Assembly (NCBI GenBank): GCA_040754615.1 | Contig: JBFMBZ010000081.1 | Span: 1-44,326 of the forward strand | Direction of reading: 5' to 3' | DNA length: 44,326 nt | Origin: Candidatus Omnitrophota bacterium | Lineage (GTDB): Bacteria; Omnitrophota; Gorgyraeia; Gygaellales; Profunditerraquicolaceae | Shown: positions 1-44,326 of the stretch, piece after piece | How positions within the stretch are numbered: the first letter of the stretch is position 1 | How the letters are laid out: the number at the start of each line of letters is the position of its first letter | Notes under the pieces: generated by a model | The model's input: the letters and a program-made list of their open reading frames with translations, nothing else | Database searches by the model: none | Told to the model about the DNA's origin: nothing | Position numbers and translations under genes: made by a program

Positions 1-3000
1 TACTAAAACATATACATTTTTATTGAGCTTCTTAAGCAGGTTTTGACAATTAACTGTAAAATCATCGGTTAACTCCAGTTCGTCAGAAACAAATTTCTGT
101 TCTGGTCTGCAGCCTTGCGTTTTTAATAAATCTATTAATTTATGCATCCAATGCGGCCTGCTTAAAGCTCCCACCGCAAATAGATCTTCATAAAGGCCGA
201 AACGGTACAGGCCATAGTCTCTTTTAGTCATAAGCATTATTTCCCAGGGCCCTGTCTTTCGGTCATAAAAATTGATGTGCAATGCCTCATAGCCTTTATC
301 CCGCCTTTCTTTTAGCTCAACTTCGAAAATTACGCCTTTCTTCTTAAGCCAAAGCTCAATCTCATTTTGAATTTTAGTGCGCAACTTAAGAGCCTTTGTA
401 ACTATCATCACCCCATTAAGGTCATTTATCTCTTCGGGATGCTCATATTTTTCCTTAGTGGTGCTTTCGACCTTATCGTAAATGGCAGCTATGCTCTTCT
501 TTCGATAATTTACTTCCACTTCTTTCTTGCGTTTATGCGTAATTCTTTTCCTTAAGTCTCTGACCAAAGGCAGGGCCAATTCTTCAAGCCGGTCATAATC
601 AACCTGATGGTTTGAATTTATTGCTTCCTTTATCAGGTTATACTCTTCGGGATTGCTTAGTTGAAAGGCGTAATCGCGCATCTGGCTGTAAATCCAGAAT
701 ATAAGGCGGCCGGTTAACGGAGCGTATATATGCGATATCATTTTCGCCCTCACTATTCTGCGTTTCTCTGGCAGGCTAAGAACCCCCTGTATTTTATCCG
801 CTAACTCGAATAATAGCTCAGCGCTGTTTTGCCCTCTTGACTGCGCTATAAAATTCATATAATTCTGCAGCGTATCCTCTGTCCCGAAGATATCCGCCCC
901 CTCTCCCAAATAAGGATAGTTGGTTTTCTGTACCCTTGATATAGCATCATATACGCATTCGGCGTCCTGTTCTGAAAGCACTTCTGAAAGCGCCTCTTTT
1001 AATATGGCTAAATCAACCTTATGCAGTAGCCCAATAGATATCCCCTGTACATTGCCCCCTAATAAAGCAACGATAAACGCCACTGAGGTGGCATGATGCA
1101 AATAACTTTCACCGTCCGGGAAGTTTTTGCCTTTACAGCCTCTTTCAGCTATGGCATAAATTCTTTCAATGCAATTAATCTCCCCTCGCCTTCTGTTGTG
1201 GCAGTTCTTAATAAATGCTTTTACTATTTCCGCGCAAGGAGCGGGCTTTCCTAAAGTATCCGAATCTATCATAGACAATGTCATCGGGGAGCCAACAATG
1301 CTATTTTCTAACATCCTTGTGGCTGCGTCCTTTACGGTTGGATTGGTTGAGCCGGAGATAATCTTTAAATGCGGCCTTGCGGGTTCTTCCTTTCTTATCG
1401 AGCTGGAAGCGCTTTGGCCGACAAATATTAATATCTCTTTTGCCTGCCATTCGGTTAAATCAGACCAGTTTTTAGCTCCGAAGGAAGCAAAGGATAAACC
1501 GCGCCCGTTCAGGCGCTGAGCAATTCCGTTTATATCGCCCGCAATCAAACCAAAGGCCCCTCCTTTCACCATAGCCCGGCTGCTGTAAGCCAGGACCCTG
1601 TTCATATCCACCGGCATAAGGCCTTTTGGGTTCCAGCTCGTCGTAGTATTAGGCAATGTGGTAATGCCCCTGCCGATTCCTCCGGAATGGATTATGCAAG
1701 CCATCTGCTCTAGGGGTCTTTCAGCAATAGAAAAATCATTTCCCTCTGCTGCCACCTTTAAGCCGCCGCTCTCTATTTCCACCTTGCTTATTTCATCGCC
1801 TGCATAAACACAGATGAGTTGCTCCGCAGGAATACCGAATAAAAGATTAACCAGCCTGCGGCCCGTAACTGCTCCGACTGCTTTTGAATCAGGTGAAATA
1901 TCTATAGTGGTATCTCCTCCGGGCTGGGCAGCTATTATCACCGGTTTTATTTTGCCAAAATCAGGGGATAATTTTTTAATTGCCGCGAAACAACGCCTAA
2001 CCTCTGCAACCTGTGCCGCAAGGACGTATACTTTTATATCTTGCGCCTCCGGGCCTTTAAGGATTATAGACCAGGGTTCTTTTGTGTCATTATTTATTAA
2101 GCCAGTTAACTGCTGAAGCACAGCTTCAGGATTACTTAAAATCAGGCCCATCAGCATCGCCTGTAACGCGCGTTTTCTCATCAACGGCCTGGGGTCATAA
2201 TCCCGGTTCTGGTCAAGCCTTCCCGGAGGTATTACAGCTGCTGCTGCAAATCCTGTAACCTTGTTTTCTTTCGCATCAAATTCCGGCTCGCGGCGCTCAA
2301 ACTGATGCCCGTAGACCCCCTTCTCTATGAAAGGCATAGTTATCCGGCCTGCCAGCTCTATTAACAACCCTGTTAATTCATCCATTGAATTCTGAAATAC
2401 TTTTACATAACCCTTCCCTTCCCTATAGACAAAAACAGCGTTCCCGGAAGCAGCGCCGATAATCAGCCTGCGGAATATCTGGTTAGTGTCATCTGAAGTG
2501 CGTGACAAACCAGTCATTATTTCTGCTAAAGTTAATATGCGCTCCACCTGCTGATAAGGCTCAATGGTCTGTTTCCACGGCCCTTCAAAGGCTTGGCCGG
2601 TAATAATCTCTTTAAGCAGCTGGCCCTTTAGAAAAACCCATCCGATATAGGCCATCCAGGGGCTCTTCGGTGTTCCGGCAGCAGTAATTGTGCCGTCCAT
2701 ATCTTTCATGATTAATATGATCTTATTGGCAGAGAACGCCTGATGTAAAAACCGGATAAAAGGAACGGCTAAGGATGCTTCCCCGAGCTTAGAGAGATCC
2801 TTTTGCTTTGAATAATCTCTAATCATGGCTCTGTGATGCGCAATACTCTGCTTTGTTTTTCCTTCCAATATCCTCTTTGCCCTATAAAGCTGGAAGCCCA
2901 ATACTGCTTCAAGATTTATTAATCTTTCCTGCGCGGTAAGGCCTGCGCAAACCACTTCGAAAGGAAGAATAATCTGGATAAACTTGCCGTCATCTTCAAT

Positions 3001-6000
3001 AATGCCCAACCGGTCTGTATATTCTTTTTCCAGCCTTTCTTTATTATTTTTTGTAGTAATTACTCTATTGCCGACGAATTTTGCATCCGTCTCTTGAGAA
3101 GACAAAATAAGAAGCTTCAGGGCCCTGGATTTACCCTCGCTTTCAAGGTGGCCTATTGTTACGGCTTTATCCAAAGAGATATCAGCGCTCTCAATTTTGT
3201 TTCCGGTTGTATTTTCAACCGCCTTGCGCACCGTGTACTGGAACCAGATTTCATCCTTTCTTTTCCCTTCTAACCAATCCGGCTTTTTGCCTTTATTTAG
3301 CCAGGCAGCAAAATCTTTGACTAAATCACTACGGAACATAAGCTCAAGTGCGCTCTCCATGCCGAAACTCTCCCAGGACAACCCTTCCTTCTCTAAAAAC
3401 CCTTCAATCTCTTTATGGCGCTTAATTATGGTAAAAACTAAATGCGGGGTTAAGGCTTCTTTAGTGGAATCATCCAATAATTTCCAAATGGCCGATGCTA
3501 ATAGTTCCGGCATTGCCGCAATGGTACAATTATAAATATCCGGGTTTTGCCTCTGGGGCGTTAATTCCACGCGCATCATCTGGTTATCCGCGCTCACAAC
3601 TATTTCCCGCTCTCTTAATTTCTTCACGTCTTCTTGATCAGGAGTGTTAGCTCCTGCGTACCCGCCGAAATCTCCCCTGAAAGCCCTTTCCATTGTGCCG
3701 AATTCCGGCCGGGCAGCAAATAGCAGCGTCTTATCTATTCCGGCATTGCTATTAGCCAGAATTGCATTCCAAATTTTCTGCAAAGGATAACCTGCCATAG
3801 ATTCAATAAATTCAACGGTAGATTCCCACCAGGTCATCCCGCGGGTCTCATCGTCTTTAACCGGGTCAGTGAGAAGAAGCTTGCTTGCTTTCGTATTCTC
3901 TGCCATTGCCCTGACTAACCCTTTATTCTTCAGTAATATGCCCAGGCTCGTTGCCCAACTGCACAAGCCGGATAAAATAAGCCTGGTATTTCTTATAACC
4001 GGGATAACCCGGCTATGCACCGGGACATCAGGATAGTATGTGCCTATATCCGACATCCTGCAAACTTTGCGCTCTCTTCCTACTTGCAGGCCGTGCGGCG
4101 TATGCGAGTAATAGGCCTGCCCTATATATTCCTGTCCGTCCCTTCCCCTGATAAACATTTCATTCCCGTAAGGATTATCCAGGACTGCCAATGCCCTTGC
4201 TCCTACCAGCTTACGAAACTCAATCATCCCCGCATAAATACCATCGGGGTTCATAAATTCCTTTGCCAGGCCTCCGGTATAACTTTGTATCCCCTGATAG
4301 GTAAGGCCTTTTAGCGAGTTCCAATCGCAAGGTAGCCCCATCCTGTCCACTTCCCGGGCGTAATGTTTAACCTTAGCAAAGAACTCAAGGAATTCTGTTT
4401 CTGTTCCTTCCTGCCTGGCGCTCTTTAACGCATTCTTGAGGCGGCCGTTTAATTCCTTTGCAAATGATTTTCTTTGCGCCCCAAAACGGTCTCCTAATAA
4501 TTTCTTAATTACCTGCGCGCAGGGAGCTCCTTCTATGATTCCTGCTTCCAGGTTAACCCGCTCTATATCTCCGGAGGCTGCAGACAGGATATGCAAATGC
4601 GCCGCTCCAAATCCCCGGTTAATTAATGTTGCTCCGCCATTATCCGTGCCCCCGAGAACTACTAACGGATGATCGTCAATCATCTCTCTTACCATGCCGG
4701 TCATAGCAACTGCAGCTCCTCCTCCGGACCCAATTACTACCTCACGGGACAAATCAAGGTATTCTTTTCCTTCTTCAAAACTCTTCAAATCTTTTAGACG
4801 ATGCAGATTACCCAGGATAATGTGCACCTTTCTGGCTAAGTTTTCGGGGATTATAGAATCTTTACATTCTAATTCCCGATAGAATTCATTCTTTAAGGTT
4901 TCATTTCCGGCCCTGGCCAATTCCATCCCAACTGCTTGCGCAATTTTTAGAAACACCCCTGCCGCCTCAATTTTCACTTTTCGAGTAAGGAGTTTAACCT
5001 TTTCTTCGTTGTCAAATATCTCCCTGGGCTTATTAAATATCATTTCTTCCAAAGCATCCAAAAGTATGTTTGCTGCCAGCATAAATTCATTGCTCTTTAC
5101 TCTCTTTAATCCACGAAGCAGGGCAATTCTATTTTCTTCGCTGACTTCAGGGCTCACTAAAGCGTCAAGAATCCCTAACAGGCGCGCAAAACGGTATTTT
5201 TCTGCAGCGAAATCCGCCTCCCGGACAAATTCGAAAGCCGCATCCCTCGCCTTTTTAAACGCACGCCGGCGATAAATATGAATTAGACTCATCCCCACCT
5301 GCAGGTTAAGGCTAACCGCGTCCTTATTGGCTGCTTCCAGGTTTAAGGATATATAAACGCTATCGGCAGGTATCCGGCATTCAGGCCTCTGATTATCAGC
5401 CATTTTTTCCAGCGCGGAAATTGTCATATCAGTGTCAAAATCCTTCAAGCGGCAGGCTGCCTGACCCCTTATCCAGTAATAACCTTCTCCCATGGCTTGA
5501 TAATTTAATAAAAGGTCAACAAGTAATTGGTTTACGGCATTGAACTCTTCTTTTTCTTCGGGAACTCCTTCAAATTTAAGCGCTATGCCGGATATGGCCT
5601 TTAGAAGCATTGCCTCCATCGCGGTCCATCGCCTTATGGCGTTATAATAACTAAGTTTTTTAATATCTGACTTGGTGGCCTCTCTAGCGCCCTCTTTTCT
5701 CAATCGCTCAACTTCATTAATCATATTTTGCAGTTTCACGGCTTCGCGGTGCGCTTCCAGGCCTTTTTTGGCGAGCCCGCAAAGCGGCTCCATTGAATAA
5801 GCGCTGGCTAAAGCCCTTAGGCTGTCAATTGCCTGCATGCTCTCAAAGAAAATATCCTCATGCTCCTCTTCTTTCTTCTCCAGGGAAGCCGAATCATCAG
5901 TATCTACATTGTATTCAATTGCCCCAAATCCGTTTACCTTATCAAAATATGCCTTTGCCTGGTTTAATAATGCTAAGGTTAACCTTCCAAGCATGCCGTT

Positions 6001-9000
6001 TTTATTAGAAGATTGCTGTAAGAGAACAGGGATTAATTCTTCCTTGATACGCAAGATAGCTTCATCGGCTTTTCCTTCATCGAATCCGCTTCCTATGTGC
6101 ATACGGCTAGAGCTGCGGATAGAATGAAAAACAGCGTCAAGCAGGGGTAGTGCCTTATCCCCTATTATTCTCCTGAATTCTTCAGACATTACCTTATATT
6201 CTTCTGTCTCAATAGGGGAGCCGGCTAGCCCTTGCCGGGAAGCGGTTACAGCAGCAATTATGGCTGCCCCAACTCCGGAGCCGTCATGCGTAAGCACCAA
6301 CCTGATCTGAGAAGCCCTCCTTTTTCCGAACATCTCCCTGAAGGCCTTTCGCATATTACGCCTGAGATCAGGATTATTTTCAAAGAGGCTTCCGTCAACG
6401 GCAACGGTATGCCGCCAGGATAAACCGGGGTTTATCCTGATTAAAATTGCTCCGTTTACAGCAGCAGTAATTCTCGCAGCCCGCTTAAAAACAATCCTGC
6501 AAACTTCACGCATCATCCGAGCCTCTTCATCAGATATATCTCCAAAAATCCTGCGTGCAACTTTGAAATCTTTTGATTTATCATTTTTGATATTTCCGGC
6601 CTGCTCACTTGTTAACGCATTTTTTCCAGCTAAGAGTTTAGGAACTTCGCCATTAAACAGATAACCTTGCAAGGTCAAATCCTTTAGGACCAAACGCACC
6701 AATTCCCCAAGATATTGCCCTGAAACCATCTTCTCTTCCAACTGCGCTCCGGGCATGCCGGACTCTTCATCGAGCATTTCGTCATACCTATTACGCCGAA
6801 GTATATTGAACCCTCCCGATTCTATATTGATAACCATTGTTGGAAAGTCATATGCGCCTATAGATTTATGGATATCTCCTGTTTTCACTAAAACGCAGAA
6901 GTTTTGCCCGGTGCCCCAGATCATAGCTGTATCGCAATTAGGATCAGAGCGCCCGCGGCAGACAAGCGTGCCTGTTGTATCATTATTAATAGAGATAATC
7001 CTGACATTGCCGAGGCCATGTTTTTTTAGTGCCTTATTAAGCAAAGCAACCACATCCTTACCTACTACGCCCCTGGCTGAGAATTCTTTTGTCCATTTTT
7101 CCAATACGCCTTTGTCTATTCCAAATTGCAGGACCGGGAAAGAAAAAGTAAACCCTCCAAACCGCATATTTTCCTTCTCTTCTTGAAGAAATTCCTTAAT
7201 GCGCTCGGCAATGGAACCAAAAAGCGCATCCGCATCTTTAGAAATCTGTTCATGGGTAAGCTTGTATTTCTTTACGCATACCTGCGGCCTGCGGTTTTTC
7301 TTAAGAGTCACTGCTAAAATGCGTAAATTAGACCCACCTAAGTCAATGCCAAGATAAGTGCCTTCTTCTTTTCCTGTCGGCTTAGCCACGTAAGTAGGCA
7401 GCATCCGAAGAGAGCTCTTTTTGCCGTTTAAACCTAGCTCCATTTCTCTGCGGAAATCGATTACTATCTGATGCAATTCGTCATTCGTTAAGGAAAAATC
7501 TTTACGGATTCCTTTCAGGGCTTGCACAACCGGCGAGCCGGCGGGGCTGCTATTCGTTAAGCCTAATTCCCTGAAAGCCTCTTTTACAATTTCCGGCTGT
7601 TCCAATTCGCTAATAGTATTAAGAATAGAACCGTGTATATTAACTGGGCTAAGCAAAATGGGAGGCAACCTGCCCCTGAACCTCATTATTTCCCTCGTAA
7701 CAGGCAATAATGGCTCGCGATTTATGAAGCTCGCTTTGCCTTTTGCCTGCTCTATCATAATGGCGCGCGGAAGGGCATCCCACGGTTTAACCATATGCAT
7801 AACCAGGCCTAATTCGCCTTCTACCAGAAATCCATCCAGCGTAGTCCGGGCTATCTCCTTTTCTAACATTCCGGTGAAGCTAAGCTTATCTTTTATGTAC
7901 TCTCTATACTTCTCCAAAGGATCTATAGATTTTCCTCCATACTCAAGTGTTCTGTGTTTAACAACTAAGGCTTTTTTAGATGCAATAATATTTAAGAGAG
8001 GAATAATTATTCTTTGGTCATTCACAAATGTTCCTTCGCCTGTAGCGAAAATCAACTTTCTCCCTTCTAAAAGAGGGGCAAAAGAAACTGCTACCACCGG
8101 CATCATAGTCTGCATATCTATGCAAACTATAGTTGTGTCAAATACCTCGCTGCCTTTGCTATACTCTAGAGTCCCGGAAAGAGGGTCTAGAATCCAAGTG
8201 TAAGGCGCTTCATCATTCCATAAAACACCAGGCGTTTCTTCCTCGCTGATGATGTTGTGGCCGGGAAAATGCGTCCTTATAATGTCGCTCAACCTCATAT
8301 TGGCGATTTTATCAGCTTCAGTATGAGTATCAGCAGAAATATCTTCCGGCCTTTTAGATTTCTGCAAATCTAAAAGGAGTTTACCTATTGTCATTGCTGA
8401 TCCAATTGCCGTATTTATGATTTCTTGTTTTATTCCTATGGGGCTGAAAGAGCCAACCGGCGAGCCGGATTTCTCTTCAAAGAATATTTTTGCTTTTTCA
8501 ACAGACCCCGGATACGGGCCAACAGCAATTTCAATCATCTTGGGGTCCTTAGGGAATGCCACATTATGCCCGCTTAGAAGAAGAATTTTGGCTCCGGGAT
8601 ATAATCCAAAAACTTTTACCCTCTCTCCCGATTTCTCATTATTTAAGTATTTATATATGGAAACAATCAACTCTCCCCTCTGGACTATCAATAATTCGGG
8701 TAATGGTAAATCAAGGGGCGTATGAATATGGGGCTTACCAACTTCGCCTGCTAACGGCGCCTTTACTCCAATCCCCAGCGGAAAAGAAGGAGTAGTAATG
8801 ACGATAAATGTGCGCGGCTCAATGTAGCGCCTTAAAACCAATAACAGGTTATCTTCTGCGCCGAATCTTTCAGGATATTCATATCCACTAAATGCCCTGT
8901 AAATCAACTTTTCCCCGGGGTTCCTTCTTGTTACAGAGTGCTCCGGTTGAGTAACCTTCAGGATAAAAGAGTTCCGCAAAGTCTCGATGCTATAGCCGCC

Positions 9001-12000
9001 AAAAGTTGTCATAAGTTCCCCTGAGAGCAAAGACAGAGTTTCTCCGTTGCTTTCCTTATCTGCCAGTGTTATAAAAGTTTTCCCCTCTTCAACATATATA
9101 ATATGCTGGAGCCCCGGCTTATTCTTTGTCCCGAAAGACGCGCCTTCTTTATGGAGGTCGGTACTAATCTCAATCGCAAGCCTTGGCGATGATAAGATGC
9201 TTCGTCTCCTGCTTTTTGAAATCAATGCTAAGACTTCATCCTTCCATAAAACCGGCTCCCATCCTTCCAACGCCGTGAAATCCGTTAATGTAACCGGGCT
9301 GCCGGAAAAGGGGGAAGGTTCTGTTTTCTTCGGCTCTAAAGGCGAGCCGGAGTGGCTATCTTTCCAGTATTTTATTCTTATTATTGTTGCTGTTGTTTGC
9401 GGATGGCTGGAGTAATGCTCACTGTTCGCAGAGAAGATGCCGCGAGTAATTATCCCAATAACGGCAATGGAAAATGCGCTTATGCAGACTACCAAAATCA
9501 ATCCTTCCGTAAACGGCGAGGCAGCAATAGCTTCTTTAAGGGTTAGATTAATTCTCTGCGCACCTATGTCAGTGCGACGGCTTGAGCCTGCGCAAGGCCC
9601 TGCCGCCGGGTTTCTGTGTACAGCATTTCCAAGCAGTTGCGCGCCAAATGAACTCATCAGTTTAAGGTAAGCTAAGGTAATCAAAATAAATGGGGACGGT
9701 TCTATTTTCTTCGGCTGCATGTTTAAAATAGAAACGTCCCTTTTGAGTAGGCGCGGAAAAAAGAAGGCATTATTTCCTGGCAAAGAAACAGCTAAAGCAG
9801 AATTGTTGGCTTTGGTGGGAGACTTGGAACTTCCGGAATCTTCCCGCGTTGTTCGGGTAACAACCATACAGCCTAAAGGCGGAGCCCTAACACGAAGGAT
9901 TTCCGAGATAGGCGACCCAGAGCGCGCTTCTTTTACCCTATACCAAACATCTTCTCGCTCCTCAAAGCCGAGCCCAACAAGAACGGTAATGGCCTCCTCA
10001 TCAGAAAACCCTCCAGCATTGTATTGCCTAAGCATCATGCCCAAACTCATCCCAAATCTGGGGTTAACCGGGAAGTCTGAATTTAGCCTGGCTTTAAAAT
10101 CCTCTAACTCCCGTTTTTTAATTCTGCCTTTTTCCTGCCAAGCTTTTCTTCTTTCCGGATCAGTCAACAATTTTTCTAACTTTTCAGGGAGCGTTTCTCC
10201 AAAAATTACCCTGATCTTTGCTTCTTCCTCGAAAATGACTGGTTCGATCATCAAAGCTGTGTTGGCGCGACTTTTAAACCATCTATGCCTAGAAAACCCT
10301 ATTTTCTTTAAATAACTGATTTCATCATCCACAATTAACCAGTCGGTAACAGTTAGCTGTGCAAGTGCAGAACTGTCATCGGCATTCATAAACGGGTAGG
10401 AATCATGCATCATGACAACTTCCCTTGTTTCAAGCAATTCATGGAGAAGAGCAAACAGCAAAATAAAAGGGAATGATTGATTGTGCAGCAATACTTCTAC
10501 CTTAGAAATCACTTTATCTTTGCAGTCATAATGAATGCCTCCCATACCGCCACACATTGAGCCATCTGGTACTAAGCGATGGTTCTTATGAGGCGGTATC
10601 TCTGCCAAAGCTATTGTTAACAAAATATTTTTTTCTAAGAAAAATTTGAATAGTTCCGGGGCCTTTTTATTAAGCCAATTTATGATGAATTCGGTTGTCT
10701 TTTCCAGCATTAGATCGGGATTGCGGAAGAAAAATGAAATCGTCTCGTAGTCGTATTTATTTCGTCCTATTGCAGATTCGATTTTTTTACGAAGACTCCT
10801 CTTGTCTGATTCAGGAATTTTATTTCTAAATTCTTGGAATAAACATCCCGCTACCGTTTCCAAGGCGCCTAACCTATTTGCCTCTTCGAGATATTTTCTG
10901 TAAGAATCCTCTTCTAAAGAAGTAAACAACATCTGAAAAGAAGAAGGAGTAATTAGGGTTGGGCTGGAAGCGGGCGATCCGGAGGAATATCCGATACCTT
11001 CTAATTCAGCTATAAATTCTCTTCGCTTGTGTTCTCTTGCCATAGTAAATACCAAACGCCAATCTTCACTGGAGTCAAATTTCATACGGAATATGGCTCT
11101 CCCGTGGGAAGATTTATATTCCCAGTCATAGGACGCAGACATTATTATTGTATGCCTTTGTTTTGCATTGCATATGACACAAAACCCTTGTTTATCATAA
11201 GAAATCTCTATGCGTCGGACTTTCTTTTTCTTATAAGAACTTATAATTTGGCCAACTCTGAGATTAGGAGTTACTAACTCGTAGATTACGATTTTTTGTG
11301 CTGTTCCGAAAAACAAATTCGGAAGAGAAATTGAAAGGGCCGGCCATTTTACTGTGTCAAATTCAACTGGGAAAAGCGTCCTTCCATACCAGAAGCCAAA
11401 CAGCCTTTCCCTGGTCTTTCCTAATTCATTGTAAAACTTCTTTCTTTCTTGCTCAATTTCCTGCTCAGTTTTCGCTCTTGGGCGAGAAGTCCCCGTTTTT
11501 TTCCTTTCTGCTCTTGCTCTTTCTCCGGCATCTTCTGCCCTACTTACCGCACCAACCTGCACTCTTTCGTCATATTTCTTGCGCTTCTCGGGATCACTCA
11601 ATACTTCATATGCTTTTTGTATCGAAAGCCACTCGTCCCCTGCTACCCCCCCACTTTCTTTAATCCTGTCTGGATGGTATCTCATAGCGAGCTTCCGGAA
11701 TGCATTCCTTATATAAACTTCGCTTGCTTGCTTAGACACACCTAATACAGCATAATAATCCTTTGAATTAGAGAAATCTGGCCTAAGGAATTGATTCTTG
11801 CCAGAGGAAGATTTTTCTTTTGGTTTTTGTTTATTGAATGCCATGAGGTAAGATAAAGCCTGCTTTAACTTCTTGAATGAAACGGCTATTCTATTCAAAT
11901 ATTCTTCAAATTGCCTGGCTAATTTATTTCCTGACTGCAGGATAACCTCTTTTGCTTTGCGCAACCCTAACGAGGCATAATGATAAAAATTAAAGCTAAG

Positions 12001-15000
12001 AGGCTCTTTTTCAGTTTCGAATGCCTCTTCTGCTTGTTGCTCCTTATCGAAAGGCTCCTGACAGGAATAAATTCTGCTAATAAGTAAGTCAAGGGTATCA
12101 CGAATAGAAGAAGAATAATTATATTTGTCTTTGGCTGCTTTAAGGGCAGGTACAAAAACTGGCCCGGTTGCAACAATAATATTGGCGGCTTCTCTAAATA
12201 ATTCCAGGTCATCTAATGCTTCTATGAGAATGGGGATAGCTGCTTCGAGGTTAATATTCACCAAGGCCCTGAGAATAAGTATGCGGATATTTCGGTCTTG
12301 CTCTTTTTCCAAAGCTTCCCTGAGATCAGGAAAGAAATCTTTAGCTTTAGGGCCAAGTAGCCCAAGAGTTTGAATAACATTTGCCTTAAGATGCGAAGAT
12401 TCGCCTCCTAATGCTTCTCTGAAGGTTGGAAAAGCAGGCTCGCCAATCTTGACCAGCTCAAACATCACCCCATAGCAAACATCCGGTCCTTTTCTTAACT
12501 CCTTTATTAACTCCTGAATACGAGGATTCTCTTGCTCTACTACCGGCGAACCGGACACTTTTGTTACGATTAATTCGCGAACGCCTTCAAGACTCCAAGC
12601 AATTGCCCAGGGAGCCCCTTCTTTATCTCTGGCCTCGTCTCTCTTTTTTGCCAGTAAACGCACCCCGGGAATTCCGGTTTTATCCGCCGCTATCATATCA
12701 GAAGGCTCATCTCCTACAAATACCAGCTGCCTGGGGGGGATGTTTTTATTTTTTAAGAGAGCTCTTAATTTCGTTTCCTTGTCTGATTTTTCAGGGGCCC
12801 ACGGAATAGCTGTGCCGGTGATAAACTTTTTGAGCCCAAAATATTGAAATAGAGGATCCAAGATGTTGGAAGATATGTGCGACACTAAATAGATTTCTAT
12901 TCCTGCAGCACGGAGTTGTTTTAAAATCTTTTCTGCGCCCGGTGATGCCTTTACTTCGCTTGTCTCGATGTAATATTTAATCCATTTCTTTATAAATGTA
13001 TTAATTGCCTGCTCAGTCCAGCTTTTTATTCCCTCCCCGGCATTCTTTGGGGCTTCCCCATTCACCTCAATAAATTCATCAACGCGTTTCTGTCTTGCCA
13101 TTCTAAAAAGCTCTCTAATCTGCGCCAAGCGGGGAATTTTCCCTTCGTTCTCCCCCGCGTATTTTTCTCCCTCTGCAAAAAATTCTCGCTCTCTTTTTGA
13201 AGACGAATCATCTTTATTATAAATAAACTTTGCTTTCGTTGGGTCGTTGCACCTTACTAAATTTAAATAAAGCGCTCCCATAAGGCGATTGACAAATGGC
13301 CGTAAGTCTTTAAGTATCGTCCCTGCCACATCAAACGCTGCTACCTTCATATTCTGGGGCTGCCTGGATGGGTTGACTAATTCAAAGACCGGAGAACCGG
13401 CTTCGGAACTGCCCGAATTTGAGCCCTCTTCAATCTCCATTAATCTTCTCAGATTTTCTATCCTCTCTTTCACTAATAAATAATCAAGAAAGGAACCAAA
13501 TTTGATTATTAAAGGAGCTCTTGCCGTTAAATTTAATTTTTGTGATTCTAGATGCATCTCCAAAGTCTCGTCAATGAATAAGGAAAACTCTTTCCAGAGA
13601 TCCTTAAGGGATTGTTTAATCGGAGAGCCGGAAGTGGTTTCTCTTAGCCTGTACCAAACGCCTTCTCGCTCCCGAAACCCTAAGCTAATAAGCGAATCGA
13701 CGATTATTCCTTCAGAAAGCCCATCAGGATTGTATTTTCGGGCTATCAAACTTAAACCCATGCCTAATCCGGGATTGACGGGAAAGACAGAATTTATCCT
13801 ATCTTTAAAAGCACTTATCTTCCGCTCTTCCTCGCCGGCTTTCTTCTCCCAGGCCATTCTCTTCTTAGAATCAACCAGTAAACCTTCCAGTTTTTCCGGT
13901 AGAGCTCCTCCAAAAACTTTTCTTATTCTTGCCTCTTCTTTAAAAATTATTTCTTCAATTCTTCTGGCTACATGAGCGCACACTTCCGGCAGCTCGTTTT
14001 TAAGCTGTCGTATTTTCTTAAAGTATCCTATTTCCTCATCCGTAATCAACCAATCGGTAACGTTTAACTTTGAAAGCAATCTAAATCCCTCTAAAGAAAT
14101 ATTCGGGTAGGAACCATAAAGTTCAGCCACATTCCTTGATTCCAGCAATTCATGAATAAGGGCATACACGCAATCAAAGGGAAATACCGCTATATGCAGA
14201 TAGACATCCACCGCCGCAACTTTTCTTTCCTTAAAATTAAAATCAATGCTGGATTTAGCCAGGCACATTCTTCCATCTTCCATTAAAAGGTGGCCATTAT
14301 AATCAGGGACTTCTGTTAGGGCGATTTGTAATGAAATCCCTTGTCCATCAAAATAGTCAAATAATTCCGGAAATTCCTCCTTAAGCCGGCTTATTAAGAA
14401 TTCAGCAGTCTTAGAAATTAACAATTCCCGGTCCTGAAAGAAAAAGGAAATTATTTTGTAATCGTATTGATTCTGGCTTACGGCAGATTCAACTCGTTGA
14501 TGAAGCCTCTTTTGTCCTGACTCGGGGAGCCTCTCCAATAAATATTCCATTATCGGCTTCAAAGCGCCTAAGCTATTTGCCTGCTCCAAAAACTTTCTGC
14601 AGGCTCCTTCTTCTTTCGGATTCAACAAAATCCCAAAAACGGGCTGAACGATAAGAGAGGAGCTGGAGAGGCCCTCCTCAAAGAATACTTTTGCTTTTTC
14701 AACAGACCCCGGATACGGGCCAACCGCAGAGCTGGCCTTCTTTAAAACAAATACCGCCGGCGGCAAGGGGTGGAATCTACCTTTAGATATGCCGACGAAT
14801 TGCTTGCTCTCAACCTCAAGCCCAGGTAACTCAAATTCTTTCTGCCATTCTTCTTCGCTATGTAAGTTAGAGGCTAGCGGAATATTCGTGTTGCCCGTAA
14901 CTACATGGTTAGCCAGCCAATCAATAATAATTATTAGGTCTTTCAGCTCCCTGGGATCTAAATCCCTTAAATAATTAACCAACTCCTCTTCATTATTGAG

Positions 15001-18000
15001 CGGTTCTTGCTTTAATAAGGCATTCTCTATGACTATTATCCGTCCTTTTGGCTTGAGGATTCTTTTTGCTTCCAAAAGAATTAAATCCATAGCTTCAATT
15101 GCAGTTCTGGAGAGAAGGTCGTTTAATATAACTTTATCCGCGCTTGCTTCTTCCAGTGGAATATTACCGGGGGTTTCCTGCAGGATAAAAGACGTGTTAT
15201 CCTGGCCCCGGTATTCCGGGCCTCTATCGCGATAGTCAGGTATAATTGTTCCAATAAACCAGGTGTCCCTTATATTCCTTGCAATAGCAATACCCAATCT
15301 ATCGTCTTCGCACCCGATATCCGCGACAATATCACCTTCGGAAATTAGGCCTTTAATCATATTGAAAGTAGCCAGGTAACGCGCATCCGCCTTATAATTT
15401 GCATAAATTCCATGGTATTTGTTTTCCCTGCTAATCCAATAAAAGCCTCCCTTATAAATTGCCTGGCGTGCTTCATCTAAAGAATTACTCTTCTCAAGTA
15501 AAATATTAACCAGCTTTCTTACTTTTCTAGTGGGGATACCGAATTGCCCGTAGCCAAAAGTTAATAATCTTATCAGAGCATCCTGCAGGCAAGGGCTTCT
15601 CTCCAGGGATTCAAGCAAATCGCTTCTGACAAGAGGCGAACCAGAGCGGGAACCGTAGATTACATTTAACACGAGTTGCGTATATTTCGCTACATCTGTT
15701 GCATAGTTATCATATAAACCGAAGGGGTAATCAGGCAAAGAAAATTCCCCGTGAGAATCATTGCCTGGCATACCGGGAAGGACACGTATAGGATGACTCC
15801 CATAAAATGGGTGGGACATATTTAATTTTTCCACGTCAGATGAAAGGGCTTCCTGTAAACCATTATTTCTTACTTTGTTACTGAAATATTCCAGCCCCAG
15901 GAAACTGCCTGCCGGCAGCGCTCCATGAATAACCGCCATCGGGATAGCCCACTCCAAGATATCCTCCAGCGTCCCCGCGCTATTCACTTTCCTTTCATTA
16001 TCCCTTATCTCGTTAGGATGGGCGATGCTGAATTTTGCCTTGCTGATTTTTATGAAATCCAGCAGCTCGTACCAGGTAAGGTAATATTTTTTCTGCAGAT
16101 TATAGAAGTAATCATCAAGGCCGGTAGGCTTAAATTTCTTATACCAGACCCCCTTGGCAAAAGTTATGCCTTCTTCTTCTAATCTTTCTCTGTGCCTGGA
16201 AAACATTGCATCAGAAACCAGAGAGCCGTATAATCTTGATAATTTTGGAGACCGGTTTATTCTCTGCAAATCCTCCAATTCAACGCTCAAATCCGGGAAT
16301 CTTCGGTTGGCTTCAGCAAGCAATATTTCAACTGCTTCGTTTCTTTTGGCATCAAGCACCTGCATTTTATTTAAAAGGCCTCTCGATGCCAACTCCTGGT
16401 TTTTCTTAATGAAAGAGGACCTGAACAATTCGGGAATATACACTAAGAAATGCACCTCTACCCCAGCGTAAAACACCGTAAATTCTGCTCCGGGAATTAA
16501 TATTAGCTCCGGAATAAAGCTTCTTGAAAGTTGATTGAATTTAGCTATCTCTCCGTTAATTATCCTGACTGCCCGCAGAGCTTCCCAAGAGGTCAATACA
16601 TCGTGATTGGTGATAGAGAAAGCCTTTAACCCAAGCGTAAAGGCTAAATACGCTTTATAAACCGAGGTATCAAACCCGTCGCTATTGAAGTCGTGGCTGT
16701 GCAAATCGCACTGCCCTTCGCAGGGGCGCGGTAATTTAATTTCGGGCAAGACTATGGGCAAAATCGTCCGCAAAGCCCTTAATCTTAAACCTTCCCATTC
16801 GCTACCCACCACTCCTGACATAATTCTATTAGCGGCAACTCTTCTTACGCCAAGGCCTGTTGAATCTAAATCGGATTCAAGTCTATTAATTATTGCTGGA
16901 TCCCGAATAGTATGAGCCTTCCCATCTTCCACAGGTGAGGCAGCAATAGCTTCTTTAAAAGTTAAATTTGTCCTCTGCCCCACTGGAGAGCCGGATTTAT
17001 TACGGTTTAAATTGGACCCCCTAGATGAGCCTGGTAGAAGTATTGGTTCGAAAATGAAAGGAGGACTCGCATTTCCTCCACTTATTATGCTTCTTGCCTG
17101 CTCTATAAAACGTCTATCCCCCGCCTTATTAATGGCTCTTTCAAGTGCCCCAACGATCTCTCTCACATGCTGAACTTCAAGCTTGGTTCGCTCATACTCC
17201 TTTCGGTAGCCTGCATCCTTCCTAACTAAGGCATCAACTTGAGCATTCAGAAGGCTGCTTATTTCGTTCAAGCTCCTTATATCGCCATCTCTAATCCAGA
17301 GAAACCGCTTTTGAATAAGGGGGTCCTTCATCGCGTCTTCTGGCCCACTATAAATTCTATATTTATATGGGTGGACACTAAGCAGCCAGTTTGCGTGCTC
17401 TACTTCCTTATGTATTCTGCTTAAGCTTTCGCTTAAGTAAGCCTCCCCTAAAAGGGCTGCAAAGAATATTTCACTAAGTAATACATAGGGGCTGGCATGA
17501 GCAAAGTATTTCCTGAAAGATTCATCAACGAAGCCTTGATCCGGAAGCTCTTCTTCCAATAGTTCATGAAAGATAATTGTTAATCGGTTATGCCTATACG
17601 CGGAATCCAGTTTTGCTGCTCTCTCATAATTGATTCTATGAAAATAGGTTCCTGGCTTTATGATTTCGGGGTGAATCGAAGCGTGGAAAGGGAAATCCCG
17701 GATTTCAGGGGCTATACTATTAATATTCGGGATGGCGGCTAATAACTTTTCACTCGTTAATTTTCCTTTAATTCGATTTTTTTTCGCAAACCCGTCTCTT
17801 GCCTCTTGGACTTTTTGATAATCCCGCACCGTGAATATAAAATTTCTTGTCAAGTCCGCATAGCGTTTATCCTCAATCTCTATAAAACCGATTGCCCTCG
17901 CGAGCTCAAAGAAGTCCATTGCCATAAGCTGCTCAGCGGCCCCAATGGCTGACAATCTCTCTTTGGCCCTTCGAATAGCTGCTAAATAATCATCTCTCTG

Positions 18001-21000
18001 TTTAAAGGGATGGTAATGATTCCTGCGCGACAAAGCCGATTCGCTATCCTCATAATCTCGCTCTTCCATCGGAGAGCCGGAAATGTAACTTGCACTCCAA
18101 GAATCACTGTTTCCGGGCAGAATCCGAGAACCTGCAAAAATTGTATCTGCTCTTTGCGCACCTATGTAGGGTAGACGGCCTGTGATTGCGCAAATCACAG
18201 CCGCCAGAGTCCTGCCTACCCAGCCATTAAGCTGTGTGCCGAAGGTACTCATCAGCTTAAGATAAGCCAAGGTAACCAAAAGAAATGGGGACGGTTCTAA
18301 TTTCCCCGCCTCCCCTCTTAAAATAAATAATAGGGAGGGTTCTAATTTAGGCACGGAGCCGAAGAAAATATAACCGTCCCCATTATTCAAAGGCATAGAG
18401 TGGCGCTTGGGAAGAGTGCCTTGTGAAAATGGGCTGCTTGCGTCTTCCTGCTTTGTTGTAACATGCACAACCGCGCCGAAGGTAAGCGGGGAACCGGCTG
18501 AGAATTTAGCGCCAAGATAGTTAACAAGCTTATAATCAGCTCCGTCTTTTATGGCCATAAGAGCTCTAAATACCTGTTCGAGATCCTCAGGATTAACATC
18601 CCTTCCTCCTAAGCCATAGATGTAATTAACCAAATGCGGAGCCTGCATATTTGCATAGGCATCATGGATATCCGAAAAGAGAGGCCCGGTACTTTTTCCA
18701 AAGGATATGCTGCGATCTAACACAGCTATTGCTTTTACATTCTTGAAGGCTTCAACAATGGCCTGCGTTGGGAAAGGCCTGTAAACCCTTATCTTGAGTA
18801 GTCCGGCCTTTATCCCCCGATTGCGCAGTTCATCTATCACCATCTTGGCAGTGCCGGCTGTAGAACCTATGAGCACCATCGCCACCTCAGCGTCATCAAG
18901 ATGGTATGCCTCAAATAGGCCGTATTTCCTTCCGGTTAATACCGCATAGGCCTGACTTACATCTTGGATAACACGTAAAGTGTTCATTAAAAGCTCCTGC
19001 TGCTTAAGCCTGATCTCCATGCAATATGGCGGTAAGGCTACGGGGCCAAGAGTAATGGGATTATCGGTATCCAAAAGGTTGATGACTGGCTCAAATTCCC
19101 CGATAAAGTCTCTTACCGCTTTATCAGCAATTATTTTTGCAGGTTGAGCTTTATGGCTGGTAATAAAGCCATCCTGCCAGGACATAACCGGAAAACCGGC
19201 CTTTTCAGCAATACTTACGGCCATAATGGTATTATCGTAAACTTCTTGGGGATTCTCAGAGCAAATATTTATCCAGCCAGCGTCCCTGGCGCCCATACCG
19301 TCGGTATGGTCGCAGTGGATATTTAAAGGCGCATTTAAGGCCCTGTTTACCAGAGACATAACAATGGGCAACCTCATCGCAGCGGCAATAGGAAGGACTT
19401 CCCACATATAAGCCAGGCCCTGGGAAGAAGTAGCTGTCATGACTCTTGCCCCTGCCGCAGCCGCGCCGATACAGAAGCTCATTGCGCTGTGCTCGGATTC
19501 AACCGGGACAAATATCGTTTGTACCTCTCCATGAGCAACGAATTCAGCGAAGAACTCTATAATTAAAGTTTGGGGAGTAATAGGATACCCGCCCACCACA
19601 TAGGGGTCTATCTGGCGCATAGCTTCAGCCGCAGCAGCGTCTCCTATTAAGGCTCTGGTTGGAATTCCTTCCTCTTGCGGGTTAAATATTTTAACGAGCC
19701 CTTCCCTTTGCGGAATAACACCCTTTAGCTCATTGTGGGCTCTCTCAACTGCCCTTACGTTAGCTACGACAACTTTCTCAGGGAATTTCTTGGAGAATTT
19801 TTCTCGCATCTCTCTTGTAAGCGCTTCTATAGGCATTAATCCGGTTGCCTTCAATAGTGCCCCCAGCAAGGTTGTGTTGGGAACGAATTTATTAAGCTCA
19901 TCCATAGATATCATTGTAGCGTCAACAGTAAGGATATGAATATTCCTGCCATTTGTATTCAGTTTTTCCCTTAAGAGAGGCTCTTCTTTATTGGTATTTA
20001 TTAAAACAATCCCATCTTCCTTAATGCCTTCGCATACATCTACGATATCAAGAAGGGTATCATCTAAAACAATCACAACATCCGGAATTTTTACCTTGTC
20101 CTCTCTTCTAATAGGCTTACTGCTTATACGGTTAAAACCAAACATAGGAGCGCCTGTGCGCTCAAGGCCAAAATCAGGAAAACCTTGCGCAAAATAGCCT
20201 TCGTGAATTGCTGTTTCGGCTAAGAGCTCGGCAGCAGTCATTGCTCCCTGCCCGCCCCTTCCGTGCCACCGGATCTCTATAGTGTCTATTGGAGAGGCGG
20301 AAGATTGTTTGTCGCATAACTTTTGAAGCCCATCCCAATTTTTATCTATTTGTTCTTGGAGAGCGGAAACGATTTCCGGGTTTTTCTTAAGATGGCTGAA
20401 GCGGCCTTGCTTAAAGAGCCACTCATTCACCGGAATTTTTTGCTTTGGCGTATGGGTTATGCGCCAGATGCCATTTTCAACTTCATAGAGAGGCCAAATA
20501 CCACATTCTACTGCCTCAGCGGTTATTTTCATCCCCTCCTCAACCGGCGTTTTCCATCCACGAGGACAGGTTGAGATGACATTGATAAAGCTTGAGCCTG
20601 GAACATGTAGCGCTTTTCGCAGTTTAGTAAGCAAATCTCTCCAGTAGAATGGCGCAGCCTGGGCAATGTAGTCAATATTATGGGCAGCCATAATCTTAGT
20701 TAGATCTTTGCTTTGCTGGATTTTCCCAAAGATAACCTTGCCAGCGGGGGTAGTAGTGGTAGCTCCGCCAATGAGCGTTGCTCCTGAGCGCTGGTTGCCG
20801 GTATTTTGGTAGGCCTGGTTATTGTAGCAAATAGTTAAAAGCCTATGCCCCCGTTCTACAGCTCCTGAGAGGGCCTGTAAACCAATATCATATAGCCCGC
20901 CATCTCCTCCAAAGGCAATAAAGTTGATATTTTTCTCTTCGGGTATCCTTCTGCGCAGCTTTAAAGCCCTATAAGCTGTTTCTGTTCCGCTTGCATTTGC

Positions 21001-24000
21001 AGCTACGTTCGGGAATGCATTATGGATTAAAGGGACTCTCCAGGCAGTCTGGGGGAAAATAGTAGTAACTACTTCCATGCAGCAGGTGGCTACTGAGACA
21101 ACCGTATCCTTACCGGAAATAAGAAGCGCTAATTTAAATATTACGGGAGCAACACAACCAGGGCAAGCCCTATGGCCTGAACTTAATAGCTCACCTCTCT
21201 TAGACAGGCTTTTTAGATTTAATGGTTCATCAAGCGAAAGAAGCAAACTTCTTTCTTGAGGCAAGGCTTCTTTTTTGAGTGGTTCTGGTTTAGGTAGATC
21301 ACTTTCGGACAACATCTGTATTACCGGCCCGCCCTTAGCAGGGTCTTTTTTCGGGCACTGGGCTGCACAGATACCACAACCTTTGCAGTGGTCCAGGTCT
21401 ATTCCCGTAACTCTTCCTTCTTTTACCTTTATTGCCATGTCCGGACAGAAGAGCCAACAGGTTAAACAGTGAGAACACTTTTCAGGATTGAATATCGGGC
21501 GGTTGATTCTCCATGAGCCTGTAAAATAATCTTCCGCATTCCCGGGAGTAGAAATCAATCCGGCGTATTCCTGAGGGTCTAAGTCTATCGGAGAGCCCCC
21601 AATAGAAAAATCTTCCGGCCTAAAGTCAAAAGGCCTGGTATCTCGAATGACTTCCATAATAGGCTTGCTATCTTCAACGGCCTCAATAATTGGCCTTACG
21701 TGCGACTGCAAAGGCTCTTTTAGCTTCCCTAAAATTTCTCTTACAACCTTAACGTCAATTAATGCTGCAGTCGCAAGATGATACATTGCCCTGGTAGCCT
21801 CATTGTAATAGTCATACACCATGCCGAGATTAGCATGGGCTCTGGCATATTTAGGATCGAGTTGAATCGCTCGGCGAAAGACAACCCCTGCTTTTTCAAA
21901 GTCTCCTAATTCCGCATAAGCTGCTCCCAGGTCACTATTTGTAATTGGATTGTCTGGGAATATTTCTAAAGATGCCTTAAATGCTTCCACTGCTTCGGAA
22001 AATTTCTTTAAATTTAGGTAGGTTACTCCCATATAATAATAGGCCTGGGGGTCGCTGGGGTTACTCTCAATGATTTTTTGGTAACAGTCAAGCGCCTTGT
22101 CAAACTCTTTGAGAAGCCTATAAACCCTGCCGAGGTTATACAATATGTTATTATCGGAATAAAATTCTGCGGCCTTTTCCCATACCTTTCTTGCTTTTTC
22201 CAGATTCCCGGAGTCGCCGTATATGGCTCCGATAATATTGTAGATGTGGGGATTGAAGGCGTAAGAGGAATCAATTACGTTTATCTCCGGATAGGATGCA
22301 TTTAATGAGTCTTCGTCAAACTCCTGAATTTCCGCAGTTGAGAAATTACAAAGTAGAAGCTTGTCAGTTGCTTCAACAGGAACAATAACAAAGGAAACCC
22401 CCTTACACCTTGCCACCGCCGCTGCAAAGCCGAAGAGTTTCAAGAGAATATACGCTAATTGAGCTAAGCTGTAAGAAGTTAAATATTTCCCGAATTCCTC
22501 TTTGTCCTTCCTGGGAATTATTTCTGCAGCCTGTAATAAATCAATAATATCTCTTGAAACGAAGATGTCATCCGTAACAAGCGAATTTACAAGGCTCTTA
22601 AATATCGGCAAAAGGTCTTTTTGACTGAAAGAAAGAAACAGCTTCTCAATTGTTCTTTTTGCCTCTTCTACATCAAAGATATTTATGCCCTGAGTTTCTT
22701 TAAAATTAATTTCCTGTAAAAATTGGATAATTGCTTCTTTAAGCTGCGGGATGTTTTCATGCGGATAGCCTAACTCATAGAGTATCATTGTTAAGCCATT
22801 TTCATTTTCAATAGGCGAGCTGGAAAGCGCTTTCGCGCAGGGGAAAATAAAAAATTCCTTGCCTGCTGGTAATAGCGGAGGCCCGGTAGTAAATACCGAA
22901 CTTATGTAATTACCCAAAACAGGCAAGGTTTTTCTTGATAAGTAAAAACTGGACTTTGGACTTAACGAATTTAGCAAGTTGCGAGCTGACCTCCACCCAC
23001 CCGTCGTTACTGGTTTTGCCCTGGACCGAACCGTTTGGCTGAATAAGGAAGTCGAATTCATACCACCAGCTGGGGTGGTGCGCGAAGGCAAAGATTCCGT
23101 CTTTTCTGAGTAAAATCCGCGTAACCTCAAGGTCCTGGAAATGGTAGGTATTGAACATTTCATTACCTCCTGGTTAAAATTGTTATTAATAATTATAACC
23201 GGCGAGCCGGACTGAAGGTTAAACGCAGCTACTAATTCTTCTGCCGGAGGAAATCGCTCTTTAACTGAAATATCCGGGTTGCATTTTAGCATCTTCTCCT
23301 CTTTTTCAGGATAAAGGAGCGCCAAGGTATAAATTTTACTACCAGGAATTCTTGCCCGAACTTTTCTCGCTGCTTCCATCTCTCCGCAGCCATCTCCTAT
23401 TATTAAGGCATTGCTGCCGCGATTACCCGGTTCATTTAAGATTAATTCAATGGCTGTCTCCTTATTGAATTCTCCCTTAAATGACGGCCATGAAAGCGCT
23501 CCATAAACAGCCAAGAAATAATCCCCAAGGCCAAGGGCCTTAACTAAATCAAGTGTAAGATAACTGTTAGCGGTAAGGATATACTGCTTGGCACCCCTCT
23601 TGTGCAATTCTTGAATAAACTGCATTACTCCTTCAACGAGGTATTGGCTTAATTTCTCTTTCAGTTCTTCTTTGTTATCCTTAATATACTGCTTCTGCAT
23701 TTCAATGTATTCACCTAACCAAAATTCGGCATCGTGTTTCTTAGTAGTGCCATCCTGGCTCATCTCTTTGATGATATCCCTATAAATATCTATATCCGGC
23801 CGTCCGAGATGCTTCTTATAAATTTTATTGGCCTCTAAAAATTGTTCTGCTTCACCAAGAGGCGCATCATTAGATAAAATGCGCGCTATAATAGTTGTCT
23901 GCATATTCTCCCAAGCTTTCGGCGGGACTTTAAAAATAGTAAGGTCCCAATCCCATATAAATACCTTGAGCTGCCCCTCAATAGGCCGATGCACAGTAAC

Positions 24001-27000
24001 GAGCTGCTTTTCAACCGGCGAGCCGGCTTTCCCCTCTGCGTAGGGGGAGAATGAAATGTAGCGGGCCGCTGCGCAGAGATTCAGTTCCCACCAGCCACGG
24101 AAGGTAAACTGATTCCCTATAAATTCACGCAGCGACCCAAATTCTCCTGCAATATTATTCTCAATGCTGGCCGGAGAAGCGGAATTATTCAAACCCGCCC
24201 ATACCAAGACCATCGCAGTTTTTTGAAATGGAGACATATCATCTTCAAATACAGGCGTTTCTTGTAAAGTAACCCAGCCAAATCCTCTTTGAAGCAAAGC
24301 TATTCTTAAATCTTTCTTTGATATCCTAACCGCAGGAAGAAAAGGATGCTGATAGGAATAATCACAAGGATATTCTGTAATAAGCATTAACCCGTTTCTC
24401 TTCAGTAATGATTGGGAACTTACTAAATAAGATAAATCCAAAGAAACAAATCTTCCTTTTTGCTGCCAATATTCAAGCGCGCCCAAACATTCAGAGAATA
24501 ACACCAAATCAAATTGGCCGTTGGTTAACAGCGATTTTCTATATTTATGAATCTGCGTAGCATCTGCAGTTAAAGCGGAGATTCCTTTTCTTTTTAGGAT
24601 TTCAACGAAATCATTATCGATTTCAACTGCCTTAACTAAATGGCCTTCTTCTTTTAATACCTCCTCTAATAAGCCTCTTCCGGAGGCAACTGACAATATT
24701 AAAAGCCTTCTGCCTTTTGTTACATTTTCTATCTGAGCCAATAGATATTCCCGGTATGCCCCGCAAACTGATAATTTACTTAAAGCAGCGCTCTTATTCA
24801 TACTGCGAATCTTCTCTAAAATATTTCCAGTGGCATCTGGATCATTTATCGCAGAACTGGAATAAATATTTTGTCCTCGCTTAGCCTTACTTATGATTTG
24901 TTCTTCAGTAACCGGCGAAGCAGCTACGCCTTCATTAAGGAATGCCTCCAAGGCTACTTCAGGATAAATTTCAATCTCCGCAGAGCCGATATAATTGCTG
25001 ATTAACTTCACTCCCGGCATTCTTCTCCAAATCTCCAAATATTCATTTACCTGCACATATAATTTTAAGCTTGCATAATCGTTTTTAAGAAGATAGCTAA
25101 TCAACTGTTTATATAAGAGCTCCTCGTATTGCCTGTTTCTGTACTCTCTTCTCACAAATATCCAACTCACCTCTTTTTCTTCATAAGGACCAACGAGGAA
25201 CCCTCCGGCAAAATCTTTTGTCCTGTTATCAATTGCTACGGCTTGTATGTAGCTTTCTATTCCCGAAGGTATAATCATACAGGGCCACAAGGGATTCTCT
25301 AGATAGCATGCGTGTTCCAATGCTTCTAACTCCGGCCTGTCTTTTGCTTCCCTGATATCTATTCCGCTAAGGGCCCGGCTAAACTGGCGTAAATATTCTG
25401 CGGCAGTAATCCGTGCCTCCAATATACGGCTTAAACGCACGGCGTTTGCCTGATACTGCGCAAAATCACCCGGCCTTTGCCAATACACCTCTAAGGCCTT
25501 CATCATTGCCCGTAAATACGCTTCAGTTGTGCCGTCTTCCGGCGTAATGGTATTTCCTTCTCCGACCACATCATAATTTATTGGTATGCCCTGTGCCTGT
25601 AATAAACCTTCATTCCAGGGCGGGCTGAATTGTAAGCCGGCGCAGGCTCCGATATTTGCTTCTGTATATCCGGCAGCTTCGGTATTCTCAGCAGAATACT
25701 GAACCTGAACATCGGTTGCCGGCAATAAAGCCTTTTGCTGCTCTAAATTAAACCAACCCACTAACCTGAATACTCCCGGATAACCTTTCTTTGCCAGCCT
25801 CTTAGAAATGGCTTCCAAATGATTGTATAAATTATAGCTTTCTTGGGTCTCCTGCACTTTCCCGTAAATCACAACTTGTATTCCTGCCTTGACCAAATCC
25901 TCAATATCTGTTTCTGCAAACCTCACCTTTTCCTCTACGAGGCGGCCGGAATAAGAAACCACCGGCTTATTCGGGTCAAACCCTAACCTTTCTTTAGCCA
26001 CTCTCTTTACCGCCATTACGTGCTCTGCAGTTACATAATCATACTCTGCCTCAGGGAATAATTCTGATAATATTTGCCTGAATACCTTTGAAGTTGCCAG
26101 GCGGTCATCCCCGTTTGATACAGCGATAAGGTCCACATTAGGGTCGTATTTGTTTACTAAATCTACGTGCCTTGCCGCCACCCCGCCTCTCCAGTGGGCA
26201 GTGCGTAGCCCAGCACTGGTAAAATCTGTTACTCTCACACCATCATCGTTTGGATGCACAAACAATTTTTCAAATAGGCCATCAACCGGTATCTTGAACC
26301 TGTTTACTACCAAATCCCTTCCTTCTCTGTATTTAAAATACCCCCTGTTTCGGATGGTATGCGTAGTGTCCGCCAGCAAAGCGCCCTGCAATGCTATTAT
26401 CTCCCATTCTTTAAAGGCAAACATTACGCTTAAAGGAGCAAGTTGCGCATCGTTAATATGGATAACCGGAGGAAGCCACTCTTCGGGATGCGCGGAAAAT
26501 TCCTGCGCTTCTACCATGCTAATCAATTCCAGGGCGGCCCTTGAGAAAAACATAGTAAACTCTTCCATGGAAACGCGGTTATTCTGTGTATTGTAAGCAT
26601 AAAGCATATTGGTATAGTAAGCGCCTTCATCGCGCAAGAAATACCCTATAATTTCCGCAGGGGTTTTTCCTTCATAATCAATAACGCTGACTCTTTTCCC
26701 TTCTATGTCTATATCATATCTGGCAAGCTCTCTCATATCGGTTATGCCAAAGTTGGCGTAATTGAGCCTTTCTAACTGCCCCTGCTCATTACGGCCAATC
26801 ATATAGAAGGGCTCAATATGCCTTATTTCCAAATATCCCCCTGCCAATTCCTTCATTGCCGTCCCGTGATACTGCATTACTCTGCCTAATCCACCTGCCG
26901 GATTCCAGATCTCAGAGCTAATCTGCCAGAGCCTGCGGCCGATTAGCTTCGGAGCGTGCATTAACAGCCAGTCTGCGGGTATATTCCTGTCCAGCATTAA

Positions 27001-30000
27001 AAGAATTGCATCAATCAGCTCAAGCTTTCTAAGTTTGATATTTTCCGCCCTATTTAATAATGACACGATGCGCATATGCTCTTCTTTATTTAACAGGGCA
27101 ATTGCTTTTAAAACCGGATAACGCGCTTCTATGGGGTACCTGTAGCTTAATGTTTTAAAAGAATAATATTTGAGCAGCTTGATTAATCCGGGGTCGTCCT
27201 GGCTCCTGATTTCTGTCATTATCTCTTTCCAGCCCGGCAATGGCTTCTGTGTTAGCGCTGAAGCAGCCCTGCCCAAAGCAGAAGAATATAAATCAAGATA
27301 TTTCTTTGCCGGCGCATCCCAGGAAAAATCAGATGACATACCATTCCTTTGCATTACAACCCTTAATTCCCTGTTCTCAATAACCTGGAGAGCACCTCTT
27401 GTTGCCGCAAGCAGCGTCGGAGCATCAAAATCAATAAACTTAAACCCATTTACTCCGTGTTGGACAATCCCATCCAGGCCTCCGGTAGCGCGCACAACTG
27501 GAATTACGCCATAGAGCAAACACTTCAGCACATCCACATTGCAGGGCTCGTATTCAGAAGGTATCAATACTATATCTCCGCAGGAATACAGTTTACTGGC
27601 CAGGGTTTCGTTAAATGGCGTTTCTATATATATCCTTCCCGGATAAGCGTTCTTTAAATTCTCTAAGTCAGTGATAAACTTCCGATGGTAGTCCCGGCCA
27701 TCGCCTGTCCCCAGGAAAGCAAACTGGATATTTGTTCCGGATAATACTTCTTTTAAAACCGGCGGGATTAAATGCAGGCCCTTCTGCTCTACAATCCTTG
27801 AAATAACAACGATAAGCGTAGCCGTGGGGTCAATATTTAACTTTGTTTCTGCCTGGAAAGATTCTTTATTTTTGGGGCGCGCCTCACTAAAATTATCCAA
27901 ACCATACCTCACCGCTATAGAGGAATCAATCAAAGGATTCCACTTCCTGGTATCTATGCCGTTTCTGATGCCTACTAAATCATTCTCCCTGCTCAACAAA
28001 AGCTCCTGGAAACCATAACCCAGTTCAGTCCTCAGGATTTCCTTTGCGTATTCTTCGCTTACCGCAGTAAGCTTATGCGCGTAATTAAAGGCGGCTCTTA
28101 ACAAAGAGATAAATTGGCGGCCCTTGTCGTCTATATAATCTCTGAATTTATCCGGCGCAAGTCCCATTCCTGTCAAATACCAAAGCTCCTCAAGGAAATC
28201 TCCACGGTAACCTATATTATGAATTGTATGTATTGACCTGGTTTTCCTGAATAAGGGGTTTTGGGTTTGGTGCAGGTAAAGCGGGGCTAACGCTGTCTGC
28301 CATTCGTTGAGATGGATGATATCCGGGGATATTTCTAATGCATTGCATATCTCAAAAATGGAGCGCGGCAATATCACTGCTTCCTCAAACTGTTTCTGCT
28401 GTTCTTTTGTCCTGTATATATTTACAAAATGCTCGCCATCGTTTTCTATTAATATTACTTCCACGCCTCGGATGCTCTCTCTTGCAATACTGAATGTCCC
28501 TGTTTTGTTGCCAAGCGGTATATTTATATTAATGCCCGTGCTTCTTCCTGCCGTTACTCCTTCATATTTCGGCACTATCACATAGACTTTCTGGCCTAAA
28601 TCTACTAAGGCCGCGGATAACCCTGCGACTACGTCCCCTAAACCCGCCTCCTTAATAACCCCGCCCATTTCCGATGCTGCCAAGAAAATTTTGTGTTCCG
28701 GATATTCTATTGAGCTTGAAGCCTCGCGGGCTTTCTCCATAGCGCGCTGATAAACATTTTCATATTGAGGTATCCGCTGCGACCAATCTGGATTAAAGTT
28801 TATTACATAATTTAGGCACTCCTTAAATTTTGCCTCATCGTTAAAACGCATGCTGAAAAATTCTCTTGCTCTTTCATATGCTGCCCTTGCGCTCGCCATA
28901 GGGTCCCGGTCAAGCGGTGGAATAGCAAGAGCAGGGGTTCCATGGTTTTCCACGAAATCAATCAGCCCTCCTCTTTCCGAAACAATTACAATAACCCCTA
29001 ATGCTGCTAATTCCAGGTTAGCAATGCCTCCGGGCTCCTGCCTTGAGGGCATAAGGCTCAAGAATGAACCTGCGCCTATTTGTTTTGATAAGTGGTTATC
29101 GAATGTATTGGCAAACACCAGCTGGCCTTGATATCTTCTGCTTTCAACCAGGGTATTCAACCTGGCTACAAACTCTTCCCCTAATGTATCACCGGCTGTG
29201 CCAAGGATAGGAAGCTGAATCTTGGCATTTCTTACCCCCTCATGCTTGATATTTAATATCTCTTCTATTAAAGGAGGCCCACCCTGCCAGCGAGGAACAA
29301 ATAATAAATCCAGCCCTTTTTGCTTAACCAGGCGGCCTACAATACCCAACCCAACAGCATCAGGGTTAACTTCAAGCCCTAATTTTCTCTGTAGAGCAAG
29401 CATATTATCTATTGTCCATCCTAACGGATCATTCCCCATGTCAGGCCTAAACCCTTCTTTTTTGAGGGCAAGTAAATTCTCCGGCTTATGGTCCTTAAGA
29501 ACGATGCCGTTATAAACTCCGCCTAATTTCCCGCGCACTTCCCTTAACACTCCGTCTAAACCGCAACCACACTCAAGCGTAACCGCTTCTCTTAAATGTC
29601 CGTTACTTACAAAAACAATGCTGTCGGCATATATGAATGCTAATTTCATCAGGTTGTGCCTGCCTGCGATAGCCCCGCCCGGGAAAACCGACCAGAATTC
29701 CGCGCCAGTGTTATCCCTGGCATCCCTTAAACTCATTCTTAATTGGGTGAGCTTAAATAAATCCACCTCTACCTGGTCAAAGTAGTCTCCGTTATAAAGA
29801 TTTTCATATTTGCGTAAGACTCCGAGCTTAAGAAGATATAAAAAGAGCCTGTCCTGATAATACATCTTCATATACCCAGGGAAGACCCCCTGATATTCAA
29901 GGTTATGCGTGGTAAACAATGCTGCCGGCCTTACTCCCAGAGGCCATTTTTTATAACGGTAAAGTTCTTTTAGATAGGCAGGGCCAAGGCCTGTCTGCCA

Positions 30001-33000
30001 GTCATTAAAATGCAGGACATCAAACTGGATGCCTAATTTTTCCTGAATGATAAACGGTGCGCGTGACAATACTATTCCCTCAACATACCCGCCGAAAGAA
30101 TCCGGATGAGGCTGGCTGTAAAGTTTAACAAAAAGGTTTCCGCTCTCGTCATACAATAAAAAGACCGGGACGCCAAAGAAATCCTCTACATAAACGAGTT
30201 TAAAGGGGATGGTTCCCAGGCCGACAGGTATCTCTAAATTCTCCATAAGGACTGCTCCGTCATATGCTCTCAAGAATTCCTCTAAACTCCCGTAATTATG
30301 CTTTACATCCGCAGAGTGTAATGCTTTTAGGTTAAAAGAAGCGAAATCATGTTCTCCTAATACTCTGGGTAATTCCATTGTATAAAGCCCCTGCCCACCC
30401 CCCTTGCCGTCTACATGTTTTAACCTATTGCCTTTTTTGTCATTTAAAACCATCTCCATAGCGATAAAGCAGACGGCAATCTTGCCTGACTGCCTGGCCT
30501 TATTAATCCGCTCTATTATCCTGTTCTTTATCTTTTGATTTGTGTCAAGTTCTCTAAGGCCAGTTACCGGAGATGCCGAGCTGATGCGCGAAATGGTTAC
30601 CTCATCGGACTTACGGTATAGCCCGAATCTATCCTGCAAAGTCACTAATGCTGCCCGGGTAACCTCCACCTCGCCAAAGAATTCTGTGCGTAATCCTTGA
30701 GTAGCTTCGTATAGCTCTTTAAAATTATCCGGGCTGATAATATCTGTAATCCGGCCCAATGCAATATTGACTAAAGGAGTGCGCCTGCGTACGTCAGGGT
30801 AAGCCTCGGTGAGCCTTCTTTTTAATTCAAATATATTCTCATCGTAAACATGGCCCTCTACGAATAAACATCCGTCCGGCCCGAGATTCACCCCTTGGAA
30901 TATTATTCTTATCAGGCCGGTCCTTTTAAAGATTGTCGTTACCTTCTGGGACATTTCGTCATCTAGTTTCGGCGTAAACTCGGTTACCTGCCCAAAAGGA
31001 GTGTCATAAACAACAGCAAAGATTGTGCTGTGCAGCAAATCCCTGGGCACCGGATTAAGCGCACCGGATATCTTATTCATCATGTTGACGATGGCCGCCA
31101 TCTTATCAAGCATCGGGCCGGTTAAAACCGGGTCTTTAATAATCAAGGCTACGGCGTAATGGCCAGGATTCCTGAGAGGGTCAGGCGCTTTATTATTTAA
31201 AACCATTTCCCCGGTTTCCTTCCAGATAGAGGCGTAGGCATTCTCTAAGCTATACCTGTCTGTAACGGGCAGAAACCCGTTAATCGAAGAAGAGCAGGCT
31301 CCGGATTGCAGGTTTTCTCCTGCCTGTTTAATAATTTCGAAAGAGAGATGCATTGTAAAGTAATCCAGATGCTCAGTGATATAGCGCAAGGAAACATGCT
31401 CCACTTTGTAATATTCATCCGGAGGTGAAAGGTTATTATCGGCAAGCCATCCTGCGAGGCTCATTAATTCTGACGGGTCTTCTAATAGCGGCCAAATCGG
31501 CAAATCCCATAAATTCGGTCCTTTCCTCATAAGCCCCGCCATAGACACTATCTTTCCATCTGCTTTGATAGGCATGGCTATGCGGGCTAAGATATCTTCG
31601 GCCCTTTGGCCGAATAACAAGCCGTCTTTATTGGGGAGAATATCAAAAATGCCTTTAAATATTACTGCCCATTTAATCTTCCATTCGGGCTGTTCTCCTA
31701 CTCTTACCGGAGCAAAATTAACAAATTGATTCGCGCCTATAGACAATTTAACCCCTTCCGGGCTGGCCGGCACCAATGGCACCGTAAATACTGCAGAACC
31801 CTTCCCAATGCGTGAGCCGCTGGCAAGTTTAGATAAATAAATCTGAGCGCCTTCTTCTATATAACAGTCATCTCCTATTATCGTATGGTAGAAAATAGTG
31901 TTTTGGCGGACCGTTGAGTCTCCTTCTATAAACCCGCCCTGGATTAGCTCATCGGGACCGATTGCTTTCAGGATGATGTCTCCTTCAGTTAAAGAACGGG
32001 TGCTCCTCATCGCCGTGAAATAAGCCGTGTCGCTTCCGTAATCTGAATACATTGTATTTGGCCCTGCAACTTTAATCATATGTAATGGCGCCGGCGCGTA
32101 TGTCCTTAAGCCTTTCTGCACACGCTCCCAGTGCTGTGCATGGTAAGCAACAAAATCCTGGAGAGCCTCTCCTTCCAAAACCCTGCCAGCCAGTTTTTCT
32201 TTAAGGTATTGTGATTTGCTTTTCAGGGCTGCCGAGTACCAATCCGGAGAAAGATTTATCTGATATATAGGTAAAATGGCCTGCACCCTTCTTTCAATTT
32301 CAGCCGCCTCTTCCACTAAGCTTCTTAAAACTCCTTTATAGCGTGCAGGGTTAGAATCGCTCCATATTGTACTCGCGGTATTTGACATAATCTGGCGGCT
32401 ATATATTTTGTCGGAGCTAAAGCTGATTCCCCATTCTGCTTGATGTATTCTCATCTCGTCTTTAGAAGGCTTTTCTTGGAAAGCAATTATTTCATGGCCC
32501 TGCTCTCCCTTTGTCTGCCTTAATACAAACATACCTAAATTATTGGCTACTTCATCAATTGTGGCGGGGTTGCCAAAGAGGCTTATGCCGTCAAATACTT
32601 TTTCGGTCTCTGTAACCAAACACCCGTCTCCGTTAAATATCCCAATCCAGCCAAAGGGGATGCTCTCATTTAGTTTCCTTTGGAAGGTTTTTAGCTTGTT
32701 CATAAATAATGTGTGCTGATATATGCCGATGGAAACAATATCTATCAGGGTGAGCAGTTTTTTCCTTCTTTGCATCTCCTTTGCCAATCTGCCGTTCCCT
32801 AAATTGGCCATTATCGGCATGAGTACTTTTGAGGCTAAGCGTGCAGTAAATCTTGTGCCCAGCCCTCCGGCCTGTTTAAATACTACCCGCGCCTGCGCCA
32901 GCACTTCAACTATTTGCTCCCAATTCTCTAAAATCTGCGCTGCGGTAATATCTTCGGCGGGAATATCTGTGATGATGCCGTATTTTACCGCAATATCCCG

Positions 33001-36000
33001 GCAAATTTTAAGCATTCCTAAGGCAACCACGCCATTGTCTCCCACGTTATTCCTCTCGCCGAACTTTTCTTTATGCGCGGGGTTGACTACAAAAATATAA
33101 TTTACGTCATCGCGATAAACCACTCCCCTTAGCCTGTTCATCATAAGCTCAAAATACTGCGCCTGGCCTTCGTTCCAGCAGGTCCATACCTCGTAATCAT
33201 AGGAAGGCACCTTACTGCAGATAGCCTCATCCCAGGCAGGAAGCATAACCTCATAAAATGTGTGGTTTATTAAAATTATAGACTCTAAATTATCAAGTAA
33301 ATAATAAATCTTTTCAAGCCGCTCCCCGGCGTCATTTTGTAACCCGCTTAGAGAATTTAACTGATTATGCTTTTCCTTAAGCGGAACAAGATACTTCTTG
33401 ATAAAATCCCGGTAATTATAATTCTTGGCCTTTGACTCTGCTCTCCATAAATTCCATACATTGTTAATTAATTCGCTTAGCCTGCTTATTTCTTTGTCAA
33501 TATCTTCCTCCCCTTCAATCGGGCTTCCCGCGGACTCGAGATTAATAATTCTTGTTTCGCTGCGGTTAAGCCCAAATTCATCCTGGGTAGTAACCAACTT
33601 CGCATTAAAGACTTCTATCTCTCCTATTTCTTCTTCGATGAATTCTGTGACTTTTTGGAAAAGTGCTTTAAATTCCTGCGGCGTAACCTCCCGCACCAGC
33701 CTTGCCAATATTATAGAGGGATTGTGGACTCGCCTTCTTTCGTCAGGATACTCAGTTCTCAATCTTGACAGTAAGCCTATTGCCGCCTGTTCGTCTACGA
33801 ACCGGGCTTCTGCAAATACTTCCCCTCTCATAGTTAACCCTATGCCCATTAATCTGATTTTTATGGGCCCGACAGACTTCATTATCCGTGTAACTACCCT
33901 TGCCATTTCTTCGTTGCAATTTAACACCGATTCATCCACTTTCTCTAAGGGGATGCGATTAAGTATGCAAAACAAATTGCTATAGAGTTGCTCACGAGAA
34001 ACAGTTTCTAACGCATGGCTCCCGAGAGAAAGCACGCCGCTGATTGTCATTAATTTATCCACTATCTGTTTTTCCATTGTATCTTTATCAGCAATCAAGC
34101 TTATTGAATAACCGGGCGTATTCTTAAGGGGCTCTGGAACCCTACTCTCTGCTATCATATTCGCGGTTATCCTACGCACTGCTTCATAAGTAGGCCTTAT
34201 TATATAGGTCTCTCTATACCCGGGCACTGTTATTGTTTCGCCGGTTGCTGCGGCATCAGGGAATTCTCTCTTTTGCAGAATTTCTGCTTCCAAAGACAGG
34301 GTAGGCAAGGGCAGGTGGCTCTTGATTAATCTGACGTCGAGAGAAGGTTCCCGGGATAAGGCTGACTCAATGATAGCCATAAGCGCGCTTATCTGTGTAT
34401 TTGCGATAATGCCCCCTTTAAACACGCTACGTAAAGCCATGTAACAAATATTCTCTCTGATGCTTAAGGTAATCTGCGGAATTCCTTCTATATATAAACG
34501 GTTCTTCTTGGACTGTATGCGCTCTAAGTTGCCCACCAAATCAATCATTGCATTTTCTATTTTCTTTAATGCCACTTTTAATTCAGTCTCGGGTTTGAGC
34601 TTAAATTTCTCGTGCATATATTCAAGGAGGCCTTTCTGCTCAAGGCTTAATCCTATGCCTTCTATATCCACGTCTCTTAATAAAGTTGTGTCGCTATAAC
34701 GGCTTTTCAGTGAATTTATAAATATGGCGAGAATAATAAAGTTTACAATATTCTCTTTTAAAGGCTCAAACCTGGTCTCTGTTCCGGATTCCTGGCCAGT
34801 GGCTACTTCCACGAAGAGGGTCTTTGTAAACCAGGTATGCATACCAGCCAGGTTTGTAGGCTGGAGCCCGGGCTTGGCCTTATCCAGCTCCCAACTTTGC
34901 ATGCTAAACCTTTGCTGGCCAAGCAATTCATTCCTATAAAAACCTAACTTGTATGGTTCCTCCTTGCTCAGCCTATTAGGCATCCCTAAAAAGCTAAAGA
35001 CTTCAGAAATTGATAAATTGCTGCCTATATACAAATCCTGAATATAGCCCACAATATCCAGGAGATAATTGGCAGTATTGAATAAAGGAAAGTATGTTTC
35101 CACAGACCTGTTTGAAAGCGCTTTTAAGAATTCCGGGCTTAAGCCATTGGCAAAAGAAGGGTCGCCAAAAGGCACTATTGCAATCTCTTTGATTTGCTCT
35201 GGCAATTTATTGGCTTCTTCTGCGGTCAATCCGTCTTTTCTGGCAGAAGGGTCAAAAGGATTAAATAACCCCGCTTCATCCATCTGCCATCCCTCCAAAA
35301 GGCCTTTGTTCTGGCCAAATTCTCTTAGGCTTTCAGGTATAAAATCAGGCCGCAGCTTAACCGCAGTGCCTCCCCCCTGCCCTGCGGGTTTTTCTGCCAC
35401 CTCGTTAATCAGGTTCGCATCTGTAAGGTACATCATGGCTAATAATACCGGAGAAATATTCGCCGCGCGGTTATCTACGTTGGATATAAAATTATACCTG
35501 TAGCCCTCTTTTAACAAATCAAAGGCTGCCCCTGAATAGATTAAGTCCAGAAAGGCAGAATCATGCCCGTCAGGCCAGGATACATCCTCCCATTTTTTAT
35601 AGGGGTAAATACTCCTCAGGAATTCTCCAGTATAAAGATGGTAAAGCTGGCCCGTAGGGACACGGATTATTCTTATATCTGAAACATATTCGGTAGGATG
35701 CTCATAGTAATTCCTCTTTGTGCTGCTGGGATAATACCCTAACCGCACCAGCTCCTCTCTTATATCGGAGTCGGTAAGAAAACTCGTGAATATGACTACG
35801 GGTATATTTTTGTTTAAATAACCCTTAAGTTCGGAATTCACAAAATTTACCTGCGCCAGCGCTACCTCAATAATTGTCCTTACCCCGTCAATGGGCACGG
35901 AATATACACCCTTTGCTTTATCAATAGTAATCTTTTTACCGTCCGCAGTGCAGACTACTTCTGCATAGCGGGTGCCTTTTCCCCCCGCTGAAATTATATT

Positions 36001-39000
36001 TGCTGCGGATGTAACTAACGGCAAACCGATAGCATAAAGGGCTTCATACGATATAACTACCCCTCTTCCTCCCCCTGCTTCATCGCTCTTGGTCTTCCCT
36101 ATAGCGTCAAGCAGGTCTTCTATTTGCTTATCACAGGCACTTACTTTTTCTGCAGACAAGTTGGGGAAGGCTTTGCCCCTGGCCATTCTTAATTGCCAGC
36201 TTAATCCGCGCAATCTTCTAGTCGCTTCGTCTACGGTTATGTCTAAACAGGTAGTTTCTCCGGGTTTTGGTAAATACGCCGAATCCCCTGCCTGAGTTTG
36301 ATTGCCGCGTTCCCATTTATGCAGCGCATCCCAATTCTCTAAGAGGAAATTAAGCGGCAGGGGTTTTTTGTTTTCAGCTGCTTTTATATCCGCATCACTT
36401 AAGTTCTCTATGAGGCGCTGCCTGCGTTTTAAGTCATTAATCAGGAACCCTAAATCGCGAGGGCATCCGGTTTCAGAATCAATATCAACCCTGCCTGCGT
36501 AGGCAAGCATCTGAACGGCAATCTGATATAGCCCGCTGTTATAGGGTTCGTGTAAAATAATATATCCGAGATGGTAATTAATAAAATGCCTATGGAAAAG
36601 GGTGATTTCTGGCAAACTCATGCTGTATGCCTCCTGGCTTTCCAGAGACCAAAAGTCCATTTTCGCTAAATATGCCGCAACAGCAAGATGGCCTAAGCTG
36701 CCTAACTCCCCTAACCCGTGCATATAGGAAATAAACTTTGAAAAACGTGCCTTAATTAAGAATGCGCTAAGATGCTGCTCATTGATTCTTCCTTCAATGC
36801 TATAATCTAAGAAAACAAGCCGGTAAAGCTCCCTGGCAGTATGCGCAGGCGCGACTTTTTCTATCTCCTCTTCAAATGGGGCATAGAGAAAAGGACGCGG
36901 CCCCTGGCCTGCAATGCGGCCCTCTAATTCAAGATGGCGCTGTTCGTGCTTAAATCCTTCCAAAACAATCCTTATTAATTCTTCTTTGTTCTCCGGGCCA
37001 AGTCTCGGGTAGACTTTATTGAGCAGTTCTAAGTATAAGCTGGTCATATAAGCATAGCGCCTGCTGCGGCTGTATCTTAAAACCGTATCGGCTACCGAGC
37101 ATCTTTCCATGTAATTCAAAAGAATTACGTCAAACCAGTTGAAGAATTCTCCTTTATGCGCTTTTAGTGCGCTATAAAATTCTCCCTTCTCTGAAAGGCA
37201 GGGTATTTCTATGTCCGTTTCTGCGCGCGCGGTAAGAGGCTCATCGCTGAATAATGCCCGGGGATTACCCGCTTCTATGGCGTCGGTAAAGAGCATTTCC
37301 ACATACTCATCGCATTCTCTGTGCTCAACATTGGAAAGCGGCCCGCCTAACAAGCGTAGCGCCCCCTCAGGGCCTTTTTCTATGGAGCTTGAGGCGCTAG
37401 AAGGATACCTTCTGTCTTTCTTTGCCTCAACCCGGGAAACATACGCATTTAATTTCGCTATCTTTCCTATCAGGGTATCGCGGGCAGCAACTAAGGTTTT
37501 TGCCGGCTCTACTTTCAGGCCCGCACCGCTACTAATGTGCGCTATTATTGCCCTTCTTTTCAAATCTTTAGCCTCAAGCCTCCCCTTTAATTGAGAAAGC
37601 GTGATTTCCTCGCCATAAGGAGCAATCAGGTCTGTTAATACCCCGGCTTCTGTTTTGTAATTTTCAGGGTTCTCCTTAAGCGGCTCAAAACGGGTAGCCA
37701 TTATTTTAGCCTGCGCATCAGGGTCTTTTTTCTTGATTACCTCTCCTGCCACTACTTCTACAAAACAGGTATCAACAAGCCAGGTCTGGTCTCCGGCTAA
37801 GTTTGTAGACTGGAAAGCAGGATAGCGCTGGTCTACTTCAAAACATTGCATCGCCAGCCTCTTATTGTCCGCGTAATCGTACCTTAGCTGCGCCCTTAAC
37901 GATTCCTCTGTATTAAACCTGTTCATCAATATTTCTACCGCGTCTTCCGAATTAAATTTAGGGAATTGCTGTTGGATAAAGCCTACGAGGTCAAAGACAT
38001 AATTTGCAGTATTAAACAGGGGCTGATACGTATCAACGATTGCATTTAGCAGTTGCGTCAACTCATGGATATCTTTGGTTTCCTTTAATCCTTCTGTTTG
38101 CAATTTTTCAGGGCCGAATAATTTGGCGGCGATGCGTTTAACGGAATCATCCAGCCCTATTAACTCCTTTGACGCTAAAACTAAATCCCGGCCTTCTTTC
38201 TTCGCATCTTCCAACCGGTTTAATGTAGCGCCGAACATCAGCGTTGCGTCTGCCTGAAACCCTTCAATCAACCCTTTAGCGTAGCCGAAGTTTATGCATG
38301 GAGGCACATTGTCTTTTTTGAATTTAGCAGGCGCTCCGCCCTTCTGGCCTGCGGGCTTCTGGGCAATCTCGTTAATTAATGCCTTTCCGGTTAGGCCCAT
38401 GAGCGCAAGCAGGGCCGGCTCTACAGATGCAGCCCGATTATCAACATTAGAAACGAATAGATACCTATAGCCTCTTCTTACTAATTCCACCATCTGTCCG
38501 CTGACAATAGGCTCAACAAAACTTGAGTCATGGCCATCGGGCCAATAAACCTCCTCCTTCTTAAGTTCCGGCTGCATATTAATCAGGAAGTCTGCGGTAT
38601 GCTTATAAAGAAGGTGTGATTTATTATGCTTTATAATCCTTACTTCTGAATAATATTGGTCAGTGTGGGTGTAGAGATTATTATTTGCGATATCCCGTTC
38701 ATAGCCTATCCTCATCAAGTCAGCTCGGATATCCTCGTCTGTCAGATGGCTGGAATGTATTACTACGGGTATATTCTGCAGGAGGTAGCCCTTTGTGCGG
38801 TATTCCCTATTCTTAAAGGAAACCTGGGCAAGGGCGACTTCAAGGATAGAGCGCAATTTACCGTCTATCTCAATAAGGTAGATCCCTTTTGCGCGCTCGT
38901 CTATATATTTCCTGCCCTGTTCATCAAATAAAACCTTAGAATACCTCATTCCCCTGCCGCCGGCAGAAATAGTGACTACTGCCTTTGAGATATATTTCTT

Positions 39001-42000
39001 TAAGCCAAGTTCCTCTAACTCTTCGTAGCTAAATATCTCCCAGCTGCCATTTTTATCCTTGAAAACAGTAAATTTCCCCGGCAAAGGCAGGGCTATGGAA
39101 TCAATATCTACGGGATTATGCTTAATATATTCTTGGGCTTCCTGCCTGGAATTAAACTGTAAGCCCCTTGACCAGGGCTCGAGTTGGTCAAATGAGCCTA
39201 ACCTTATATTCTGGGCGGAAGTAAGGCCCTGCGCGCGGATAACCAAATGCTGCCTGATTAGCTCGCGGATAAAAGAGTAGGCATTATAATAATGCCTGGT
39301 GTCGGGGTCAAAATCCATCCCCCTTAAAGATACAAGCTTATCCAGCGCCGTTAAGAAAACCGAGGAATTAAATTCGGTATTACTGAACACGTATCCGAAA
39401 TGGAGTTGCGCAATGATTTTATTTATGTGTATATTGGTGCGGCTTGATTCAAGGATGGTTTCAGCCTGAAGGATATGCCAATGCAGCCTTTCTTCCCGCG
39501 AAGGTACATTGACATCTTCATAAGCGTTGATATAGGAGATGAAAGAAAACTTGCCATTTTTATTTTTTATCGCTTTAGATAGGAATCTTTTAATATTGGG
39601 TTCTTCACCCGTGATTTTCCAGGCATAAATTACCCTGAATAATTCTCTAACAGCAAACGAAGGGGCTATTTTATCTATTTCAACCTCTATCATAGGAGGA
39701 GAGCGCGACTTTTCATTGGTAATATGGGCATTCTCATGCAGGATCCCCTCCAGAATAATTGATAAGAGCTGCCTTTTTTCTTCTTCATCAAGAGAGGCAT
39801 AAACCTCTGCTAATTTGTCAAAATAAATCCCGACCATGTATGTAACCATGCGCTGCCTGCTGGGGTGCATCACAGTATCCAGCAGCTCATTTATATTTGC
39901 ATCCAATAGAACTACATCCAAATCGCAAATCTTGCTTTGGGATTTAAGGCGCTCTATCTGGAAAACCAGATCTTTATAAAACTGGCTTTGCGCACCAATC
40001 TTCTGTATGGCAGACCATTTAGCAGTCCGGGGGATATCCCTTAACAGGCTCTTTACCCTGTCCTCTTTTATTAATTCTTCAATACGGTGGTTAATAAAAT
40101 CATGCTCATCTCCGCTTAGCCATCCTCCCTGTAGGCGTATAGCGCCGCCTACCGGGCTGGAGGATATGGCTTTTAGCCTTCTTTCTGCTTTGCTGCGGCT
40201 GAAATAAGTTTCCTTGCCAAATACCCTGATTAATCCGTTTTTCATTTCTTTAAGCGGGTGCATAGTCAAAAGGCCAAGCCCGTTAATCCAGGTTCTCTGC
40301 CCGTCTTTTTCAACAATAAATTTAAATTCATGCCCCCTTGCGTCGGGCTCAAGTTGCGCTGCCGGCACAATAACTGCGTATCTGCCGGGAACTATTTCTT
40401 CAGTAACTAAGGCATTGTGCTCCCAATCAGTAAAGTCAGCCGCAAGATATACCTTTGCCTCCTCCTTAGCCCTACAATGGAAAAGCATCCCCTCTTCTAT
40501 CTCAGAATTTGCCCTGAATCTCAAAAGCGCTTTATAAAGCGGGTTAATACTTATACCGGTTAAATCTTCAGGATAAATCTCTTCTCCCAAGGCAGCCAAG
40601 GCTTCTTCAAAGACTCTGTTTTCCAGCTCCCCTAATACGTCTTCGCTTATCCCTAAAATATCCAACGCATCTTTGCGCGAAGAAATTCCAAGCTTACGTA
40701 ATAAATTATACTGGGCTTCACTTACAATAAGCAGCGCATCATTATAATAGATAGGATCCTCCGTATAGTATTGGTGCAATTTTCCGTTTCTGGAGATAAG
40801 GTAACCGTATGACTGCACTCCGGATATTACAAAAACATGCCACTGTATGCGTTCAGTGGGCAATATCACAAAAACATAGTGCCCATAAGGCGGCAATTTT
40901 TCTATGTCCATCCCCGGGAAATTTCCCGCCCTTGCCCATAAATAATCATTCGTTACGCTGGTCACCGGGAAATTTAAGCGCGCATTCTTGCCTTTTCTGG
41001 AATTGAGGGTTTCTTTACTTTTCTCGCAAAACAGGCTTGCTATGCCGGCATAACCGATATTTCTTAAAACCAAACCCACGCCCTCGCATTTGATTTTGCG
41101 CTCTTTATAATCAACATAATCCATCCACCATTCATACACTGCGAAGCCCTGCCTGCTGTCATAGGCAACCAACTTATACATCTGAGCGCCCATAATAGGG
41201 TTATTCACTAATATTTTTTCTTGTAGTTTTTTCTGATCGAGCGCCAAAGTTAAGATTAATTCATTTTCTTCTCCAACTTCCCTGCATAACCAGTGCCATT
41301 CTGAACTCACAAAATGCCCCATCTCCAGCATGATTCTCTCTCCGCTTAGCTGGTTAGTCAGAGTAATTTTCTCCCCCTTCTCCCACTGTCTATCAAAAGA
41401 ACGCTTGCCTATCGGACTGCCGGCCTCTTTAGCATTTATCCCAATCAAAGTAAGCAGGCTTGACTCATGTTCATCCATGGTGCCTGTATGCAAGCTCTGG
41501 ACCAATCTTTCTTTATGATTATAGCAAGATGCAATAATAGTAGAACCGTACAAAGCCCATTCAAATTCTTCTCTGCTAAGGAAGCTGCGATAATAACTTT
41601 CTCCGGTAGAAAGGTCCGTTACCCGGATCATGCCGTCTTCCCTCCTGGTATCTTTGTAAAGCCGGTAATAAAAATCATCTGTAGATTTACTCACGATGAA
41701 TATAAATCCCCATGGCCTTACTACTCTTTGAATCTCTGCTATGATTTTCTTTAATTTCCCGACACTAAAATAATGCACTCCCAGGCGTATATATACAGCG
41801 TCAAAGGAATTATCTTCAAAAGGCAGTCTCTGTGCCATATCAATGGCCTGCGCGCTGATATCAATCCCCTGCTTTTTAGCCTGGTTAAGGACGAATTCTG
41901 CCTTCTCCCTGGTTTTGTCTGAGGCAACCACCTTAAACCCTTCTCTTGCTAAAAACAGCTCATCCGCCCCTTCGCCGCTGGCAAGAGATAATATGTCGTT

Positions 42001-44325
42001 CATCCCCCAGCTTGATTCATTGAACCCTCTGAGATAACCCAAGAAATCTCTCGCCGAAAGGCTTTCTTTGTATTCCAGCGGGCTTCCGGATTGTCCTGTT
42101 TTAATCTTAGGATGGCCGGTAAACGGCCCTTGCATAACCACCGCCATCCTGCAATTAGCGTACGTGAATCCGTGGGCTGTATTCGCATAGATAATAATTT
42201 TTTGCCCGGCAGTTAATTCTCTTTCTTCCCAATGCTGCCAGTTGGCATCAGCAAAAGACGCTTGCGAAACCCCGCCCGTAATTATGAGTATTTCCATATA
42301 ATTATCCGGCTCCTTATGCTTGTCTTCTACGCCATCAGCGGTCTTTACCCCTATACCGATTGCACCGCTGGTGATGGTAATAGGCAGCATTTTAGGCGGA
42401 TATATATTTGTTCCTCTATATATTATTGCTATTAAATTATCGTTATTGTCCGTAATAAGTTCCGGGCAGGGTATTTCTTCGGGGGCTTTCATTGGCCTTT
42501 GCTTGAGGTTGGGGATAATCTTTGAGTTGCCTGGGGGGCCGGTTTCAAAATTTACGCTTCCTTCTCTGATAATTGTTATGAATGAGCTTTCAATGGCATA
42601 TAATTTAGCCGCAGTAAATATGGTAATGATATCATTGCTGCTTAAAGTAACCTCCTTACCTTCCGGAAGCTTAATTTCTATTTTGCCTGAATCCACATAA
42701 ACCACCCTTTGCGACCTGCCTTCAAAAGGAACCTCTTCGCCTTCTGCCAGCGGCCTTGCTTCTAATACTAAAGGTAAATCTCCGTTACTGATGAATTCCT
42801 GTCCCCTGTTAACAACAGTAAACAACTCCGCTGAAACCGGGCTAGCCGCTCCGGAAGCTCCAATTAATTCCTCTTCTAAAGTGGCGCTGTCAATATCCCT
42901 TGCCTCCCGAACAGTCTCAAAGAATTCTTGCGAAAACCGCTTATCTTTTCGGTTAAGGAGCCCAATGATACTTTCTTTAATTATCTTACTATTTTTTATT
43001 TCTAATTGCGCGATTCTGGCATCCATTATCTCAAATGTCTTCTTCAAGGGCTGGTATTCAATGCCCCTCTGATGCTTTAATCTATAGCTATTAGTGCCAT
43101 TTTCAAAGATATCCGCTAATATCAAAATATCCAAACCAAGGATAAGTTCTTCTATAGATACTCCATGAGGCTCGGCGAAACGCCTGAGCTCTTCATAAGT
43201 AGACTCAAAGTAATGGAAGTGATTGGCGATTAACCAGTATTGAATGGGATTTAATATAATTCCCTTGTGCCTTAAAACTTCAAGCGCATAATACTCATGG
43301 CTCACCTCAAGGAAGAGGCCGCCTCTTACCCGTTTTCTCTTTGAGCCCTTAAGCCCTTCTTTATCCAGAATATATTCAATAAGCTGAGAAAAGATATCTT
43401 CATTACCGACAGGATGGTATTGTGTTTCTTTTGACATAAGGAAGGTTTTTACGTGAGCTTTTGTCGGCCCCTTGCCAATGCCGATATAACCCTTTAATAA
43501 ACCCTGATGCTTCTTAAAACTAGCATTGCGCTCATCAATTGAAGCATGACTAATATCTGATAAATCATGGACCAACGCTGCCCGGGTAAGATTTTTCAGC
43601 ATAGTCCAGCTCAAGCCCAACTTTTCTCCTATCGCGCCGGAATATTCATACACCCTATTCATATGCTGGCTATCAATATCCTGACGCTGATGCAAACTCA
43701 CGATATCTTTAACAGTCAACTCTGATAACTCCACCGGGCTACCCGCTGGCCTAGTAGTAGAAAGATGAGAATTAAATGCAATAATTATTGCGGCAGTTGA
43801 CCAGGTCCTGATATTGGATTCCCCAGTACCCATCTTATGAGATACTGCCCTAGTAACAAACCTTCTGCCTAACTGATTACCTAATTGAATATTTGTATCT
43901 CCACCATTAGATAACAAGAGAGCATCTTCTGAACCATACTGCTTCATTTTTTGAGCTACTTCCCAGGGTGTCGTTCCGCCCTCTAAATCTGCACCTTGGG
44001 CATAGATAATAACATCTCCTGTTGCGCTTAAGCCTAATGCAGAATGTGGATAGGACTGCTTAATATGGCGCTTGTCTGAGAATTGGTTTTCCATTCTAAG
44101 AATATTTTCTTTTGACTTTGCTTCTCCTTTTGAAACTATCTGCTGCCCAAAAAATGCCAAATCAACTTCATTGGTTATATCTTTTCCAGTTGCTAGCGCT
44201 ATTAACCTATCTTTATTGCTGTTAATGCCCTTTCTGAATCTTAAGTTTTCAATAGATATACCGCCATGGTTCCATACAACTAAAGAAGTATATATTCTTT
44301 CTTTCCCATTCTCTATTGCTAAACC
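1..44325 (-). CDS. Single giant modular ORF, open at both window edges (14,775 codons in window); multi-enzyme megaprotein fragment
   Basis: Minus-strand phase with codons at + positions 3k-2..3k has no in-phase tta/cta/tca in any line translated. Enzyme motifs stay in this phase from 44.3 kb to position 1. The ORF track has no minus ORF in this phase, as expected for an ORF with no stop in the window. The other phases give only short junk ORFs. Confidence 0.85.
91..570 (-). other. domain segment: RelA/SpoT-like (p)ppGpp synthetase (nucleotidyltransferase) domain
   Basis: Hand translation: YRKKSIAAIYDKV, DLNGVMIV, KGYEALHINFYDRKTGPWEIMLMTKRDYGLYRFG. This is the typical RxKS..S...K / D..G.R / GY.SLH...EIQ..T pattern. 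The ORF continues past position 1. Confidence 0.55.
640..1281 (-). other. domain segment: HD-like domain preceding the synthetase, with degenerate HD dyad
   Basis: ESYLHHATSVAFIVALLGGNVQGISIGLLHKVDLAILKEA. The position of the canonical LLHD reads LLHK. Confidence 0.35.
1282..1296 (-). repeat. inter-module junction motif VGSPM
   Basis: + strand cat cgg gga gcc aac read on the minus strand. Confidence 0.6.
1396..1410 (-). repeat. degenerate junction motif ASSSI
   Basis: + strand tat cga gct gga agc. Same position type as the canonical sites, but Pro is replaced by Ser. Confidence 0.3.
1720..2730 (-). other. domain segment: HAD-superfamily phosphatase-like (type IIB-like)
   Basis: KIILIMKDMDGTITAAGTP (DxDGT at 2689-2703) and a later YAGDEI...EGNDFSIAE (GD..ND-like motif). 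Confidence 0.5.
3780..4750 (-). other. domain segment: CofD/YvcK (UPF0052)-like
   Basis: VVIGSGGGAAVAMTGMVREMIDDHPLVVLGGTDNGGATLI followed by SAASGDIERVNLEA. This resembles the GGGTG...v.DdGGSsG...pGDiRn pattern. The C-terminal limit is uncertain. Confidence 0.35.
4760..6210 (-). other. domain segment: uncharacterised, apparently alpha-helical region
   Basis: Helix-rich, charged translation (for example EAHREAVKLQNMINEVERLRKEGAREATKSDIKK). No motif recognised. Confidence 0.25.
6211..6225 (-). repeat. inter-module junction motif AGSPI
   Basis: + strand aat agg gga gcc ggc. Confidence 0.7.
6226..7527 (-). other. domain segment: hexokinase/glucokinase family (eukaryote-type hexokinase fold)
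   Basis: YLGIDLGGSNLR, GFTFSFPV, INNDTTGTL, WGTGQN, EKMVSGQYLGELVR, VAVDGSLF, THDGSGVGAAIIAAV. Confidence 0.85.
7528..7542 (-). repeat. inter-module junction motif AGSPV (identical 14-mer aaccggcgagccgg at 7528-7541)
   Basis: + strand aac cgg cga gcc ggc. Confidence 0.75.
7543..8454 (-). other. domain segment: inositol monophosphatase / FBPase-like family
   Basis: DTHTEADKIANMRLSDIIRTHFPGHNIISEEE, YTWILDPLSGTLEY (canonical WiiDPiDGT with D to S), KPWDALPRAIMIEQAKG. Confidence 0.7.
8455..8469 (-). repeat. inter-module junction motif SGSPV (identical 14-mer aaccggcgagccgg at 8455-8468)
   Basis: + strand aac cgg cga gcc gga. Confidence 0.75.
8470..9291 (-). other. module of unknown function delimited by junction motifs
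   Basis: Translation VTLTDFTALEGWEPVLWKDE...FIVITTPSFPLGIGVKAPLAGEVGKPHIHTPLDLP...LLSGHNVAFPKDPKMIEIAVGPYPG. No family recognised. Confidence 0.3.
8478..8524 (-). repeat. 47-nt linker-coding repeat, copy 1 (encodes GPYPGSVEKAKIFFEE)
   Basis: caaagaata-t-ttttgctttttcaacagaccccggatacgggccaac. It has one mismatch to 14679-14725 and a 37-nt identical run. Confidence 0.8.
9292..9306 (-). repeat. inter-module junction motif SGSPV
   Basis: + strand aac cgg gct gcc gga (Ser as AGC). Confidence 0.7.
9311..9334 (+). repeat. 24-nt element copy (ggggaaggttctgttttcttcggc)
   Basis: Two mismatches to 9692-9715. Encodes EPKKTEPSP on the minus strand. Confidence 0.65.
9337..9351 (-). repeat. inter-module junction motif SGSPL
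   Basis: + strand taa agg cga gcc gga. Confidence 0.7.
9448..9504 (-). other. predicted transmembrane-like segment
   Basis: GLILVVCISAFSIAVIGII is an uninterrupted hydrophobic stretch of 19 residues. A second, weaker hydrophobic stretch FILITLAYLKLMSSFGAQLLG lies at 9619-9690. Confidence 0.45.
9511..9525 (-). repeat. junction motif variant AASPF
   Basis: + strand aaa cgg cga ggc agc. Confidence 0.5.
9518..9539 (-). repeat. 22-nt identical repeat, copy 1 (encodes KEAIAAS)
   Basis: gaggcagcaatagcttctttaa is identical to 16937-16958. Confidence 0.8.
9692..9715 (+). repeat. 24-nt element copy (ggggacggttctattttcttcggc)
   Basis: Same element at 9311-9334 (+), in inverted orientation at 18358-18381, and partially at 18287-18303. 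Confidence 0.7.
9693..9740. repeat. inverted repeat / RNA hairpin inside the ORF (16-nt arms, 15 of 16 paired, 16-nt loop)
   Basis: gggacggttctatttt (9693-9708) pairs with aaaatagaaacgtccc (9725-9740). It is followed on the sense strand by a U-rich run, cauuuauuuug. Confidence 0.7.
9907..9921 (-). repeat. inter-module junction motif SGSPI
   Basis: + strand gat agg cga ccc aga. Confidence 0.7.
9922..10968 (-). other. uncharacterised domain X, copy 2 (paralog of 13633-14652)
   Basis: YRKYLEEANRLGAL..., FPFILLFALLHELLETRE, FPVNPRFGMSLGMMLRQYNAGGFSDEEAITVLVGLGFEEREDVWYRVKEA. Collinear with copy 1. The antisense ORFs 9719-10315 and 13502-13975 in the track are also alike. Confidence 0.45.
10969..10983 (-). 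repeat. junction motif SGSPA
   Basis: + strand agc ggg cga tcc gga. Confidence 0.55.
10984..11568 (-). other. module of unknown function (charged helix, then a probably beta-rich region)
   Basis: RARAERKKTGTSRPRAKTEQEIEQERKKFYNELGKTRERLFGFWYGRTLFPVEFDTVKWP...VRRIEISYDKQGFCVICNAK...AIFRMKFDSSEDWRLVFTM. Confidence 0.25.
11569..11760 (-). other. domain segment: DnaJ-type J domain
   Basis: [64 protein letters not shown], with an intact HPD tripeptide. Confidence 0.85.
11990..12540 (-). other. domain segment: HEAT-like (PBS-lyase type) repeats
   Basis: FREALGGESSHLKANVIQTLGLLGPKAKDFFPDLREALEKEQDRNIRILILRALVNINLEAAIPILIEALDDLELFREAANIIVATGP. Confidence 0.55.
12541..12555 (-). repeat. inter-module junction motif SGSPV
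   Basis: + strand tac cgg cga acc gga. Confidence 0.7.
12556..13386 (-). other. domain segment: HAD-superfamily hydrolase-like
   Basis: MKVAAFDVAGTILKD (motif I with the second Asp replaced by Ala), IEIYLVSHISSN, QLVFVGDEPSDMIAADKTGIPGV. Confidence 0.55.
13387..13401 (-). repeat. inter-module junction motif AGSPV
   Basis: + strand gac cgg aga acc ggc. Confidence 0.7.
13402..13617 (-). other. short (72-codon) helical module between two junction motifs
   Basis: IKQSLKDLWKEFSLFIDETLEMHLESQKLNLTARAPLIIKFGSFLDYLLVKERIENLRRLMEIEEGSNSGSSE. Confidence 0.3.
13618..13632 (-). repeat. inter-module junction motif SGSPI
   Basis: + strand aat cgg aga gcc gga. Confidence 0.7.
13633..14652 (-). other. 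uncharacterised domain X, copy 1 (paralog of 9922-10968)
   Basis: CRKFLEQANSLGAL..., FPFDCVYALIHELLESRN, FPVNPGLGMGLSLIARKYNPDGLSEGIIVDSLISLGFREREGVWYRLRET. Confidence 0.45.
14653..14667 (-). repeat. degenerate junction motif SSSSL
   Basis: + strand aag aga gga gct gga. It sits directly after the conserved GPYPGSVEKAKVFFEE linker, exactly where copy 1 of that linker has SGSPV. Confidence 0.35.
14668..15630 (-). other. domain segment: class-I SAM-methyltransferase-like (divergent)
   Basis: GDIVADIGCEDDRLGIAIARN, ADKVILNDLL, LLEAKRILKPKGRIIVIEN. Confidence 0.4.
14679..14725 (-). repeat. 47-nt linker-coding repeat, copy 2 (encodes GPYPGSVEKAKVFFEE)
   Basis: One mismatch to 8478-8524. Confidence 0.8.
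15631..15645 (-). repeat. inter-module junction motif SGSPL
   Basis: + strand aag agg cga acc aga. Confidence 0.7.
15646..16929 (-). other. domain segment: PHP (polymerase/histidinol-phosphatase) family metal-dependent phosphoesterase
   Basis: QCDLHSHDFNSDG, LKAFSITNHD, KFSIAHPNE. Confidence 0.6.
16930..16944 (-). repeat. inter-module junction motif AASPV
   Basis: + strand cac agg tga ggc agc. Confidence 0.65.
16937..16958 (-). repeat. 22-nt identical repeat, copy 2 (encodes KEAIAAS)
   Basis: Identical to 9518-9539. The surrounding peptide GQRTNLTFKEAIAASPV parallels GAQRINLTLKEAIAASPF. Confidence 0.8.
16981..16995 (-). repeat. inter-module junction motif SGSPV
   Basis: + strand cac tgg aga gcc gga. 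Confidence 0.7.
16996..18066 (-). other. module of unknown function (helical)
   Basis: MEERDYEDSESALSRRNHYHPFKQRDDYLAAIRRAKERL...NRLTIIFHELLEEELPDQGF...HKEVEHANWLLSVHPYKYRIYSGPEDA. No family recognised. Confidence 0.25.
18067..18081 (-). repeat. inter-module junction motif SGSPM
   Basis: + strand cat cgg aga gcc gga. Confidence 0.7.
18287..18381. repeat. nested inverted repeats / RNA hairpins inside the ORF
   Basis: The outer arms ggggacggtt (18287-18296) and aaccgtcccc (18372-18381) pair over 10 bp. An inner 6-bp stem lies within 18309-18338. ggttctaattt is directly repeated at 18293 and 18338. On the sense strand the structure is followed by auuucuuuugg. Confidence 0.65.
18358..18381 (-). 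repeat. 24-nt element copy in inverted orientation
   Basis: The reverse complement ggggacggttatattttcttcggc has one mismatch to 9692-9715. Here it encodes GDGYIFFG instead of KKIEPSP. Confidence 0.7.
18427..18441 (-). repeat. junction motif variant ASSPF
   Basis: + strand aaa tgg gct gct tgc. Confidence 0.45.
18484..18498 (-). repeat. inter-module junction motif AGSPL
   Basis: + strand aag cgg gga acc ggc. Confidence 0.7.
18499..19700 (-). other. domain segment: pyruvate/2-oxoacid:ferredoxin oxidoreductase alpha-subunit-like
   Basis: [77 protein letters not shown]. Confidence 0.75.
19730..20286 (-). other. domain segment: 2-oxoacid:ferredoxin oxidoreductase gamma-subunit-like
   Basis: [45 protein letters not shown]. 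Confidence 0.75.
20287..20301 (-). repeat. junction motif SASPI between the OFOR beta-like and gamma-like parts
   Basis: + strand tat tgg aga ggc gga. Confidence 0.65.
20302..21250 (-). other. domain segment: 2-oxoacid:ferredoxin oxidoreductase beta-subunit-like (TPP-binding)
   Basis: [57 protein letters not shown]. Confidence 0.75.
21330..21585 (-). other. domain segment: delta-subunit-like 2x[4Fe-4S] ferredoxin domain
   Basis: NPEKCSHCLTCWLFCPDMAI...IDLDHCKGCGICAAQCP (two CxxCxxCxxxCP motifs). Confidence 0.8.
21586..21600 (-). repeat. inter-module junction motif GGSPI
   Basis: + strand tat cgg aga gcc ccc. Confidence 0.65.
21790..22290 (-). other. domain segment: TPR repeats
   Basis: NLGRVYRLLKEFDKALDCYQKIIESNPSDPQAYYYMGVTYLNLKKFSEAVEAFKASLEIFPDNPITNSDLGAAYAELGDFEKAGVVFRRAIQLDPKYARAHANLGMVY. 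Confidence 0.75.
22810..22824 (-). repeat. inter-module junction motif SSSPI
   Basis: + strand aat agg cga gct gga. Confidence 0.6.
22910..23158 (-). CDS. nested out-of-frame 82-codon ORF with its own RBS; hypothetical small protein or frameshifted relic of the module
   Basis: The ORF track gives MFNTYHFQDLEVTRILLRKDGIFAFAHHPSWWYEFDFLIQPNGSVQGKTSNDGWVEVSSQLAKFVKSKVQFLLIKKNLACFG. The composition is balanced and globular-looking. It is preceded by AGGAGG-taatgaa-ATG and by an in-phase TAA at 23174-23176. Confidence 0.4.
   Translation of the reverse strand: MFNTYHFQDLEVTRILLRKDGIFAFAHHPSWWYEFDFLIQPNGSVQGKTSNDGWVEVSSQLAKFVKSKVQFLLIKKNLACFG
23159..23196 (-). promoter_or_regulatory. candidate RBS (AGGAGG, 7-nt spacer) and AT-rich TATAAT-like box upstream of the nested ORF
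   Basis: The minus strand reads ggTTATAATtattaataacaattttaaccAGGAGGtaatgaaATG. No convincing -35 box was found. Confidence 0.3.
23197..23211 (-). repeat. inter-module junction motif SGSPV (identical 14-mer aaccggcgagccgg at 23197-23210)
   Basis: + strand aac cgg cga gcc gga. Confidence 0.75.
23212..24012 (-). other. domain segment: HAD-superfamily hydrolase-like
   Basis: LKVFIWDWDLTIFK (DxDxT), KQYILTANS, NALIIGDGCGEMEAARK. Confidence 0.5.
24013..24027 (-). repeat. inter-module junction motif AGSPV (identical 14-mer aaccggcgagccgg at 24013-24026)
   Basis: + strand aac cgg cga gcc ggc. Confidence 0.75.
24028..24168 (-). other. 47-codon mini-module between two junction motifs
   Basis: SIENNIAGEFGSLREFIGNQFTFRGWWELNLCAAARYISFSPYAEGK. 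Confidence 0.3.
24169..24183 (-). repeat. junction motif SASPA
   Basis: + strand ggc cgg aga agc gga. Confidence 0.55.
24184..24909 (-). other. domain segment: class-I SAM-methyltransferase-like
   Basis: KGRRLLILSVASGRGLLEEVLKEEGHLVKAVEIDNDFVEILK, FDLVLFSECLGAL, LLKRNGLMLITE. Confidence 0.5.
24910..24924 (-). repeat. inter-module junction motif AASPV
   Basis: + strand aac cgg cga agc agc. Confidence 0.65.
24925..25340 (-). other. domain segment: GNAT acetyltransferase-like (tentative)
   Basis: VSWIFVRREYRNRQYEELLYKQLISYLLKNDYASLKLYVQVNEYLEIWRRMPGVK. Confidence 0.3.
25341..27252 (-). other. domain segment: GT-B fold, alpha-glucan phosphorylase (GT35)-like
   Basis: WQISSEIWNPAGGLGRVMQYHG, PPVIHINDAQLAP, LLADTTHTIRNRG, ENTEAAGYTEANIGACAGLQFSPPWNEG. 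The last parallels EASGTS.MK..NG, with Asn where the PLP lysine is expected. Confidence 0.4.
27253..27267 (-). repeat. degenerate junction motif AASAL
   Basis: + strand tag cgc tga agc agc. Confidence 0.3.
27268..28707 (-). other. domain segment: glycogen/starch synthase (GlgA-like, GT5), copy 2
   Basis: AASEMGGVIKEAGLGDVVAGLSAAL, IIHLNEWQTALAPLYL, TIHNIGYRG, GIRNGIDTRKWNP, RIVEQKGLHL, LIPSEYEPCNV, VVRATGGLDGIV. Confidence 0.8.
28708..28722 (-). repeat. degenerate junction motif ASSSI
   Basis: + strand tat tga gct tga agc. Confidence 0.3.
28723..30564 (-). other. domain segment: glycogen-synthase-like GT-B module, copy 1 (divergent, with insertions)
   Basis: FDVLHFNDWQTGLGPAYL, LFTTHNLEYQGVF, GGVYNGIV, RLVKQKGLDLL, LMPSRQEPGGIANLELAALG, SERGGLIDFV. 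Confidence 0.65.
30565..30579 (-). repeat. inter-module junction motif SASPV
   Basis: + strand tac cgg aga tgc cga. Confidence 0.65.
30580..31150 (-). other. uncharacterised domain Y, copy 2 (possibly 2H-phosphoesterase-like), paralog of 33532-34400
   Basis: PRDLLHSTIFAVVYD (HxTx-like), LIRIIFQGVNLGPDGCLFVEGHVYDENIFELKRRLTEAYPDVRRRTPLVNIALGRITDIISPDNFKEL, EVEVTRAALVTLQDRFGL. Confidence 0.2.
31700..32900 (-). other. domain segment: sugar-nucleotidyltransferase (GlgC/fucokinase-like) with beta-helix-like tail
   Basis: VVFKQAGGLGTRFTARLASKVLMPI, HEIIAFQEKPSKDEM, NTIFYHTIIGDDCYIEEGAQIYLSKLASGSRIGKGSAVF. Confidence 0.45.
33517..33531 (-). repeat. inter-module junction motif AGSPI
   Basis: + strand aat cgg gct tcc cgc (Ser as AGC). 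Confidence 0.7.
33532..34400 (-). other. uncharacterised domain Y, copy 1 (paralog of 30580-31150)
   Basis: IKIRLMGIGLTMRGEVFAEARFVDEQAAIGLLSRLRTEYPDERRRVHNPSIILARLVREVTPQEFKAL, EIEVFNAKLVTTQDEFGL. Confidence 0.2.
34740..36010 (-). other. domain segment: UDP-sugar pyrophosphorylase (UDPGP family)-like, copy 2
   Basis: NIISAGGKGTRYAEV, SWPDGHDSAF, YRYNFISNVDNRAA, TRFEPLKEN. Confidence 0.55.
36011..37380 (-). other. helical region preceding UDPGP-like copy 2 (paralog of 39001-40149)
   Basis: GPENKEELIRIVLEGFKHEQRHLELEG...EEEIEKVAPAHTARELYRLVFLDY aligns with LDEEEKRQLLSIILEGILHENAHITNE...EVEIDKIAPSFAVRELFRVIYAW. Confidence 0.35.
37381..37401 (-). repeat. degenerate junction (SSASSSI) between the two tandem supermodules
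   Basis: SSASSSIEKGPEGALRLLGGPLS corresponds to ISSSPVGGAIRLQGGWLS at 40150. Confidence 0.35.
37650..39000 (-). other. domain segment: UDP-sugar pyrophosphorylase (UDPGP family)-like, copy 1
   Basis: VVTISAGGRGMRYSKV, YWPDGHDSSF, YRYLFVSNVDNRAA, TRFEPLKEN. Confidence 0.55.
39001..40149 (-). other. helical region preceding UDPGP-like copy 1
   Basis: Continuous hand translation from 40149 to 39001. No family recognised. Paralogous to 36011-37380. Confidence 0.35.
40150..40164 (-). repeat. inter-module junction motif SSSPV
   Basis: + strand tac cgg gct gga gga (Ser as AGC). Confidence 0.6.
40265..40460 (-). other. domain segment: CBM48 / AMPK-beta-type glycogen-binding-like
   Basis: VYLAADFTDWEHNALVTEEIVPGRYAVIVPAAQLEPDARGHEFKFIVEKDGQRTWING. 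Confidence 0.4.
40465..41409 (-). other. module part of unknown function
   Basis: SFDRQWEKGEKITLTNQLSGERIMLEMGHFVSSEWHWLCREVG...YEWWMDYVDYKERKIKCEGVG... No family recognised. Confidence 0.25.
41410..41424 (-). repeat. inter-module junction motif AGSPI
   Basis: + strand tat cgg act gcc ggc (Ser as AGT). Confidence 0.7.
41425..42075 (-). other. domain segment: class-I SAM-dependent methyltransferase
   Basis: NDILSLASGEGADELFLAREGFKVVASDKT, AQRLPFEDNSFDAVYIRLGVHYF, IQRVVRPWGFIFIV. Confidence 0.65.
42076..42090 (-). repeat. inter-module junction motif SGSPL
   Basis: + strand cag cgg gct tcc gga (Ser as AGC). Confidence 0.7.
42091..42834 (-). other. domain segment: cupin-like (possibly bicupin)
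   Basis: VVYVDSGKIEIKLPEGKEVTLSSNDIITIF and YMEILIITGGVSQASFADANWQHWEERELTAGQKIIIYANTAHGFTY. Confidence 0.35.
42835..42849 (-). repeat. inter-module junction motif AASPV
   Basis: + strand aac cgg gct agc cgc (Ser as AGC). Confidence 0.65.
42850..43731 (-). other. domain segment: HD-superfamily metal-dependent phosphohydrolase
   Basis: SQHMNRVYEYSGAIGEKLGLSWTMLKNLTRAALVHDLSDIS...SHEYYALEVLRHKG...WLIANHFHY. Confidence 0.55.
43732..43746 (-). repeat. inter-module junction motif AGSPV
   Basis: + strand cac cgg gct acc cgc (Ser as AGC). Confidence 0.7.
43747..44325 (-). other. first (partial) module in window; weak resemblance to phosphodiester glycosidase (NAGPA/DUF2233)-type domains
   Basis: VVWNHGGISIENLRFRKG...GDVIIYAQGADLEGGTTPWEVAQ...ALLLSNGGDTNIQLGNQ. 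The resemblance is weak, and the ORF continues upstream of the window. Confidence 0.2.
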
Positions 44326-44326
44326 A

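Follow-up and report, generated by a model that had tools for sequence, protein, structure and literature searches.

Here we show that the stretch of DNA analysed (44,326 nucleotides, hereafter the window) lies inside a single protein-coding gene of at least 14,775 codons, both ends of which are missing and the continuity of which comes from one assembly. The gene is of the giant multi-enzyme type of Candidatus Omnitrophota, and the units of its chain are ordinary separate genes elsewhere. The overall best explanation, to which we assign a probability of about 0.8, is a fragment of a punctuated multi-enzyme polyprotein of the Omnitrophota giant type. The recurring five-residue punctuation motif, [AS]-G-S-P-[VILM], seems to be a new feature; it separates functional units in the C-terminal two-thirds and lies a few residues from the ends of enzyme homology.

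Six-frame translation gave 0 stops in the 14,775 codons of the minus-strand frame read from 44325 (codons at 3k-2..3k). The remaining five frames had 455, 756, 940, 1156 and 1189 stops, with a longest open run of 243 aa. Given the base composition of the strand, a random codon would be a stop with a frequency of about 0.063; about 930 stops would be expected, and the probability of none is about 10^-400. The minus-strand frame is coding throughout, beyond merely being open. RNY/G1 periodicity was strongest in its phase in all 97 of 97 overlapping 900-nt windows (minimum margin 0.19), amino-acid composition and per-100-aa entropy were those of globular protein along its full length, and the codon usage of each chunk correlated with that of the rest (r 0.91-0.96), indicating uniform composition. 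Every Pfam and NCBIfam match fell within this frame, the first beginning at aa 45 and the last ending at aa 14702.

1..44325, minus strand: single open reading frame, 14,775 codons, running off both window ends (aa 1 = 44325..44323; 0 stops; 97/97 windows)

The first-pass annotation had taken the whole window for one stop-free frame and predicted zero stops on translation of that phase, as was indeed found. The ORF list held no minus-strand ORF, which is expected of a caller that drops ORFs open at both ends. Its description of the plus strand as carrying short ORFs also held, the 15 of at least 110 aa all being 112-198 aa long; the seven longest had no Pfam match. Neither a start nor a stop of the giant gene was present in the window, in agreement with the proposed internal fragment of at least 14,775 codons, and tRNA and Rfam families were absent from the 44 kb. 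Enzyme signatures had been said to stay in one phase down to position 1; all matches are in frame and the frame reaches position 1, but the RelA/SpoT-like match stops at aa 14702, 73 codons short.

The units comprise sugar-nucleotide pyrophosphorylase-like, three GlgA-type (one full length) and methyltransferase modules, HAD and IMPase-type phosphatases, a complete four-subunit PFOR in a single piece, a hexokinase, a CofD-like module of about 1,600 aa and a RelA/SpoT-like region, with TPR, HEAT and J-domain adaptor elements interspersed among the enzymes.

43888..44193, minus: NAGPA-like phosphodiester glycosidase domain, aa 45-146, marginal (PF09992 25.3 bits, cutoff 25)
41653..41994, minus: SAM-dependent methyltransferase 1, aa 778-891 (PF13649 53 bits, PF08241 48.5 bits)
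37405..40269, minus: module A, about 950 aa, aa 1353-2307, UDP-glucose pyrophosphorylase-like core 1918-1998 (PF01704 56 bits, partial)
34492..37518, minus: module A', aa 2270-3278, diverged duplicate, UDPGP-like core 2911-2989 (PF01704 41.8 bits; self-BLAST)
31582..32592, minus: fucose-pyrophosphorylase-like region, aa 3912-4248, weak (PF07959 19.9 bits, below cutoff)
28888..30384, minus: GT5/GlgA-like module 1, aa 4648-5146, diverged (PF08323 38 bits; 26-27% identical to the full-length GlgA module)
27280..28692, minus: full-length glycogen/starch synthase GlgA, aa 5212-5682 (TIGR02095 532.7 bits, cutoff 328, profile 2-476/477; PF08323 238 bits, PF00534 78 bits)
25840..26925, minus: GT5/GlgA-like module 3, aa 5801-6162, diverged (PF08323 34 bits; TIGR02095 38 bits)
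24367..24699, minus: methyltransferase-like 2, aa 6543-6653, weak (PF13489 23 bits, below cutoff)
23356..23967, minus: HAD hydrolase 1, aa 6787-6990 (PF00702 37 bits; DWDLT motif present)
21766..22245, minus: TPR repeats, aa 7361-7520 (PF00515 101 bits and others)
18559..21564, minus: fused four-subunit-type pyruvate/2-oxoacid:ferredoxin oxidoreductase (PFOR; near end-to-end NCBIfam matches, all four subunits)
14968..15351, minus: methyltransferase-like 3, aa 9659-9786, weak (PF13847 24 bits; NF047649)
13603..14667, minus: unannotated module B, aa 9887-10241 (42-46% identical to aa 11120-11478; no family)
12613..13350, minus: HAD hydrolase 2, aa 10326-10571 (PF00702/PF13419 36-38 bits)
12184..12426, minus: HEAT repeats, aa 10634-10714 (PF13646 36.5 bits)
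11569..11766, minus: DnaJ J-domain, aa 10854-10919, HPD intact at 10884 (PF00226 73.6 bits)
9892..10968, minus: module B', aa 11120-11478, paralogue of module B (self-comparison)
9448..9504, minus: TM-like segment GLILVVCISAFSIAVIGII, aa 11608-11626 (Kyte-Doolittle 19-aa mean 2.83, 0 charged residues)
7702..8427, minus: inositol-monophosphatase/FBPase-family domain, aa 11967-12208 (PF00459 64.9 bits)
6247..7518, minus: hexokinase, aa 12270-12693 (PF00349 120 bits; PF03727 196 bits, 3-242/242)
1309..6207, minus: conserved Omnitrophota module, about 1,630 aa, aa 12707-14339 (37-56% identity to P0001-P0006, L004-L010)
220..1185, minus: divergent HD-like and RelA/SpoT-like nucleotidyltransferase region, aa 14381-14702 (PF13328 28.2 bits, PF04607 27.4 bits; TIGR00691 75.9 bits, partial)

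The PFOR subunits are fused in the order D-B-C-A (PorD 7588-7660, PorB 7709-8006, PorC/gamma 8016-8202, PorA 8225-8589) with intact motifs, namely two CxxCxxCxxxCP, the GDG...NN TPP motif and the PorB cysteines; a search for a close relative of this module found none. The hexokinase aligns end to end with stand-alone hexokinases of about 450 aa and retains its catalytic motifs (LGIDLGGSNLR, NDTTGTL, VDGSLFE, DGSGVGAA). The conserved module following it contains a divergent CofD/YvcK-like region and a HAD-like DMDGT region; PF01933 was weakly matched by all seven members of its family (best E 1e-4), and its top Foldseek matches, UPF0052/FbiA, were not significant and came from a poor model. Catalytic motifs were degenerate in several modules: HAD hydrolase 2 reads FDVAGT at its first motif and lacks the second Asp, the HD/RelA-SpoT-like region has HK for HD and EIMLMT for EVQIRT, and in the IMPase-like domain DPxDGT is replaced by DPLSGT, possibly a degenerate motif. 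The segment at aa 11608-11626 is the only strong transmembrane-like one in the window.

The first-pass annotation had counted about 40 modules. We found at least 23 domain-level matches, which fall into about 20 recognisable modules, together with several unannotated paralogous modules; its count was not reproduced because, for about 55% of residues, no Pfam or NCBIfam family was matched even at E<=0.5. Its view of cytoplasmic-type enzymes rather than an adhesin or NRPS/PKS was borne out, since condensation, adenylation, KS and AT domains, Ig/cadherin-type repeats and tandem repeats were all absent from the window. Modules A and A' are 33-43% identical by self-BLAST, and internal paralogues overall are 26-46% identical. 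Since the paralogues are so diverged and tandem repeats number 0, the gene grew through old internal duplication rather than assembly repeats.

The pentapeptide [AS]-G-S-P-[VILM] occurs in about 22 copies against about 0.1 expected. The exact form [AS]GSP[VIL] has 18 sites (0.10 expected; no more than 2 in any of 2000 shuffles), and the flanking pattern is common to all 22 GSP sites.

43732..43746, minus: PAGSPV, G at aa 195
42076..42090, minus: SGSPL, aa 747, 31 aa ahead of methyltransferase 1
41410..41424, minus: AGSPI, aa 969
33517..33531, minus: AGSPI, aa 3600
24013..24027, minus: AGSPV, aa 6768, 19 aa ahead of HAD 1
23197..23211, minus: SGSPV, aa 7040, past HAD 1
21586..21600, minus: GGSPI, aa 7577, 11 aa ahead of PorD
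18484..18498, minus: AGSPL, aa 8611, 22 aa past PorA
18067..18081, minus: SGSPM, aa 8750
16981..16995, minus: SGSPV, aa 9112
15631..15645, minus: SGSPL, aa 9562
13618..13632, minus: SGSPI, aa 10233, end of module B
13387..13401, minus: AGSPV, aa 10310, 16 aa ahead of HAD 2
12541..12555, minus: SGSPV, aa 10592, past HAD 2
10969..10983, minus: variant SGSPA, aa 11116, immediately ahead of module B'
9907..9921, minus: SGSPI, aa 11470, end of module B'
9337..9351, minus: SGSPL, aa 11660
9292..9306, minus: SGSPV, aa 11675
8455..8469, minus: SGSPV, aa 11954, 13 aa ahead of IMPase-like domain
7528..7542, minus: AGSPV, aa 12263, 7 aa ahead of hexokinase
6211..6225, minus: AGSPI, aa 12702, between hexokinase end (12693) and CofD-like start (12707)
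1282..1296, minus: variant VGSPM, aa 14345, end of CofD-like module

None of the 22 sites lies within a domain, against a random mean of 9.8 (0 of 20,000 permutations reached 0), and nine lie no more than 25 aa outside a domain boundary (random mean 1.5). The inter-motif pieces are as long as natural enzymes (222 aa for the methyltransferase, 272 and 282 for the two HADs, 309 for IMPase, 439 for hexokinase, 1034 for PFOR and 1643 for the CofD-like module), and the motif is absent between the four PFOR subunits.

The nearest homologues of two modules, hexokinase and CofD-like, were found in Candidatus Omnitrophota MAGs, as stand-alone genes or as parts of other giant ORFs. Hexokinase homologues number hundreds as stand-alone proteins (about 440 aa) and also occur within many Omnitrophota proteins of 1-6.6 kaa. 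The CofD-like module is stand-alone in an ordinary gene neighbourhood in L001, and in L005, L008 and L010 it sits within fully open frames of 16-25 kb with flanking modules that could not be aligned to the window. The closest relatives share the motif: L005 has 7-8 copies of [AS]GSP; in both L005 and L004 the CofD-like module ends in AGSPI/AGSPV, and the two differ by a receiver domain of about 133 aa placed exactly between two motif copies. Across the relatives, modules come and go as cassettes at the motif and neighbouring modules vary; therefore, the gene evolves through the shuffling of modules at its punctuation points.

The giant gene may work as an 'operon in one ORF', one translation product supplying carbohydrate, energy and regulatory enzymes as a fixed set. 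The motif is a putative recognition site at which a cognate protease would cut the chain into unit-size enzymes, and a proteolytic site is its most probable reading, although a tentative one. Cleavage is weakened by the lack of a peptidase domain in the window, in L005 and among the Pfam entries listed for P0083, a complete gene, and by the N-terminal 6,700 aa, where only four motif copies leave pieces of 2.6-3.2 kaa. Otherwise, the motif would be a conserved inter-unit hinge, the enzymes working as beads on a string. Recombination or ancestry at the DNA level could also be the primary cause. Motif codons are biased toward KCC-GGC-TCG-CCG, so a DNA-level component is real; the motif serine is encoded by both AGY and TCN codons, and the peptide is thus under selection.

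The enzymes would act in the cytoplasm, because ATP, SAM, CoA, ferredoxin and DnaK are needed. A purely cytoplasmic role, however, fits uneasily with the signal-peptide-like N-termini of complete relatives carrying hexokinase or CofD-like modules, and with the published prediction that most giants are membrane-associated or exported. Against the punctuated polyprotein as a whole stand the modules with degenerate catalytic motifs, the 55% or so of the chain without assignable function, a taxonomic assignment from two modules at about 50% identity and continuity from a single assembly.

Multi-enzyme giant proteins with a matching domain set have already been published (West-Roberts 2023; Nielsen & Lui 2026), and, together with the Omnitrophota homologues, they uphold the first-pass suggestion that comparable genes are known; its phrase 'essentially uncharacterised' is still fair for them. 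The published 'Archaeovorin-type' or 'multi-enzyme metabolic cluster' giants (916 catalogued proteins of 10 kaa or more) have PF08323, PF00534, PF08241, PF13419, HD, PF03727, HEAT and TPR in common with the window. Three other Omnitrophota-type giants have different motifs in the same role as [AS]GSP: in P0083, R[SA]E[AV]R occurs 21 times and flanks hexokinase, two ACPs and REC; in P0034, the pentapeptide GARLA is dispersed about 17 times; and in P0026, RAE.R is dispersed 9 times.

Six-frame translation found no stop in the 14,775 codons of the minus-strand frame with its first codon at + coordinate 44325, confirming the stop-free frame claimed in the first-pass annotation. The remaining five frames held 455-1189 stops each, with a longest open stretch of 243 aa. 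From the base composition of the strand ~930 chance stops were expected, and the computed probability of finding none was ~10^-400. The codon-position signal peaked in the phase of the open frame in 97 of 97 overlapping 900-nt windows, amino acid composition and local entropy along the frame were of the globular-protein type, and family matches ran from aa 45 to aa 14702, all in one phase. Codon and tetranucleotide usage were uniform over nine chunks of the window (r 0.91-0.96 against the rest and r 0.88-0.92, respectively) and thus gave no sign of a chimera. The window is a fragment of a single ORF of at least 14,775 codons, cut at both window ends. Stop-codon reassignment was ruled out, the open frame holding no stop that could be reassigned. 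Plus-strand genes were ruled out as well, the seven longest plus-strand ORFs (up to 198 aa) being without any Pfam match, and so were embedded RNA genes, since no tRNA or Rfam family was detected in the window. Tandem Repeats Finder returned no arrays from the window.

Domain searches along the chain gave 23 domain matches in about 20 recognisable modules. The interpretation of this DNA as a giant enzyme gene was supported, its domain set being like that of published Omnitrophota giants, but the earlier count of about 40 enzyme and adaptor modules was not reproduced, since ~55% of the residues had no Pfam/NCBIfam match, even at E<=0.5 (ten unannotated segments gave only noise). The modules recognised are as follows, where aa i corresponds to window positions 44328-3i to 44326-3i of the minus strand.

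Features along the open frame
aa 45-146, minus strand: NAGPA-like domain, marginal
aa 778-891, minus strand: SAM methyltransferase
aa 1353-2307 and 2270-3278, minus strand: two diverged ~950-aa copies with a UDP-glucose-pyrophosphorylase-like core, 33-43% mutual identity
aa 3912-4248, minus strand: fucose-pyrophosphorylase-like region, weak
aa 4648-5146, 5212-5682 and 5801-6162, minus strand: three GT5 glycogen-synthase modules
aa 6543-6653, minus strand: methyltransferase, weak
aa 6787-6990, minus strand: HAD hydrolase (HAD 1)
aa 7361-7520, minus strand: TPR repeats
aa 7588-8589 (18559-21564), minus strand: pyruvate/2-oxoacid:ferredoxin oxidoreductase (PFOR) of the four-subunit type, PorD-PorB-PorC-PorA, near end-to-end matches for each subunit
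aa 9659-9786, minus strand: methyltransferase, weak
aa 9887-10241 and 11120-11478, minus strand: unannotated module B and its copy B', 42-46% identical
aa 10326-10571 (12613-13350), minus strand: HAD hydrolase (HAD 2)
aa 10634-10714, minus strand: HEAT repeats
aa 10854-10919, minus strand: J-domain
aa 11967-12208 (7702-8427), minus strand: IMPase/FBPase-family domain
aa 12270-12693, minus strand: hexokinase
aa 12707-14339, minus strand: conserved ~1,630-aa (CofD-like) module
aa 14381-14702 (220-1185), minus strand: HD plus RelA/SpoT-like region

The chain carries more than 15 unrelated domain types, the highest copy number being three (GT5, methyltransferase and HAD-type). Self-BLAST returned only a few diverged paralogue pairs, and the internal duplications in the chain are old. 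The middle GT5 module is a GlgA of full length, with a TIGR02095 score of 532.7 bits (curated cutoff 328) over profile positions 2-476 of 477. Several catalytic motifs were intact, including the two CxxCxxCxxxCP motifs of PorD, the GDG...NN TPP motif and cluster cysteines of PorB, the LGIDLGGSNLR, NDTTGTL, VDGSLFE and DGSGVGAA motifs of hexokinase and the HPD of the J-domain. The K-x-G-G-L motif of GlgA was slightly changed (KEAGL), and others looked degenerate (IMPase DPxDGT to DPLSGT; HD to HK; RelA EVQIRT to EIMLMT; HAD 2 DxDxT to DVAGT, its first motif reading FDVAGT). As canonical catalytic positions are substituted in some modules and intact in others, the chain may be a mixture of active enzymes and pseudo-enzymes.

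By hydropathy, the sole strong TM-like segment in the 14,775 aa lies at aa 11608-11626 (9448-9504), the N-terminus of the gene being outside the window. It falls in a piece of 190 aa, and no equally hydrophobic stretch was found in the paralogous piece at aa 8611-8750. Pfam detected no lytic transglycosylase, glycoside hydrolase, dockerin (PF00404) or lectin in the window. SecA families gave no match in the window at E<=1e-3, nor in its unannotated regions at E<=0.5, and could lie outside. An NRPS/PKS megasynthase was ruled out, as Pfam and NCBIfam returned no condensation, adenylation, KS, AT or carrier-protein domains. A giant repeat adhesin (Ig-like, cadherin, RTX or TSP3) was likewise ruled out, there being neither tandem arrays nor adhesin families.

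The subunits of the PFOR fusion are in the order delta-beta-gamma-alpha (aa 7588-8589). This matches neither the usual operon order, which we take to be gamma-delta-alpha-beta, nor that of single-chain PFOR, presumably alpha-gamma-delta-beta. Relatives of the PFOR piece were only 34-44% identical; none of the PFOR homologues retrieved covered >58% of the piece, and none had the same subunit order at such coverage. Many of the PorB homologues closest to that of the window (among proteins P0220-P0282) carry intein/LAGLIDADG homing-endonuclease domains (PF14890, PF14528), with 50-63% identity over the extein parts, named examples being from Candidatus Omnitrophica and Aerophobetes. The PorB of the window has no intein.

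A pentapeptide, [AS]-G-S-P-[VILM] with variants SGSPA, VGSPM and GGSPI, recurs along the chain. It reads PAGSPV before the hexokinase and near the N-terminus. The form [AS]GSP[VIL] occurred in 18 copies against 0.10 expected (maximum 2 in 2,000 shuffles). All 22 GSP tripeptides were preceded by S, A, G or V, and 21 of them were followed by V, I, L or M and one by A; farther from the GSP core no residue was conserved at the 22 sites. None of these sites fell within an annotated domain (random expectation 9.8; 0 of 20,000 permutations), and nine were located at most 25 aa outward of a domain boundary (1.5 expected; 0 of 20,000 permutations). The motif is sparse in the first 6,700 aa, and from aa 6768 on it divides the chain into pieces that match natural enzymes.

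Sizes of pieces bounded by the junction motif
Methyltransferase (747-969): 222 aa
HAD 1: 272 aa
TPR: 537 aa
Whole four-subunit PFOR: 1,034 aa
HAD 2: 282 aa
HEAT and J-domain: 524 aa
IMPase-like: 309 aa
Hexokinase: 439 aa
CofD-like module: 1,643 aa

The hexokinase piece coincided with a stand-alone hexokinase to within 7 aa at either end, and the piece holding the TM-like segment is bounded by motifs at aa 11470 and 11660. The PFOR subunits have no copy between them, and neither do the GlgA-type modules. Thus, the motif divides functional units, and not simply folds.

The codons of the motif vary, with four Gly codons, the AGY (five) and TCN families of Ser and four Pro codons in use, so that the peptide is under selection. 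They are also significantly biased toward KCC-GGC-TCG-CCG (TCC 10/12 against 17% gene-wide, TCG 9/22 against 8%, CCG 16/22 against 32%). The DNA consensus CCGGCTCGCCGG is near-palindromic and is all but confined to the junction codons on the coding strand. Taken with the codon bias, this confinement points to common ancestry of the copies or recombination between them; it also ruled out a DNA palindrome iterated across the genome. Translation starting internally, downstream of the motif, was ruled out, the next Met lying at a variable +3 to +112, and the lack of a consistent Met argues against internal initiation.

The sole near-identical DNA repeat in the window is 55 nt long (95%; 8473-8527 and 14674-14728, i.e. 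aa 11934-11951 and 9867-9884) and encodes AVGPYPGSVEKAK[VI]FFEE, with flanking sequences of no detectable similarity. One copy is followed after 3 aa by a junction motif, the other, likewise after 3 aa, by module B. Recent gene conversion or the copying of a unit tail may account for the repeat, at which a short-k assembly could go wrong. A ~28-nt element, located at 18284-18384, 9307-9335 and 9688-9716, has three direct copies (encoding xPKKxEPSPF) and one inverted copy (NGDGYIFFGS), each of them in frame. At 18284-18384 the inverted pair is predicted to form a stable hairpin (131 nt, MFE -48.2 kcal/mol; z = -4.7 relative to shuffled sequences).

A search with the C-terminal 1,475 aa returned six proteins with 37-56% identity, the named ones being from Candidatus Omnitrophota. 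A protein-pattern scan of GTDB species genomes gave nine loci, six of them from Omnitrophota MAGs (35-52%) and the other three from Endomicrobia (27-29%), and two scans of JGI metagenome contigs added 3 distant relatives. For the CofD-like and hexokinase modules, the top homologues bear the name Candidatus Omnitrophota (47-56% identity), and the codon and tetranucleotide usage of the window correlated with that of the Omnitrophota locus L005 at r 0.96 and 0.94, respectively. The CofD-like module (~1,600 aa) is a stand-alone gene amid ordinary housekeeping genes at locus L001 (stand-alone form 1.7-2.1 kaa). It also occurs within very long open frames at loci L005 (whole 24.8 kb), L008 (16.7 kb) and L010 (18 kb), where the modules flanking it did not align to the window. 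Aa 11961-13160, searched exhaustively without profiles, gave stand-alone hexokinases of ~440 aa by the hundreds (residues 4-444 of P0012, a 451-aa protein, align to aa 12265-12699 of the giant) and many multi-module proteins of 1-6.6 kaa, the named ones being, all but one, Candidatus Omnitrophota. A word-indexed homologue search with aa 10700-12700 gave two J-domain matches only.

Pfam CofD (PF01933) was matched weakly by all seven members of the alignment of the ~1,600-aa module, below threshold and with a best E of 1e-4. Neither the module nor its profile had a significant match among PDB sequences. AlphaFold2, run on the seven-sequence alignment, gave a poor model (mean pLDDT 48), whose top Foldseek matches were UPF0052/FbiA structures and were not significant. 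On these weak CofD matches and non-significant UPF0052/FbiA matches, we call the module CofD-like with reservation.

Complete multi-module proteins with a hexokinase or CofD-like module (P0013, P0015, P0018, P0047, P0048, P0055, P0062, P0073, P0083, P0100, P0115, P0145 and P0147) have signal-peptide-like N-termini (MKK...hydrophobic...A), and many of them share an alike short C-terminal tail (...[IVL]xxA/AA; FVLCAA, LISA, ALICA). These ends hint at a common targeting or sorting signal, which would bear on where the enzymes act.

We then compared the motif with relatives and other giants. In L005, the closest genome-derived relative (51-52% in the shared CofD-like module), the [AS]GSP-type motif is present 7-8 times in 8,278 aa against ~0.05 expected, and in locus L004 the same motif stands at the end of the shared CofD-like module. 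The motif was absent in stand-alone homologues and in more distant giants. L004 and L005, which come from independent assemblies, remain collinear along 3,442 aa (72-82% identity) and differ at one point. There (L005 aa 4957-5108), L005 has, exactly between two copies of the motif, a receiver domain of the response-regulator type (REC; ~133 aa). L005 reads ...AGHAA-GSPI-[REC]-KLA-GSPA-S-GSPV-TNGALARTQGE, and L004 (second ORF, aa ~319) reads ...AGHVA-GSPV-SNGAVARTQGE, with one motif copy and without the receiver domain. Judged from this alignment, the difference is a gain or loss of a cassette at the motif. In three of three genomes the motif ends the CofD-like module and the next module differs, being HD/RelA in the window and REC in L005. 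An in-frame TAA at nt 4838-4840 of L004 divides its giant ORF into two called genes of 1,609 and 1,804 aa. The codon displaced by it is GAA (Glu), kept in L005, in the window and in all homologues, and 1,829 aa are open downstream. The TAA is a sequencing error or else a nonsense mutation that arose very recently.

Other giants, retrieved through the hexokinase and CofD-like modules, carry pentapeptides of their own, which are over-represented, dispersed along the chain and placed where modules meet. P0083 (locus L014, 10001-27496) is a complete 5,831-aa gene with housekeeping neighbours that does not differ between its ENA and JGI assemblies. It contains R[SA]E[AV]R 21 times, directly flanking a hexokinase, two ACP domains and a receiver domain, with codons that vary and are biased toward CGC-TCC-GAR-GYG-CGG. 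P0034 (6,020 aa) has about 17 GARLA-type sites and P0026 (6,580 aa) nine RAE.R sites; of these three proteins only P0026 is Omnitrophota by name. No significant dispersed pentapeptide was found in L017, L010, L006 and most proteins under 4 kaa, so that such pentapeptides are either not universal or not detectable in shorter chains. 'AREAR' in L008 was dropped as a fifth punctuation motif, being a local EAREAR tandem repeat.

That the open frame is an artefact of a chimeric or mis-assembled contig, or of separate genes joined by errors, is hardly credible. The window sequence is known from one assembly only, its 55-nt repeat could in principle mislead a short-k assembler, and L004, a close relative of L005, has the TAA; but errors or chimeras cannot give 44 kb free of stops with more than 20 unrelated domains in one phase. 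Composition is homogeneous along the window, independent assemblies of relatives show open frames of 16-25 kb, the collinearity of L004 and L005 and the identity of P0083 between assemblies tell against an artefact, and giant ORFs are documented in complete long-read genomes. Since the enzymes need ATP, UTP, NDP-sugars, SAM, CoA, Fe-S ferredoxin and DnaK, their modules must work in a cytoplasm; we infer that of the producer as most parsimonious, or that of a host if the protein is delivered. These needs, together with ADP-glucose and reduced ferredoxin with its oxygen-labile Fe-S clusters, make very unlikely for this chain an exported, surface-anchored protein acting outside the cell on prey walls or sugars, as do the presence of one strong TM-like segment in the whole chain and the absence from the window of lytic transglycosylase, glycoside hydrolase, dockerin, lectin and SecA-like domains. 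It is nevertheless the reading given for Archaeovorin-type giants by West-Roberts et al. 2023 (bioRxiv 10.1101/2023.11.21.568195), which covers giants with GT5, GT1, TPR and HEAT domains, and 94% of the giants catalogued by Nielsen & Lui 2026 (bioRxiv 10.64898/2026.06.07.730766) have TM helices or carry a signal peptide. Signal-peptide-like starts of complete relatives and the marginal NAGPA-type glycosidase domain at aa 45-146 also agree with export. Cytoplasmic-type enzymes and such N-termini would be reconciled in a MARTX-like multi-effector polyprotein, delivered into a host or prey and cut there, that hijacks or drains metabolism. Hexokinase and sugar phosphatases would then form an ATP-burning cycle, the J-domain would capture host Hsp70 and the RelA/SpoT-like module would be a nucleotide pyrophosphokinase toxin, for which Tas1/toxSAS toxins are a precedent. 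A predatory or episymbiotic lifestyle, as reported for Omnitrophota, the suitability of the motif as inter-effector processing sites and a shuffling of modules between relatives like that in effector arsenals would fit. This wholly inferential reading appears improbable to us, as the window is without any translocation, pore-forming or autoprocessing domain, and full housekeeping-type PFOR and GlgA would be odd toxins.

Cutting of the chain at the motif is a proposal, and we put proteolytic processing there at roughly 0.35-0.4. In its favour are a sharp, lineage-specific motif, unit-sized pieces, the position of the TM-like segment within a small motif-bounded piece between cytoplasmic-type enzymes, where it would be topologically awkward for an uncut chain, and the peptidase domains reported in full-length giants. 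The chain itself is built of modules that exist as separate genes elsewhere, with unit boundaries marked by a motif conserved at the peptide level. Possible too, though doubtful, is that the product is never cut and is a giant tethered multi-enzyme scaffold, the pentapeptide being a hinge or a translated DNA recombination scar. The bias of the motif codons toward a single DNA consensus, near-palindromic and almost restricted to junctions, fits such a scar, as do the motif copies that flank the L004/L005 cassette indel like a recombination product, and J, TPR and HEAT elements would suit a scaffold that recruits chaperones and partners. Neither the window nor L005 nor the Pfam list of complete P0083 yielded a peptidase family, which counts for an uncut chain and against processing, although a trans-acting or unrecognised protease could still serve the motif. 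The scarcity of motifs in the first 6,700 aa is another point against processing. A scar or hinge, however, should tolerate replacements, whereas G-S-P is invariant at 22 of 22 sites despite codon change. Hinges would be needed equally between PFOR subunits or GlgA-type domains, where there is no motif, and different lineages keep different, equally sharp motifs, which is the pattern of protease/site co-evolution.

Extended to the giant Omnitrophota ORFs, proteolytic processing would make them true bacterial polyproteins, with lineage-specific pentapeptides as cleavage sites that co-evolve with a cognate protease. We regard this generalisation as rather unlikely. The candidate sites would be [AS]GSP[VILM] in the window and L005/L004, R[SA]E[AV]R in P0083, GARLA in P0034 and RAE[RK]R in P0026. 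A single product would be cut into at least 20 unit-size enzymes, a punctuated ORF would stand in place of an operon, new enzymes would be captured as cassettes at motif sites, and the enzymes might be delivered into prey as a MARTX-like multi-effector. For Omnitrophota giants the literature poses one chain versus cut pieces as an open question, with cut points unknown; a motif that brackets natural-size enzyme units, with module gain or loss at the same place, offers concrete and testable candidate cut sites. Processing, if confirmed, would mean that bacteria have a polyprotein strategy for cellular metabolism; if refuted, it would still leave the motif as a mark of the recombination and hinge points that explain the growth of these genes.

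The giant gene belongs to an already known, catalogued kind and is one more example, unusually enzyme-rich and nearly TM-free, of a functionally unexplained class. Nielsen & Lui 2026 catalogued 916 proteins of at least 10 kaa and defined a 'multi-enzyme metabolic cluster' class which is like the window in length (>10 kaa), in many distinct Pfam families with none dominant, and in paralogous domains that are diverged at the DNA level without strict tandem repeats. Common families are starch synthase PF08323, GT1 PF00534, methyltransferase PF08241, HAD PF13419, HD, hexokinase PF03727, HEAT and TPR. Catalogue members average ~22 TM helices at >=10 kaa, and in the class ~2% of residues lie in TM helices, against one strong TM-like segment by hydropathy in the window. 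West-Roberts et al. 2023 described Archaeovorin-type giants with HEAT, GT5 glycogen-synthase-like, GT1, TPR and glycolytic-enzyme domains. They proposed cleavage by C39/S8 peptidase domains at points stated to be unknown and favoured extracellular cell-wall degradation, which conflicts with the cofactor needs of the window enzymes. The Archaeovorin prototype, a protein of 39,678 aa from Ca. Velamenicoccus archaeovorus (Kizina 2022, via West-Roberts 2023 and PMC10066038), was detected by proteomics (Seymour 2023, PMC10066038). The window shares with this type a probable Omnitrophota affiliation, HEAT (PF13646), GT5 (PF08323), GT1 (PF00534) and TPR domains, the lack of dockerin, and central-carbon enzymes, which in the window are hexokinase and IMPase/FBPase-family domains. 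In Archaeovorin-type giants many TM helices, a divergent DEAD-like SecA (preprotein-binding) domain and a C39/S8 peptidase at the N-terminus are stressed; none of these was seen in the window, and they may lie outside it. Their size class is >30,000 aa, and the chain in the window has at least 14,775 aa. Neither West-Roberts 2023 nor Nielsen & Lui 2026 mentions, in the accessible text, a motif at junctions or in linkers. The accessible text of the latter is also free of the words cleavage, linker, junction, polyprotein, processing and proteolytic, and of any mention of a complete fused PorDBCA. A literature search found no paper combining Omnitrophota with 'polyprotein', and within its limits the punctuation motif appears to be undescribed.

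Fusion of consecutive pathway enzymes is familiar from AROM, CAD, fatty-acid synthase and single-chain PFOR (TIGR02176), and the PFOR of the window likewise fuses subunits of separate genes. Proteins of the AROM, CAD and fatty-acid synthase type have 3-8 activities of one pathway in 2-4 kaa, whereas the window has at least 20 units from several pathways in at least 14.8 kaa. Viral polyproteins and MARTX are single long products of independently folding units that are exchanged between relatives, with short lineage-specific recognition sequences in the linkers between units. Their protease (3C/NIa-type or CPD) lies within the chain and their processing is demonstrated, whereas in the window no protease was found in the chain, processing is a proposal and the cargo is housekeeping-type metabolism. 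The recurrent short sequence between functional units, as in viral and MARTX polyproteins, is present in the window as the junction motif at its 22 sites.

Follow-up and report, generated by a model that had tools for sequence, protein, structure and literature searches.

The window analysed here, i.e. the whole stretch of 44,326 nucleotides of a Candidatus Omnitrophota bacterium (contig JBFMBZ010000081.1 of assembly GCA_040754615.1), is filled by a single minus-strand open frame of 14,775 codons, which contains no stop and runs off both ends, so that it represents a fragment of an Omnitrophota-type giant “multi-enzyme” gene. About 20 distinct families tile the chain with none dominating, including UDPGP, GT5, GT1, methyltransferases, HAD, PFOR subunits, TPR, HEAT, DnaJ, IMPase, hexokinase and HD/RelA-SpoT. 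The nearest homologues of two modules (46-54% identity) come from Omnitrophota MAGs. Units that are separate proteins in other organisms are joined head to tail with almost no linker, and a five-residue “word”, [SAGV][GAS]SP[VILMFA] (small-small-Ser-Pro-aliphatic), or a Pro-less variant of it, separates them. The features of the window are as follows, where L and P numbers denote other genes or gene fragments compared with it.

1..44325 (-), single open reading frame of 14,775 codons without stop, open at both ends, fragment of a giant multi-enzyme gene
43732..43746 (-), word AGSPV (aa 194), between NAGPA-like and HD modules
42835..42849 (-), word AASPV (aa 493)
42076..42090 (-), word SGSPL (aa 746), 32 aa before the methyltransferase domain
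41410..41424 (-), word AGSPI (aa 968)
40150..40164 (-), word SSSPV (aa 1388), paralogous position to ASSSI at aa 2311
37381..37395 (-), variant word ASSSI (aa 2311), at the boundary between two ~950-aa paralogous units
33517..33531 (-), word AGSPI (aa 3599), paralogous position to aa 4583
30565..30579 (-), word SASPV (aa 4583), N-side of the GT5a-like module; the orthologous boundary carries SSSPV, SSSPI or RTSPI in P0124, P0125 and P0181
28708..28722 (-), variant word ASSSI (aa 5202), C-side of the GT5a-like module and 10 aa before the GlgA-like unit; aligns with SSSPV of P0123
27253..27267 (-), variant word AASAL (aa 5687), at the projected C-terminus of the GlgA-like unit
24910..24924 (-), word AASPV (aa 6468)
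24847..24861 (-), variant word SSSAI (aa 6489)
24169..24183 (-), word SASPA (aa 6715)
24013..24027 (-), word AGSPV (aa 6767), consensus DNA GCCGGCTCGCCGGTT, N-side of the HAD module
23197..23211 (-), word SGSPV (aa 7039), consensus DNA TCCGGCTCGCCGGTT, C-side of the same HAD module
22810..22824 (-), word SSSPI (aa 7168), N-side of the TPR module
21586..21600 (-), word GGSPI (aa 7576), just before the PFOR delta-like ferredoxin unit
20287..20301 (-), word SASPI (aa 8009), between the PFOR beta end (~8006) and gamma start (~8015)
18484..18498 (-), word AGSPL (aa 8610), at the projected end of PFOR alpha (~8611)
18427..18441 (-), word ASSPF (aa 8629), second of a double word, 19 aa after the previous one
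18067..18081 (-), word SGSPM (aa 8749)
16981..16995 (-), word SGSPV (aa 9111)
16930..16944 (-), word AASPV (aa 9128), double word, 17 aa after the previous one
15631..15645 (-), word SGSPL (aa 9561), N-side of a methyltransferase-like module that is bracketed by DGG words in L006
14722..14736 (-), variant word ASSAV (aa 9864), C-side of that module
14674..14727 (-), 54-nt segment (GPYPGSVEKAKVFFEE), 51/54 identical to 8473-8526, a mini-module between ASSAV and SSSSL
14653..14667 (-), variant word SSSSL (aa 9887), start of the internally duplicated module 9887-10241
13618..13632 (-), word SGSPI (aa 10232), end of the duplicated module, paralogous to aa 11469
13387..13401 (-), word AGSPV (aa 10309), 17 aa before the HAD domain
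12541..12555 (-), word SGSPV (aa 10591), 38 aa after the HAD domain
10969..10983 (-), word SGSPA (aa 11115), start of the second copy of the duplicated module
9907..9921 (-), word SGSPI (aa 11469), end of the second copy
9511..9525 (-), word AASPF (aa 11601)
9337..9351 (-), word SGSPL (aa 11659)
9292..9306 (-), word SGSPV (aa 11674), double word, 15 aa after the previous one
8473..8526 (-), second copy of the 54-nt segment, immediately upstream of the word at 8455-8469
8455..8469 (-), word SGSPV (aa 11953), consensus DNA, 14 aa before the inositol-monophosphatase domain
7528..7542 (-), word AGSPV (aa 12262), consensus DNA, between IMPase and hexokinase, in predicted coil (AF2, pLDDT<50) with the helix starting at the Pro
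6211..6225 (-), word AGSPI (aa 12701), 8 aa after the hexokinase end, in predicted coil (AF2, pLDDT<50)
1396..1410 (-), variant word ASSSI (aa 14306)
1282..1296 (-), word VGSPM (aa 14344), 47 aa before the HD/RelA-SpoT-like unit

The preliminary description of this sequence reported 32 canonical sites, and its observation is confirmed: all of them were found at the positions it gave. To figure out whether such a number could arise from composition, we shuffled the sequence 2,000 times, and it turned out that 32 sites were observed against 0.85 +/- 0.9 (maximum 6) in the shuffles. In ordinary Omnitrophota ORFs the pattern occurs about 0.6 times per 10,000 aa, so the enrichment over these is about 37-fold. 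GSP, SGSP and GSPV are among the most enriched k-mers in an unbiased survey, while three control patterns (Thr for Ser, reversed, shifted) are at background. Of the six sites that had been called degenerate, five belong to a real second variant, [SA][GAS]S[SA][VILMF], or more narrowly [SA][GAS]S[SA][VIL], which has 7 sites against 1.08 expected (ASSSI x3 against 0.02 expected), while the “SGST” at 1345 is not supported. A PSSM scan for a continuum of degenerate sites gave a bimodal distribution with few extra hits.

We next compared the words with the domain annotation. None of the 32 sites lies inside a Pfam envelope (P=5e-5), and 8 of 25 domain starts have a site within 40 aa upstream (P=3.5e-4). 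The claim that the sites fall at domain boundaries holds wherever it can be tested, although about 40% of sites are flanked by unannotated sequence and do not contribute to it. The hexokinase unit between two words aligns end to end with complete free-standing hexokinases, and the GlgA and the PFOR beta, gamma and alpha subunit units, which also equal full-length free-standing proteins, end or start within a few residues of words, including the site between the beta-like and gamma-like parts that had been pointed out beforehand, where the beta-to-gamma linker is 8 residues long. Words separate different proteins at 18 of 21 boundaries and never separate domains of one protein (0 of 4; P=0.003). 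The three protein-protein boundaries without a word are delta|beta, gamma|alpha and HEAT|DnaJ.

Conservation in other giant genes had been named in advance as a test, and it turned out that the word is not restricted to this window. Six other Omnitrophota genes carry the same S-P-aliphatic core (RTSP, SSSP, SASP). L001 has 21 sites against 0.95 expected, P0181 has RTSP x9 against 0.034, and P0130 has SSSP x6. The shared GT5-like module is bracketed by S-P words in the window, P0124 and P0181, with one-sided words in P0125 and P0123. Inside the window, four paralogous pairs keep the word at homologous positions. Other giants use different words, namely LDNGG, DGG, KAAAAG and ASSA, which bracket homologous modules, while several giant fragments (L003, L010, L053, L095) show no word. 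A metagenome scan added only two embedded cases, word-indexed protein searches with aa 9880-11480 and with an L001 segment returned nothing, and no synteny was found between giants apart from single shared modules.

At the DNA level, Ser is encoded by AGC/AGT at eight sites (the five at 40.1-43.7 kb, 33517, 18427 and 9292) and by TCN elsewhere, and Pro is CCG at most sites, as had been described, namely at 22 of 32. The use of both Ser codon families, together with 43% third-position divergence and codon sets that differ between lineages, shows selection on the peptide; this evidence comes from codons and third positions, not from a strict orthologue alignment or dN/dS. There is also evidence for DNA copying. 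The 14-mer CCGGCTCGCCGGTT (reverse complement AACCGGCGAGCCGG) occurs 4 times, at 7528, 8455, 23197 and 24013, and is the most repeated 14-mer in the window. Words within one gene share codons, and the 54-nt near-identical copy abuts two words. We asked whether the codon skew (TCG, CCG) was a general Ser-Pro or Ser-Gly codon-pair effect, but non-motif SP uses TCG in 1 of 30 and CCG in 8 of 30 cases, which rules this out, while TCC before GG is partly contextual (38% in non-motif SG). CCGG avoidance or a restriction site is rejected as well, because CCGG is common in the window (259 sites). Internal translation starts after the words are also rejected, since Met and SD-like sequences are not enriched.

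The interpretation offered in the preliminary description is partly supported. Its inferences of selection on the peptide, an added DNA-level component, location at module boundaries and no described equivalent are supported, but it left three roles side by side (protease site, phosphorylation or hinge site, cassette-recombination scar), and our evidence does not settle among them either. Two points need correction: Pro is not obligatory, because S/A variants exist, and the motif is one lineage’s version of a wider phenomenon. That the peptide is under purifying selection and marks protein-equivalents favours a signal that is “read”, such as a cleavage site.

We tentatively regard the word as the recognition site of a dedicated endopeptidase that would cut the giant product, during or after translation, into individual enzymes. 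This is the most likely of the roles considered, although we hold it with less than even confidence. The analysis itself establishes that the word is real and confined to giant genes, that it sits at protein-equivalent boundaries (in short exposed coil, according to the predicted structure around hexokinase), that it is conserved at orthologous and paralogous boundaries and maintained by selection on the peptide, and that junction DNA carries traces of copying; that the reader is a protease, and that cleavage takes place at all, is inferred. Different giant-gene lineages use different words, as expected if each word co-evolves with its own reader. Cleavage might occur after the aliphatic residue, with Pro at P2 as in AAPV/AAPL-type serine-protease substrates, or within small-small|Ser-Pro, as with the tiny-residue sites of papain-like or double-glycine peptidases. 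In this view, junction DNA is copied when modules are inserted or exchanged, which keeps shuffling in frame and may explain why these genes are mosaics.

Some of the content of these genes argues for separation. A CsrA domain starts 4 aa after a word, a TAT-like signal lies inside P0181, a membrane symporter is fused to the end of P0123, and a weak trypsin-like GDSGSP domain lies inside the unrelated fragment P0049 just upstream of its words. However, no peptidase domain was found in the 14,775 aa of the window, including its unannotated modules, by Pfam, NCBIfam and PDB sequence searches, nor in the complete 3,969-aa P0181 or its neighbours, although the window is only a fragment of its gene. 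Besides, there is no proteomic evidence, the strict Ser, never Thr, is unusual for a non-P1 protease subsite, and the motif-specific codon skew is not explained by a protease model.

An uncleaved structural junction is the next best reading, though an unlikely one. Here the word would be a short insulating hinge or helix-start signal (Gly break, Ser N-cap, Pro at N1, polar N3) that lets neighbouring units fold independently within one permanent megaprotein, and it would be lineage-specific because it spreads by copying, with which the shared codons within one gene are consistent; the lack of a detected protease also fits. In the AF2 model both words flanking hexokinase lie in short coil between helices, and the helix starts exactly at the Pro of the first word but 3-4 residues later at the second. 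S/T/D/E follows the aliphatic residue at 69% of sites against 23% background, which fits a capping box (Ser N-cap, Pro N1, acidic N3; S-P-x-[E/T/S/D]). On the other hand, Thr, an equally good N-cap, and Asp never substitute for Ser (the Thr-for-Ser control pattern gives 1 site against 1.5 expected), and units that begin with a beta-strand (CsrA, GlgA) also follow words. DGG and LDNGG have different structural propensities yet sit at the same boundaries in other lineages, a pure linker would not need exact words maintained through saturated synonymous change, and words are absent between domains of one protein, where hinges are also needed.

A post-translational modification site is more doubtful. 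The Ser, which might be phosphorylated, O-glycosylated or otherwise modified to regulate the units or protect the linkers, is strictly invariant while its neighbours tolerate substitution, it lies in predicted exposed coil, and the gene encodes many GT1/GT4/GT5, UDPGP and OGT-like TPR units, the giants being rich in glycosyltransferases and sugar-nucleotide enzymes. With respect to proline-directed phosphorylation, S-P is present at 32 sites, but T-P never occurs and 7 sites have S-S or S-A. This reading does not explain why the sites are confined to boundaries between protein-equivalents or why other lineages use Ser-free words (DGG, LDNGG, KAAAAG) at the same boundaries, and no kinase or known O-glycosylation sequon match was tested positively.

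It is likewise unlikely that the word is only a recombination joint, i.e. the translated footprint of a short DNA repeat used for in-frame insertion, deletion or exchange of modules, without function as a peptide. An identical 14-mer flanks both sides of the HAD and IMPase modules in the window and an identical 15-mer flanks hexokinase in L001, neighbouring junctions are more alike at DNA level (P=3e-4), all-consensus 15-mers are over-represented (P=3e-4), P0181 words are CGC-ACC-TCG-CCN in 8 of 9 sites, and module order is mosaic. However, S-P is kept through both Ser codon families and the third-position divergence, LDNGG and SSSP words vary freely at synonymous sites, there is no adjacency effect in L001, L002 or L006, and a neutral scar would have decayed at protein level. 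The repeat is only 12-15 nt, with no extended inverted repeat and no recombinase near P0181 or co-encoded in the rest of the sequence available, and the window holds no other gene. Co-translational separation of the 2A/StopGo or arrest type, for which the Pro preceded by small residues and the lack of a stop codon might speak, is very unlikely, since there is no conserved upstream nascent-chain element (positions -15 to -1 carry no information), Pro is replaceable by Ser/Ala and other lineages’ words lack Pro.

Several systems invite comparison. Giant “multi-enzyme metabolic cluster” proteins of Candidatus Omnitrophota (bioRxiv 10.64898/2026.06.07.730766; giant genes in bioRxiv 10.1101/2023.11.21.568195) share the stop-free ORF above 10,000 aa that tiles many unrelated enzyme Pfams (starch synthase GT5, GT1, methyltransferases, HAD, hexokinase, TPR/HEAT), and processing of these giants has been proposed. 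However, those papers describe domain content only, neither mentions a junction motif, and West-Roberts et al. state that cleavage points are unknown; we found no published description of the word. Viral polyprotein cleavage sites (e.g. picornavirus 3C Q|G, coronavirus Mpro LQ|S/A/G, alphavirus nsP2 A-G-A|A) are also short, lineage-specific words in exposed linkers at every boundary between mature units of one ORF, while this is a cellular bacterial gene for central-metabolism enzymes, with no cognate protease identified and cleavage only inferred. In multi-core RiPP precursors (e.g. cyanobactin PatE) and double-glycine leaders cut by C39 peptidases, repeated recognition sequences flank each cassette. 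The DGG and LDNGG words of other Omnitrophota giants end in Gly-Gly like C39 sites, and C39 domains are reported to be common in Omnitrophota giants. Here, in contrast, the cassettes are whole enzymes of 250-600 aa, position 1 is S/A in 30 of 32 sites and position 2 is G in 22 of 32, with no Gly-Gly except at one site, no conserved leader helix was found upstream, and no C39 domain is present in the window. Serine-protease substrates with Pro at P2 (AAPV/AAPL/AAPF; the nisin leader GASPR|I cut by NisP) share a small-small-(small)-Pro-aliphatic arrangement, but this is only a resemblance of sequence, and no S1 or S8 protease was found here apart from the weak domain in P0049. Integron attC and cassette arrays are also mobile units flanked by repeated short sequences, with mosaic order and signs of DNA copying at the joints, but the joints here are 12-15 nt, always in frame and translated, and conserved as a peptide through synonymous change. 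Only a 12-nt near-palindrome at 4 sites was seen, with neither a long imperfect inverted repeat nor an integrase.

In conclusion, the word is the first concrete candidate for the sites where such giant proteins might be cut into separate enzymes. Giant genes of Omnitrophota, up to about 150,000 aa, are a recognised puzzle, and the literature asks explicitly whether their products act as one chain or are cut up. A statistically solid motif that is conserved between genes and marks the boundaries of protein-equivalents makes that question testable, gives a principled way to split giant proteins for structure prediction and annotation, and suggests that such genes are built by in-frame shuffling of modules at repeated joints. 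It remains possible, though less likely than not, that some bacteria express dozens of central-metabolism enzymes as a cellular polyprotein, in effect an operon without stop codons, with the enzymes released by cleavage at a lineage-specific five-residue word and the same words serving as in-frame joints for module shuffling. If cleavage is confirmed, it would be a polyprotein strategy for cellular metabolism in bacteria, which so far is known essentially from viruses and peptide precursors.

The 44,326 bases form one open frame on the minus strand (14,775 codons, no stop of any kind), which runs off both ends. To figure out its content, we ran Pfam and PDB-sequence searches, and it turned out that the chain is a string of unrelated enzymes, namely a phosphodiester glycosidase-like unit, HD, several methyltransferases, two UDP-sugar pyrophosphorylase-like units, three starch-synthase (GT5) units with GT1, two HAD phosphatases, TPR, and the four subunit types of a 2-oxoacid:ferredoxin oxidoreductase in the order delta-beta-gamma-alpha, followed by HEAT, DnaJ, inositol monophosphatase (IMPase), a eukaryote-type hexokinase and an HD/RelA-SpoT unit. 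About 73% of the chain has no Pfam match. The closest relatives of two modules (46-54% identity) are from Candidatus Omnitrophota MAGs, and the architecture matches the “multi-enzyme metabolic cluster” class of Omnitrophota giant proteins (bioRxiv 10.64898/2026.06.07.730766). Old internal duplications of whole modules (25-50% identity) were found at aa 1353-3278, 3331-4610, 4696-5641, 8601-8727/11460-11593 and 9887-10241/11120-11478, so the gene grew partly by module duplication. The GC skew of the plus strand is negative in every 2-kb bin (-0.05 to -0.21), so the coding strand is consistently G-rich over C, and the junction words described below are local GC peaks (67% against 44%).

Features in the open frame (minus strand) that are discussed below, with nucleotide positions:
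about 21814-22245 (aa 7361-7504), TPR unit
18499-21600 (aa 7576-8609), complete 2-oxoacid:ferredoxin oxidoreductase
18427-18498, paired words at aa 8610 and 8629
16930-16995, paired words at aa 9111 and 9128
14653-14736, paired words at aa 9864 and 9887
14674-14727, one copy of a 54-nt segment
9292-9351, paired words at aa 11659 and 11674
8473-8526, the other copy of the 54-nt segment
6226-7542 (aa 12262-12700), eukaryote-type hexokinase

The observation made in the preliminary description, that a pentapeptide recurs at module junctions, is correct. The motif [SAGV][GAS]SP[VILMFA] matches 32 times, and each of the 32 claimed sites was confirmed at its position, while shuffled sequences give 0.85 +/- 0.9 with a maximum of 6. 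GSP, SGSP and GSPV are among the most enriched 3- and 4-mers in an unbiased survey; k-mer enrichments were not corrected for multiple testing, although the expected counts are 10 to 1,000 times below the observed ones. Ordinary ORFs from 28 Omnitrophota loci carry the motif at 0.58 per 10,000 aa, against 21.7 here. The information content is confined to five residues plus a weaker sixth position, which is S/T/D/E in 69% of sites, and nothing upstream is conserved. Of the six “degenerate” sites that had been proposed, five belong to a second variant, [SA][GAS]S[SA][VILMF], which has 7 sites against 1.08 expected and in which ASSSI occurs three times. Controls with Thr for Ser, or with reversed or shifted order, are at background, so Ser is obligatory, Pro can be Ser or Ala, and Thr never replaces Ser. 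The words sometimes come in pairs 15-23 aa apart (aa 8610/8629, 9111/9128, 11659/11674 and 9864/9887), enclosing “mini-modules” of 10-18 residues, and the mini-peptide before AASP at aa 9128 resembles the one before aa 11601 (QRxNLTxKEAI).

We then summarized the location relationship between the words and the protein units. None of the 32 sites lies in a Pfam envelope (P=5e-5), and 8 of 25 domain starts have a site within 40 aa upstream (P=3.5e-4). The unit between the words at aa 12262 and 12701 aligns from residue 4-25 to the last residues of nine complete free-standing hexokinases, while E. coli glycogen synthase (477 aa) aligns to aa 5215-5680, bracketed by ASSSI (5202) and AASAL (5687). 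Against the separately encoded subunits of a four-subunit PFOR (PDB 9bt4), beta projects to end at about 8006 and gamma to start at about 8015, with the word at 8009-8013; alpha projects to end at about 8611, with a word at 8610, and delta starts about 9 residues after the word at 7576. In this oxidoreductase, which has an unusual subunit order, delta-beta and gamma-alpha are fused without a word, and a word lies only between beta and gamma.

Boundaries were also defined independently of the words. Of 21 boundaries between domains that belong to different proteins in free-living organisms, 18 carry a word, the exceptions being delta/beta, gamma/alpha and HEAT/DnaJ, while none of 4 boundaries within one protein does (GT5/GT1, POR_N/PFOR_II, HK1/HK2 and HD/RelA-SpoT; Fisher P=0.003). 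The two classes differ in gap length, and restricting the comparison to gaps of 90 aa or less gives 5/7 against 0/4 (P of about 0.045, calculated by hand). An AlphaFold2 model of the hexokinase with 40 extra residues on each side (mean pLDDT 84.6) puts both words in short coil with pLDDT below 50, between the last helix of one unit and the first helix of the next, and at the first word the predicted helix starts at the Pro.

To examine conservation in other genes, we searched GTDB genomes with a hexokinase profile and recovered 79 loci, in nine of which the hexokinase is embedded in an ORF that is open at both ends. The hexokinase (PF00349/PF03727; window and loci L001-L159) scores best against vertebrate tandem hexokinases but is 46-47% identical to Omnitrophota enzymes, and there are 407 relatives in GTDB genomes across Omnitrophota, Aminicenantes, Planctomycetota, Kiritimatiellia, Desulfobacterota and other MAGs. 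The closest locus, L001 (Omnitrophota MAG, 40% GC), has 21 x-[GAS]-S-P-[VILA] sites in 7,107 aa against 0.95 expected, with SASPL on both sides of its hexokinase. An exhaustive HMMER search with the GT5 region found Omnitrophota fragments which share, at 33-54% identity, the module lying between SASPV (4583) and ASSSI (5202). Among these fragments, P0124 has SSSPV on both sides of the module, P0181 has RTSPI before and RTSPA after it, P0125 has SSSPI before it, and P0123 has SSSPV after it. P0181 (L160, 3137-15046) is a complete 3,969-aa gene with nine RTSP words against 0.034 expected; it contains two tandem CsrA domains, a transaldolase and a GT5/GT1 unit, and its neighbours are toxin-antitoxin and ABC-transporter genes. 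P0130 has seven [ST]SSSP[LVMI] words. When 84 sites from seven genes were pooled, only positions -2 to +2 around the Ser carried information. Inside the window, four old paralogous pairs (25-45% identity) keep a word at homologous positions (1388/2311, 3599/4583, 10232/11469 and 9887/11115). None of the genes compared is a true orthologue of the window, but absence of the motif from homologous genes, which had been named beforehand as grounds for rejecting it, is therefore not what we found.

Other giant fragments bracket the same hexokinase module with different words. For example, L002 uses [PS][LI]DNGG (LDNGG five times against 0.003 expected), L006 uses x-x-DGG (19 against 2.1), L109 uses KAAAAG, L033 and P0049 use ASSA[TA], and L020 may use D[GS]TPYQ. 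A longer word, TFPVEA[DQ]AVPG (once as SSPVEADAVPG), is used in the giant ORF P0122. In L006 and L002 these words also bracket PGI, OMP decarboxylase, histidine phosphatase and amidohydrolase units, and in L033 a word precedes the phosphofructokinase unit. A methyltransferase-like module shared by L006 and the window is bracketed by DGG...DGG in the former and by SGSPL...ASSAV in the latter. This generalization rests on about a dozen gene fragments, and some fragments show no word (L003, L010, L053 and L095). Apart from single modules there is no synteny between giants, so they are mosaics.

The interpretation given in the preliminary description, which saw selection on the peptide together with a DNA-level component and named several candidate roles, is partly supported. 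In favour of selection on the peptide, Ser is encoded by both AGY (8 sites) and TCN (24 sites), third positions of the four constrained codons are 43% diverged, the S-P core is kept across lineages with different codon sets (TCG in P0181, AGC in P0123, mixed in P0130), and LDNGG words vary freely at synonymous sites. In favour of a DNA-level layer, TCC (14/17), TCG (12/32 against 7% background) and CCG (22/32 against 30%) are over-used at the words, which is not a codon-pair effect, since non-motif Ser-Pro uses TCG in 1 of 30 cases. All-consensus 15-mers are over-represented (P=3e-4), neighbouring junctions are more alike than random pairs (P=3e-4), and the four identical 14-mers flank both sides of the HAD (aa 6767-7038) and IMPase (aa 11953-12261) units. 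L001 has the identical 15-mer on both sides of its hexokinase, and P0181 uses CGC-ACC-TCG-CCN in 8 of 9 words. Besides, the 54-nt segment, which encodes GPYPGSVEKAK[VI]FFEE and is 51/54 identical between its two copies, lies immediately upstream of a word in two otherwise unrelated places and looks like a recent DNA-level copy. Our reading is that junction DNA is copied when modules are inserted or exchanged, and that the peptide is then maintained by selection.

A short, exposed word that is specific to a lineage, sits exactly between protein-equivalents and is kept by selection on the peptide is what a recognition site for a processing protease looks like. West-Roberts et al. already proposed processing for Omnitrophota giants from the presence of C39 and S8 domains, while noting that cleavage points are unknown. 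Some module content fits separation better than permanent fusion: in P0181 a CsrA domain starts 4 residues after a word and there is a weak internal TAT-like signal (aa 745-765); in P0123 (L163, aa 2515-2557) a sodium:alanine symporter, an integral membrane protein, begins at the C-terminal end of the multi-enzyme ORF, shortly after an SASSPT word; and in the multi-enzyme fragment P0049 (aa 1-130) a weak trypsin-like domain (PF13365, E=0.085, nearly full profile) with a GDSGSP catalytic-serine signature lies directly upstream of the first ASSATV-type word. By sequence resemblance alone, the word is like serine-protease substrates with Pro at P2 and an aliphatic P1, or alternatively like the tiny-residue sites of papain-like or double-glycine peptidases. 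Against the protease model, no peptidase was detected in the window, in P0181 or beside it. What the analysis shows is the word itself, its place between protein-equivalents, its recurrence in related genes and its maintenance at the peptide level, while the protease and any cleavage at the words are inferred.

We hold the polyprotein reading only tentatively, although it ranks first. An uncleaved hinge or helix-start signal is the strongest rival, but is unlikely. A Ser modification site is doubtful, although the TPR unit, which is most similar to the TPR domains of O-GlcNAc transferases and SPINDLY and to consensus designed TPRs, may be relevant to it, and a pure recombination joint is slightly more doubtful still. 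Ribosomal StopGo-type separation is very improbable, and internal re-initiation is not supported.

While the gene class is known, we found no description of the junction words in the two papers on these genes, and no paper in the library searched pairs Omnitrophota with “polyprotein”. Conceptually, what would be new is a polyprotein-type punctuation in a cellular, metabolic, bacterial setting.

Follow-up and report, generated by a model that had tools for sequence, protein, structure and literature searches.

An in-frame palindromic repeat, probably of REP/REPIN type, in spacers of a giant Omnitrophota gene

We conclude that a 24-mer recurring in both orientations within one giant open reading frame (ORF) is most likely an arm of a palindromic mobile repeat of REP/REPIN type, lying in frame in weakly constrained spacers of the gene. 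Repeats of this type are known from many bacterial phyla, where they normally lie between genes. The two spacer segments that carry it in the window (the whole 44.3-kb stretch of DNA that was analysed) are paralogous, its hairpins belong to a family present in other genomes, and it occurs in other reading frames. In the other genomes the repeat is mostly intergenic and is associated with RAYT-like genes. We regard it as a REP/REPIN rather than a peptide motif because of the intergenic copies elsewhere, the different frame of the copy on one Omnitrophota contig (L003), the covariation of the hairpin arms and the flanking of RAYT genes. The element is of a known kind; its intragenic, in-frame location is unusual. 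Since a known mechanism explains the odd presence of the same 24-mer in both orientations of one ORF, no new RNA element is needed. Among the candidates listed in an initial annotation of this DNA, we therefore favour an in-frame REP/MITE-like palindromic insertion, here assigned to a REP/REPIN family that flanks RAYT genes at five loci.

Repeats and hairpins within the giant gene

The whole window is a single minus-strand frame without stops. The host gene is a multi-enzyme protein of a type reported from Omnitrophota, built as a chain of enzyme modules with ~35 short junctions, [S/A/G][G/A/S]SP[V/I/L] or SSSI, between them. It contains GT5 glycogen-synthase-like, GT1, TPR, HEAT and hexokinase domains, together with further enzymes of sugar metabolism and the occasional transmembrane helix. 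The DNA of the junction motif, TCCGGCTCGCCGG, is near-palindromic, and its codon bias exceeds what the peptide needs. A ribosome-binding site (AGGAGG) and, in a different frame, an ORF of 82 codons lie in another spacer of the same gene (22777-23214), which looks like absorbed DNA. The features discussed below are as follows.

1..44325, minus strand: host gene, a 14,775-codon (14,775-aa) stop-free frame, open at both window ends
9292..9921, minus strand: spacer segment A, from junction SGSPI (9907-9921) to SGSPV (9292-9306)
9689..9744, minus strand: REPIN-type hairpin A, the only part of segment A matching other genomes
9725-9740, minus strand: hairpin A, sense 5' arm, a truncated REP unit, GGGACGTTTCTATTTT
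9716-9724, minus strand: hairpin A, loop
9692-9715, minus strand: hairpin A, sense 3' arm, a full REP unit, GCCGAAGAAAATAGAACCGTCCCC, reading PKKIEPSP
9575..9608, minus strand: second hairpin of segment A, 13 pairs, loop UGCGC, non-REP
9427..9531, minus strand: strongest transmembrane-like helix of all 14,775 aa, LILVVCISAFSIAVIGIITRGIF
9311..9334, minus strand: solitary REP unit, 2 mismatches, reading PKKTEPSP, without a partner arm
18067..18498, minus strand: spacer segment B, direct-orientation paralogue of segment A
18284..18384, minus strand: REPIN-type hairpin B, three REP units, 101 nt
18358-18381, minus strand: hairpin B, sense 5' arm, the "inverted" copy of the 24-mer, reading GDGYIFFG
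18333-18348, minus strand: hairpin B, internal degenerate REP unit, reading KLEPS
18287-18310, minus strand: hairpin B, sense 3' arm, reading GKLEPSP
18174..18205, minus strand: second hairpin of segment B, with the same 13 pairs as its segment A counterpart

The three copies of the 24-mer, GGGGACGGTTCTATTTTCTTCGGC, lie where the initial annotation had placed them and with the mismatches it had counted: at 9692-9715 (plus strand, none), 9311-9334 (plus strand, two) and 18358-18381 (minus strand, one). No copy was expected by chance, and none of 100 shuffled sequences gave a match. The giant frame translates the copies as PKKIEPSPF, PKKTEPSPF and NGDGYIFFG, in agreement with the annotated readings KK(I/T)EPSP and GDGYIFFG; the predicted repeat-derived peptides are KKIEPSPF, GDGYIFFG and KKTEPSPFSGSPV. 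The inverted copy is present as annotated; it is not an independent occurrence, being the 5' arm of hairpin B (18284-18384). Across the window we counted five REP units, all inside segments A and B.

In hairpin A, 9692-9715 pairs with 9725-9740 through 15 pairs with a loop of ~16 nt, which reproduces the hairpin annotated at 9693-9740 (15 pairs, 16-nt loop). Its energy in the sense RNA is -18 kcal/mol (z = -4.8), a value equalled by none of 200 shuffles. The U-rich run described after the hairpin on the sense strand is there (CCCC-AUUUAUUUUGAUU), and the T-rich flank of the family, ATTTATTTT, comes after the 3' arm. Hairpin B is more stable, at -45 kcal/mol (z = -4.2 against shuffled controls). 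Both share the base GGGACG/CGUCCC(C), after which A continues with AUUUAUUUU and B with AUUUCUUUU; the feet of the element read (A)AAT-GGGGAC ... GTCCCC-ATT(T), with GTAG absent, and the footprint of the two hairpins is 56-101 nt. The solitary unit at 9311-9334 is a 10-residue piece flanked by junction motifs (SGSPL ... SGSPV) and had no significant fold relative to shuffles (z -1.7). Scanning the window with Rfam 15 gave no match at gathering scores, and tRNA and tmRNA scans were likewise empty; for hairpin B there were only sub-threshold miRNA-like matches, as is usual for any long hairpin.

The spacer of hairpin B is paralogous to 9515-9745 (96 nt at 79% and 69 nt at 71% identity). Codon usage in both segments is below the gene average, and the giant frame nevertheless outscores the other five. 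A search of 5.8 billion proteins with the segment A peptide (221 aa) returned no homologue, nor did it return the window's own protein; an 839-aa span comprising segment A and both adjoining modules also had no homologue among 5.8 billion proteins. Pfam gave no match for the modules adjoining segment A, and we found no orthologue of the host gene. Resemblance to other genomes within segments A and B is limited to the hairpin parts. We rejected a larger mobile element spanning both segments in full, as other loci match the hairpin arms alone, and we rejected embedded genes in other frames, as the segments showed nothing beyond short ORFs and one 198-codon antisense ORF (9719-10315) that has no family match. 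A hammerhead, suggested by CTGATGAG being kept in both segments, was rejected as well: Rfam gave no match, and the differences between A and B fall at third codon positions, indicating that the sequence is coding.

The strongest transmembrane-like helix sits between hairpin A and the solitary REP unit, which matches the annotated position of hydrophobic segments downstream of the hairpin. In both paralogues the hydrophobic stretch just downstream of the hairpin is under purifying selection (dN/dS 0.27), and the spacer peptide at the second hairpin evolves neutrally (dN/dS 0.95). The basal 10-13 bp of hairpins A and B are preserved in both paralogues. The 5' arm of hairpin B is more similar to the 3' arm of hairpin A than it is complementary to its own partner, indicating that the distal stem is not maintained. 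In the second, non-REP hairpin three pairs are altered on both sides between A and B (G.U to U-A, C-G to A-U, C-G to U-A); the observed value was reached in 63 of 500 shuffles, and with two sequences only this control is weak. We rejected the second hairpin as a member of another repeat family, no further copy being present in the window or at 157 loci.

The repeat family and its transposases in other genomes

A search for further copies, which the initial annotation had suggested, was run on other genomes and found them in plenty. The family has an invariant 11-nt core, GGGGACGGTTC / GAACCGTCCCC. In a collection of species-representative genomes the exact 21-mer pattern gave 15 matches in 14 stretches; six of these matches lie in five Omnitrophota metagenome-assembled genomes (MAGs), and seven of the 15 have a complementary arm just upstream. 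Exact 21- to 24-mers are also intergenic in MAGs labelled as other phyla. An Omnitrophota MAG (JACQQV010000028.1) has an exact 24-mer between convergent genes, 58 nt beyond the stop codon of one encoding 2,115 aa. Contig L003 consists of a single frame of 1,915 codons that has GSSPL junctions, and there the 21-mer is read in a different frame (GEENRTVPIHF), immediately after a junction. The intergenic copies and the other frame in L003 support the earlier argument for an element at the DNA or RNA level, which was drawn from its conservation in both orientations.

These copies, together with the inverted one, also refute a protein-level motif. On that account PKK[I/T]EPSPF would be conserved as a peptide, for instance as the positively charged segment beside a membrane helix, and the copy in the other orientation would be a coincidence; four KxEPS-like peptides in segments A and B and purifying selection on the stretch that begins with the motif speak for it, but the inverted copy is identical at 23 of 24 bases where none is expected by chance, identical DNA is intergenic in other genomes and out of this frame in L003, and no protein homologues were found, so that we give it almost no credence.

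Among the matches listed, the two-armed pattern GGGGACGGTTC-N14-44-GAACCGTCCCC occurs in at least 120 metagenome contigs. Pairing in the family hairpins goes beyond the core by 7 nt on the outer side and by at least 7 nt on the inner side, giving arms of at least 25 nt. Across 123 distinct hairpins the variable stem positions covary, with Watson-Crick pairs at 85-95% inside the core and 70-83% outside it, compared with 24-61% in shuffled controls. The two flanks of the core pair with each other as inverted complements (70-83% Watson-Crick over 7 nt) and do not form direct repeats. Fold z-scores of the family hairpins, those of the window included, range from -4.2 to -5.3. The contigs that carry the core span 29 to 72% GC, and the MAGs among them are labelled as at least five phyla. 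Units occur as doublets (L002, L006, L007, L010, L011, L014) and as singlets (L003, L004, L009). At distances of >150 nt from the seed hairpins, 648 kb of sequence held 30 extra exact cores, compared with 0.3 expected; L149 has ~8 copies in 8.8 kb, and L156 and L157 have several each. Outside the window the family is mostly extragenic, with a subfamily at gene ends that has A-rich and T-rich flanks. We rejected a phage origin, as viral contigs gave 12 single-arm matches and no palindromic one; some of the viral matches are unrelated G.U-containing terminators ending in GGGGACGGTTCTTTTTTT. A full-text literature search with the core as a text string returned only unrelated primers and no paper naming the sequence as a repeat.

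RAYT-like genes with hairpins on both sides were found at five Bacteroidales-like loci (L102, L147, L149, L156, L157). The encoded proteins match Pfam Y1_Tnp (PF01797), and their best NCBIfam match is NF047646 (REP-associated tyrosine transposase), at 59-63 bits relative to a curated cut-off of 80. Among the first 134 loci a RAYT gene adjoins a hairpin only in L102, with L013 in addition having variant-core flanking repeats; farther transposase relatives are bordered by the variant cores GGGGTCAGGCCCC, GGGGTCAGACCCC and GGGGACTGTCCCC. The association is seen in Bacteroidales-like contigs only, and the TATTTT subfamily and the Omnitrophota lie outside that set. In the source genome any cognate RAYT gene would be flanked by AAATGGGGACGGTTCTATTTT hairpins.

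Origin of the in-frame copies and possible RNA effects

A check of the consensus arm for stop codons showed that five of six frames are open through a single arm and four of six through a full REPIN, indicating that the element can be read through. We infer that a REPIN came to lie in a permissive spacer of the giant gene, either by transposition or by capture, and would have been tolerated there because four of six frames are stop-free and the spacers are under little protein-level constraint. Spacer and REPIN probably then duplicated together inside the gene to give segments A and B, and the copies are probably now decaying: hairpin A would have lost the distal part of one arm, and the arms of hairpin B would have drifted apart with no compensating changes. 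The T-rich family flank (CCCC-ATTT-TTTT) would now code for PF[I/L]L, the start of the hydrophobic stretch, and the element itself would be translated within the protein. Effects of the RNA hairpins, such as pausing of ribosomes or polymerase, conditional termination or protection of mRNA 3' ends, would be a side effect and would not account for the presence of the element.

A different origin, possible although we hold it to be the less probable course, would leave the identity of the element unchanged: segments A and B may be former intergenic regions, each with a REPIN serving as a bidirectional terminator, that were absorbed when adjacent genes merged to form the giant ORF. The position of the subfamily at gene ends elsewhere, with A-rich and T-rich flanks, is consistent with such capture, as are the sub-average codon scores of A and B, their lack of detected homologues, the neutral protein-level evolution of part of the spacer, and the AGGAGG site and other-frame 82-codon ORF retained at 22777-23214. 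However, we saw no relic stop codon or start signal beside the hairpins in A or B, in L003 a junction motif immediately precedes the REP unit and a module comes next, and the 9311-9334 unit stands alone between junction motifs, an arrangement that looks more like insertion into junctions or joining at them.

Turning from origin to function, a role of the RNA hairpins as pause, terminator or mRNA stabiliser is possible, as is one in RNA processing, but such roles are secondary to the reading above. We think it unlikely, though, that the REPIN-derived hairpins have been kept for their action on the giant transcript, whether as pause sites, as intrinsic terminators conditional on translation, or as barriers to exonucleases by which upstream mRNA would be stabilised; such action could split a transcript of >44 kb into units, or could tie translation to the insertion of the following helix into the membrane. 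The E. coli REP elements, which stabilise mRNA and attenuate transcription, offer a precedent. The sense hairpins are very stable (energies and z-scores above) and are followed by a U-rich tract, and both paralogues keep the basal stem and its position upstream of the conserved hydrophobic stretch; intact basal stems upstream of a stretch under purifying selection would also fit a functional RNA structure, and in this respect they count against a mere passenger REPIN. In the downstream second hairpin all 13 pairs persist, three of them changed on both sides, even though the peptide there evolves neutrally. By contrast, the distal stem of B has diverged uncompensated and A is missing part of an arm, and the second-hairpin comparison rests on the weak two-sequence shuffle control. 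The U-rich tail is a generic flank of the REP subfamily that did not evolve at the window site, and it is therefore not evidence for a signal evolved for the host gene. Hairpins A and B share with terminators a stable stem, a GC-rich base and a direct U-tract on the transcribed strand, but not the compact 3-8 nt loop recognised by consensus scans; a simple terminator scan of the window passed over both on account of their long loops (16 nt in A, a branched interior in B). A broader version of a functional role is more doubtful still: REPINs would be recurrent building material and punctuation of giant genes, entering at the junction motif, turning T-rich flanks into membrane-helix coding sequence and, as RNA hairpins, dividing >44 kb transcripts into stabilised, paused or terminated units.

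The preferred reading, a REPIN carried in frame in the spacers, means that REP/REPIN repeats, extragenic by definition, can occupy spacers of very long bacterial genes in frame, open to read-through. Where one gene fills tens of kilobases, its spacers may be among the few places where repeats can settle. Giant-gene spacers would in part resemble non-coding DNA, being homologue-less, partly neutral and the bearers of mobile repeats, which is relevant to the growth of giant genes and to whether their product is made as a single chain. An in-frame REPIN also adds a second example beside the palindromic elements of Rickettsia. The analysis also defines, as a by-product, a REP family with the core GGGGACGGTTC that goes with a RAYT clade and occurs in widely differing genomes. 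A further reading, as doubtful as that of REPINs as punctuation, is that RAYT systems in contigs of 29-72% GC and in MAGs labelled as several phyla have one core in common; if true, it would contradict the view of REPIN-RAYT systems as lineage-specific and vertically inherited.

Comparison with known systems

REP/REPIN repeats and their RAYT genes are described from Escherichia, Pseudomonas and Stenotrophomonas (PMC3116915; PMC3337134; PMC5581495; PMC3479197), and one of these sources mentions a link of REPs to mRNA turnover (PMC3479197). The present family resembles them in its short imperfect palindrome, arranged as inverted doublets that form a hairpin, with some solitary units; in the many dispersed, mostly intergenic copies per genome, with clusters and tandem arrays, seen in other genomes; and, in Bacteroidales-like contigs only, in a Y1 (IS200-like) transposase gene bordered on both sides by repeats. 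It differs in its core, GGGGACGGTTC, which is not of the GTAG/CTAC type of enterobacteria and pseudomonads. The window element is a different REP class, and a GTAG/CTAC foot is not defining for REPs generally. Described REPIN populations are lineage-specific, whereas this core occurs across 29-72% GC and at least five phyla by MAG label. REPs are extragenic, whereas the window copies all lie within a 14,775-codon frame and are presumably translated. IS-derived MITEs have a direct target-site duplication around their inverted repeats, which the repeats here lack.

In two preprints on giant multi-enzyme proteins of Omnitrophota (bioRxiv 10.1101/2023.11.21.568195; bioRxiv 10.64898/2026.06.07.730766), the domain content is like that of the window gene, and both consist of a single very long ORF. 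The window spacer and its adjoining modules differ from the proteins described there in having no database homologues. A term search for "linker" found no match in either preprint, nor did one for "hairpin" in the 2026 preprint, and to that extent both appear silent on intragenic repeats or hairpins.

SPRITE of Streptococcus pneumoniae, a terminator-like dispersed repeat (PMC10969869), and intrinsic terminators resemble the family in the GC-rich stem base, the A-run and T-run flanks, the look of a bidirectional terminator and the usual position at gene ends; the window hairpins depart from them in their long loops and mid-ORF location. Rickettsia palindromic elements (RPEs) are in-frame palindromic repeats in protein genes (Ogata et al., 2000, as cited in PMC10969869). 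As far as that account goes, the likeness to RPEs is a functional analogy only: a selfish palindrome sits in frame at permissive sites, keeps the ORF open and adds a peptide segment. RPEs are ~100-150 bp long, confined to Rickettsia and without a link to RAYT genes, and by this description they are set apart, in their core as well, from the window element of 56-101 nt, whose host is a giant multi-module gene and whose sites are the spacers between modules.

Repeat elements within the giant gene

Six-frame reading of the window revealed one minus-strand frame without a stop over 14,775 codons (1..44325), open at both window ends, and no 300-codon open stretch in any other frame. Pfam modules in this giant gene include NAGPA, methyltransferases and two UDP-glucose pyrophosphorylase-like (UDPGP) modules; GT5/GT1 glycogen-synthase-like modules; HAD hydrolases, TPR repeats and HEAT repeats; all four subunits of pyruvate:ferredoxin oxidoreductase (PFOR; delta, beta, gamma, alpha); and a DnaJ domain, inositol monophosphatase (IMPase), hexokinase and RelA/SpoT. 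These are otherwise ordinary cytoplasmic enzymes, and we found only one strong transmembrane-like helix. About 35 short junctions, [S/A/G][G/A/S]SP[V/I/L] or SSSI, lie between the modules, and the REP-bearing spacer is among the few inter-junction stretches without an enzyme-like look. The features discussed below are:

9292-9921, minus strand: spacer A
9311-9334: solitary REP unit
9575-9608: second hairpin (not REP), copy in spacer A; GGCGGC-stem, UGCGC loop
9689-9744: hairpin A
18067-18498, minus strand: spacer B
18174-18205: second hairpin, copy in spacer B; the 13 stem pairs kept
18284-18384: hairpin B

The initial annotation described a 24-mer in both orientations within one ORF. All three copies were borne out, with an exact copy at 9692-9715, one on the same strand with two mismatches at 9311-9334, and one on the opposite strand with one mismatch at 18358-18381; shuffled controls contained no matches, and the translations proposed for the copies were correct. 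The inverted copy is not, however, a separate occurrence, but the 5' arm of the 101-nt hairpin B (-45 kcal/mol, z -4.2), which also contains a third, degenerate REP unit at 18333-18348. Hairpin A comprises 15 pairs (-18 kcal/mol for the sense RNA, z -4.8), with AUUUAUUUU after it. In direct orientation, 9515-9745 is a paralogue of 18110-18385 (79% identity over 96 nt, 71% over 69 nt), and the 3' arm of hairpin B (18287-18310) is the counterpart of 9692-9715, indicating that each paralogue has one hairpin in the same place and that spacer A has one extra, solitary unit. Within 9292-9351 this unit stands alone between junctions separated by only 15 codons (SGSPL-EPKKTEPSPF-SGSPV), resembling either a module in its own right or an insertion into a junction that was later duplicated. 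A 198-codon ATG ORF at 9719-10315 (plus strand), antisense to the giant gene and starting inside the hairpin A loop, matches no family, scores poorly for codon usage and is probably spurious.

Other repeats were also apparent in the gene. At 31 SP-type junctions the DNA is conserved beyond the need of the peptide (e.g. 8455-8469, 7528-7542, 23197-23211, 24013-24027): the Ser codon is TCG in 39% of junctions vs 8% gene-wide, the Pro codon is CCG in 68% vs 32%, and typical junction DNA, TCC GGC TCG CCG GTT, has a near-palindromic core, CCGGCGAGCCGG. This conservation could stem from common recent origin, from junctions recombining, or from a site that acts at the DNA or RNA level. A ~350-aa module of unknown function occurs twice (9908-10474 vs 13619-14185; 70-74% DNA identity over the repeats found); two module ends share 55 nt at 95% identity (8473-8527 vs 14674-14728) encoding VGPYPGSVEKAK(I/V)FFEE; and a piece of spacer A, G(A)QR.NLT.KEAIAASP (9515-9559), recurs at 16930-16995 (repeat match 16934-16978).

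The element in other genomes and a transposase gene linked to it

Searching a collection with one genome per species for GAAGAAAAYAKAACCKTCCCC yielded 15 matches, spread over 14 stretches; five Omnitrophota MAGs account for six of them, and MAGs labelled Planctomycetales, Syntrophaceae, Proteobacteria, Blautia, Aminicenantes and others for the remainder. For seven of the 15, a complementary arm lies just upstream, forming perfect hairpins, AAAT-GGGGACGGTTCTATTTT...AAAATAGAACCGTCCCC-ATTT, all of them intergenic: upstream of either a tRNA-Cys gene or uvrA, or past gene ends. In an Omnitrophota MAG (locus L004) the exact 24-mer follows a 2,115-aa gene at a distance of 58 nt. In L003, an Omnitrophota contig made up entirely of a 1,915-codon frame with GSSPL junctions, the 21-mer immediately follows a junction but is in another frame, read as GEENRTVPIHF.

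A metagenome scan for GGGGACGGTTC-N14-44-GAACCGTCCCC identified at least 120 contigs; the matches listed come from termite gut, rumen, digesters, groundwater and other sources. Among these listed matches the hairpin layout is constant, with an invariant 11-nt core in mid-arm and, on its inner and outer sides, variable words that change from contig to contig (at least 86 distinct flank words). The words are complementary between arms, with 85-95% Watson-Crick pairing at seven positions inside the core and 70-83% at seven positions outside it, as compared with 24-61% when arms were shuffled among hairpins. Tandem arrays of GTCCCC plus word (13-mers) are common and flank many copies (e.g. L050 5963-6021, L102 5521-5640), and contigs frequently carry several copies with one common word (arrays or copies in loci L050, L081, L085, L102 and L112). 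Beyond the seed hairpins, we found 30 extra exact cores more than 150 nt away in 648 kb, vs 0.3 expected. The GC content of host contigs ranges from 29 to 72%, with core GGGGACGGTTC invariant throughout (L027-L146, L147-L157); viral contigs contained single arms only. Two differently labelled MAGs (L011, CAYSSF010000192.1; L014, JAHIMW010000116.1) are identical through a REPIN hairpin and diverge right after it; the hairpin thus lies at the boundary of a rearrangement or recombination event.

In locus L102, obtained through the genome and metagenome scans, an IS200-like Y1 transposase gene has a hairpin on either side, at distances of 10 nt and 64 nt; the tandem array then follows. The best NCBIfam match of this transposase is the REP-associated tyrosine transposase (RAYT) model, below cut-off. 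It has 6,445 homologues at E <= 1e-10, some labelled 'REP element-mobilizing transposase RayT' by JGI. Four of four homologues examined at 60-87% identity have GGGGACGGTTC elements on both sides (L147, L149, L156, L157), with about eight copies in 8.8 kb in L149. Homologues at 53-61% identity and the RAYT-like gene of L013 are flanked by related cores, namely GGGGTCAGGCCCC, GGGGTCAGACCCC, GGGGACTGTCCCC and GGGGTCAGGTCTC.

Origin and fate of the hairpins in the spacers

The best-supported explanation is a REPIN, an inverted REP pair, of the Omnitrophota-type (TATTTT) subfamily residing in a permissive giant-gene spacer. The REPIN would have arrived by transposition, or by capture when intergenic DNA was absorbed; it would have been tolerated because the frame in use contains no stop; and it would have been duplicated together with the spacer, the copies now eroding. 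Consensus arms have a stop (TAG) in one of six frames, which leaves four of six open for a full REPIN. The giant frame has the highest coding score of the six in both spacers, yet scores below the gene mean. Spacers A and B resemble other loci only in the hairpin arms; no homologues of the remaining spacer sequence or of either neighbouring module were found among 5.8 billion proteins. A separate spacer, 22777-23214, has the least coding-like score in the gene and contains AGGAGGTAATGAAATG (AGGAGG site) followed by an 82-codon ORF (22910-23158, minus strand, MFNTYHFQDLEVTRILLRKDG...) in the +1 frame, which scores as coding-like (0.27), whereas the giant frame scores 0.0 while still open for ~130 codons. 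We found no Pfam or Rfam match for this spacer or ORF. Given the AGGAGG site and the coding-like +1 ORF, the giant gene does seem to absorb foreign or intergenic DNA.

Comparison of A and B over the 28-codon stretch that runs from the 3' arm to the end of EPSPF(I/L)L(I/V)TLAYLKLMS(S/T)FG gave a dN/dS of 0.27, with 8/1/8 differences at codon positions 1/2/3, which indicates translation of this stretch under constraint, probably for hydrophobicity. The T-rich family flank (CCCC-ATTT-TTTT) encodes the first hydrophobic residues, and between hairpin A and the solitary unit lies the window's strongest transmembrane-like helix (9427-9531). The 25 codons that follow the 28-codon stretch (dN/dS 0.95; 10, 10 and 9 differences by codon position) evolve neutrally at the protein level. 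In hairpin A the distal part of the 5' arm is gone. The 5' arm of hairpin B is nearer to the 3' arm of A (one mismatch) than to its own partner's complement (19 Watson-Crick and 2 G.U pairs of 24), with no compensating changes. Judged from these sequences, both hairpins appear to be decaying rather than maintained.

Alternatively, the hairpins may have a functional RNA role as a pause, a conditional terminator or 3'-end protection: the stems are strong, with the basal 10-13 bp intact in both copies, and the second hairpin, ~85 nt downstream of the REPIN hairpin and unrelated to it, retains 13 of 13 pairs between A and B, three of them changed on both sides, in a stretch that is protein-neutral (dN/dS ~0.95), with one G.U pair compatible with the sense strand only. 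However, 63 of 500 shuffles reached the value observed for the second hairpin, a weak control with two sequences only, and the pattern could also arise by template switching in palindromes. The second hairpin had no other copy in the window or in the 157 loci. An IS-derived MITE is disfavoured since the flanks are inverted complements, not direct duplications, and a peptide motif is ruled out by the reading of one DNA as KKIEPSP, GDGYIFF and EENRTVP, which indicates a nucleic-acid element.

Comparison with known systems

The REP class with core GGGGACGGTTC appears to be undescribed so far, a literature string search for the core being negative, as do its spread over very different genomes and its residence in spacers of Omnitrophota giant genes. 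We take the last as undescribed because 'linker' is absent from both papers on Omnitrophota multi-enzyme giant proteins (bioRxiv 10.1101/2023.11.21.568195; bioRxiv 10.64898/2026.06.07.730766) and 'hairpin' from the 2026 preprint; the window gene matches the type of gene that these papers describe. Elements of this kind are already known, and Rickettsia provides examples of in-frame palindromic repeats (PMC10969869). The transposase genes with flanking repeats in L102, L147, L149, L156 and L157 show the arrangement that defines REP/REPIN-RAYT systems (PMC3116915, PMC3337134, PMC5581495). Sharing of a core across phyla, as seen here for GGGGACGGTTC, departs from what the REPIN literature describes.

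Follow-up and report, generated by a model that had tools for sequence, protein, structure and literature searches.

Our analyses place a complete 2-oxoacid:ferredoxin oxidoreductase (OFOR) within a giant multi-enzyme gene of an Omnitrophota bacterium, and favour its interpretation as an active pyruvate:ferredoxin oxidoreductase (PFOR) module that is probably freed from the chain by cleavage at a short recurrent motif. The window, i.e. the whole stretch of 44,326 nucleotides analysed, is spanned by a single minus-strand reading frame (1..44325; 14,775 codons) that is free of stops and open at both ends; all features described below lie on this strand. The OFOR occupies positions 18484-21600, where PorD-, PorB-, PorC- and PorA-like parts follow one another along the chain in the order delta-beta-gamma-alpha. 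This region forms a single module in a giant multi-enzyme frame; such frames have lately been described in Omnitrophota. The frame is tiled by many enzyme units, between which lie 29 copies of the motif [SA][GAS]SP[VILFM], and hydrophobic segments are nearly absent from the window. Close relatives of the tested modules were not found in the searched collections, and a search for sequencing runs that include the window yielded none.

Four complete parts with conserved cofactor ligands

An earlier note, made from the letters of this DNA, had claimed that all four OFOR parts lie in one frame in the above order, and full-length profile matches to each of them bear this out. The four Pfam domains it had proposed to search for, Fer4 (residues 7610-7660 of the giant chain), TPP_enzyme_C (7797-7916), POR (8024-8197) and POR_N (8235-8455), were all matched in the same frame, together with PFOR_II (8479-8582), with E-values from 1e-15 to 1e-66, far beyond chance. 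PorD, PorB, PorC and PorA were the best NCBIfam models for the four parts, the four-subunit PFOR 9bt4 was the best PDB match, and each subunit is covered end to end by Pfam, NCBIfam and PDB matches. The sequence motifs quoted in that note (two CxxCxxCxxxCP, GDGG.YDIG, GRGGQG and GYPITPQT) occur at the places given, and the junction motifs it had located at 21586, 20287 and 18484, coordinates which correspond to their low ends, are GGSPI, SASPI and AGSPL respectively.

GGSPI (21586..21600; residues 7576-7580) stands directly upstream of the delta part (21322..21585; residues 7581-7668), a PorD-like ferredoxin domain whose two CxxCxxCxxxCP motifs, CSHCLTCWLFCP (21442-21477) and CKGCGICAAQCP (21352-21387), provide eight cysteine ligands (7617, 7620, 7623, 7627, 7647, 7650, 7653 and 7657) for two [4Fe-4S] clusters. 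This part scored 95 bits against TIGR02179 PorD_KorD (cutoff 60) and matched 9bt4_G at 6e-14. It is followed by a connector of approximately 32 Pro/Lys/Glu-rich residues (21226..21321), which is left uncovered by the PorD and PorB profile matches on either side and carries no junction motif. The PorB-like beta part (20302..21225; residues 7701-8008) matched PorB NF008819 with 327 bits over profile positions 9-297 of 300, and 9bt4_C at 3e-66 with a Foldseek TM of 0.83. It contains GGDGGLYDIG (20881-20910), the TPP/Mg site GDG...NN and the ligands of the proximal [4Fe-4S] cluster, which the earlier note had proposed to count: there are four (Cys 7721, 7724, 7749 and 7920), aligned with the template cysteines of 9bt4_C.

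The second motif, SASPI (20287..20301; residues 8009-8013), lies exactly between the native beta C-terminus and the native gamma N-terminus. The PorC-like gamma part (19714..20286; residues 8014-8204), with GRGGQG at 20245-20262, scored 200 bits against TIGR02175 PorC_KorC (cutoff 81), and matched 2raa at 3e-53 and 9bt4_E at 3.5e-43, with Foldseek TM values of 0.93-0.94 against 9bt4_E/F. Some 16 residues (19666..19713) that neither the PorC nor the PorA profile match covers, likewise devoid of the junction motif, lead to the PorA-like alpha part (18499..19665; residues 8221-8609; POR_N and PFOR_II). The latter scored 443 bits against PorA_Arch (profile positions 6-372 of 387), matched 9bt4_B at 5e-80 and superposed on 9bt4_A with a Foldseek TM of 0.86. 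It includes GYPITPQT (19567-19590), with its YPITP core, the TPP-activating Glu and the substrate Arg, and the residues aligned to Thr31, Glu64 and Arg114 of 1b0p are conserved. AGSPL (18484..18498; residues 8610-8614) closes the gamma-alpha unit, and a further motif, ASSPF (18427-18441), follows 19 residues past it.

All cluster and TPP ligands are conserved in segments that are indeed OFOR subunits and that together form a complete Por-type (four-subunit) pyruvate/2-oxoacid:ferredoxin oxidoreductase, which, judged from its residues, is very likely catalytically competent. Pyruvate is its presumed substrate, but as the PorA, PorB and PorC scores fell short of their NCBIfam equivalog cutoffs, it may act on another 2-oxoacid instead. 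That the segment is a relic, decaying or devoid of catalytic function, or a chimera created in assembly, serving as a scaffold at most, seems very improbable. The missed equivalog cutoffs, the poor AF2 modelling of the delta part (pLDDT about 50-59), and a slight deviation of the stretch at 18-22 kb from its neighbouring sequence in G+C content and GC skew would all suit such an origin. Against it, every checked cofactor ligand and catalytic residue is intact, the parts are 42-64% identical to canonical subunits, and there are zero stops or frameshifts across the 44 kb, the frame running continuously through both OFOR flanks, each of which carries the same motif system.

A rearranged subunit order

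The canonical order gamma-delta-alpha-beta, either in full or truncated at a contig end, was found in 115 of the 115 loci fetched by two collection scans using this OFOR (L001 excluded), and where their genes are separate, different frames are used. In single-chain PFOR 1b0p, HMMER alignment gave the order alpha (22-382), gamma (410-612), delta (approximately 677-760) and beta (958-1156). The permutation pointed out in the earlier note therefore holds against both references, and delta-beta-gamma-alpha is a genuine rearrangement. The architecture is less isolated than that note supposed, since seven other large proteins from metagenome-assembled genomes (MAGs) share it.

Among known systems, the four-subunit PorABCD/PorABDG enzymes (the Methanosarcina acetivorans PFOR 9bt4; Thermotoga PorC, 2raa) are matched end to end in all four subunits, with 42-55% identity per subunit to canonical operons (up to 64% for delta), shared cofactor ligands and fold TM values of 0.83-0.94 for alpha, beta and gamma of the AF2 model against 9bt4. 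They differ, however, in having one gene for each subunit, arranged gamma-delta-alpha-beta, whereas the window holds one frame in which delta-beta and gamma-alpha are fused, with a motif between the pairs. The single-chain homodimeric PFORs of NifJ type (Desulfovibrio africanus, 1b0p; Moorella thermoacetica, 6cin) share the catalytic domains and, as in the first unit of the window, have delta (V) directly before beta (VI). Their arrangement alpha(I-II)-gamma(III)-IV-delta(V)-beta(VI)-VII is nevertheless not even a circular permutation of the order described here, identity to them is lower (about 29-30% for alpha), and no counterpart of their domains IV or VII was seen in the window OFOR. Two-subunit OFORs often have gamma and alpha fused, as do the actinobacterial KorA-like P0014 and Sulfolobus tokodaii StOFOR (5b46), whose fused large subunits have the POR, POR_N, PFOR_II order of the second unit and are 36-40% identical to the window over gamma plus alpha. 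These enzymes lack a delta domain and have beta as a separate gene, while the alpha of the window is nearer to Por-type alphas. The motif sets off a delta-beta unit of 428 aa and a gamma-alpha unit of 596 aa, and the only new connection is that from beta to gamma, approximately 10 residues in all, which holds SASPI.

A recurrent motif at the module boundaries

The 29 motif copies in the frame compare with 0.53 expected and a maximum of 5 in 2,000 shuffles, far beyond chance. Their core is an invariant Ser-Pro with a small residue ahead of the Ser. Both AGY and TCN codons are used for the Ser, and Gly and Pro codons vary too, which argues that the motif is selected as a peptide rather than as DNA. 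No copy (0/29) falls inside profile-matched domains, which cover 30% of the chain (P = 3.5e-5); copies stand at distances of 2-19 residues from the limits of the profile matches to PorD, PorB, PorC, PorA, hexokinase, IMPase and HAD. Within the OFOR, positions 5-77 of the 85 in the PorD_Arch profile match residues 8-80 past GGSPI, PorB profile position 297 of 300 stands 7 residues ahead of SASPI, PorC profile position 2 stands 3 residues past it, and the PorA profile ends approximately 4 residues ahead of AGSPL. The OFOR motif residues fall in segments with AF2 pLDDT below 50 (the GGSPI region, model residues 432-439 around SASPI and 1028-1039 around AGSPL), as do the delta-to-beta (83-122) and gamma-to-alpha (633-645) connectors.

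A chain split without a protease, either by 2A-like co-translational skipping or by an autocatalytic N-to-O acyl shift at the motif Ser, is improbable in our assessment. Pro accepts the peptidyl group poorly, and self-cleavage in pyruvoyl enzymes and SEA domains takes place at Gly/Ser-Ser bonds, so the invariant Ser-Pro core with its small preceding residue, in a window with no visible protease, would fit such a mechanism. Yet 2A and arrest peptides require about 15-20 conserved upstream residues, whereas conservation of the motif is confined to 5-6 residues; autoproteolytic sites require a surrounding folded domain, whereas the motif is found where disorder is predicted. Skipping of the 2A kind is not known from bacterial ribosomes.

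Tethered or released

The same single-chain order was found, among the best 150 of 13,847 relatives, in only seven others, large MAG proteins of 1,589-5,785 aa, all unpublished: MBU1862349.1 and MCX5666750.1 from Omnitrophota, P0001 (GCA_043810025.1) and MFH1415288.1 from Elusimicrobiota, MFQ5510699.1 from Krumholzibacteriia, and MCP4458292.1 and P0147. As in the window, Fer4, TPP_C, POR, POR_N and PFOR_II lie in one frame of a large multi-enzyme protein, but their identity to the window (30-46%) is below that of the window to canonical subunits, most start with a hydrophobic, signal-like N-terminus, and they are 1.6-5.8 kaa long versus more than 14.8 kaa. The junction motif occurs in 0/7 of them, and from beta to gamma their chains have 48-210 connector residues more than the window. 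One of the seven, P0123, is no assembly artefact, as it is identical in two independent assemblies and adjoins rpsB-tsf-pyrH-frr. In the Omnitrophota protein P0124, phosphotransacetylase is fused upstream of a same-order OFOR, which fits acetyl-CoA as the product.

These relatives, which evidently keep the four parts in one motif-free chain, sustain a serious rival that we regard as possible though rather doubtful, namely that the OFOR stays tethered and uncut, its parts assembling in cis or two giant chains pairing, with the motif as a hinge, capping or docking element. The single-chain structure prediction proposed in the earlier note (AF2; mean pLDDT 74) gave a pTM of 0.70, a value that needs confident relative placing of alpha, beta and gamma and suggests that they can pack in cis despite the short connector. 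Domain searches detected no peptidase domain in the 14,775 residues of the window. We counted all three observations against cleavage. In favour of cleavage we counted the connectors, far longer in every uncleaved relative than the 10 or so residues of the window. Moreover, a mere flexible linker would not require an invariant Ser-Pro to be kept by protein-level selection at 29 sites, and the motif-to-motif spacers, as short as 15-19 residues, resemble the spacer peptides of processed precursors. OFORs are obligate dimers (1b0p, 6cin, 9bt4), and it seems awkward for two chains, each longer than 14,775 residues, to pair through a single internal module.

Giant proteins as possible polyproteins

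'Multi-enzyme metabolic cluster' giants reported from Omnitrophota (bioRxiv 10.64898/2026.06.07.730766) have in common with the window the Pfam families starch synthase, GT1, HAD, methyltransferase, hexokinase, HEAT/TPR and HD, frames of more than 10 kaa, and internal, diverged paralogous modules. The published giants are mostly predicted to be membrane-anchored, unlike the window with its near lack of hydrophobic segments, and neither that report nor bioRxiv 10.1101/2023.11.21.568195 mentions OFOR/PFOR modules or a recurrent boundary motif. Processed polyproteins such as viral replicases and MARTX multi-effector toxins resemble the window in carrying many units per chain with a short recurrent boundary peptide. 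They have their own protease and experimentally shown cleavage, whereas for the window cleavage is a proposal, searches turned up no protease, and the enzymes carried serve housekeeping metabolism.

Under the cleavage reading that we favour, the giant chain would be a polyprotein, and a site-specific endopeptidase encoded outside the window would cut at or beside [SA][GAS]SP[VILFM], freeing the delta-beta and gamma-alpha chains. These would assemble, each protomer binding TPP, Mg and three [4Fe-4S] clusters, into a dimeric PFOR converting pyruvate and CoA into acetyl-CoA, CO2 and reduced ferredoxin. Cleavage of giant proteins has been proposed previously, without known sites (bioRxiv 10.1101/2023.11.21.568195); the motif described here may mark the cutting points of this giant protein.

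Identity and completeness of the oxidoreductase module

[quoted passage not shown] The best NCBIfam models of the four parts were PorD, PorB, PorC and PorA, matched over nearly their full length (positions 5-77 of 85, 9-297 of 300, 2-174 of 177 and 6-372 of 387, respectively), and the closest solved structure was 9bt4, a four-subunit PFOR from Methanosarcina acetivorans (E-values of 5e-80 for alpha, 3e-66 for beta, 3.5e-43 for gamma and 6e-14 for delta). These three sources uphold the earlier note, which had recognised four OFOR parts in one frame from their motifs. The subfamily cutoffs of TIGR02179 (95 bits against 60) and TIGR02175 were passed; the equivalog cutoffs were not reached (PorB 327 against 405, PorA_Arch 443 against 550, PorC 212 against 270), and the module is therefore named as a Por/Vor-type OFOR. 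Judged by sequence, it is most like a pyruvate synthase, the substrate being a prediction.

The cofactor ligands and catalytic residues looked for were all found. The delta part retains two CxxCxxCxxxCP motifs with all eight cysteines, as does the delta ferredoxin domain of four-subunit PorABCD enzymes. In beta, the cysteines of the proximal [4Fe-4S] cluster (residues 7721, 7724, 7749 and 7920) align to those of 9bt4_C and of 1b0p, the single-chain PFOR of Desulfovibrio africanus, and the TPP motif GDG-X(24-27)-NN is kept as GGDGGLYDIG...CYNNQAYQNTG. The GxGGQG loop of gamma, in the CoA-binding region (domain III), reads GRGGQG (residues 8022-8027), while alpha keeps the YPITP threonine, the TPP-activating glutamate and the substrate arginine (Thr31, Glu64 and Arg114 of 1b0p in the alignment). 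Instead of the missing ligands or unrelated segments for which the earlier note had allowed, intact ligands and matching profiles were thus encountered in the module. With every ligand in place, a dead relic of an OFOR is highly improbable.

Modelling of the 1,039 residues with AlphaFold2 gave a mean pLDDT of 74 and a pTM of 0.70, the latter implying that alpha, beta and gamma can pack in cis, a possibility that had been put forward for structure prediction. Foldseek matched the model to chains of 9bt4 with TM scores of 0.86 for alpha, 0.83 for beta and 0.93 for gamma (9bt4_E); its alignment being sequential and the order permuted, these are per-subunit matches that carry no information on the global arrangement relative to single-chain PFOR. 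Overall, the initial observation is confirmed and the interpretation placed on it is supported.

A rearranged order of subunits

The four parts were located by tblastn in every locus retrieved by two collection scans based on the window's own peptide words, and their order was compared across 52 GTDB and 66 JGI/ENA metagenome loci holding more than the delta part. One locus, L001, which encodes the large fused protein P0001 described below, was set apart. All 115 others displayed the order gamma-delta-alpha-beta, whole or interrupted by a contig end, with the genes mostly in different frames; per-part identity between the window and these canonical loci was 42-55%, rising to 64% for delta. Four-subunit enzymes consist of four separate polypeptides in the order gamma-delta-alpha-beta, whereas the window encodes delta-beta-gamma-alpha in one frame. 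The module also differs from single-chain PFORs of the NifJ or D. africanus type, in which the domains run I-II-III-IV-V-VI(-VII): 1b0p (alpha, gamma, delta, beta) aligned in five separate, non-collinear pieces, and the matches to TIGR02176, of 239 and 80 bits, stayed below its cutoff of 911. The claim that the set is permuted therefore holds against both the separate por genes and 1b0p. Delta-beta-gamma-alpha is a circular permutation of neither order; these sequence comparisons identify it as a true rearrangement, and it is absent from the known OFOR domain arrangements reviewed in the Thermoanaerobacter kivui PFOR paper (PMC8091585).

The module can be understood as two pairwise fusions. 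Its delta-to-beta connection corresponds to that between domains V and VI of 1b0p, and its gamma-to-alpha connection to the large subunit of two-subunit OFORs, exemplified by the actinobacterial KorA-like protein P0014 (POR, POR_N, PFOR_II). The sole connection without precedent joins the C-terminus of beta to the N-terminus of gamma, through about 10 residues that contain the SASPI copy of the junction motif.

Proteins combining Fer2, GltD, Fer4 and beta (the class of P0091) were considered as a precedent for a delta-beta fusion and rejected, as delta remains a gene of its own at their loci and the ferredoxin domain that they carry is of an Nqo3-like kind. At two loci (L123 and L124, encoding P0103 and P0101), the por operon consists of gamma, delta, alpha, NuoE-like and NuoF-like genes in this order. 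Next comes a protein of about 1,065-1,085 aa in which Fer2 is fused to a GltD-like NAD(P)H oxidoreductase, a ferredoxin domain and PorB, apparently an OFOR variant linked to NAD(P)H. An intein/homing-endonuclease insert (PF14890, PF14528) interrupts the TPP-binding domain in many of the closest stand-alone betas (P0062-P0120; 49-63% identity across the aligned portion); the window's beta has none.

The giant frame and its other contents

A single reading frame, stop-free over its 14,775 codons and open at both ends, fills positions 1-44325 of the window (minus strand); none of the remaining frames exceeds 243 codons, and GC skew on the plus strand is negative throughout. Pfam identified more than 15 distinct enzyme and repeat families in the chain, among them a NAGPA-like glycosidase, HD domains, several methyltransferases, two UDP-glucose pyrophosphorylase-like modules, two glycogen/starch synthases, HAD phosphatases, TPR and HEAT repeats, DnaJ, an inositol-monophosphatase (IMPase)-like module, a eukaryote-type hexokinase and an HD/RelA-SpoT module. 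This repertoire matches that of the Omnitrophota giants termed a 'multi-enzyme metabolic cluster' (starch synthase, GT1, HAD, methyltransferase, hexokinase, HEAT/TPR, HD; bioRxiv 10.64898/2026.06.07.730766), and the 14,775 codons lie above the 10,000, tiled by many enzyme Pfams, that delimit the type. By its architecture, as read from sequence, the gene matches an Omnitrophota-type multi-enzyme giant; no marker gene lies in the window. Signal peptides and/or transmembrane anchoring have been reported for 94% of such giants; in the window, whose limits both protein termini overrun, the 14,775 residues show only five hydrophobic peaks, all weak.

The chain also carries diverged internal paralogous modules. 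Residues 1348-2307 and 2266-3278 (window 37405-40284 and 34492-37530; UDPGP-like) are 27-46% identical, and residues 9887-10241 (window 13603-14667), which have no Pfam match and end in SGSPI, are 44% identical to residues 11120-11478 (window 9892-10968). Residues 3329-3599 and 4311-4584 (window 30565-33342, approximately) form a further pair, and both starch-synthase modules match each other in sequence. The hexokinase unit (Hexokinase_1/2, 1e-57), with a junction motif on either side, directly follows the IMPase-like unit (window 6226-7527 and 7543-8454); the four database matches to the two units together were three vertebrate hexokinases (33-36%) and a 438-aa protein (38%). The last 2,070 residues (12706-14775; window 1-6210) hold no junction motif and end, within the window, in a weak HD_4 and RelA_SpoT pair resembling a (p)ppGpp synthetase/hydrolase. 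Residues 1393-3598 and 4588-6467 are likewise long motif-free stretches.

A junction motif at native subunit ends

The pattern [SGA][SGA]SP[ILFVM] occurs 29 times in the giant chain, against 0.53 copies expected from shuffled sequences (shuffle maximum 5). Only five or six positions carry information, [SA]-[GAS]-S-P-[VILFM], with Glu or Thr a frequent next residue; the copies recur where enzyme units meet, for example at window 43732-43746, 30565-30579, 12541-12555, 7528-7542 and 6211-6225. The motif serine is encoded by AGC, AGT, TCT, TCG, TCC and TCA, codons of both families, indicating selection on the peptide and not on the DNA. As the Gly and Pro codons vary too, a DNA-level repeat or a cloning scar was ruled out.

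None of the 29 copies falls inside a profile-matched domain, although such domains cover 30% of the chain (P = 3.5e-5), and many lie 2-19 residues from profile ends (PorD +7, PorB -7, PorC +2, PorA -19; hexokinase +3/-7, IMPase +9, HAD +12 and +15). Placed against the NCBIfam profiles, the three OFOR copies, GGSPI before delta, SASPI between beta and gamma and AGSPL after alpha, sit at native subunit ends, in agreement with the junctions first noted there, and all three are in segments modelled with pLDDT below 50. Most motif-delimited units measure 220-670 residues, roughly the length of one enzyme, and long motif-free stretches are few. Within the OFOR, the delta-to-beta (about 32 residues) and gamma-to-alpha (about 16 residues) connectors are motif-free, so the predicted products would be a delta-beta chain of 428 residues and a gamma-alpha chain of 596. 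Elsewhere, a few very short motif-to-motif spacers of 15-19 aa (window 16930-16995 and 9511-9525; residues 9111-9132 and 11601-11605) and a repeated peptide, NLT[FL]KEAIAASP[VF], preceding two motif copies recall, by analogy, spacer peptides in precursors that undergo processing.

Relatives with the same fused order

When 1.84 billion cluster representatives were searched exhaustively with HMMER, 13,847 relatives emerged, and among the best 150 of these the same single-chain order was found in seven large proteins: P0001 (1,609 aa; Elusimicrobiota, MAG GCA_043810025.1), P0121 (1,589 aa; Krumholzibacteriia), P0122 (1,649 aa; a MAG labelled Cytophagales), P0123 and P0124 (2,865 and 2,693 aa; both Omnitrophota), P0147 (3,703 aa) and P0156 (MFH1415288.1; 5,785 aa, partial; Elusimicrobiota). 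The architecture is thus shared by seven other large proteins. The junction motif was found in none of them. P0123 adjoins rpsB-tsf-pyrH-frr and has the same sequence in an NCBI MAG as in a Logan assembly made independently, which shows that fusions of this kind are real genes. In P0124 the OFOR is preceded by a phosphotransacetylase domain, which lends support to acetyl-CoA being the product there, in that lineage; in P0147 a GltD-like NAD(P)H module takes the upstream position. P0156, which NCBI names phosphoglycerate kinase, also has two pairs of M16/M16_C domains (insulinase-type processing peptidases) at about residues 1480-2360, and its modules are set apart by hydrophobic helices. The downstream neighbour of P0001 is a 1,687-aa fusion of phosphoglycerate mutase (iPGM) and enolase (L001 14989-20052). 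Fusion into large proteins evidently affects several enzymes of central metabolism in this lineage. By eye, five of the seven (P0001, P0123, P0124, P0147 and P0156) have a hydrophobic, signal-peptide-like or anchor-like N-terminus, not what would be expected of an Fe-S enzyme in the cytoplasm.

The seven proteins are 30-46% identical to the window, less than the canonical subunits are. In bootstrapped neighbour-joining trees of alpha, the window sits among canonical alphas: its nearest leaves were always canonical alphas and never fused proteins. Such distance trees do not separate independent fusion from fast evolution of a fused clade, and the order may have arisen once or repeatedly. Look-ups of sequencing runs for the source or expression of the window listed none. 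Searches with the OFOR, the IMPase and hexokinase units and a glycogen-synthase unit for closer relatives of the giant gene returned only ordinary-sized or distant proteins, the nearest relatives of the three modules being 33-64% identical and from mixed phyla, and the GTDB and JGI scans returned canonical por operons only, L001 excepted.

Processing or tethering of the giant chain

Neither of the two preprints on giant bacterial genes (bioRxiv 10.64898/2026.06.07.730766 and 10.1101/2023.11.21.568195) decides if their products, 10,000-150,000 residues long, function whole or after cleavage. The earlier of the two proposed cleavage by C39 or S8 domains at unknown points, and states that the missing cleavage points halted further analysis (bioRxiv 10.1101/2023.11.21.568195). 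Neither PFOR modules nor a recurrent boundary motif appear in either preprint, and a search of the literature library combining Omnitrophota with polyprotein found no paper on both.

Of the two outcomes envisaged at the outset, release at the junctions or assembly within the chain, both are kept. Taken together with the identity claims, proteolytic processing is the one towards which we lean: the giant chain would be cut at [SA][GAS]SP[VILFM], freeing the delta-beta and gamma-alpha chains. It is favoured because the motif is short, invariant, exposed, selected at the protein level and located at native termini; because spacer peptides are present; and because OFORs are obligate dimers. Furthermore, the beta-gamma connector is minimal in the window but 48-210 residues longer in the seven motif-less relatives, a difference that also weighs against an uncleaved OFOR tethered within the giant chain. 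Tethering, a less probable reading, draws on the cis packing implied by the pTM and on the seven relatives, which evidently operate as single chains; both points count against processing, as do the absence of the motif from those relatives and the lack of any peptidase family in profile searches of the 14,775 residues (E <= 0.05-0.1). Separation needing no protease, through 2A-like skipping or an N-to-O acyl shift, is rated improbable because nothing is conserved around the motif.

Extended to the whole frame, processing would make the product of this gene, which exceeds 44 kb, a true cellular polyprotein, its single chain being cut at the motif into about 25 housekeeping enzymes, including a two-chain PFOR. 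We hold this only tentatively. Of the traits of a polyprotein, a recurrent short boundary site is present, and a cognate protease was not found in the window.

Conclusions

The module is a known enzyme family in a new arrangement, within a recently recognised and poorly understood class of giant genes. The subunit boundaries, stoichiometry, cofactors and dimeric state of OFORs are known from crystal and cryo-EM structures; hence the motif can be seen to lie exactly at native subunit ends, and the sole unprecedented connection, beta to gamma, to be the one bearing it. The main value of the OFOR is as a well-understood reporter of whether and where giants are cut, and it makes a sharp test case. 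The OFOR superfamily gains a domain arrangement common to at least eight proteins of little-studied phyla, and the giant-gene repertoire is seen to include oxygen-sensitive, cluster-rich enzymes of central metabolism. If the polyprotein reading is true, bacterial giant proteins would have in the motif their first defined processing code, and the module would be the first known Fe-S/TPP redox enzyme to arise from polyprotein maturation.

Follow-up and report, generated by a model that had tools for sequence, protein, structure and literature searches.

Phage phiX174 carries gene B within A and gene E within D, viral same-strand nested reading frames in which both frames are functional and which are usually explained by genome compression. 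In the lysis cassette of phage lambda, the spanin gene Rz1 is embedded in the +1 frame of Rz, and the two products form a complex. A cellular example is comS, whose 46-residue product frees ComK from MecA/ClpCP; it is confined to close relatives of Bacillus subtilis, and its host gene encodes a non-ribosomal peptide synthetase. In B. subtilis, comS is embedded in srfA-B (D'Souza et al. 1994; Hamoen et al. 1995).

Among the giant genes of Omnitrophota, a 'multi-enzyme metabolic cluster' class has been described that joins starch synthase, glycosyltransferase 1, methyltransferase, HAD, hexokinase, HEAT and TPR in one polypeptide (bioRxiv 10.1101/2023.11.21.568195; bioRxiv 10.64898/2026.06.07.730766; PMC10066038). 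The window that we analysed, the whole of a 44,326-nucleotide stretch from a Candidatus Omnitrophota bacterium, lies inside a gene of this kind: its minus strand is a single uninterrupted open frame of 14,775 codons. This frame fuses enzymes with repeat modules and matches more than 15 distinct Pfam families, with hexokinase, POR/PFOR subunits, starch synthase, UDPGP, HAD and inositol monophosphatase accompanied by methyltransferases, TPR, HEAT and DnaJ. Membership requires that one ORF exceed 10,000 codons and be covered by many different enzyme domains; the host gene passes this test and matches the published class. Short junction motifs of the form [SGA][SGA]SP[VILM] occur 27 times in its translation, against 0.44 expected. 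We considered stop-codon reassignment as the cause of so long a frame and discarded it: the off frames of the window are full of stops, and the nested genes described below use TAA, TGA and TAG as stops about equally often. A protein search with a 790-residue giant-frame query across the region returned generic TPR proteins only and no relative of the giant; for the flanking giant-frame segment, searches of genomes, metagenomes and viral contigs likewise gave no relatives.

Wholly inside the host ORF, on the same strand and in a different frame, we find a small ORF with its own start, stop and ribosome-binding site. It occupies rc-frame 0 and the giant rc-frame 1; its phase is that of the giant frame +2, i.e. 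-1, and conversely the giant frame is the small frame +1. Like comS, it is a small gene enclosed in a very large multi-module gene, equipped with its own putative ribosome-binding site and with its synthesis apparently tied to transcription of the host. With Rz1 it shares full embedding on the same strand in another frame and an arrangement conserved across many relatives, and with the phiX174 genes a same-strand, other-frame nesting with selection on both frames. Nested or overlapping genes, Shine-Dalgarno sequences and frameshifts within giant genes go unmentioned in the three Omnitrophota papers cited above, and we found no prior description of the nested gene, which is an addition to the published picture. 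The features of the locus are the following.

1..44325, minus strand: host giant gene, a single stop-free frame whose start and stop both lie outside the window.
23197..23211, minus strand: junction motif SGSPV (TCCGGCTCGCCGGTT) in the giant frame, closing the upstream HAD-hydrolase module.
23172..23197, minus strand: AT-rich tract with 11.5% G+C, read by the giant frame as V-I-I-I-N-N-N-F-N.
23165..23172, minus strand: Shine-Dalgarno sequence CAGGAGGT, its core AGGAGG at 23171-23166, exactly 7 nt 5' of the ATG.
22910..23158, minus strand: nested small gene of 82 codons, with ATG at 23158-23156 and TAA at 22912-22910.
22825..23196, minus strand: giant-frame spacer of 124 codons, Ser/Arg/Thr/Pro-rich and stop-free, overlapping the small gene.
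22823..22834, no strand assigned: GAAAGCGCTTTC, a perfect palindrome of 12 nt that the giant frame translates as K-A-L-S, directly before the downstream junction.
22810..22824, minus strand: junction motif SSSPI in the giant frame, opening the downstream TPR-containing module.

The AT-rich tract contains both TATAAT (23197-23192) and, in the phase of the small gene, a TAA (23176-23174); across the Shine-Dalgarno sequence the giant frame translates as Q-E-V. The initial annotation had listed the ORF, the two junction motifs, the AGGAGG-7nt-ATG signal, the in-phase TAA and the tract with TATAAT, and each of them is present where it had been placed. It had also held that about 80 off-frame codons without a stop are improbable by chance, which does not stand: the longest such runs measure 87 and 80 codons in one off frame and 83 and 81 in another, so that the window contains four runs of 80-87 codons. 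The hexamer AGGAGG, for its part, is found 21 times on the minus strand, four times with an ATG 5-9 nt downstream. Since both kinds of feature recur elsewhere in the window, the length of the nested ORF and its Shine-Dalgarno sequence are unconvincing when taken alone.

Frame-specific coding signal sets the locus apart. We trained a 3-periodic Markov model on the giant frame and applied it to 1,470 sliding windows, 1,464 of which prefer the giant frame (mean +46.7, sd 11.3 nats). All six exceptions fall between 23203 and 22805, with a minimum of -22.6 nats, about 6 sd away, and a codon-usage score agrees on the frame switch; nowhere else in the 44 kb does the giant frame lose this test. The main frame had been described as open but Ser/Thr/Arg/Pro-rich between the two junctions, a description borne out by these 124 codons. 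The nested ORF prefers its own frame by 23 nats. At the seven next longest off-frame runs the giant frame is ahead by 11-25 nats and no Shine-Dalgarno sequence is present. The small frame scores -1.38 nats per base, about 3 sd below the value typical for the giant gene (-1.286 +/- 0.028). Dual constraint would lead one to expect such a deficit, although it would equally be seen in a foreign or decaying gene.

A word-indexed protein search with the 82-residue peptide found nothing, the exact peptide is not recorded as a called gene, and neither Pfam nor NCBIfam gave any match for the small protein; an exhaustive HMMER search was needed. With phmmer against 1.84 billion representative proteins we obtained 51 homologues at E <= 1e-3, seven of them at E <= 1e-10 and the best at E 1.2e-15. 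Most are 71-86 residues long, the size of a free-standing protein, and align nearly end to end. The window protein keeps the invariant G47 and W54 as well as the near-invariant W31, F37 and G43. Structure prediction from the single sequence already reached a pLDDT of 77, and AlphaFold2 with the alignment gave 87.5 with a pTM of 0.75; the predicted protein consists of five beta strands followed by a C-terminal helix. Foldseek comparison of two models with PDB folds yielded nothing significant (best E 0.18). Kinship with RecA was also considered and rejected, the weak PDB profile matches being inflated by tandem RecA fusion chains (a single RecA gives E ~0.9). Judged by its homologues, the small ORF is a member of a conserved protein family. 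The small protein and the giant-frame spacer were also compared with the rest of the 14,775-residue translation in an internal paralogue test, and neither resembles any other part of it.

The nested arrangement itself is repeated in at least 49 giant genes. On contig L001, which is 37 kb long and unrelated, an open frame spans the whole contig and encloses a homologue with identical phase and the same AGGAGG-7nt-ATG. To look for further members we built a degenerate DNA pattern by hand; its design drew in part on nested members, so that free-standing relatives may be under-sampled. In GTDB species genomes the scan found 34 family members, of which 23 come from records titled as Omnitrophota (Omnitrophica) MAGs and 11 from records titled as uncultured Planctomycetales or Planctomycetia; 33 are nested with the giant in the +1 frame, the remaining one being uninformative on account of a run of N. 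All 15 members found in JGI metagenomes are nested. A protein-database sample, independent of the DNA pattern, held six nested and three free-standing members. After removal of near-duplicates there remain 49 distinct nested genes, mostly from Omnitrophota MAGs, at loci of 32-59% G+C, and every nested copy has a long open frame around it, the same phase, and its own ATG and stop. Conversely, 378 kb of host giant genes contain 48 off-frame ORFs that reach 45 codons or more and are led by a Shine-Dalgarno sequence; 42 of them belong to this small-protein family.

The flanks of 16 loci hold unrelated enzymes or nothing recognisable, with no common neighbouring domain; since the flanking domains differ at every locus examined, no specific partner domain is indicated. 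The neighbours of free-standing relatives do not match giant frames either. Strings near-identical to the palindrome of the window, GAAAACGCTTTC, were seen near nested genes at other loci.

The family evolves as a protein in the small frame. Nucleotide entropy at its codon positions 1, 2 and 3 is 1.21, 0.98 and 1.58, respectively, and mean pairwise identity across copies is 37% in the small frame and 23% in the giant frame. Most of the latter figure is forced by the overlap. The pattern of substitution indicates purifying selection on the protein encoded by the small frame. Two observations would have spoken against a gene, namely a nested peptide without homologues or structure, and conservation confined to the main frame; with homologues down to E 1.2e-15, a model at pLDDT 87.5 and the better conservation on the side of the small frame, neither applies. 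Of the readings offered in the initial annotation, a genuine overlapping small gene is thus the one favoured, by the 51 homologues, the confident predicted fold, the purifying selection and the 49 same-phase nested cases.

Signals for separate initiation recur together with the gene. The consensus 5' of the nested ATG is AAAGGAGGTG, and GGAGG lies at positions -17 to -4 in 40 of 48 nested copies, compared with 1.1% of background positions. Gene lengths cluster at 74-85 residues with all three stop codons in use, mRNA structure is slightly weaker at the nested starts (p = 0.025), and in 21 of 47 copies the nearest in-phase upstream stop is only 4-6 codons away. We take the nested gene to have its own translation initiation signals, on evidence that remains at the level of sequence.

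The same signals admit a different use: the small frame could be conserved without being independently translated, either as the product of a programmed -1 frameshift, which would yield a truncated giant-small fusion, or as an RNA or DNA element. In favour of a frameshift, the small gene has the -1 phase, and upstream of it lie an internal Shine-Dalgarno sequence and often A-rich runs, both of which take part in known -1 frameshift sites such as that of dnaX. However, the in-phase TAA 18 nt 5' of the ATG in the window, and the equally close upstream stops of many other copies, confine any shift to the stretch between the Shine-Dalgarno sequence and the ATG. By inspection, no X XXY YYZ slippery heptamer exists between the TAA at 23176-23174 and the ATG, and the region fails the test for a dnaX-type programmed site, whereas an ATG stands at canonical spacing in every copy. 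As for a nucleic acid element, the entropy order 2 < 1 < 3 and the invariance of Gly and Trp residues are signatures of a protein, and Rfam has no match in the window. We therefore consider this possibility unlikely indeed.

The giant frame is conserved in another sense. Inside the 49 distinct nested genes it contains no stop codon, whereas synonymous reshuffling predicts 177.6 (joint log10 P ~ -103); in a set of 37 genes the figures are 0 and 132, and for the window alone the probability of a stop-free giant frame is 0.0015. The joint probability overstates independence, as the sequences are related by descent, yet at a mean protein identity of 37% synonymous sites are saturated. Because about 178 stops were expected and none is found, continuity of the giant frame is itself selected. 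On these counts the giant frame is held open by selection for stop-freedom only: it is a spacer, not conserved as a protein.

The overlap might instead mark the boundary between two translation units, with the giant frame untranslated there and its stop-freedom kept for some other reason, for instance to hold ribosomes on a very long transcript. Its peptide over the overlap is not conserved, the low identity being mostly overlap-forced; the AT-rich upstream tract with its TATAAT looks intergenic, and on two contigs gene callers start a new long gene directly 3' of the small gene. Against such a boundary, a translating ribosome has no termination signal where the giant frame has no stop codon, and the complete lack of stops amounts to strong selection for continuity. 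Moreover, a promoter scan gave no sigma-70-like minus-strand site at the TATAAT tract, and the tract is not conserved at other loci of the family; a terminator scan found none 3' of the small gene. To us this reading is very unlikely. The initial annotation had also imagined a former intergenic region with its small gene, bridged in the wrong frame when neighbouring genes fused: this is plausible as an origin, given that free-standing relatives exist, but fails as a description of the present state, in which both frames are selected.

The locus could also be a relic or an assembly artefact, in which the former true frame was shifted by two compensating indels, real or due to sequencing errors, and the wrong frame is stop-free by luck. 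The low complexity of the giant frame here and its loss of the coding test would fit, as would the chance occurrence of equally long off-frame runs in the window. Yet the nested ORF is bounded by an in-phase upstream stop, a Shine-Dalgarno sequence, an ATG and its own stop; it matches proteins of free-standing size from end to end, and its codon-position entropies speak for ongoing purifying selection. The same layout is present in 49 distinct genes from independent assemblies obtained with different sequencing methods. None of the giant frames examined contains a copy of the domain in frame with the giant; one apparent exception (L056), in which the small frame runs for 551 codons, results from a run of N within the gene. 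Tested as a compensated frameshift or pseudogenised module, the nested gene fails, being intact, with an ATG and stop of its own in all copies and the GGAGG core in 40 of 48. The proposal of a frameshifted relic, and with it the compensating-indel artefact, is rejected: the ORF has its full length and keeps its invariant residues, and each copy begins and ends with codons of its own. Finally, Ser/Thr/Pro/Arg-rich linkers are common in multidomain proteins, and neither the length of the ORF nor its AGGAGG-ATG pair is remarkable in this window, but a chance ORF in a genuine disordered linker is practically ruled out by homologues at E 1e-15, a confident fold, 49 giant genes and the sole frame flip in 44 kb.

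Altogether, the segment is very probably a cassette in which a giant multi-enzyme gene carries a genuine second gene, nested on the same strand and with a product of its own, while the giant frame serves as a spacer; no expression data exist for the window or its relatives. We propose the following course of events. The messenger of the giant gene would carry both reading frames. Ribosomes on the giant frame are inferred to traverse the overlap, adding a spacer of 124 Ser/Arg/Thr/Pro-rich residues between two SGSP-type junction motifs. Translation of the small protein as a separate product would begin with further ribosomes that load at the internal Shine-Dalgarno sequence (AGGAGG, 7 nt, ATG), an internal initiation that is likewise inferred. 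Separate initiation on the giant messenger would tie synthesis of the small protein to transcription of the giant gene. As a working guess, the small protein may assist the giant protein, for instance in assembly or regulation, as a partner that has to remain untethered; that the two act together is inferred, and the partner link is conjecture.

A broader proposal is more tentative; it may well be right, though we would stop short of calling it probable. The cassette would be an ancient hallmark of Omnitrophota multi-enzyme giants, with a single origin, and the small protein their dedicated free partner (in assembly, quality control or regulation, for example), made separately but in step with the giant transcript. 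The family, though spread across the phylum, would have gone unseen because gene callers suppress nested same-strand ORFs.

The likeness to described systems has its limits. The comS product is a short peptide confined to one group of bacilli, whereas the nested genes described here encode a predicted folded protein of 74-85 residues, with 37% mean identity across giant genes of many divergent lineages; their hosts are multi-enzyme giants of tens of kilobases or more, and over the overlap the host frame is only a spacer. For Rz1 and Rz, both products are known to be made, both frames encode functional protein and the complex is known; none of this is shown for the nested gene in giant genes. 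The phiX174 cases differ in that the host here is an extremely long cellular gene, for which compression is no obvious driver.

The nested gene marks a blind spot in annotation: the nested copies that we looked up in public MAGs were never annotated, and all eight of their proteins are missing from a collection of 15 billion predicted proteins. The selected continuity of the giant frame is independent evidence that these very long frames are more than an annotation curiosity. The gene also enlarges the small set of validated same-strand nested genes by a deeply conserved cellular case; to our knowledge, most of the others are viral or, like comS, restricted in lineage. The giant genes of Omnitrophota are the longest bacterial genes known, and a conserved gene nested within them offers a first handle on their biology.

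Sequence inspection confirmed every feature claimed for the 82-codon ORF nested out of frame in the giant multi-enzyme gene:

23211-23197, minus strand: SGSPV junction, giant frame
23197-23192, minus strand: TATAAT, within an AT-rich tract
23176-23174, minus strand: upstream TAA in phase with the small ORF
23171-23166, minus strand: AGGAGG, followed after 7 nt by the ATG at 23158
23158-22910, minus strand: small ORF, 82 codons and then TAA (22912-22910)
22824-22810, minus strand: SSSPI junction, giant frame

The small ORF lies in the giant frame +2 (seen from the small ORF, the giant frame is at +1), and the overlap occupies its own junction-to-junction segment. Directly before the SSSPI junction stands a perfect palindrome, GAAAGCGCTTTC (22834-22823), read K-A-L-S in the giant frame. 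Almost the same string, GAAAACGCTTTC (K-T-L-S), down to its synonymous codons, adjoins nested genes in the unrelated loci L001, L012, L023, L034 and L046 (L-numbers denote loci retrieved with homologues of the small gene). A second giant-frame motif, [ST]FRGWW[GE], recurs near the nested gene in the flanks of L001, L048, L051, L031, L032 and L011; in the window, FRGWW is found in the giant frame at 24102-24088, about 300 residues upstream.

The initial annotation had held a stop-free off-frame run of about 80 codons to be improbable in itself. This does not stand: the off frames hold runs of 87 and 80 and of 83 and 81 codons. The minus strand of the window has 21 AGGAGG sites, four of which precede an ATG by 5-9 nt. 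The coding signal is another matter. A 3-periodic third-order Markov model trained on the giant frame favours that frame by 46.7 +/- 11.3 nats over 1,470 windows of 249 nt; only six of them prefer another frame, and these all fall within 23203-22805 and reach -22.6 at the lowest, some 6 s.d. from the mean. A simple codon-usage score agrees. The seven other longest off-frame runs, all without a Shine-Dalgarno, favour the giant frame by 11-25 nats; the small ORF favours its own by 23 nats. This is strong coding-potential evidence that the small ORF exceeds chance.

A word-indexed protein search with the small protein gave no matches. Exhaustive phmmer against 1.84 billion representative proteins returned 51 at E <= 1e-3, seven of them at E <= 1e-10, the best at E 1.2e-15 and 45% identity, and a chance ORF can be rejected, or is at most unlikely, against such homologues. 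Most have 71-86 residues and align over nearly their full length; in the family alignment the window protein retains the invariant G47 and W54 and the near-invariant W31, F37 and G43. AlphaFold2 reaches a pLDDT of 77 from the single sequence and of 87.5 (pTM 0.75) with the alignment, predicting five beta strands followed by a long C-terminal helix. Nothing in Pfam, NCBIfam, PDB sequences or PDB folds matches the family. Neither the homologue check nor the structure check proposed for the peptide refuted the nested gene; the product of the small ORF belongs to a real, uncharacterised protein family. Two homologues, P0050 (142 aa) and P0063 (148 aa), match only in their N-terminal 45-65 residues, with unrelated sequence after; P0050 contains the FRGWW motif, and the end of P0063 looked aldehyde-dehydrogenase-like, by eye only. 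Both gene calls probably sit at nested copies and are frameshifted or chimeric.

The nesting itself recurs. For P0083, the first homologue with context (37-kb ENA contig), the small gene lies at 3459-3683 of a locus whose plus strand is open for its full 13,683 nt. As in the window it occupies the giant frame +2, and its ATG follows AAGGAGG after 7 nt; over the ribosome-binding site the giant frame reads K-E-V-E-K-C, versus Q-E-V-M-K-C in the window. P0084 and P0060 are nested in the same phase as the window; P0077 and P0071 are free-standing, both other frames carrying stops. The family's conserved motif, W...[YF].F.[LIVMF]...G.[VIT].G[KREQ].....W..[LIVM], was scanned as degenerate DNA in two collections, GTDB species representatives and JGI metagenome contigs. 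The GTDB scan yielded 49 loci with 34 true family members (profile E 1e-18 to 1e-34), by title 23 Candidatus Omnitrophota (Omnitrophica) MAGs and 11 'uncultured Planctomycetales/Planctomycetia'. Thirty-three of the 34 lie inside an open +1-phase frame, usually spanning the whole 8-kb locus, and the +2 frame is open in none. The 34th, L056 (965-1300, reverse strand), is uninformative, with about 100 N inside the small gene; its appearance of an in-frame fusion to a long downstream frame is due to this N run. All 15 family members on JGI metagenome contigs are nested in the same phase. With four further protein-database members (three nested, one free), the sample independent of the DNA pattern amounts to six nested and three free.

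Clustering at 90% identity reduces the nested genes to 49 distinct ones, whose loci have 32-59% G+C; no other copy is more than 55% identical to the window protein. The small gene is present once in the 44-kb window and once in each other locus. Eight nested proteins from GTDB-scan MAG loci (L017, L044, L015, L046, L033, L035, L054 and L032) were looked up among 15 billion predicted proteins; all eight are absent, never called as genes. Free-standing members are a minority: L002-L004 (P0077), L005/L006 (P0071) and L106 (P0086). Their Shine-Dalgarno is weak or absent, and they occupy ordinary neighbourhoods of 46-51% G+C, beside secreted or lipoprotein-like genes.

Anchored on the nested ATG, the 5' consensus is AAAGGAGGTG, an extended complement of the 16S rRNA 3' end; GGAGG is found at -17 to -4 in 40 of 48 copies versus 1.1% of background positions. 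Predicted mRNA structure at nested starts is slightly weaker than elsewhere in the loci (-9.15 vs -10.7 kcal/mol, p = 0.025). The host giant genes, 378 kb in all, contain 48 same-strand off-frame ORFs that follow a Shine-Dalgarno and reach 45 codons or more; 42 of these belong to the family, and the remaining six are junk-like, except one in L014 that starts upstream of the giant frame's open run. Nested protein lengths cluster at 74-85 residues, ending in TAA (19), TGA (15) or TAG (14); stop-codon reassignment as the cause of the giant open frames is ruled out, since all three are used as stops. The small-frame product might instead arise by programmed -1 frameshifting, which we reject or consider unlikely: an in-phase stop lies 18 nt upstream of the window ATG, no slippery heptamer stands between the two, and every copy has an ATG start.

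When synonymous codons of each nested gene are re-drawn by host codon usage, 177.6 giant-frame stops are predicted within the 49 genes and none is observed (joint log10 P ~ -103); for the window alone, the probability of none is 0.0015. The joint value is inflated by relatedness of the genes; synonymous sites are nonetheless saturated at a mean protein identity of 37%. Nucleotide entropy at small-gene codon positions 1, 2 and 3 is 1.21, 0.98 and 1.58, the pattern that purifying selection on the small protein leaves. Variation peaks at position 2 of giant-frame codons, so the giant-frame peptide cannot be under conservation at the protein level; its copies share 23% pairwise identity, most of it forced by the overlap, versus 37% for the small protein. 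The main-frame translation, earlier described as junk-like, is a spacer, selected only to stay open across the overlap. A relic module tolerated in a wrong frame that happens to be stop-free, or two compensating indels concealing the true main frame, would each account for such a translation; both are rejected or unlikely in the face of a real family, a conserved nested arrangement and selection on both frames.

The host gene belongs to a known class. In the window the minus strand is a single ORF end to end, 14,775 codons without a start or stop inside, and domain searches resolve its translation into ordinary cytoplasmic enzymes strung together with repeat modules, among them hexokinase, inositol monophosphatase, HAD hydrolases, starch synthase with glycosyltransferase 1, UDP-glucose pyrophosphorylase, pyruvate:ferredoxin oxidoreductase subunits, methyltransferases, TPR, HEAT and DnaJ. 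It matches the 'multi-enzyme metabolic cluster', a giant-protein class described for the phylum Omnitrophota (bioRxiv 10.64898/2026.06.07.730766). Its modules are separated by a short motif, [SGA][SGA]SP[VILM], with 27 occurrences versus 0.44 expected from shuffles (29 sites in a looser form), for example at 23211-23197, 22824-22810, 20301-20287, 8469-8455 and 7542-7528 on the minus strand. Identical nucleotides (TCCGGCTCGCCGGTT) often spell it, which suggests that it is constrained as DNA or RNA or has spread recently. It may serve as a linker or processing site, or be the scar of recombination. It is enriched in some other giant genes (10 in L015, 7 each in L011 and L013) and absent from many. 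The ferredoxin-like, TPP-binding, gamma and alpha/domain-II parts of pyruvate:ferredoxin oxidoreductase, normally separate subunits, are fused in one frame (about 21600-17500, minus strand) and joined by junction motifs, such as SSASPI at 20301 between TPP-binding and gamma.

Within 560 residues either side of the nested gene, giant-frame domains are different in every locus examined; examples are FBPase, glutamate dehydrogenase, SIS, ARMT1-like with Fic, peptidase M20, PEP-utilising enzyme, HD with RelA/SpoT, GGDEF, and in some loci nothing recognisable. The association is therefore with the type of giant gene and not with a particular neighbouring module. S-S-P motifs resembling the window junctions flank many other copies. 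Hydrophobic, TM-helix-like stretches flank the spacer upstream in L017, L007, L022, L038, L035, L012 and L014 and downstream in L044, L038 and L025, where the spacer, rich in Arg, Lys and Ser, might loop between membrane-spanning segments; the window has no such flanking helices.

A genuine nested gene is the best-supported reading: at the sequence level, family membership, conserved nesting and phase, its own start and stop, and selection on both frames are established. Its origin by bridging of a once free-standing gene is plausible because free-standing relatives exist, which may represent the ancestral state, and remains untested. We infer that the giant transcript would carry both reading frames: elongating ribosomes would stay in the giant frame through the overlap and produce the spacer, and initiating ribosomes would bind the internal Shine-Dalgarno and release the small protein on its own, its synthesis keeping step with transcription of the giant gene. 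Any functional partnership of the small protein is likewise inferred.

The closest analogue in function is comS, which lies inside srfA-B of Bacillus subtilis; in form it is Rz1, carried within Rz of phage lambda. Three papers on Omnitrophota (bioRxiv 10.1101/2023.11.21.568195, bioRxiv 10.64898/2026.06.07.730766 and PMC10066038) are silent on genes nested in or overlapping the giant ones and on any Shine-Dalgarno sequence or frameshift inside them, and a full-text literature search for Omnitrophota with overlapping or out-of-frame genes gave nothing relevant. Once a gene caller accepts the giant ORF, the nested gene always goes unreported. Nested genes are known as a kind; new here are the host, how deeply the arrangement is conserved, and that the host frame serves only as a spacer. 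Beyond the window, the finding extends to a conserved nested gene that lacks annotation and occurs mostly in giant genes of Omnitrophota.

What the first reader, a model, noticed from the sequence alone, without database searches (positions are those of the whole stretch)
24925..40460. An alpha-glucan/glycogen pathway fused on one polypeptide
A contiguous 15-kb stretch of the ORF contains the following modules:
- a CBM48-like glycogen-binding module (40265-40460)
- two UDP-sugar-pyrophosphorylase-like modules (37650-39000 and 34740-36010)
- a GlgC/fucokinase-like nucleotidyltransferase (31700-32900)
- two glycogen-synthase modules (28723-30564 and 27268-28707)
- an alpha-glucan-phosphorylase-like GT-B module (25341-27252)

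Further downstream in the same ORF are hexokinase (6226-7527) and an IMPase/FBPase-like module (7543-8454). In ordinary bacteria these are separate glg/gal genes. A covalent fusion of sugar activation, polymerisation, binding and phosphorolysis would be a new architecture. It suggests substrate channelling or assembly of a storage-glucan or surface-glycan factory.
Basis: partly seen in the sequence, partly recalled or inferred. Interest (0 to 1): 0.7.

Follow-up and report, generated by a model that had tools for sequence, protein, structure and literature searches.

The report
Glucan-synthesis block in giant Omnitrophota gene
The fused sugar-activation and glycogen-synthase modules are real, but they are one stretch of a giant (over 14,775 amino acids) multi-enzyme gene of a kind already described in the tiny, probably predatory Omnitrophota bacteria, so this is a new example rather than a new architecture.

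Summary
The whole 44.3-kb window is one stop-free reading frame on the minus strand. It encodes 14,775 aa and is open at both ends.

Module checks:
- Confirmed by profile and structure searches: two UDP-glucose-pyrophosphorylase modules, one canonical GlgA, one divergent GlgA-like module, hexokinase and an IMPase-like module.
- The "GlgC/fucokinase-like" module is only weakly supported. It has a GGxGTR loop and a left-handed beta-helix, but scores below Pfam's cut-off.
- The "phosphorylase-like" module is a third, divergent GT5-like GT-B. It has no GT35 profile hit and no PLP lysine.
- The CBM48 call is inconclusive: two independent sub-threshold hints only.
- No phosphoglucomutase, branching-enzyme catalytic domain or phosphorylase is in the window. 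The "pathway" is activation plus polymerisation, not a full glg set.

The same ORF also carries a fused four-subunit PFOR, methyltransferases, HAD phosphatases, DnaJ, TPR/HEAT repeats and RelA/SpoT.

The closest homologues (40-53% identity) lie in Omnitrophota and Elusimicrobia giant ORFs, and module order is shuffled between them. Two preprints already report starch-synthase/GT1 "sugar modules" in Omnitrophota giant proteins.

The verdict is a new member of a known kind.

One new side observation: a conserved S-G-S-P-V/I motif occurs 29 times against 2.5 expected. It lies only between domains and may mark linkers or processing sites.

The parts
1..44325 (-). Single uninterrupted ORF of 14,775 codons, open at both ends. 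Residue i corresponds to window coordinates 44325-3(i-1) down to 44323-3(i-1).
   Evidence: 0 stops in this frame, against 455-1189 in the other five; no Rfam family, tRNA or tandem repeat.
40240..40518 (-). Candidate CBM48-like beta-sandwich (residues 1270-1362). Unproven.
   Evidence: GlgB N-terminal profile positions 23-97 at E=0.052. AF2 single-sequence model is all-beta with pLDDT 57; top Foldseek hits are human GBE1 at E about 0.08, not significant. Searches gave nothing.
38986..40161 (-). Unknown ~400-aa domain 'U1N', copy 1 (residues 1389-1780). It precedes UDPGP-1 and contains HENAH (HExxH).
   Evidence: duplicated with the UDPGP module; the same domain precedes UDPGP in P0011, P0014, P0054 and P0146; no PDB or Pfam match; these are the only two HExxH motifs in the ORF.
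37606..38988 (-). UDP-glucose-pyrophosphorylase-type module 1 (residues 1780-2240).
   Evidence: PF01704 at 47.1-47.5 bits (cut-off 22). PDB UGPases at about 1e-5; motifs GGRGMRY, SNVDNRAA, KPAGQKGG, FNTANY and RFEPLK.
36016..37398 (-). U1N-type domain, copy 2 (residues 2310-2770), containing HEQRH.
34636..36018 (-). UDP-glucose-pyrophosphorylase-type module 2 (residues 2770-3230). It is 36-44% identical to module 1 in pairwise segments.
   Evidence: PF01704 at 50.8-51.1 bits..
33457..34341 (-). Unknown ~290-aa repeated module, copy a (residues 3329-3623).
   Evidence: 32-34% identical to residues 4311-4610.
31396..32928 (-). Sugar-nucleotidyltransferase-like module with a left-handed beta-helix (residues 3800-4310).
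   Evidence: PF07959 at 5.4e-5 and 22.8 bits, below the cut-off of 34; LbH_EIF2B at 0.0032; Hexapep at 0.036. QAGGLGTRF loop; homologous module upstream of GT5a in L010; no PDB hit.
30496..31395 (-). Unknown ~290-aa repeated module, copy b (residues 4311-4610). It immediately precedes GT5a.
28708..30582 (-). GT5a: divergent glycogen-synthase-like GT-B of ~620 aa (residues 4582-5206). This is a lineage-specific module family.
   Evidence: PF08323 at 4.9e-24. TIGR02095 at 173.7 bits, below the cut-off; 40-53% identical modules in Omnitrophota and Elusimicrobia large ORFs; motifs GKGGGQG, HFNDWQ, TTHNLEYQ, GRLVKQKG and SRQEPGG.
27256..28707 (-). GT5b: canonical GlgA-type glycogen/starch synthase (residues 5207-5690).
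   Evidence: TIGR02095 at 366.9 bits, above the cut-off of 328.45; aligned end to end with E. coli GS; K15, H161, R300, K305 and E377 are kept and D137 is Glu.
25336..27168 (-). GT5c: third GT-B module (residues 5720-6330).
   Evidence: 257 cluster representatives, all within 250-7335-aa proteins; family profile scores 8.5e-8 against GBSS and 0.2-0.5 against phosphorylases. AF2 pLDDT 85.7, pTM 0.90. SS-IV at 2.7e-19 with TMt 0.78; GlgP at 1.6e-17 with TMt 0.49.
24910..24930 (-). Junction motif (GVAASPVTE, residue 6469) that closes the glucan block. Equivalent motifs lie at residues 1389 (window 40150-40170) and 4584 (window 30565-30585).
7552..8466 (-). IMPase-family module (residues 11954-12258). 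Its metal-binding motif is DPLSGT instead of DPIDGT.
   Evidence: PF00459 at 64.9 bits..
6223..7539 (-). Hexokinase module (residues 12263-12701), flanked on both sides by GSP[VI] junctions.
   Evidence: PF00349 at 5e-59 and PF03727 at 7e-58; human HK1 at 1e-136..

Best explanation
The finding is a ~5,200-residue block inside a giant multi-enzyme protein of more than 14,775 aa. The protein comes from an Omnitrophota-type bacterium. It belongs to the already described 'Archaeovorin / multi-enzyme metabolic cluster' kind of giant gene.

Shown:
- In N-to-C order the block contains a possible CBM48-like beta domain and two duplicated [unknown 400-aa domain + UDP-glucose-pyrophosphorylase] units.
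- These are followed by a nucleotidyltransferase with a beta-helix, then three tandem GT5-type GT-B glycosyltransferases.
- The middle glycosyltransferase is a bona fide GlgA.
- The catalytic signatures of the UDPGP, GT5a, GT5b and hexokinase modules are intact.

Inferred:
- The modules act on the cytoplasmic side. They, and their neighbours PFOR, DnaJ, SAM-methyltransferases and RelA/SpoT, need UTP/ATP, NDP-sugars, Fe-S clusters/TPP/CoA or DnaK.
- They convert hexose phosphates to NDP-glucose and polymerise it into an alpha-1,4-glucan.
- The two divergent GT-B modules probably prime, extend or decorate that glycan.
- Modules are strung together by short S-G-S-P-V/I junctions. They work either as tethered neighbours or after being cut apart.

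The block is a recurrent but freely shuffled 'sugar module' of these giants. It is not a complete glycogen operon in one chain.
For: - Single ORF.
- Domain inventory.
- GT5b passes the glgA cut-off and keeps K15, H161, R300, K305 and E377. The roles of these residues come from my knowledge of the published E. coli GS mutagenesis.
- GT5a keeps the same motifs, which are invariant across 6 homologues.
- UDPGP motifs are kept in both copies.
- Hexokinase motifs are kept.
- The DnaJ HPD motif, the PorD 2x CxxCxxCxxxCP motifs and the PorB GDG...NN motif are kept.
- Omnitrophota affinity: the best homologues are Omnitrophota MAG proteins at 46-53% identity. In Omnitrophota loci the frame stays open over the whole +-10 kb.
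- The UDPGP unit and GT5-like modules co-occur in other large proteins, in differing order.
- Literature: GT5/GT1 domains are common in Omnitrophota giants. A sugar-metabolism co-occurrence module and a multi-enzyme class have been described.
- Junction motif.
Against: - No activity, expression or localisation data exist for this sequence.
- Substrate specificity of the UDPGP and NTP-transferase modules and of GT5a/GT5c is unknown. In the GT5c family the Glu aligned with GlgA E377 is not invariant.
- Module order is not conserved in relatives, which argues against obligatory channelling.
- One strong hydrophobic helix (residues ~11606-11628) would put hexokinase, IMPase and RelA/SpoT on the other side of a membrane if it spans one.
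- Published predictions place many giant-protein domains outside the cell.
- Both ends of the gene, and the rest of the genome, are unseen.
Confidence: 0.6

Rival explanations
1. Bacterial polyprotein. The giant ORF is translated once and then cut at the conserved S-G-S-P-V/I junctions into free enzymes (UDPGP units, GlgA, hexokinase and others). The 'fusion' would then be a gene-expression device rather than a working megaprotein.
For: - [SGA]SP[VIAL] occurs 29 times against 2.5 expected.
- SGSP is the most over-represented tetrapeptide: 12 against 0.17, P = 1.5e-18.
- All 29 sites lie outside domain envelopes, P about 1e-6, and often 7-50 residues from a domain edge.
- The central Ser uses both the TCN and AGY codon families, which points to conservation at the protein level.
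- The motif flanks the homologous GT5a module in distant relatives: L017, L001 and L023/L024.
- West-Roberts et al. propose cleavage by C39/S8 peptidase domains but had no cleavage-site information.
- A conserved HExxH sits in the unknown domain before each UDPGP.
Against: - No peptidase domain was detected in the window.
- The motif is missing at some obvious junctions (GT5a|GT5b, GT5b|GT5c, UDPGP unit 1|2), absent from the last 2,000 residues, and absent from many relatives.
- Ser/Gly/Pro-rich stretches are also ordinary flexible linkers.
- TCG and CCG codons are enriched at the motif, so some nucleotide-level bias exists.
Confidence: 0.2
2. The block builds a glycan other than storage glycogen, such as a surface or capsular polysaccharide or protein glycosylation. 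The two lineage-specific GT-B modules and the non-GlgC nucleotidyltransferases would supply different sugars or linkages.
For: - GT5a and GT5c fall far below the glgA cut-off.
- GT5c lacks an invariant E377 equivalent.
- The activating enzymes are UDPGP-type and fucose/mannose-PPase-like rather than GlgC.
- Methyltransferases and a NAGPA-like domain are in the same ORF.
- West-Roberts et al. list glycosylation of extracellular proteins among possible roles.
Against: - GT5b is a full-scoring ADP-glucose-type GlgA.
- The nearest structural matches of GT5c are starch/glycogen synthases and glycogen phosphorylases, all alpha-1,4-glucan enzymes.
- The nearest PDB matches of the UDPGP modules are UDP-glucose pyrophosphorylases.
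Confidence: 0.2
3. The modules are displayed outside the cell or delivered into prey. There they would remodel prey cell-wall glycans or hijack prey metabolism, as proposed for Archaeovorins.
For: - Omnitrophota giant proteins are reported as mostly membrane-anchored or secreted and are linked to predation.
- A hydrophobic helix lies at residues 11606-11628.
Against: - Every identifiable module here needs cytoplasmic cofactors: UTP/ATP, NDP-sugar, SAM, TPP/CoA/Fe-S clusters, or DnaK for the HPD J-domain.
- Only one TM-like segment occurs in 14,775 residues.
- No adhesin, dockerin or glycoside-hydrolase domains are in the window.
- Delivery into a prey cytoplasm is not excluded, but nothing here supports it.
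Confidence: 0.1
4. Artefact or dead sequence: a chimeric assembly or a non-functional ORF.
For: The source could not be found in GTDB representative genomes or JGI metagenomes, so there is no independent copy.
Against: - 14,775 codons without a stop, while the other frames have hundreds.
- Uniform composition and strand skew.
- Catalytic motifs are conserved in many modules.
- Internal duplicates have diverged to 25-45% identity and there are no nucleotide repeats that would cause mis-assembly.
- Homologous modules sit in equally open frames in many independent MAGs.
Confidence: 0.02

Closest known systems
Omnitrophota giant proteins: 'Archaeovorins' (West-Roberts et al. 2023, bioRxiv 10.1101/2023.11.21.568195) and the 'multi-enzyme metabolic cluster' class (bioRxiv 10.64898/2026.06.07.730766)
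   Same: - ORF far above 10,000 aa.
- Many unrelated enzyme domains tile it.
- It carries GT5 starch-synthase plus GT1 domains, methyltransferases, HAD, HEAT/TPR and hexokinase.
- Modules are divergent, duplicated and poorly conserved in order.
- Homologues are in Omnitrophota MAGs.
   Different: - The window shows no SecA, C39/S8 peptidase, NUDIX, glycoside-hydrolase, PGM or dockerin domains, and only one TM-like helix. Both ends of the gene are missing, however.
- UDPGP modules, a fused four-subunit PFOR, and the SGSP junction motif are not mentioned in either preprint.
Bacterial glycogen synthase GlgA (CAZy GT5; TIGR02095)
   Same: GT5b aligns end to end with E. coli GlgA and keeps the catalytic residues. 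GT5a keeps the same motifs.
   Different: - It is embedded in a giant chain rather than being a ~480-aa protein in a glg operon.
- In GT5b the N-terminal KTGGL motif reads KEAGL, and D137 is Glu.
- GT5a has about 140 extra residues and scores below the family cut-off.
Alpha-glucan phosphorylase (CAZy GT35)
   Same: GT5c's predicted GT-B fold matches glycogen phosphorylases at Foldseek E about 1e-17. The motif TEAAGYTEAN resembles the GT35 EASGTSNMK region (the motif comparison is from my own knowledge).
   Different: - No GT35 profile hit.
- No Lys at the PLP position.
- TM-score normalised by the phosphorylase length is only about 0.49, against 0.65-0.78 for GT5 synthases.
- Profile E-value is 0.2-0.5 against phosphorylases and 8.5e-8 against starch synthase.
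Medium-sized (2-4.6 kaa) GT5a-containing multidomain proteins of Elusimicrobia and Omnitrophota (for example P0003, and loci L008 and L012)
   Same: The same ~620-aa GT5a module at 40-44% identity.
   Different: They are far shorter proteins with different neighbouring modules.
Eukaryotic and viral multi-enzyme chains (AROM, CAD, fatty-acid synthase; viral polyproteins). This is an analogy only, from general knowledge.
   Same: Several consecutive enzymes are encoded in one chain. A conserved junction motif is reminiscent of polyprotein cleavage sites.
   Different: There is no homology. The modules here do not form one closed pathway, and their order is not conserved.

Membership tests
Omnitrophota giant multi-enzyme proteins | Uninterrupted ORF of more than 10,000 aa | tested here: met
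   at least 14,775 aa with no stop, open at both ends.
Omnitrophota giant multi-enzyme proteins | Omnitrophota origin | tested here: inconclusive
   The best homologues of GT5a and GT5c are Omnitrophota MAG proteins at 46-53% identity. The source genome itself was not found, and no marker gene is in the window.
Omnitrophota giant multi-enzyme proteins | Many distinct Pfam families tile the chain without one dominating, including the PF08323 + PF00534 sugar module | tested here: met
   about 25 distinct domain types; PF08323 occurs three times, with PF00534.
Omnitrophota giant multi-enzyme proteins | Numerous TM helices, a signal peptide, and SecA-like or peptidase domains | tested here: inconclusive
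   A Kyte-Doolittle scan finds one strong hydrophobic segment. No SecA or peptidase Pfam hit. The N- and C-termini lie outside the window.
GT5 glycogen/starch synthase (GlgA, TIGR02095) | Score above the curated family cut-off | tested here: met
   GT5b scores 366.9 bits against 328.45. GT5a scores 173.7 and GT5c 40.8; these two do not meet it.
GT5 glycogen/starch synthase (GlgA, TIGR02095) | Catalytic residues K15, D137, H161, R300, K305 and E377 (E. coli numbering; their roles are from my knowledge of the literature) | tested here: met
   alignment of GT5b: all are kept except D137, which is Glu. In GT5a the equivalent motifs are invariant in 6 homologues.
GT35 alpha-glucan phosphorylase | PF00343 or TIGR02094 profile match | tested here: not met
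   no such hit for residues 5690-6340; phosphorylases score only E = 0.2-0.5.
GT35 alpha-glucan phosphorylase | PLP-binding lysine in the EASGTxNMK motif | tested here: not met
   the motif reads TEAAGYTEAN with no Lys. The reference motif is from my own knowledge.
UDPGP (PF01704) UTP-glucose-1-phosphate uridylyltransferase | Profile above the gathering score and conserved nucleotide-binding/catalytic motifs | tested here: met
   47.1 and 51.1 bits against a cut-off of 22, though only profile positions about 64-236 of 413 align; both copies have GGxGxRY, SNVDNRAA, KGG, FNTANY and RFEPLK.
GlgC / NTP_transferase (ADP-glucose pyrophosphorylase) | PF00483 or GlgC profile match | tested here: not met
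   no hit. The only signals are PF07959 at 22.8 bits (below the cut-off of 34), weak LbH hits, and a GGLGTRF loop.
CBM48 glycogen-binding module | PF02922/PF16561 match, or a confident beta-sandwich model matching CBM48 structures | tested here: inconclusive
   No Pfam or PDB hit. GlgB N-terminal region at E = 0.052. Model pLDDT is 57, and the top Foldseek hits, GBE1 at E = 0.08, are not significant.
Hexokinase (PF00349 + PF03727) | Both domains above the cut-off and the catalytic Asp / glucose-binding motifs present | tested here: met
   199.9 and 196.2 bits; 1e-136 to human HK1. LGGSNLR, NNDTTGT, GTGQN, ESGGF and EEKMVSG (reference motifs are from my own knowledge).
Complete glycogen pathway on one chain (kinase, PGM, NDP-Glc PPase, synthase, branching enzyme, phosphorylase) | All steps present | tested here: not met
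   the window has no PGM (PF02878-80), no GH13 branching enzyme and no GT35. The rest of the ORF is unseen.

The most novel reading that the evidence does not exclude
The giant ORF is a bacterial polyprotein or 'beads-on-a-string' assembly whose modules are delimited by a dedicated, conserved S-G-S-P-V/I junction signal. That signal might be read by an embedded HExxH domain or by a peptidase domain elsewhere in the gene.

The glucan block would then be released, or hinged, as discrete enzymes. The motif would give the first concrete handle on where Omnitrophota giant proteins are cut.
Probability: 0.15. Interest if true: 0.8.

Novelty: new member of a known kind. Interest (0 to 1): 0.45.

Why it matters
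Giant genes take up a large share of the tiny genomes of Omnitrophota. Their function, and whether they act as one chain or are cut up, are open questions.

This window is a clean example densely covered by recognisable enzyme domains:
- Catalytic motifs are intact in the synthase, pyrophosphorylase, kinase and PFOR modules.
- That argues these giants carry working central-metabolism enzymes, not only adhesins or wall-degrading domains.

For the fused glycogen pathway itself the result is sobering. It is real as a fusion, but incomplete, shuffled between relatives, and already reported in kind.

The most useful by-product is the junction motif:
- It allows an objective parsing of the chain into modules.
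- It gives a testable prediction for proteomics, namely peptide termini at SGSP|V/I.

Tried and rejected
- Source and close relatives. A protein-pattern scan of GTDB genomes with the GT5b region found nothing. An exact 33-mer scan and a protein scan of JGI metagenomes also found nothing.
- Homologues of the CBM48-like segment. The word-index search found none. A local phmmer search against all fetched loci and proteins found none. PDB phmmer returned only an antibody chain at E = 1.8.
- Single-sequence AF2 of that segment gave a low-confidence model, so its fold matches are only hints.
- NTP-transferase module against PDB sequences: nothing relevant.
- Unknown U1N domain. A profile search against PDB, Pfam on all members, the word-index search with the alignment and a local HMM search added nothing beyond the four members already known.
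- BLAST of the whole ORF against itself reported only the identity hit. Tiling into 400-aa pieces was needed to reveal the internal duplications.
- Rejected: the GT35 phosphorylase assignment for residues 5690-6340.
- Rejected: the reading that this is a dedicated glycogen protein.
- Rejected: a DNA-level repeat as the origin of the junction motif. The codons differ, including both Ser codon families, and no tandem repeats exist.

Full report
**The sequence**

The window is a single open reading frame. On the minus strand one frame has no stop codon in 14,775 codons. The other five frames have 455 to 1,189 stops. The frame is open at both window ends, so the gene is longer than 44.3 kb. Base composition and strand skews are uniform along it. 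It contains no Rfam family, tRNA or tandem DNA repeat. Residue i corresponds to window coordinates 44325-3(i-1) down to 44323-3(i-1).

Pfam, NCBIfam and PDB sequence searches on overlapping pieces confirm most of the list at the stated coordinates.

- **UDPGP modules.** Both exceed the PF01704 cut-off, at 47.1 and 51.1 bits against 22. Both keep the nucleotide-loop and catalytic motifs.
- **GT5b.** The module at window 27256-28707 is a canonical GlgA. It scores 366.9 bits on TIGR02095, above the 328.45 cut-off. It aligns end to end with E. coli glycogen synthase at 1e-54. K15, H161, R300, K305 and E377 are kept and D137 is Glu. The roles of these residues are from my knowledge of the mutagenesis literature.
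- **GT5a.** The module at window 28708-30582 is a longer, divergent GS-like module. It scores 173.7 bits, below the cut-off. The same motifs are invariant among six homologues.
- **Hexokinase.** The match to human HK1 is 1e-136.
- **IMPase-family module.** PF00459 scores 64.9 bits. The IMPase motif DPIDGT reads DPLSGT here.

Three claims need correction.

- **The 'GlgC/fucokinase-like' module is only weakly supported.**
  - PF07959 scores 22.8 bits against a cut-off of 34.
  - There are weak beta-helix hits and a GGLGTRF loop.
  - No PDB sequence hit was found.
- **The 'alpha-glucan-phosphorylase-like' module has no GT35 hit.**
  - It gives weak GT5/glgA hits.
  - It belongs to a family with 257 cluster representatives, all inside 250-7,335-aa proteins.
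  - A profile of that family scores 8.5e-8 against granule-bound starch synthase and 0.2-0.5 against phosphorylases.
  - An AF2 model with an alignment (pLDDT 85.7, pTM 0.90) matches starch synthase IV best, at 2.7e-19 with target-normalised TM 0.78.
  - E. coli glycogen phosphorylase follows at 1.6e-17, but with TM 0.49.
  - The position of the PLP lysine is not Lys.
  - It is therefore a third, divergent GT5-like GT-B, here called GT5c.
- **The CBM48 call cannot be settled.**
  - No Pfam hit, PDB hit or homologue was found.
  - A GlgB N-terminal match reaches E = 0.052.
  - A low-confidence all-beta model (pLDDT 57) has human branching enzyme as its top Foldseek hits, at a non-significant E of about 0.08.
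  - These are two independent hints, not proof.

**What else is in the chain**

- The same ORF encodes a NAGPA-like domain, three or four SAM-methyltransferase domains and two HAD phosphatases.
- It also encodes TPR and HEAT repeats, a J-domain with HPD, and a RelA/SpoT-like region.
- It carries a complete pyruvate:ferredoxin oxidoreductase fused in the order PorD-PorB-PorC-PorA, with both ferredoxin cysteine motifs and the TPP motif intact.
- About 60% of the chain has no family assignment.
- Tiling the protein against itself shows old internal duplications:
  - a ~950-aa unit made of an unknown 400-aa domain plus UDPGP (38% identity overall; 25-44% in pairwise segments);
  - a ~290-aa unknown module that precedes both the nucleotidyltransferase and GT5a;
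  - GT5a against GT5b;
  - two more duplications downstream.
- A hydropathy scan finds one strong TM-like segment, at residues 11606-11628.
- No phosphoglucomutase, GH13 branching enzyme or phosphorylase is present in the window.

**Relatives**

- The best database homologues of GT5a are partial proteins of Candidatus Omnitrophica/Omnitrophota MAGs at 47-49% identity, with an Elusimicrobia protein next.
- A profile scan of GTDB genomes returned 351 relatives. The top ~24 are Omnitrophota and Elusimicrobia at 30-53% identity.
- In the Omnitrophota loci the frame around the match is usually open across the whole fetched +-10 kb. In Elusimicrobia the proteins are about 2-4.6 kaa.
- Neighbouring modules differ from locus to locus. 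Only scattered pairs recur: the nucleotidyltransferase upstream in L010, GT5c downstream in L013 and a UDPGP unit upstream in L018.
- Among GT5c-family proteins, four combine GT5c with the [unknown domain + UDPGP] unit, in different orders. One also includes GT5a. Others carry ROK kinase or methyltransferase domains.
- Sugar activation plus GT5-type transfer is therefore a recurring, shuffled combination. It is not a fixed array.
- The source organism itself is not in the GTDB representatives or JGI metagenomes searched.

**Comparison with what is known**

- Giant ORFs are a recognised trait of Omnitrophota (Seymour et al. 2023, PMC10066038).
- West-Roberts et al. 2023 define 'Archaeovorins'. 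[quoted passage not shown]
- A 2026 preprint describes a 'multi-enzyme metabolic cluster' class.
  - It reports a sugar-metabolism co-occurrence module: PF08323 in 153 long proteins, PF00534 in 127, plus PGM and ROK kinase.
  - It reports a giant with nine hexokinase copies.
- The fused architecture is therefore not new in kind.
- Neither preprint mentions UDPGP, PFOR, linkers or cleavage motifs.

**How it most likely works**

Shown:
- One frame encodes intact-looking NDP-sugar-forming modules directly upstream of three GT5-type transferases.
- One of these transferases is a bona fide GlgA.
- A hexokinase lies 6,000 residues downstream.

Inferred:
- Every recognisable module needs cytoplasmic cofactors: UTP/ATP, NDP-sugars, SAM, TPP/CoA/Fe-S clusters or DnaK. 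This part of the protein therefore most likely faces the cytoplasm.
- There the block would make NDP-glucose and alpha-1,4-glucan.
- The two lineage-specific GT-B modules probably prime, extend or modify the polymer.

Obligatory substrate channelling is unlikely. The order is not conserved and the pathway is not closed within the window. I put 0.6 on this overall reading. I put about 0.9 on 'Omnitrophota-type giant multi-enzyme gene' and about 0.5 on 'product is an alpha-1,4-glucan'.

**A side observation worth recording**

- The tetrapeptide pattern [SGA]SP[VIAL] occurs 29 times against 2.5 +- 1.6 in shuffles.
- In an unbiased k-mer scan GSP is the most enriched tripeptide. SGSP, GSPV, AGSP and GSPI are the four most enriched tetrapeptides. 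SGSP occurs 12 times against 0.17 expected, P = 1.5e-18.
- All 29 sites lie outside domain envelopes (P about 1e-6). Many lie 7-50 residues from a domain edge. They bracket hexokinase, the IMPase module, both HAD domains, the PorDB and PorCA halves, and the whole glucan block at residues 1389, 4584 and 6469.
- The central serine uses both the TCN and AGY codon families, so the conservation is at the protein level. TCG and CCG are nevertheless enriched.
- The motif also flanks the homologous GT5a module in some distant relatives: both sides in L017, one side in L001 and L023/L024. It is absent in others.
- It may be a linker signature or a processing site. West-Roberts et al. explicitly lacked cleavage-site information.
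- The only two HExxH motifs in the ORF sit at equivalent positions of the two unknown domains that precede the UDPGP modules. They are kept in two of four homologues, with HDDMH in a third. This lead is weak.

**Verdict**

It is a real fusion, but not a complete pathway, not a phosphorylase, and not a new architecture.
- This is a new, well-annotatable member of a known but unexplained kind of gene.
- Interest is moderate. The junction motif is the element most likely to repay follow-up.

Noticed in passing
window 6211-43743, minus strand (29 sites; e.g. 6211-6222, 7528-7539, 8455-8466, 24910-24930, 30565-30585, 40150-40170): A conserved junction motif, about S-G-S-P-V/I, occurs 29 times against 2.5 expected. 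SGSP is the most over-represented tetrapeptide (P = 1.5e-18). It is always between domains and also flanks the homologous GT5a module in relatives L017, L001 and L023/L024. It could be a linker signature or a processing site.
   Followed up: partly
window 18493-21597, minus strand (residues 7577-8611): A complete pyruvate:ferredoxin oxidoreductase is fused in the order PorD-PorB-PorC-PorA inside the giant ORF. The ferredoxin Cys motifs and the TPP motif are intact (PorA 440 bits, PorB 325 bits). An SGSP-type junction lies between PorB and PorC.
   Followed up: partly
window 39724-39738 and 36934-36948, minus strand (residues 1530-1534 and 2460-2464): The only two HExxH motifs in the 14,775-aa ORF lie at equivalent positions of the duplicated unknown ~400-aa domain that precedes each UDPGP module. 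The motif is kept in homologues P0054 and P0146, is HDDMH in P0014 and is lost in P0011. No Pfam or PDB match was found, so a metallopeptidase-like site is possible but unproven.
   Followed up: partly
window 9442-9510, minus strand (residues 11606-11628): This is the single strong hydrophobic, TM-like helix in the window (Kyte-Doolittle score 2.83). It lies between the DnaJ/HEAT region and the IMPase, hexokinase and RelA/SpoT modules. If it spans a membrane, ATP-dependent enzymes would sit on both sides.
   Followed up: no
window 33457-34341 / 30496-31395; 13603-14727 / 9892-10968; 18145-18498 / 9547-9921 (minus strand): There are three pairs of diverged internal duplications of unknown modules (32-46% identity), beyond the UDPGP unit and GT5a/GT5b. 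There are no nucleotide-level tandem repeats.
   Followed up: partly
window 14674-14727 and 8473-8526, minus strand (residues 9867-9884 and 11934-11951): An 18-residue stretch, AVGPYPGSVEKAK(V/I)FFEE, is 94% identical at two distant places. Each copy lies just upstream of a junction: one reads GLSSSSLIV, the other KSGSPVGSF.
   Followed up: no
window 8170-8187; 13306-13320; 220-1155 (minus strand): Some modules look catalytically altered. The IMPase motif reads DPLSGT (second Asp lost). HAD-2 reads DVAGT (DxDxT with the second Asp lost). The RelA/SpoT hydrolase 'HD' reads HK, while the synthetase motifs are partly kept.
   Followed up: no
loci L008, L012, L013 (Elusimicrobia) and L004-L024 (Omnitrophota): The ~620-aa GT5a module family is shared between Omnitrophota giant ORFs and 2-4.6-kaa Elusimicrobia proteins. 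The GT5c family has 257 cluster representatives, none seen as a stand-alone enzyme.
   Followed up: partly
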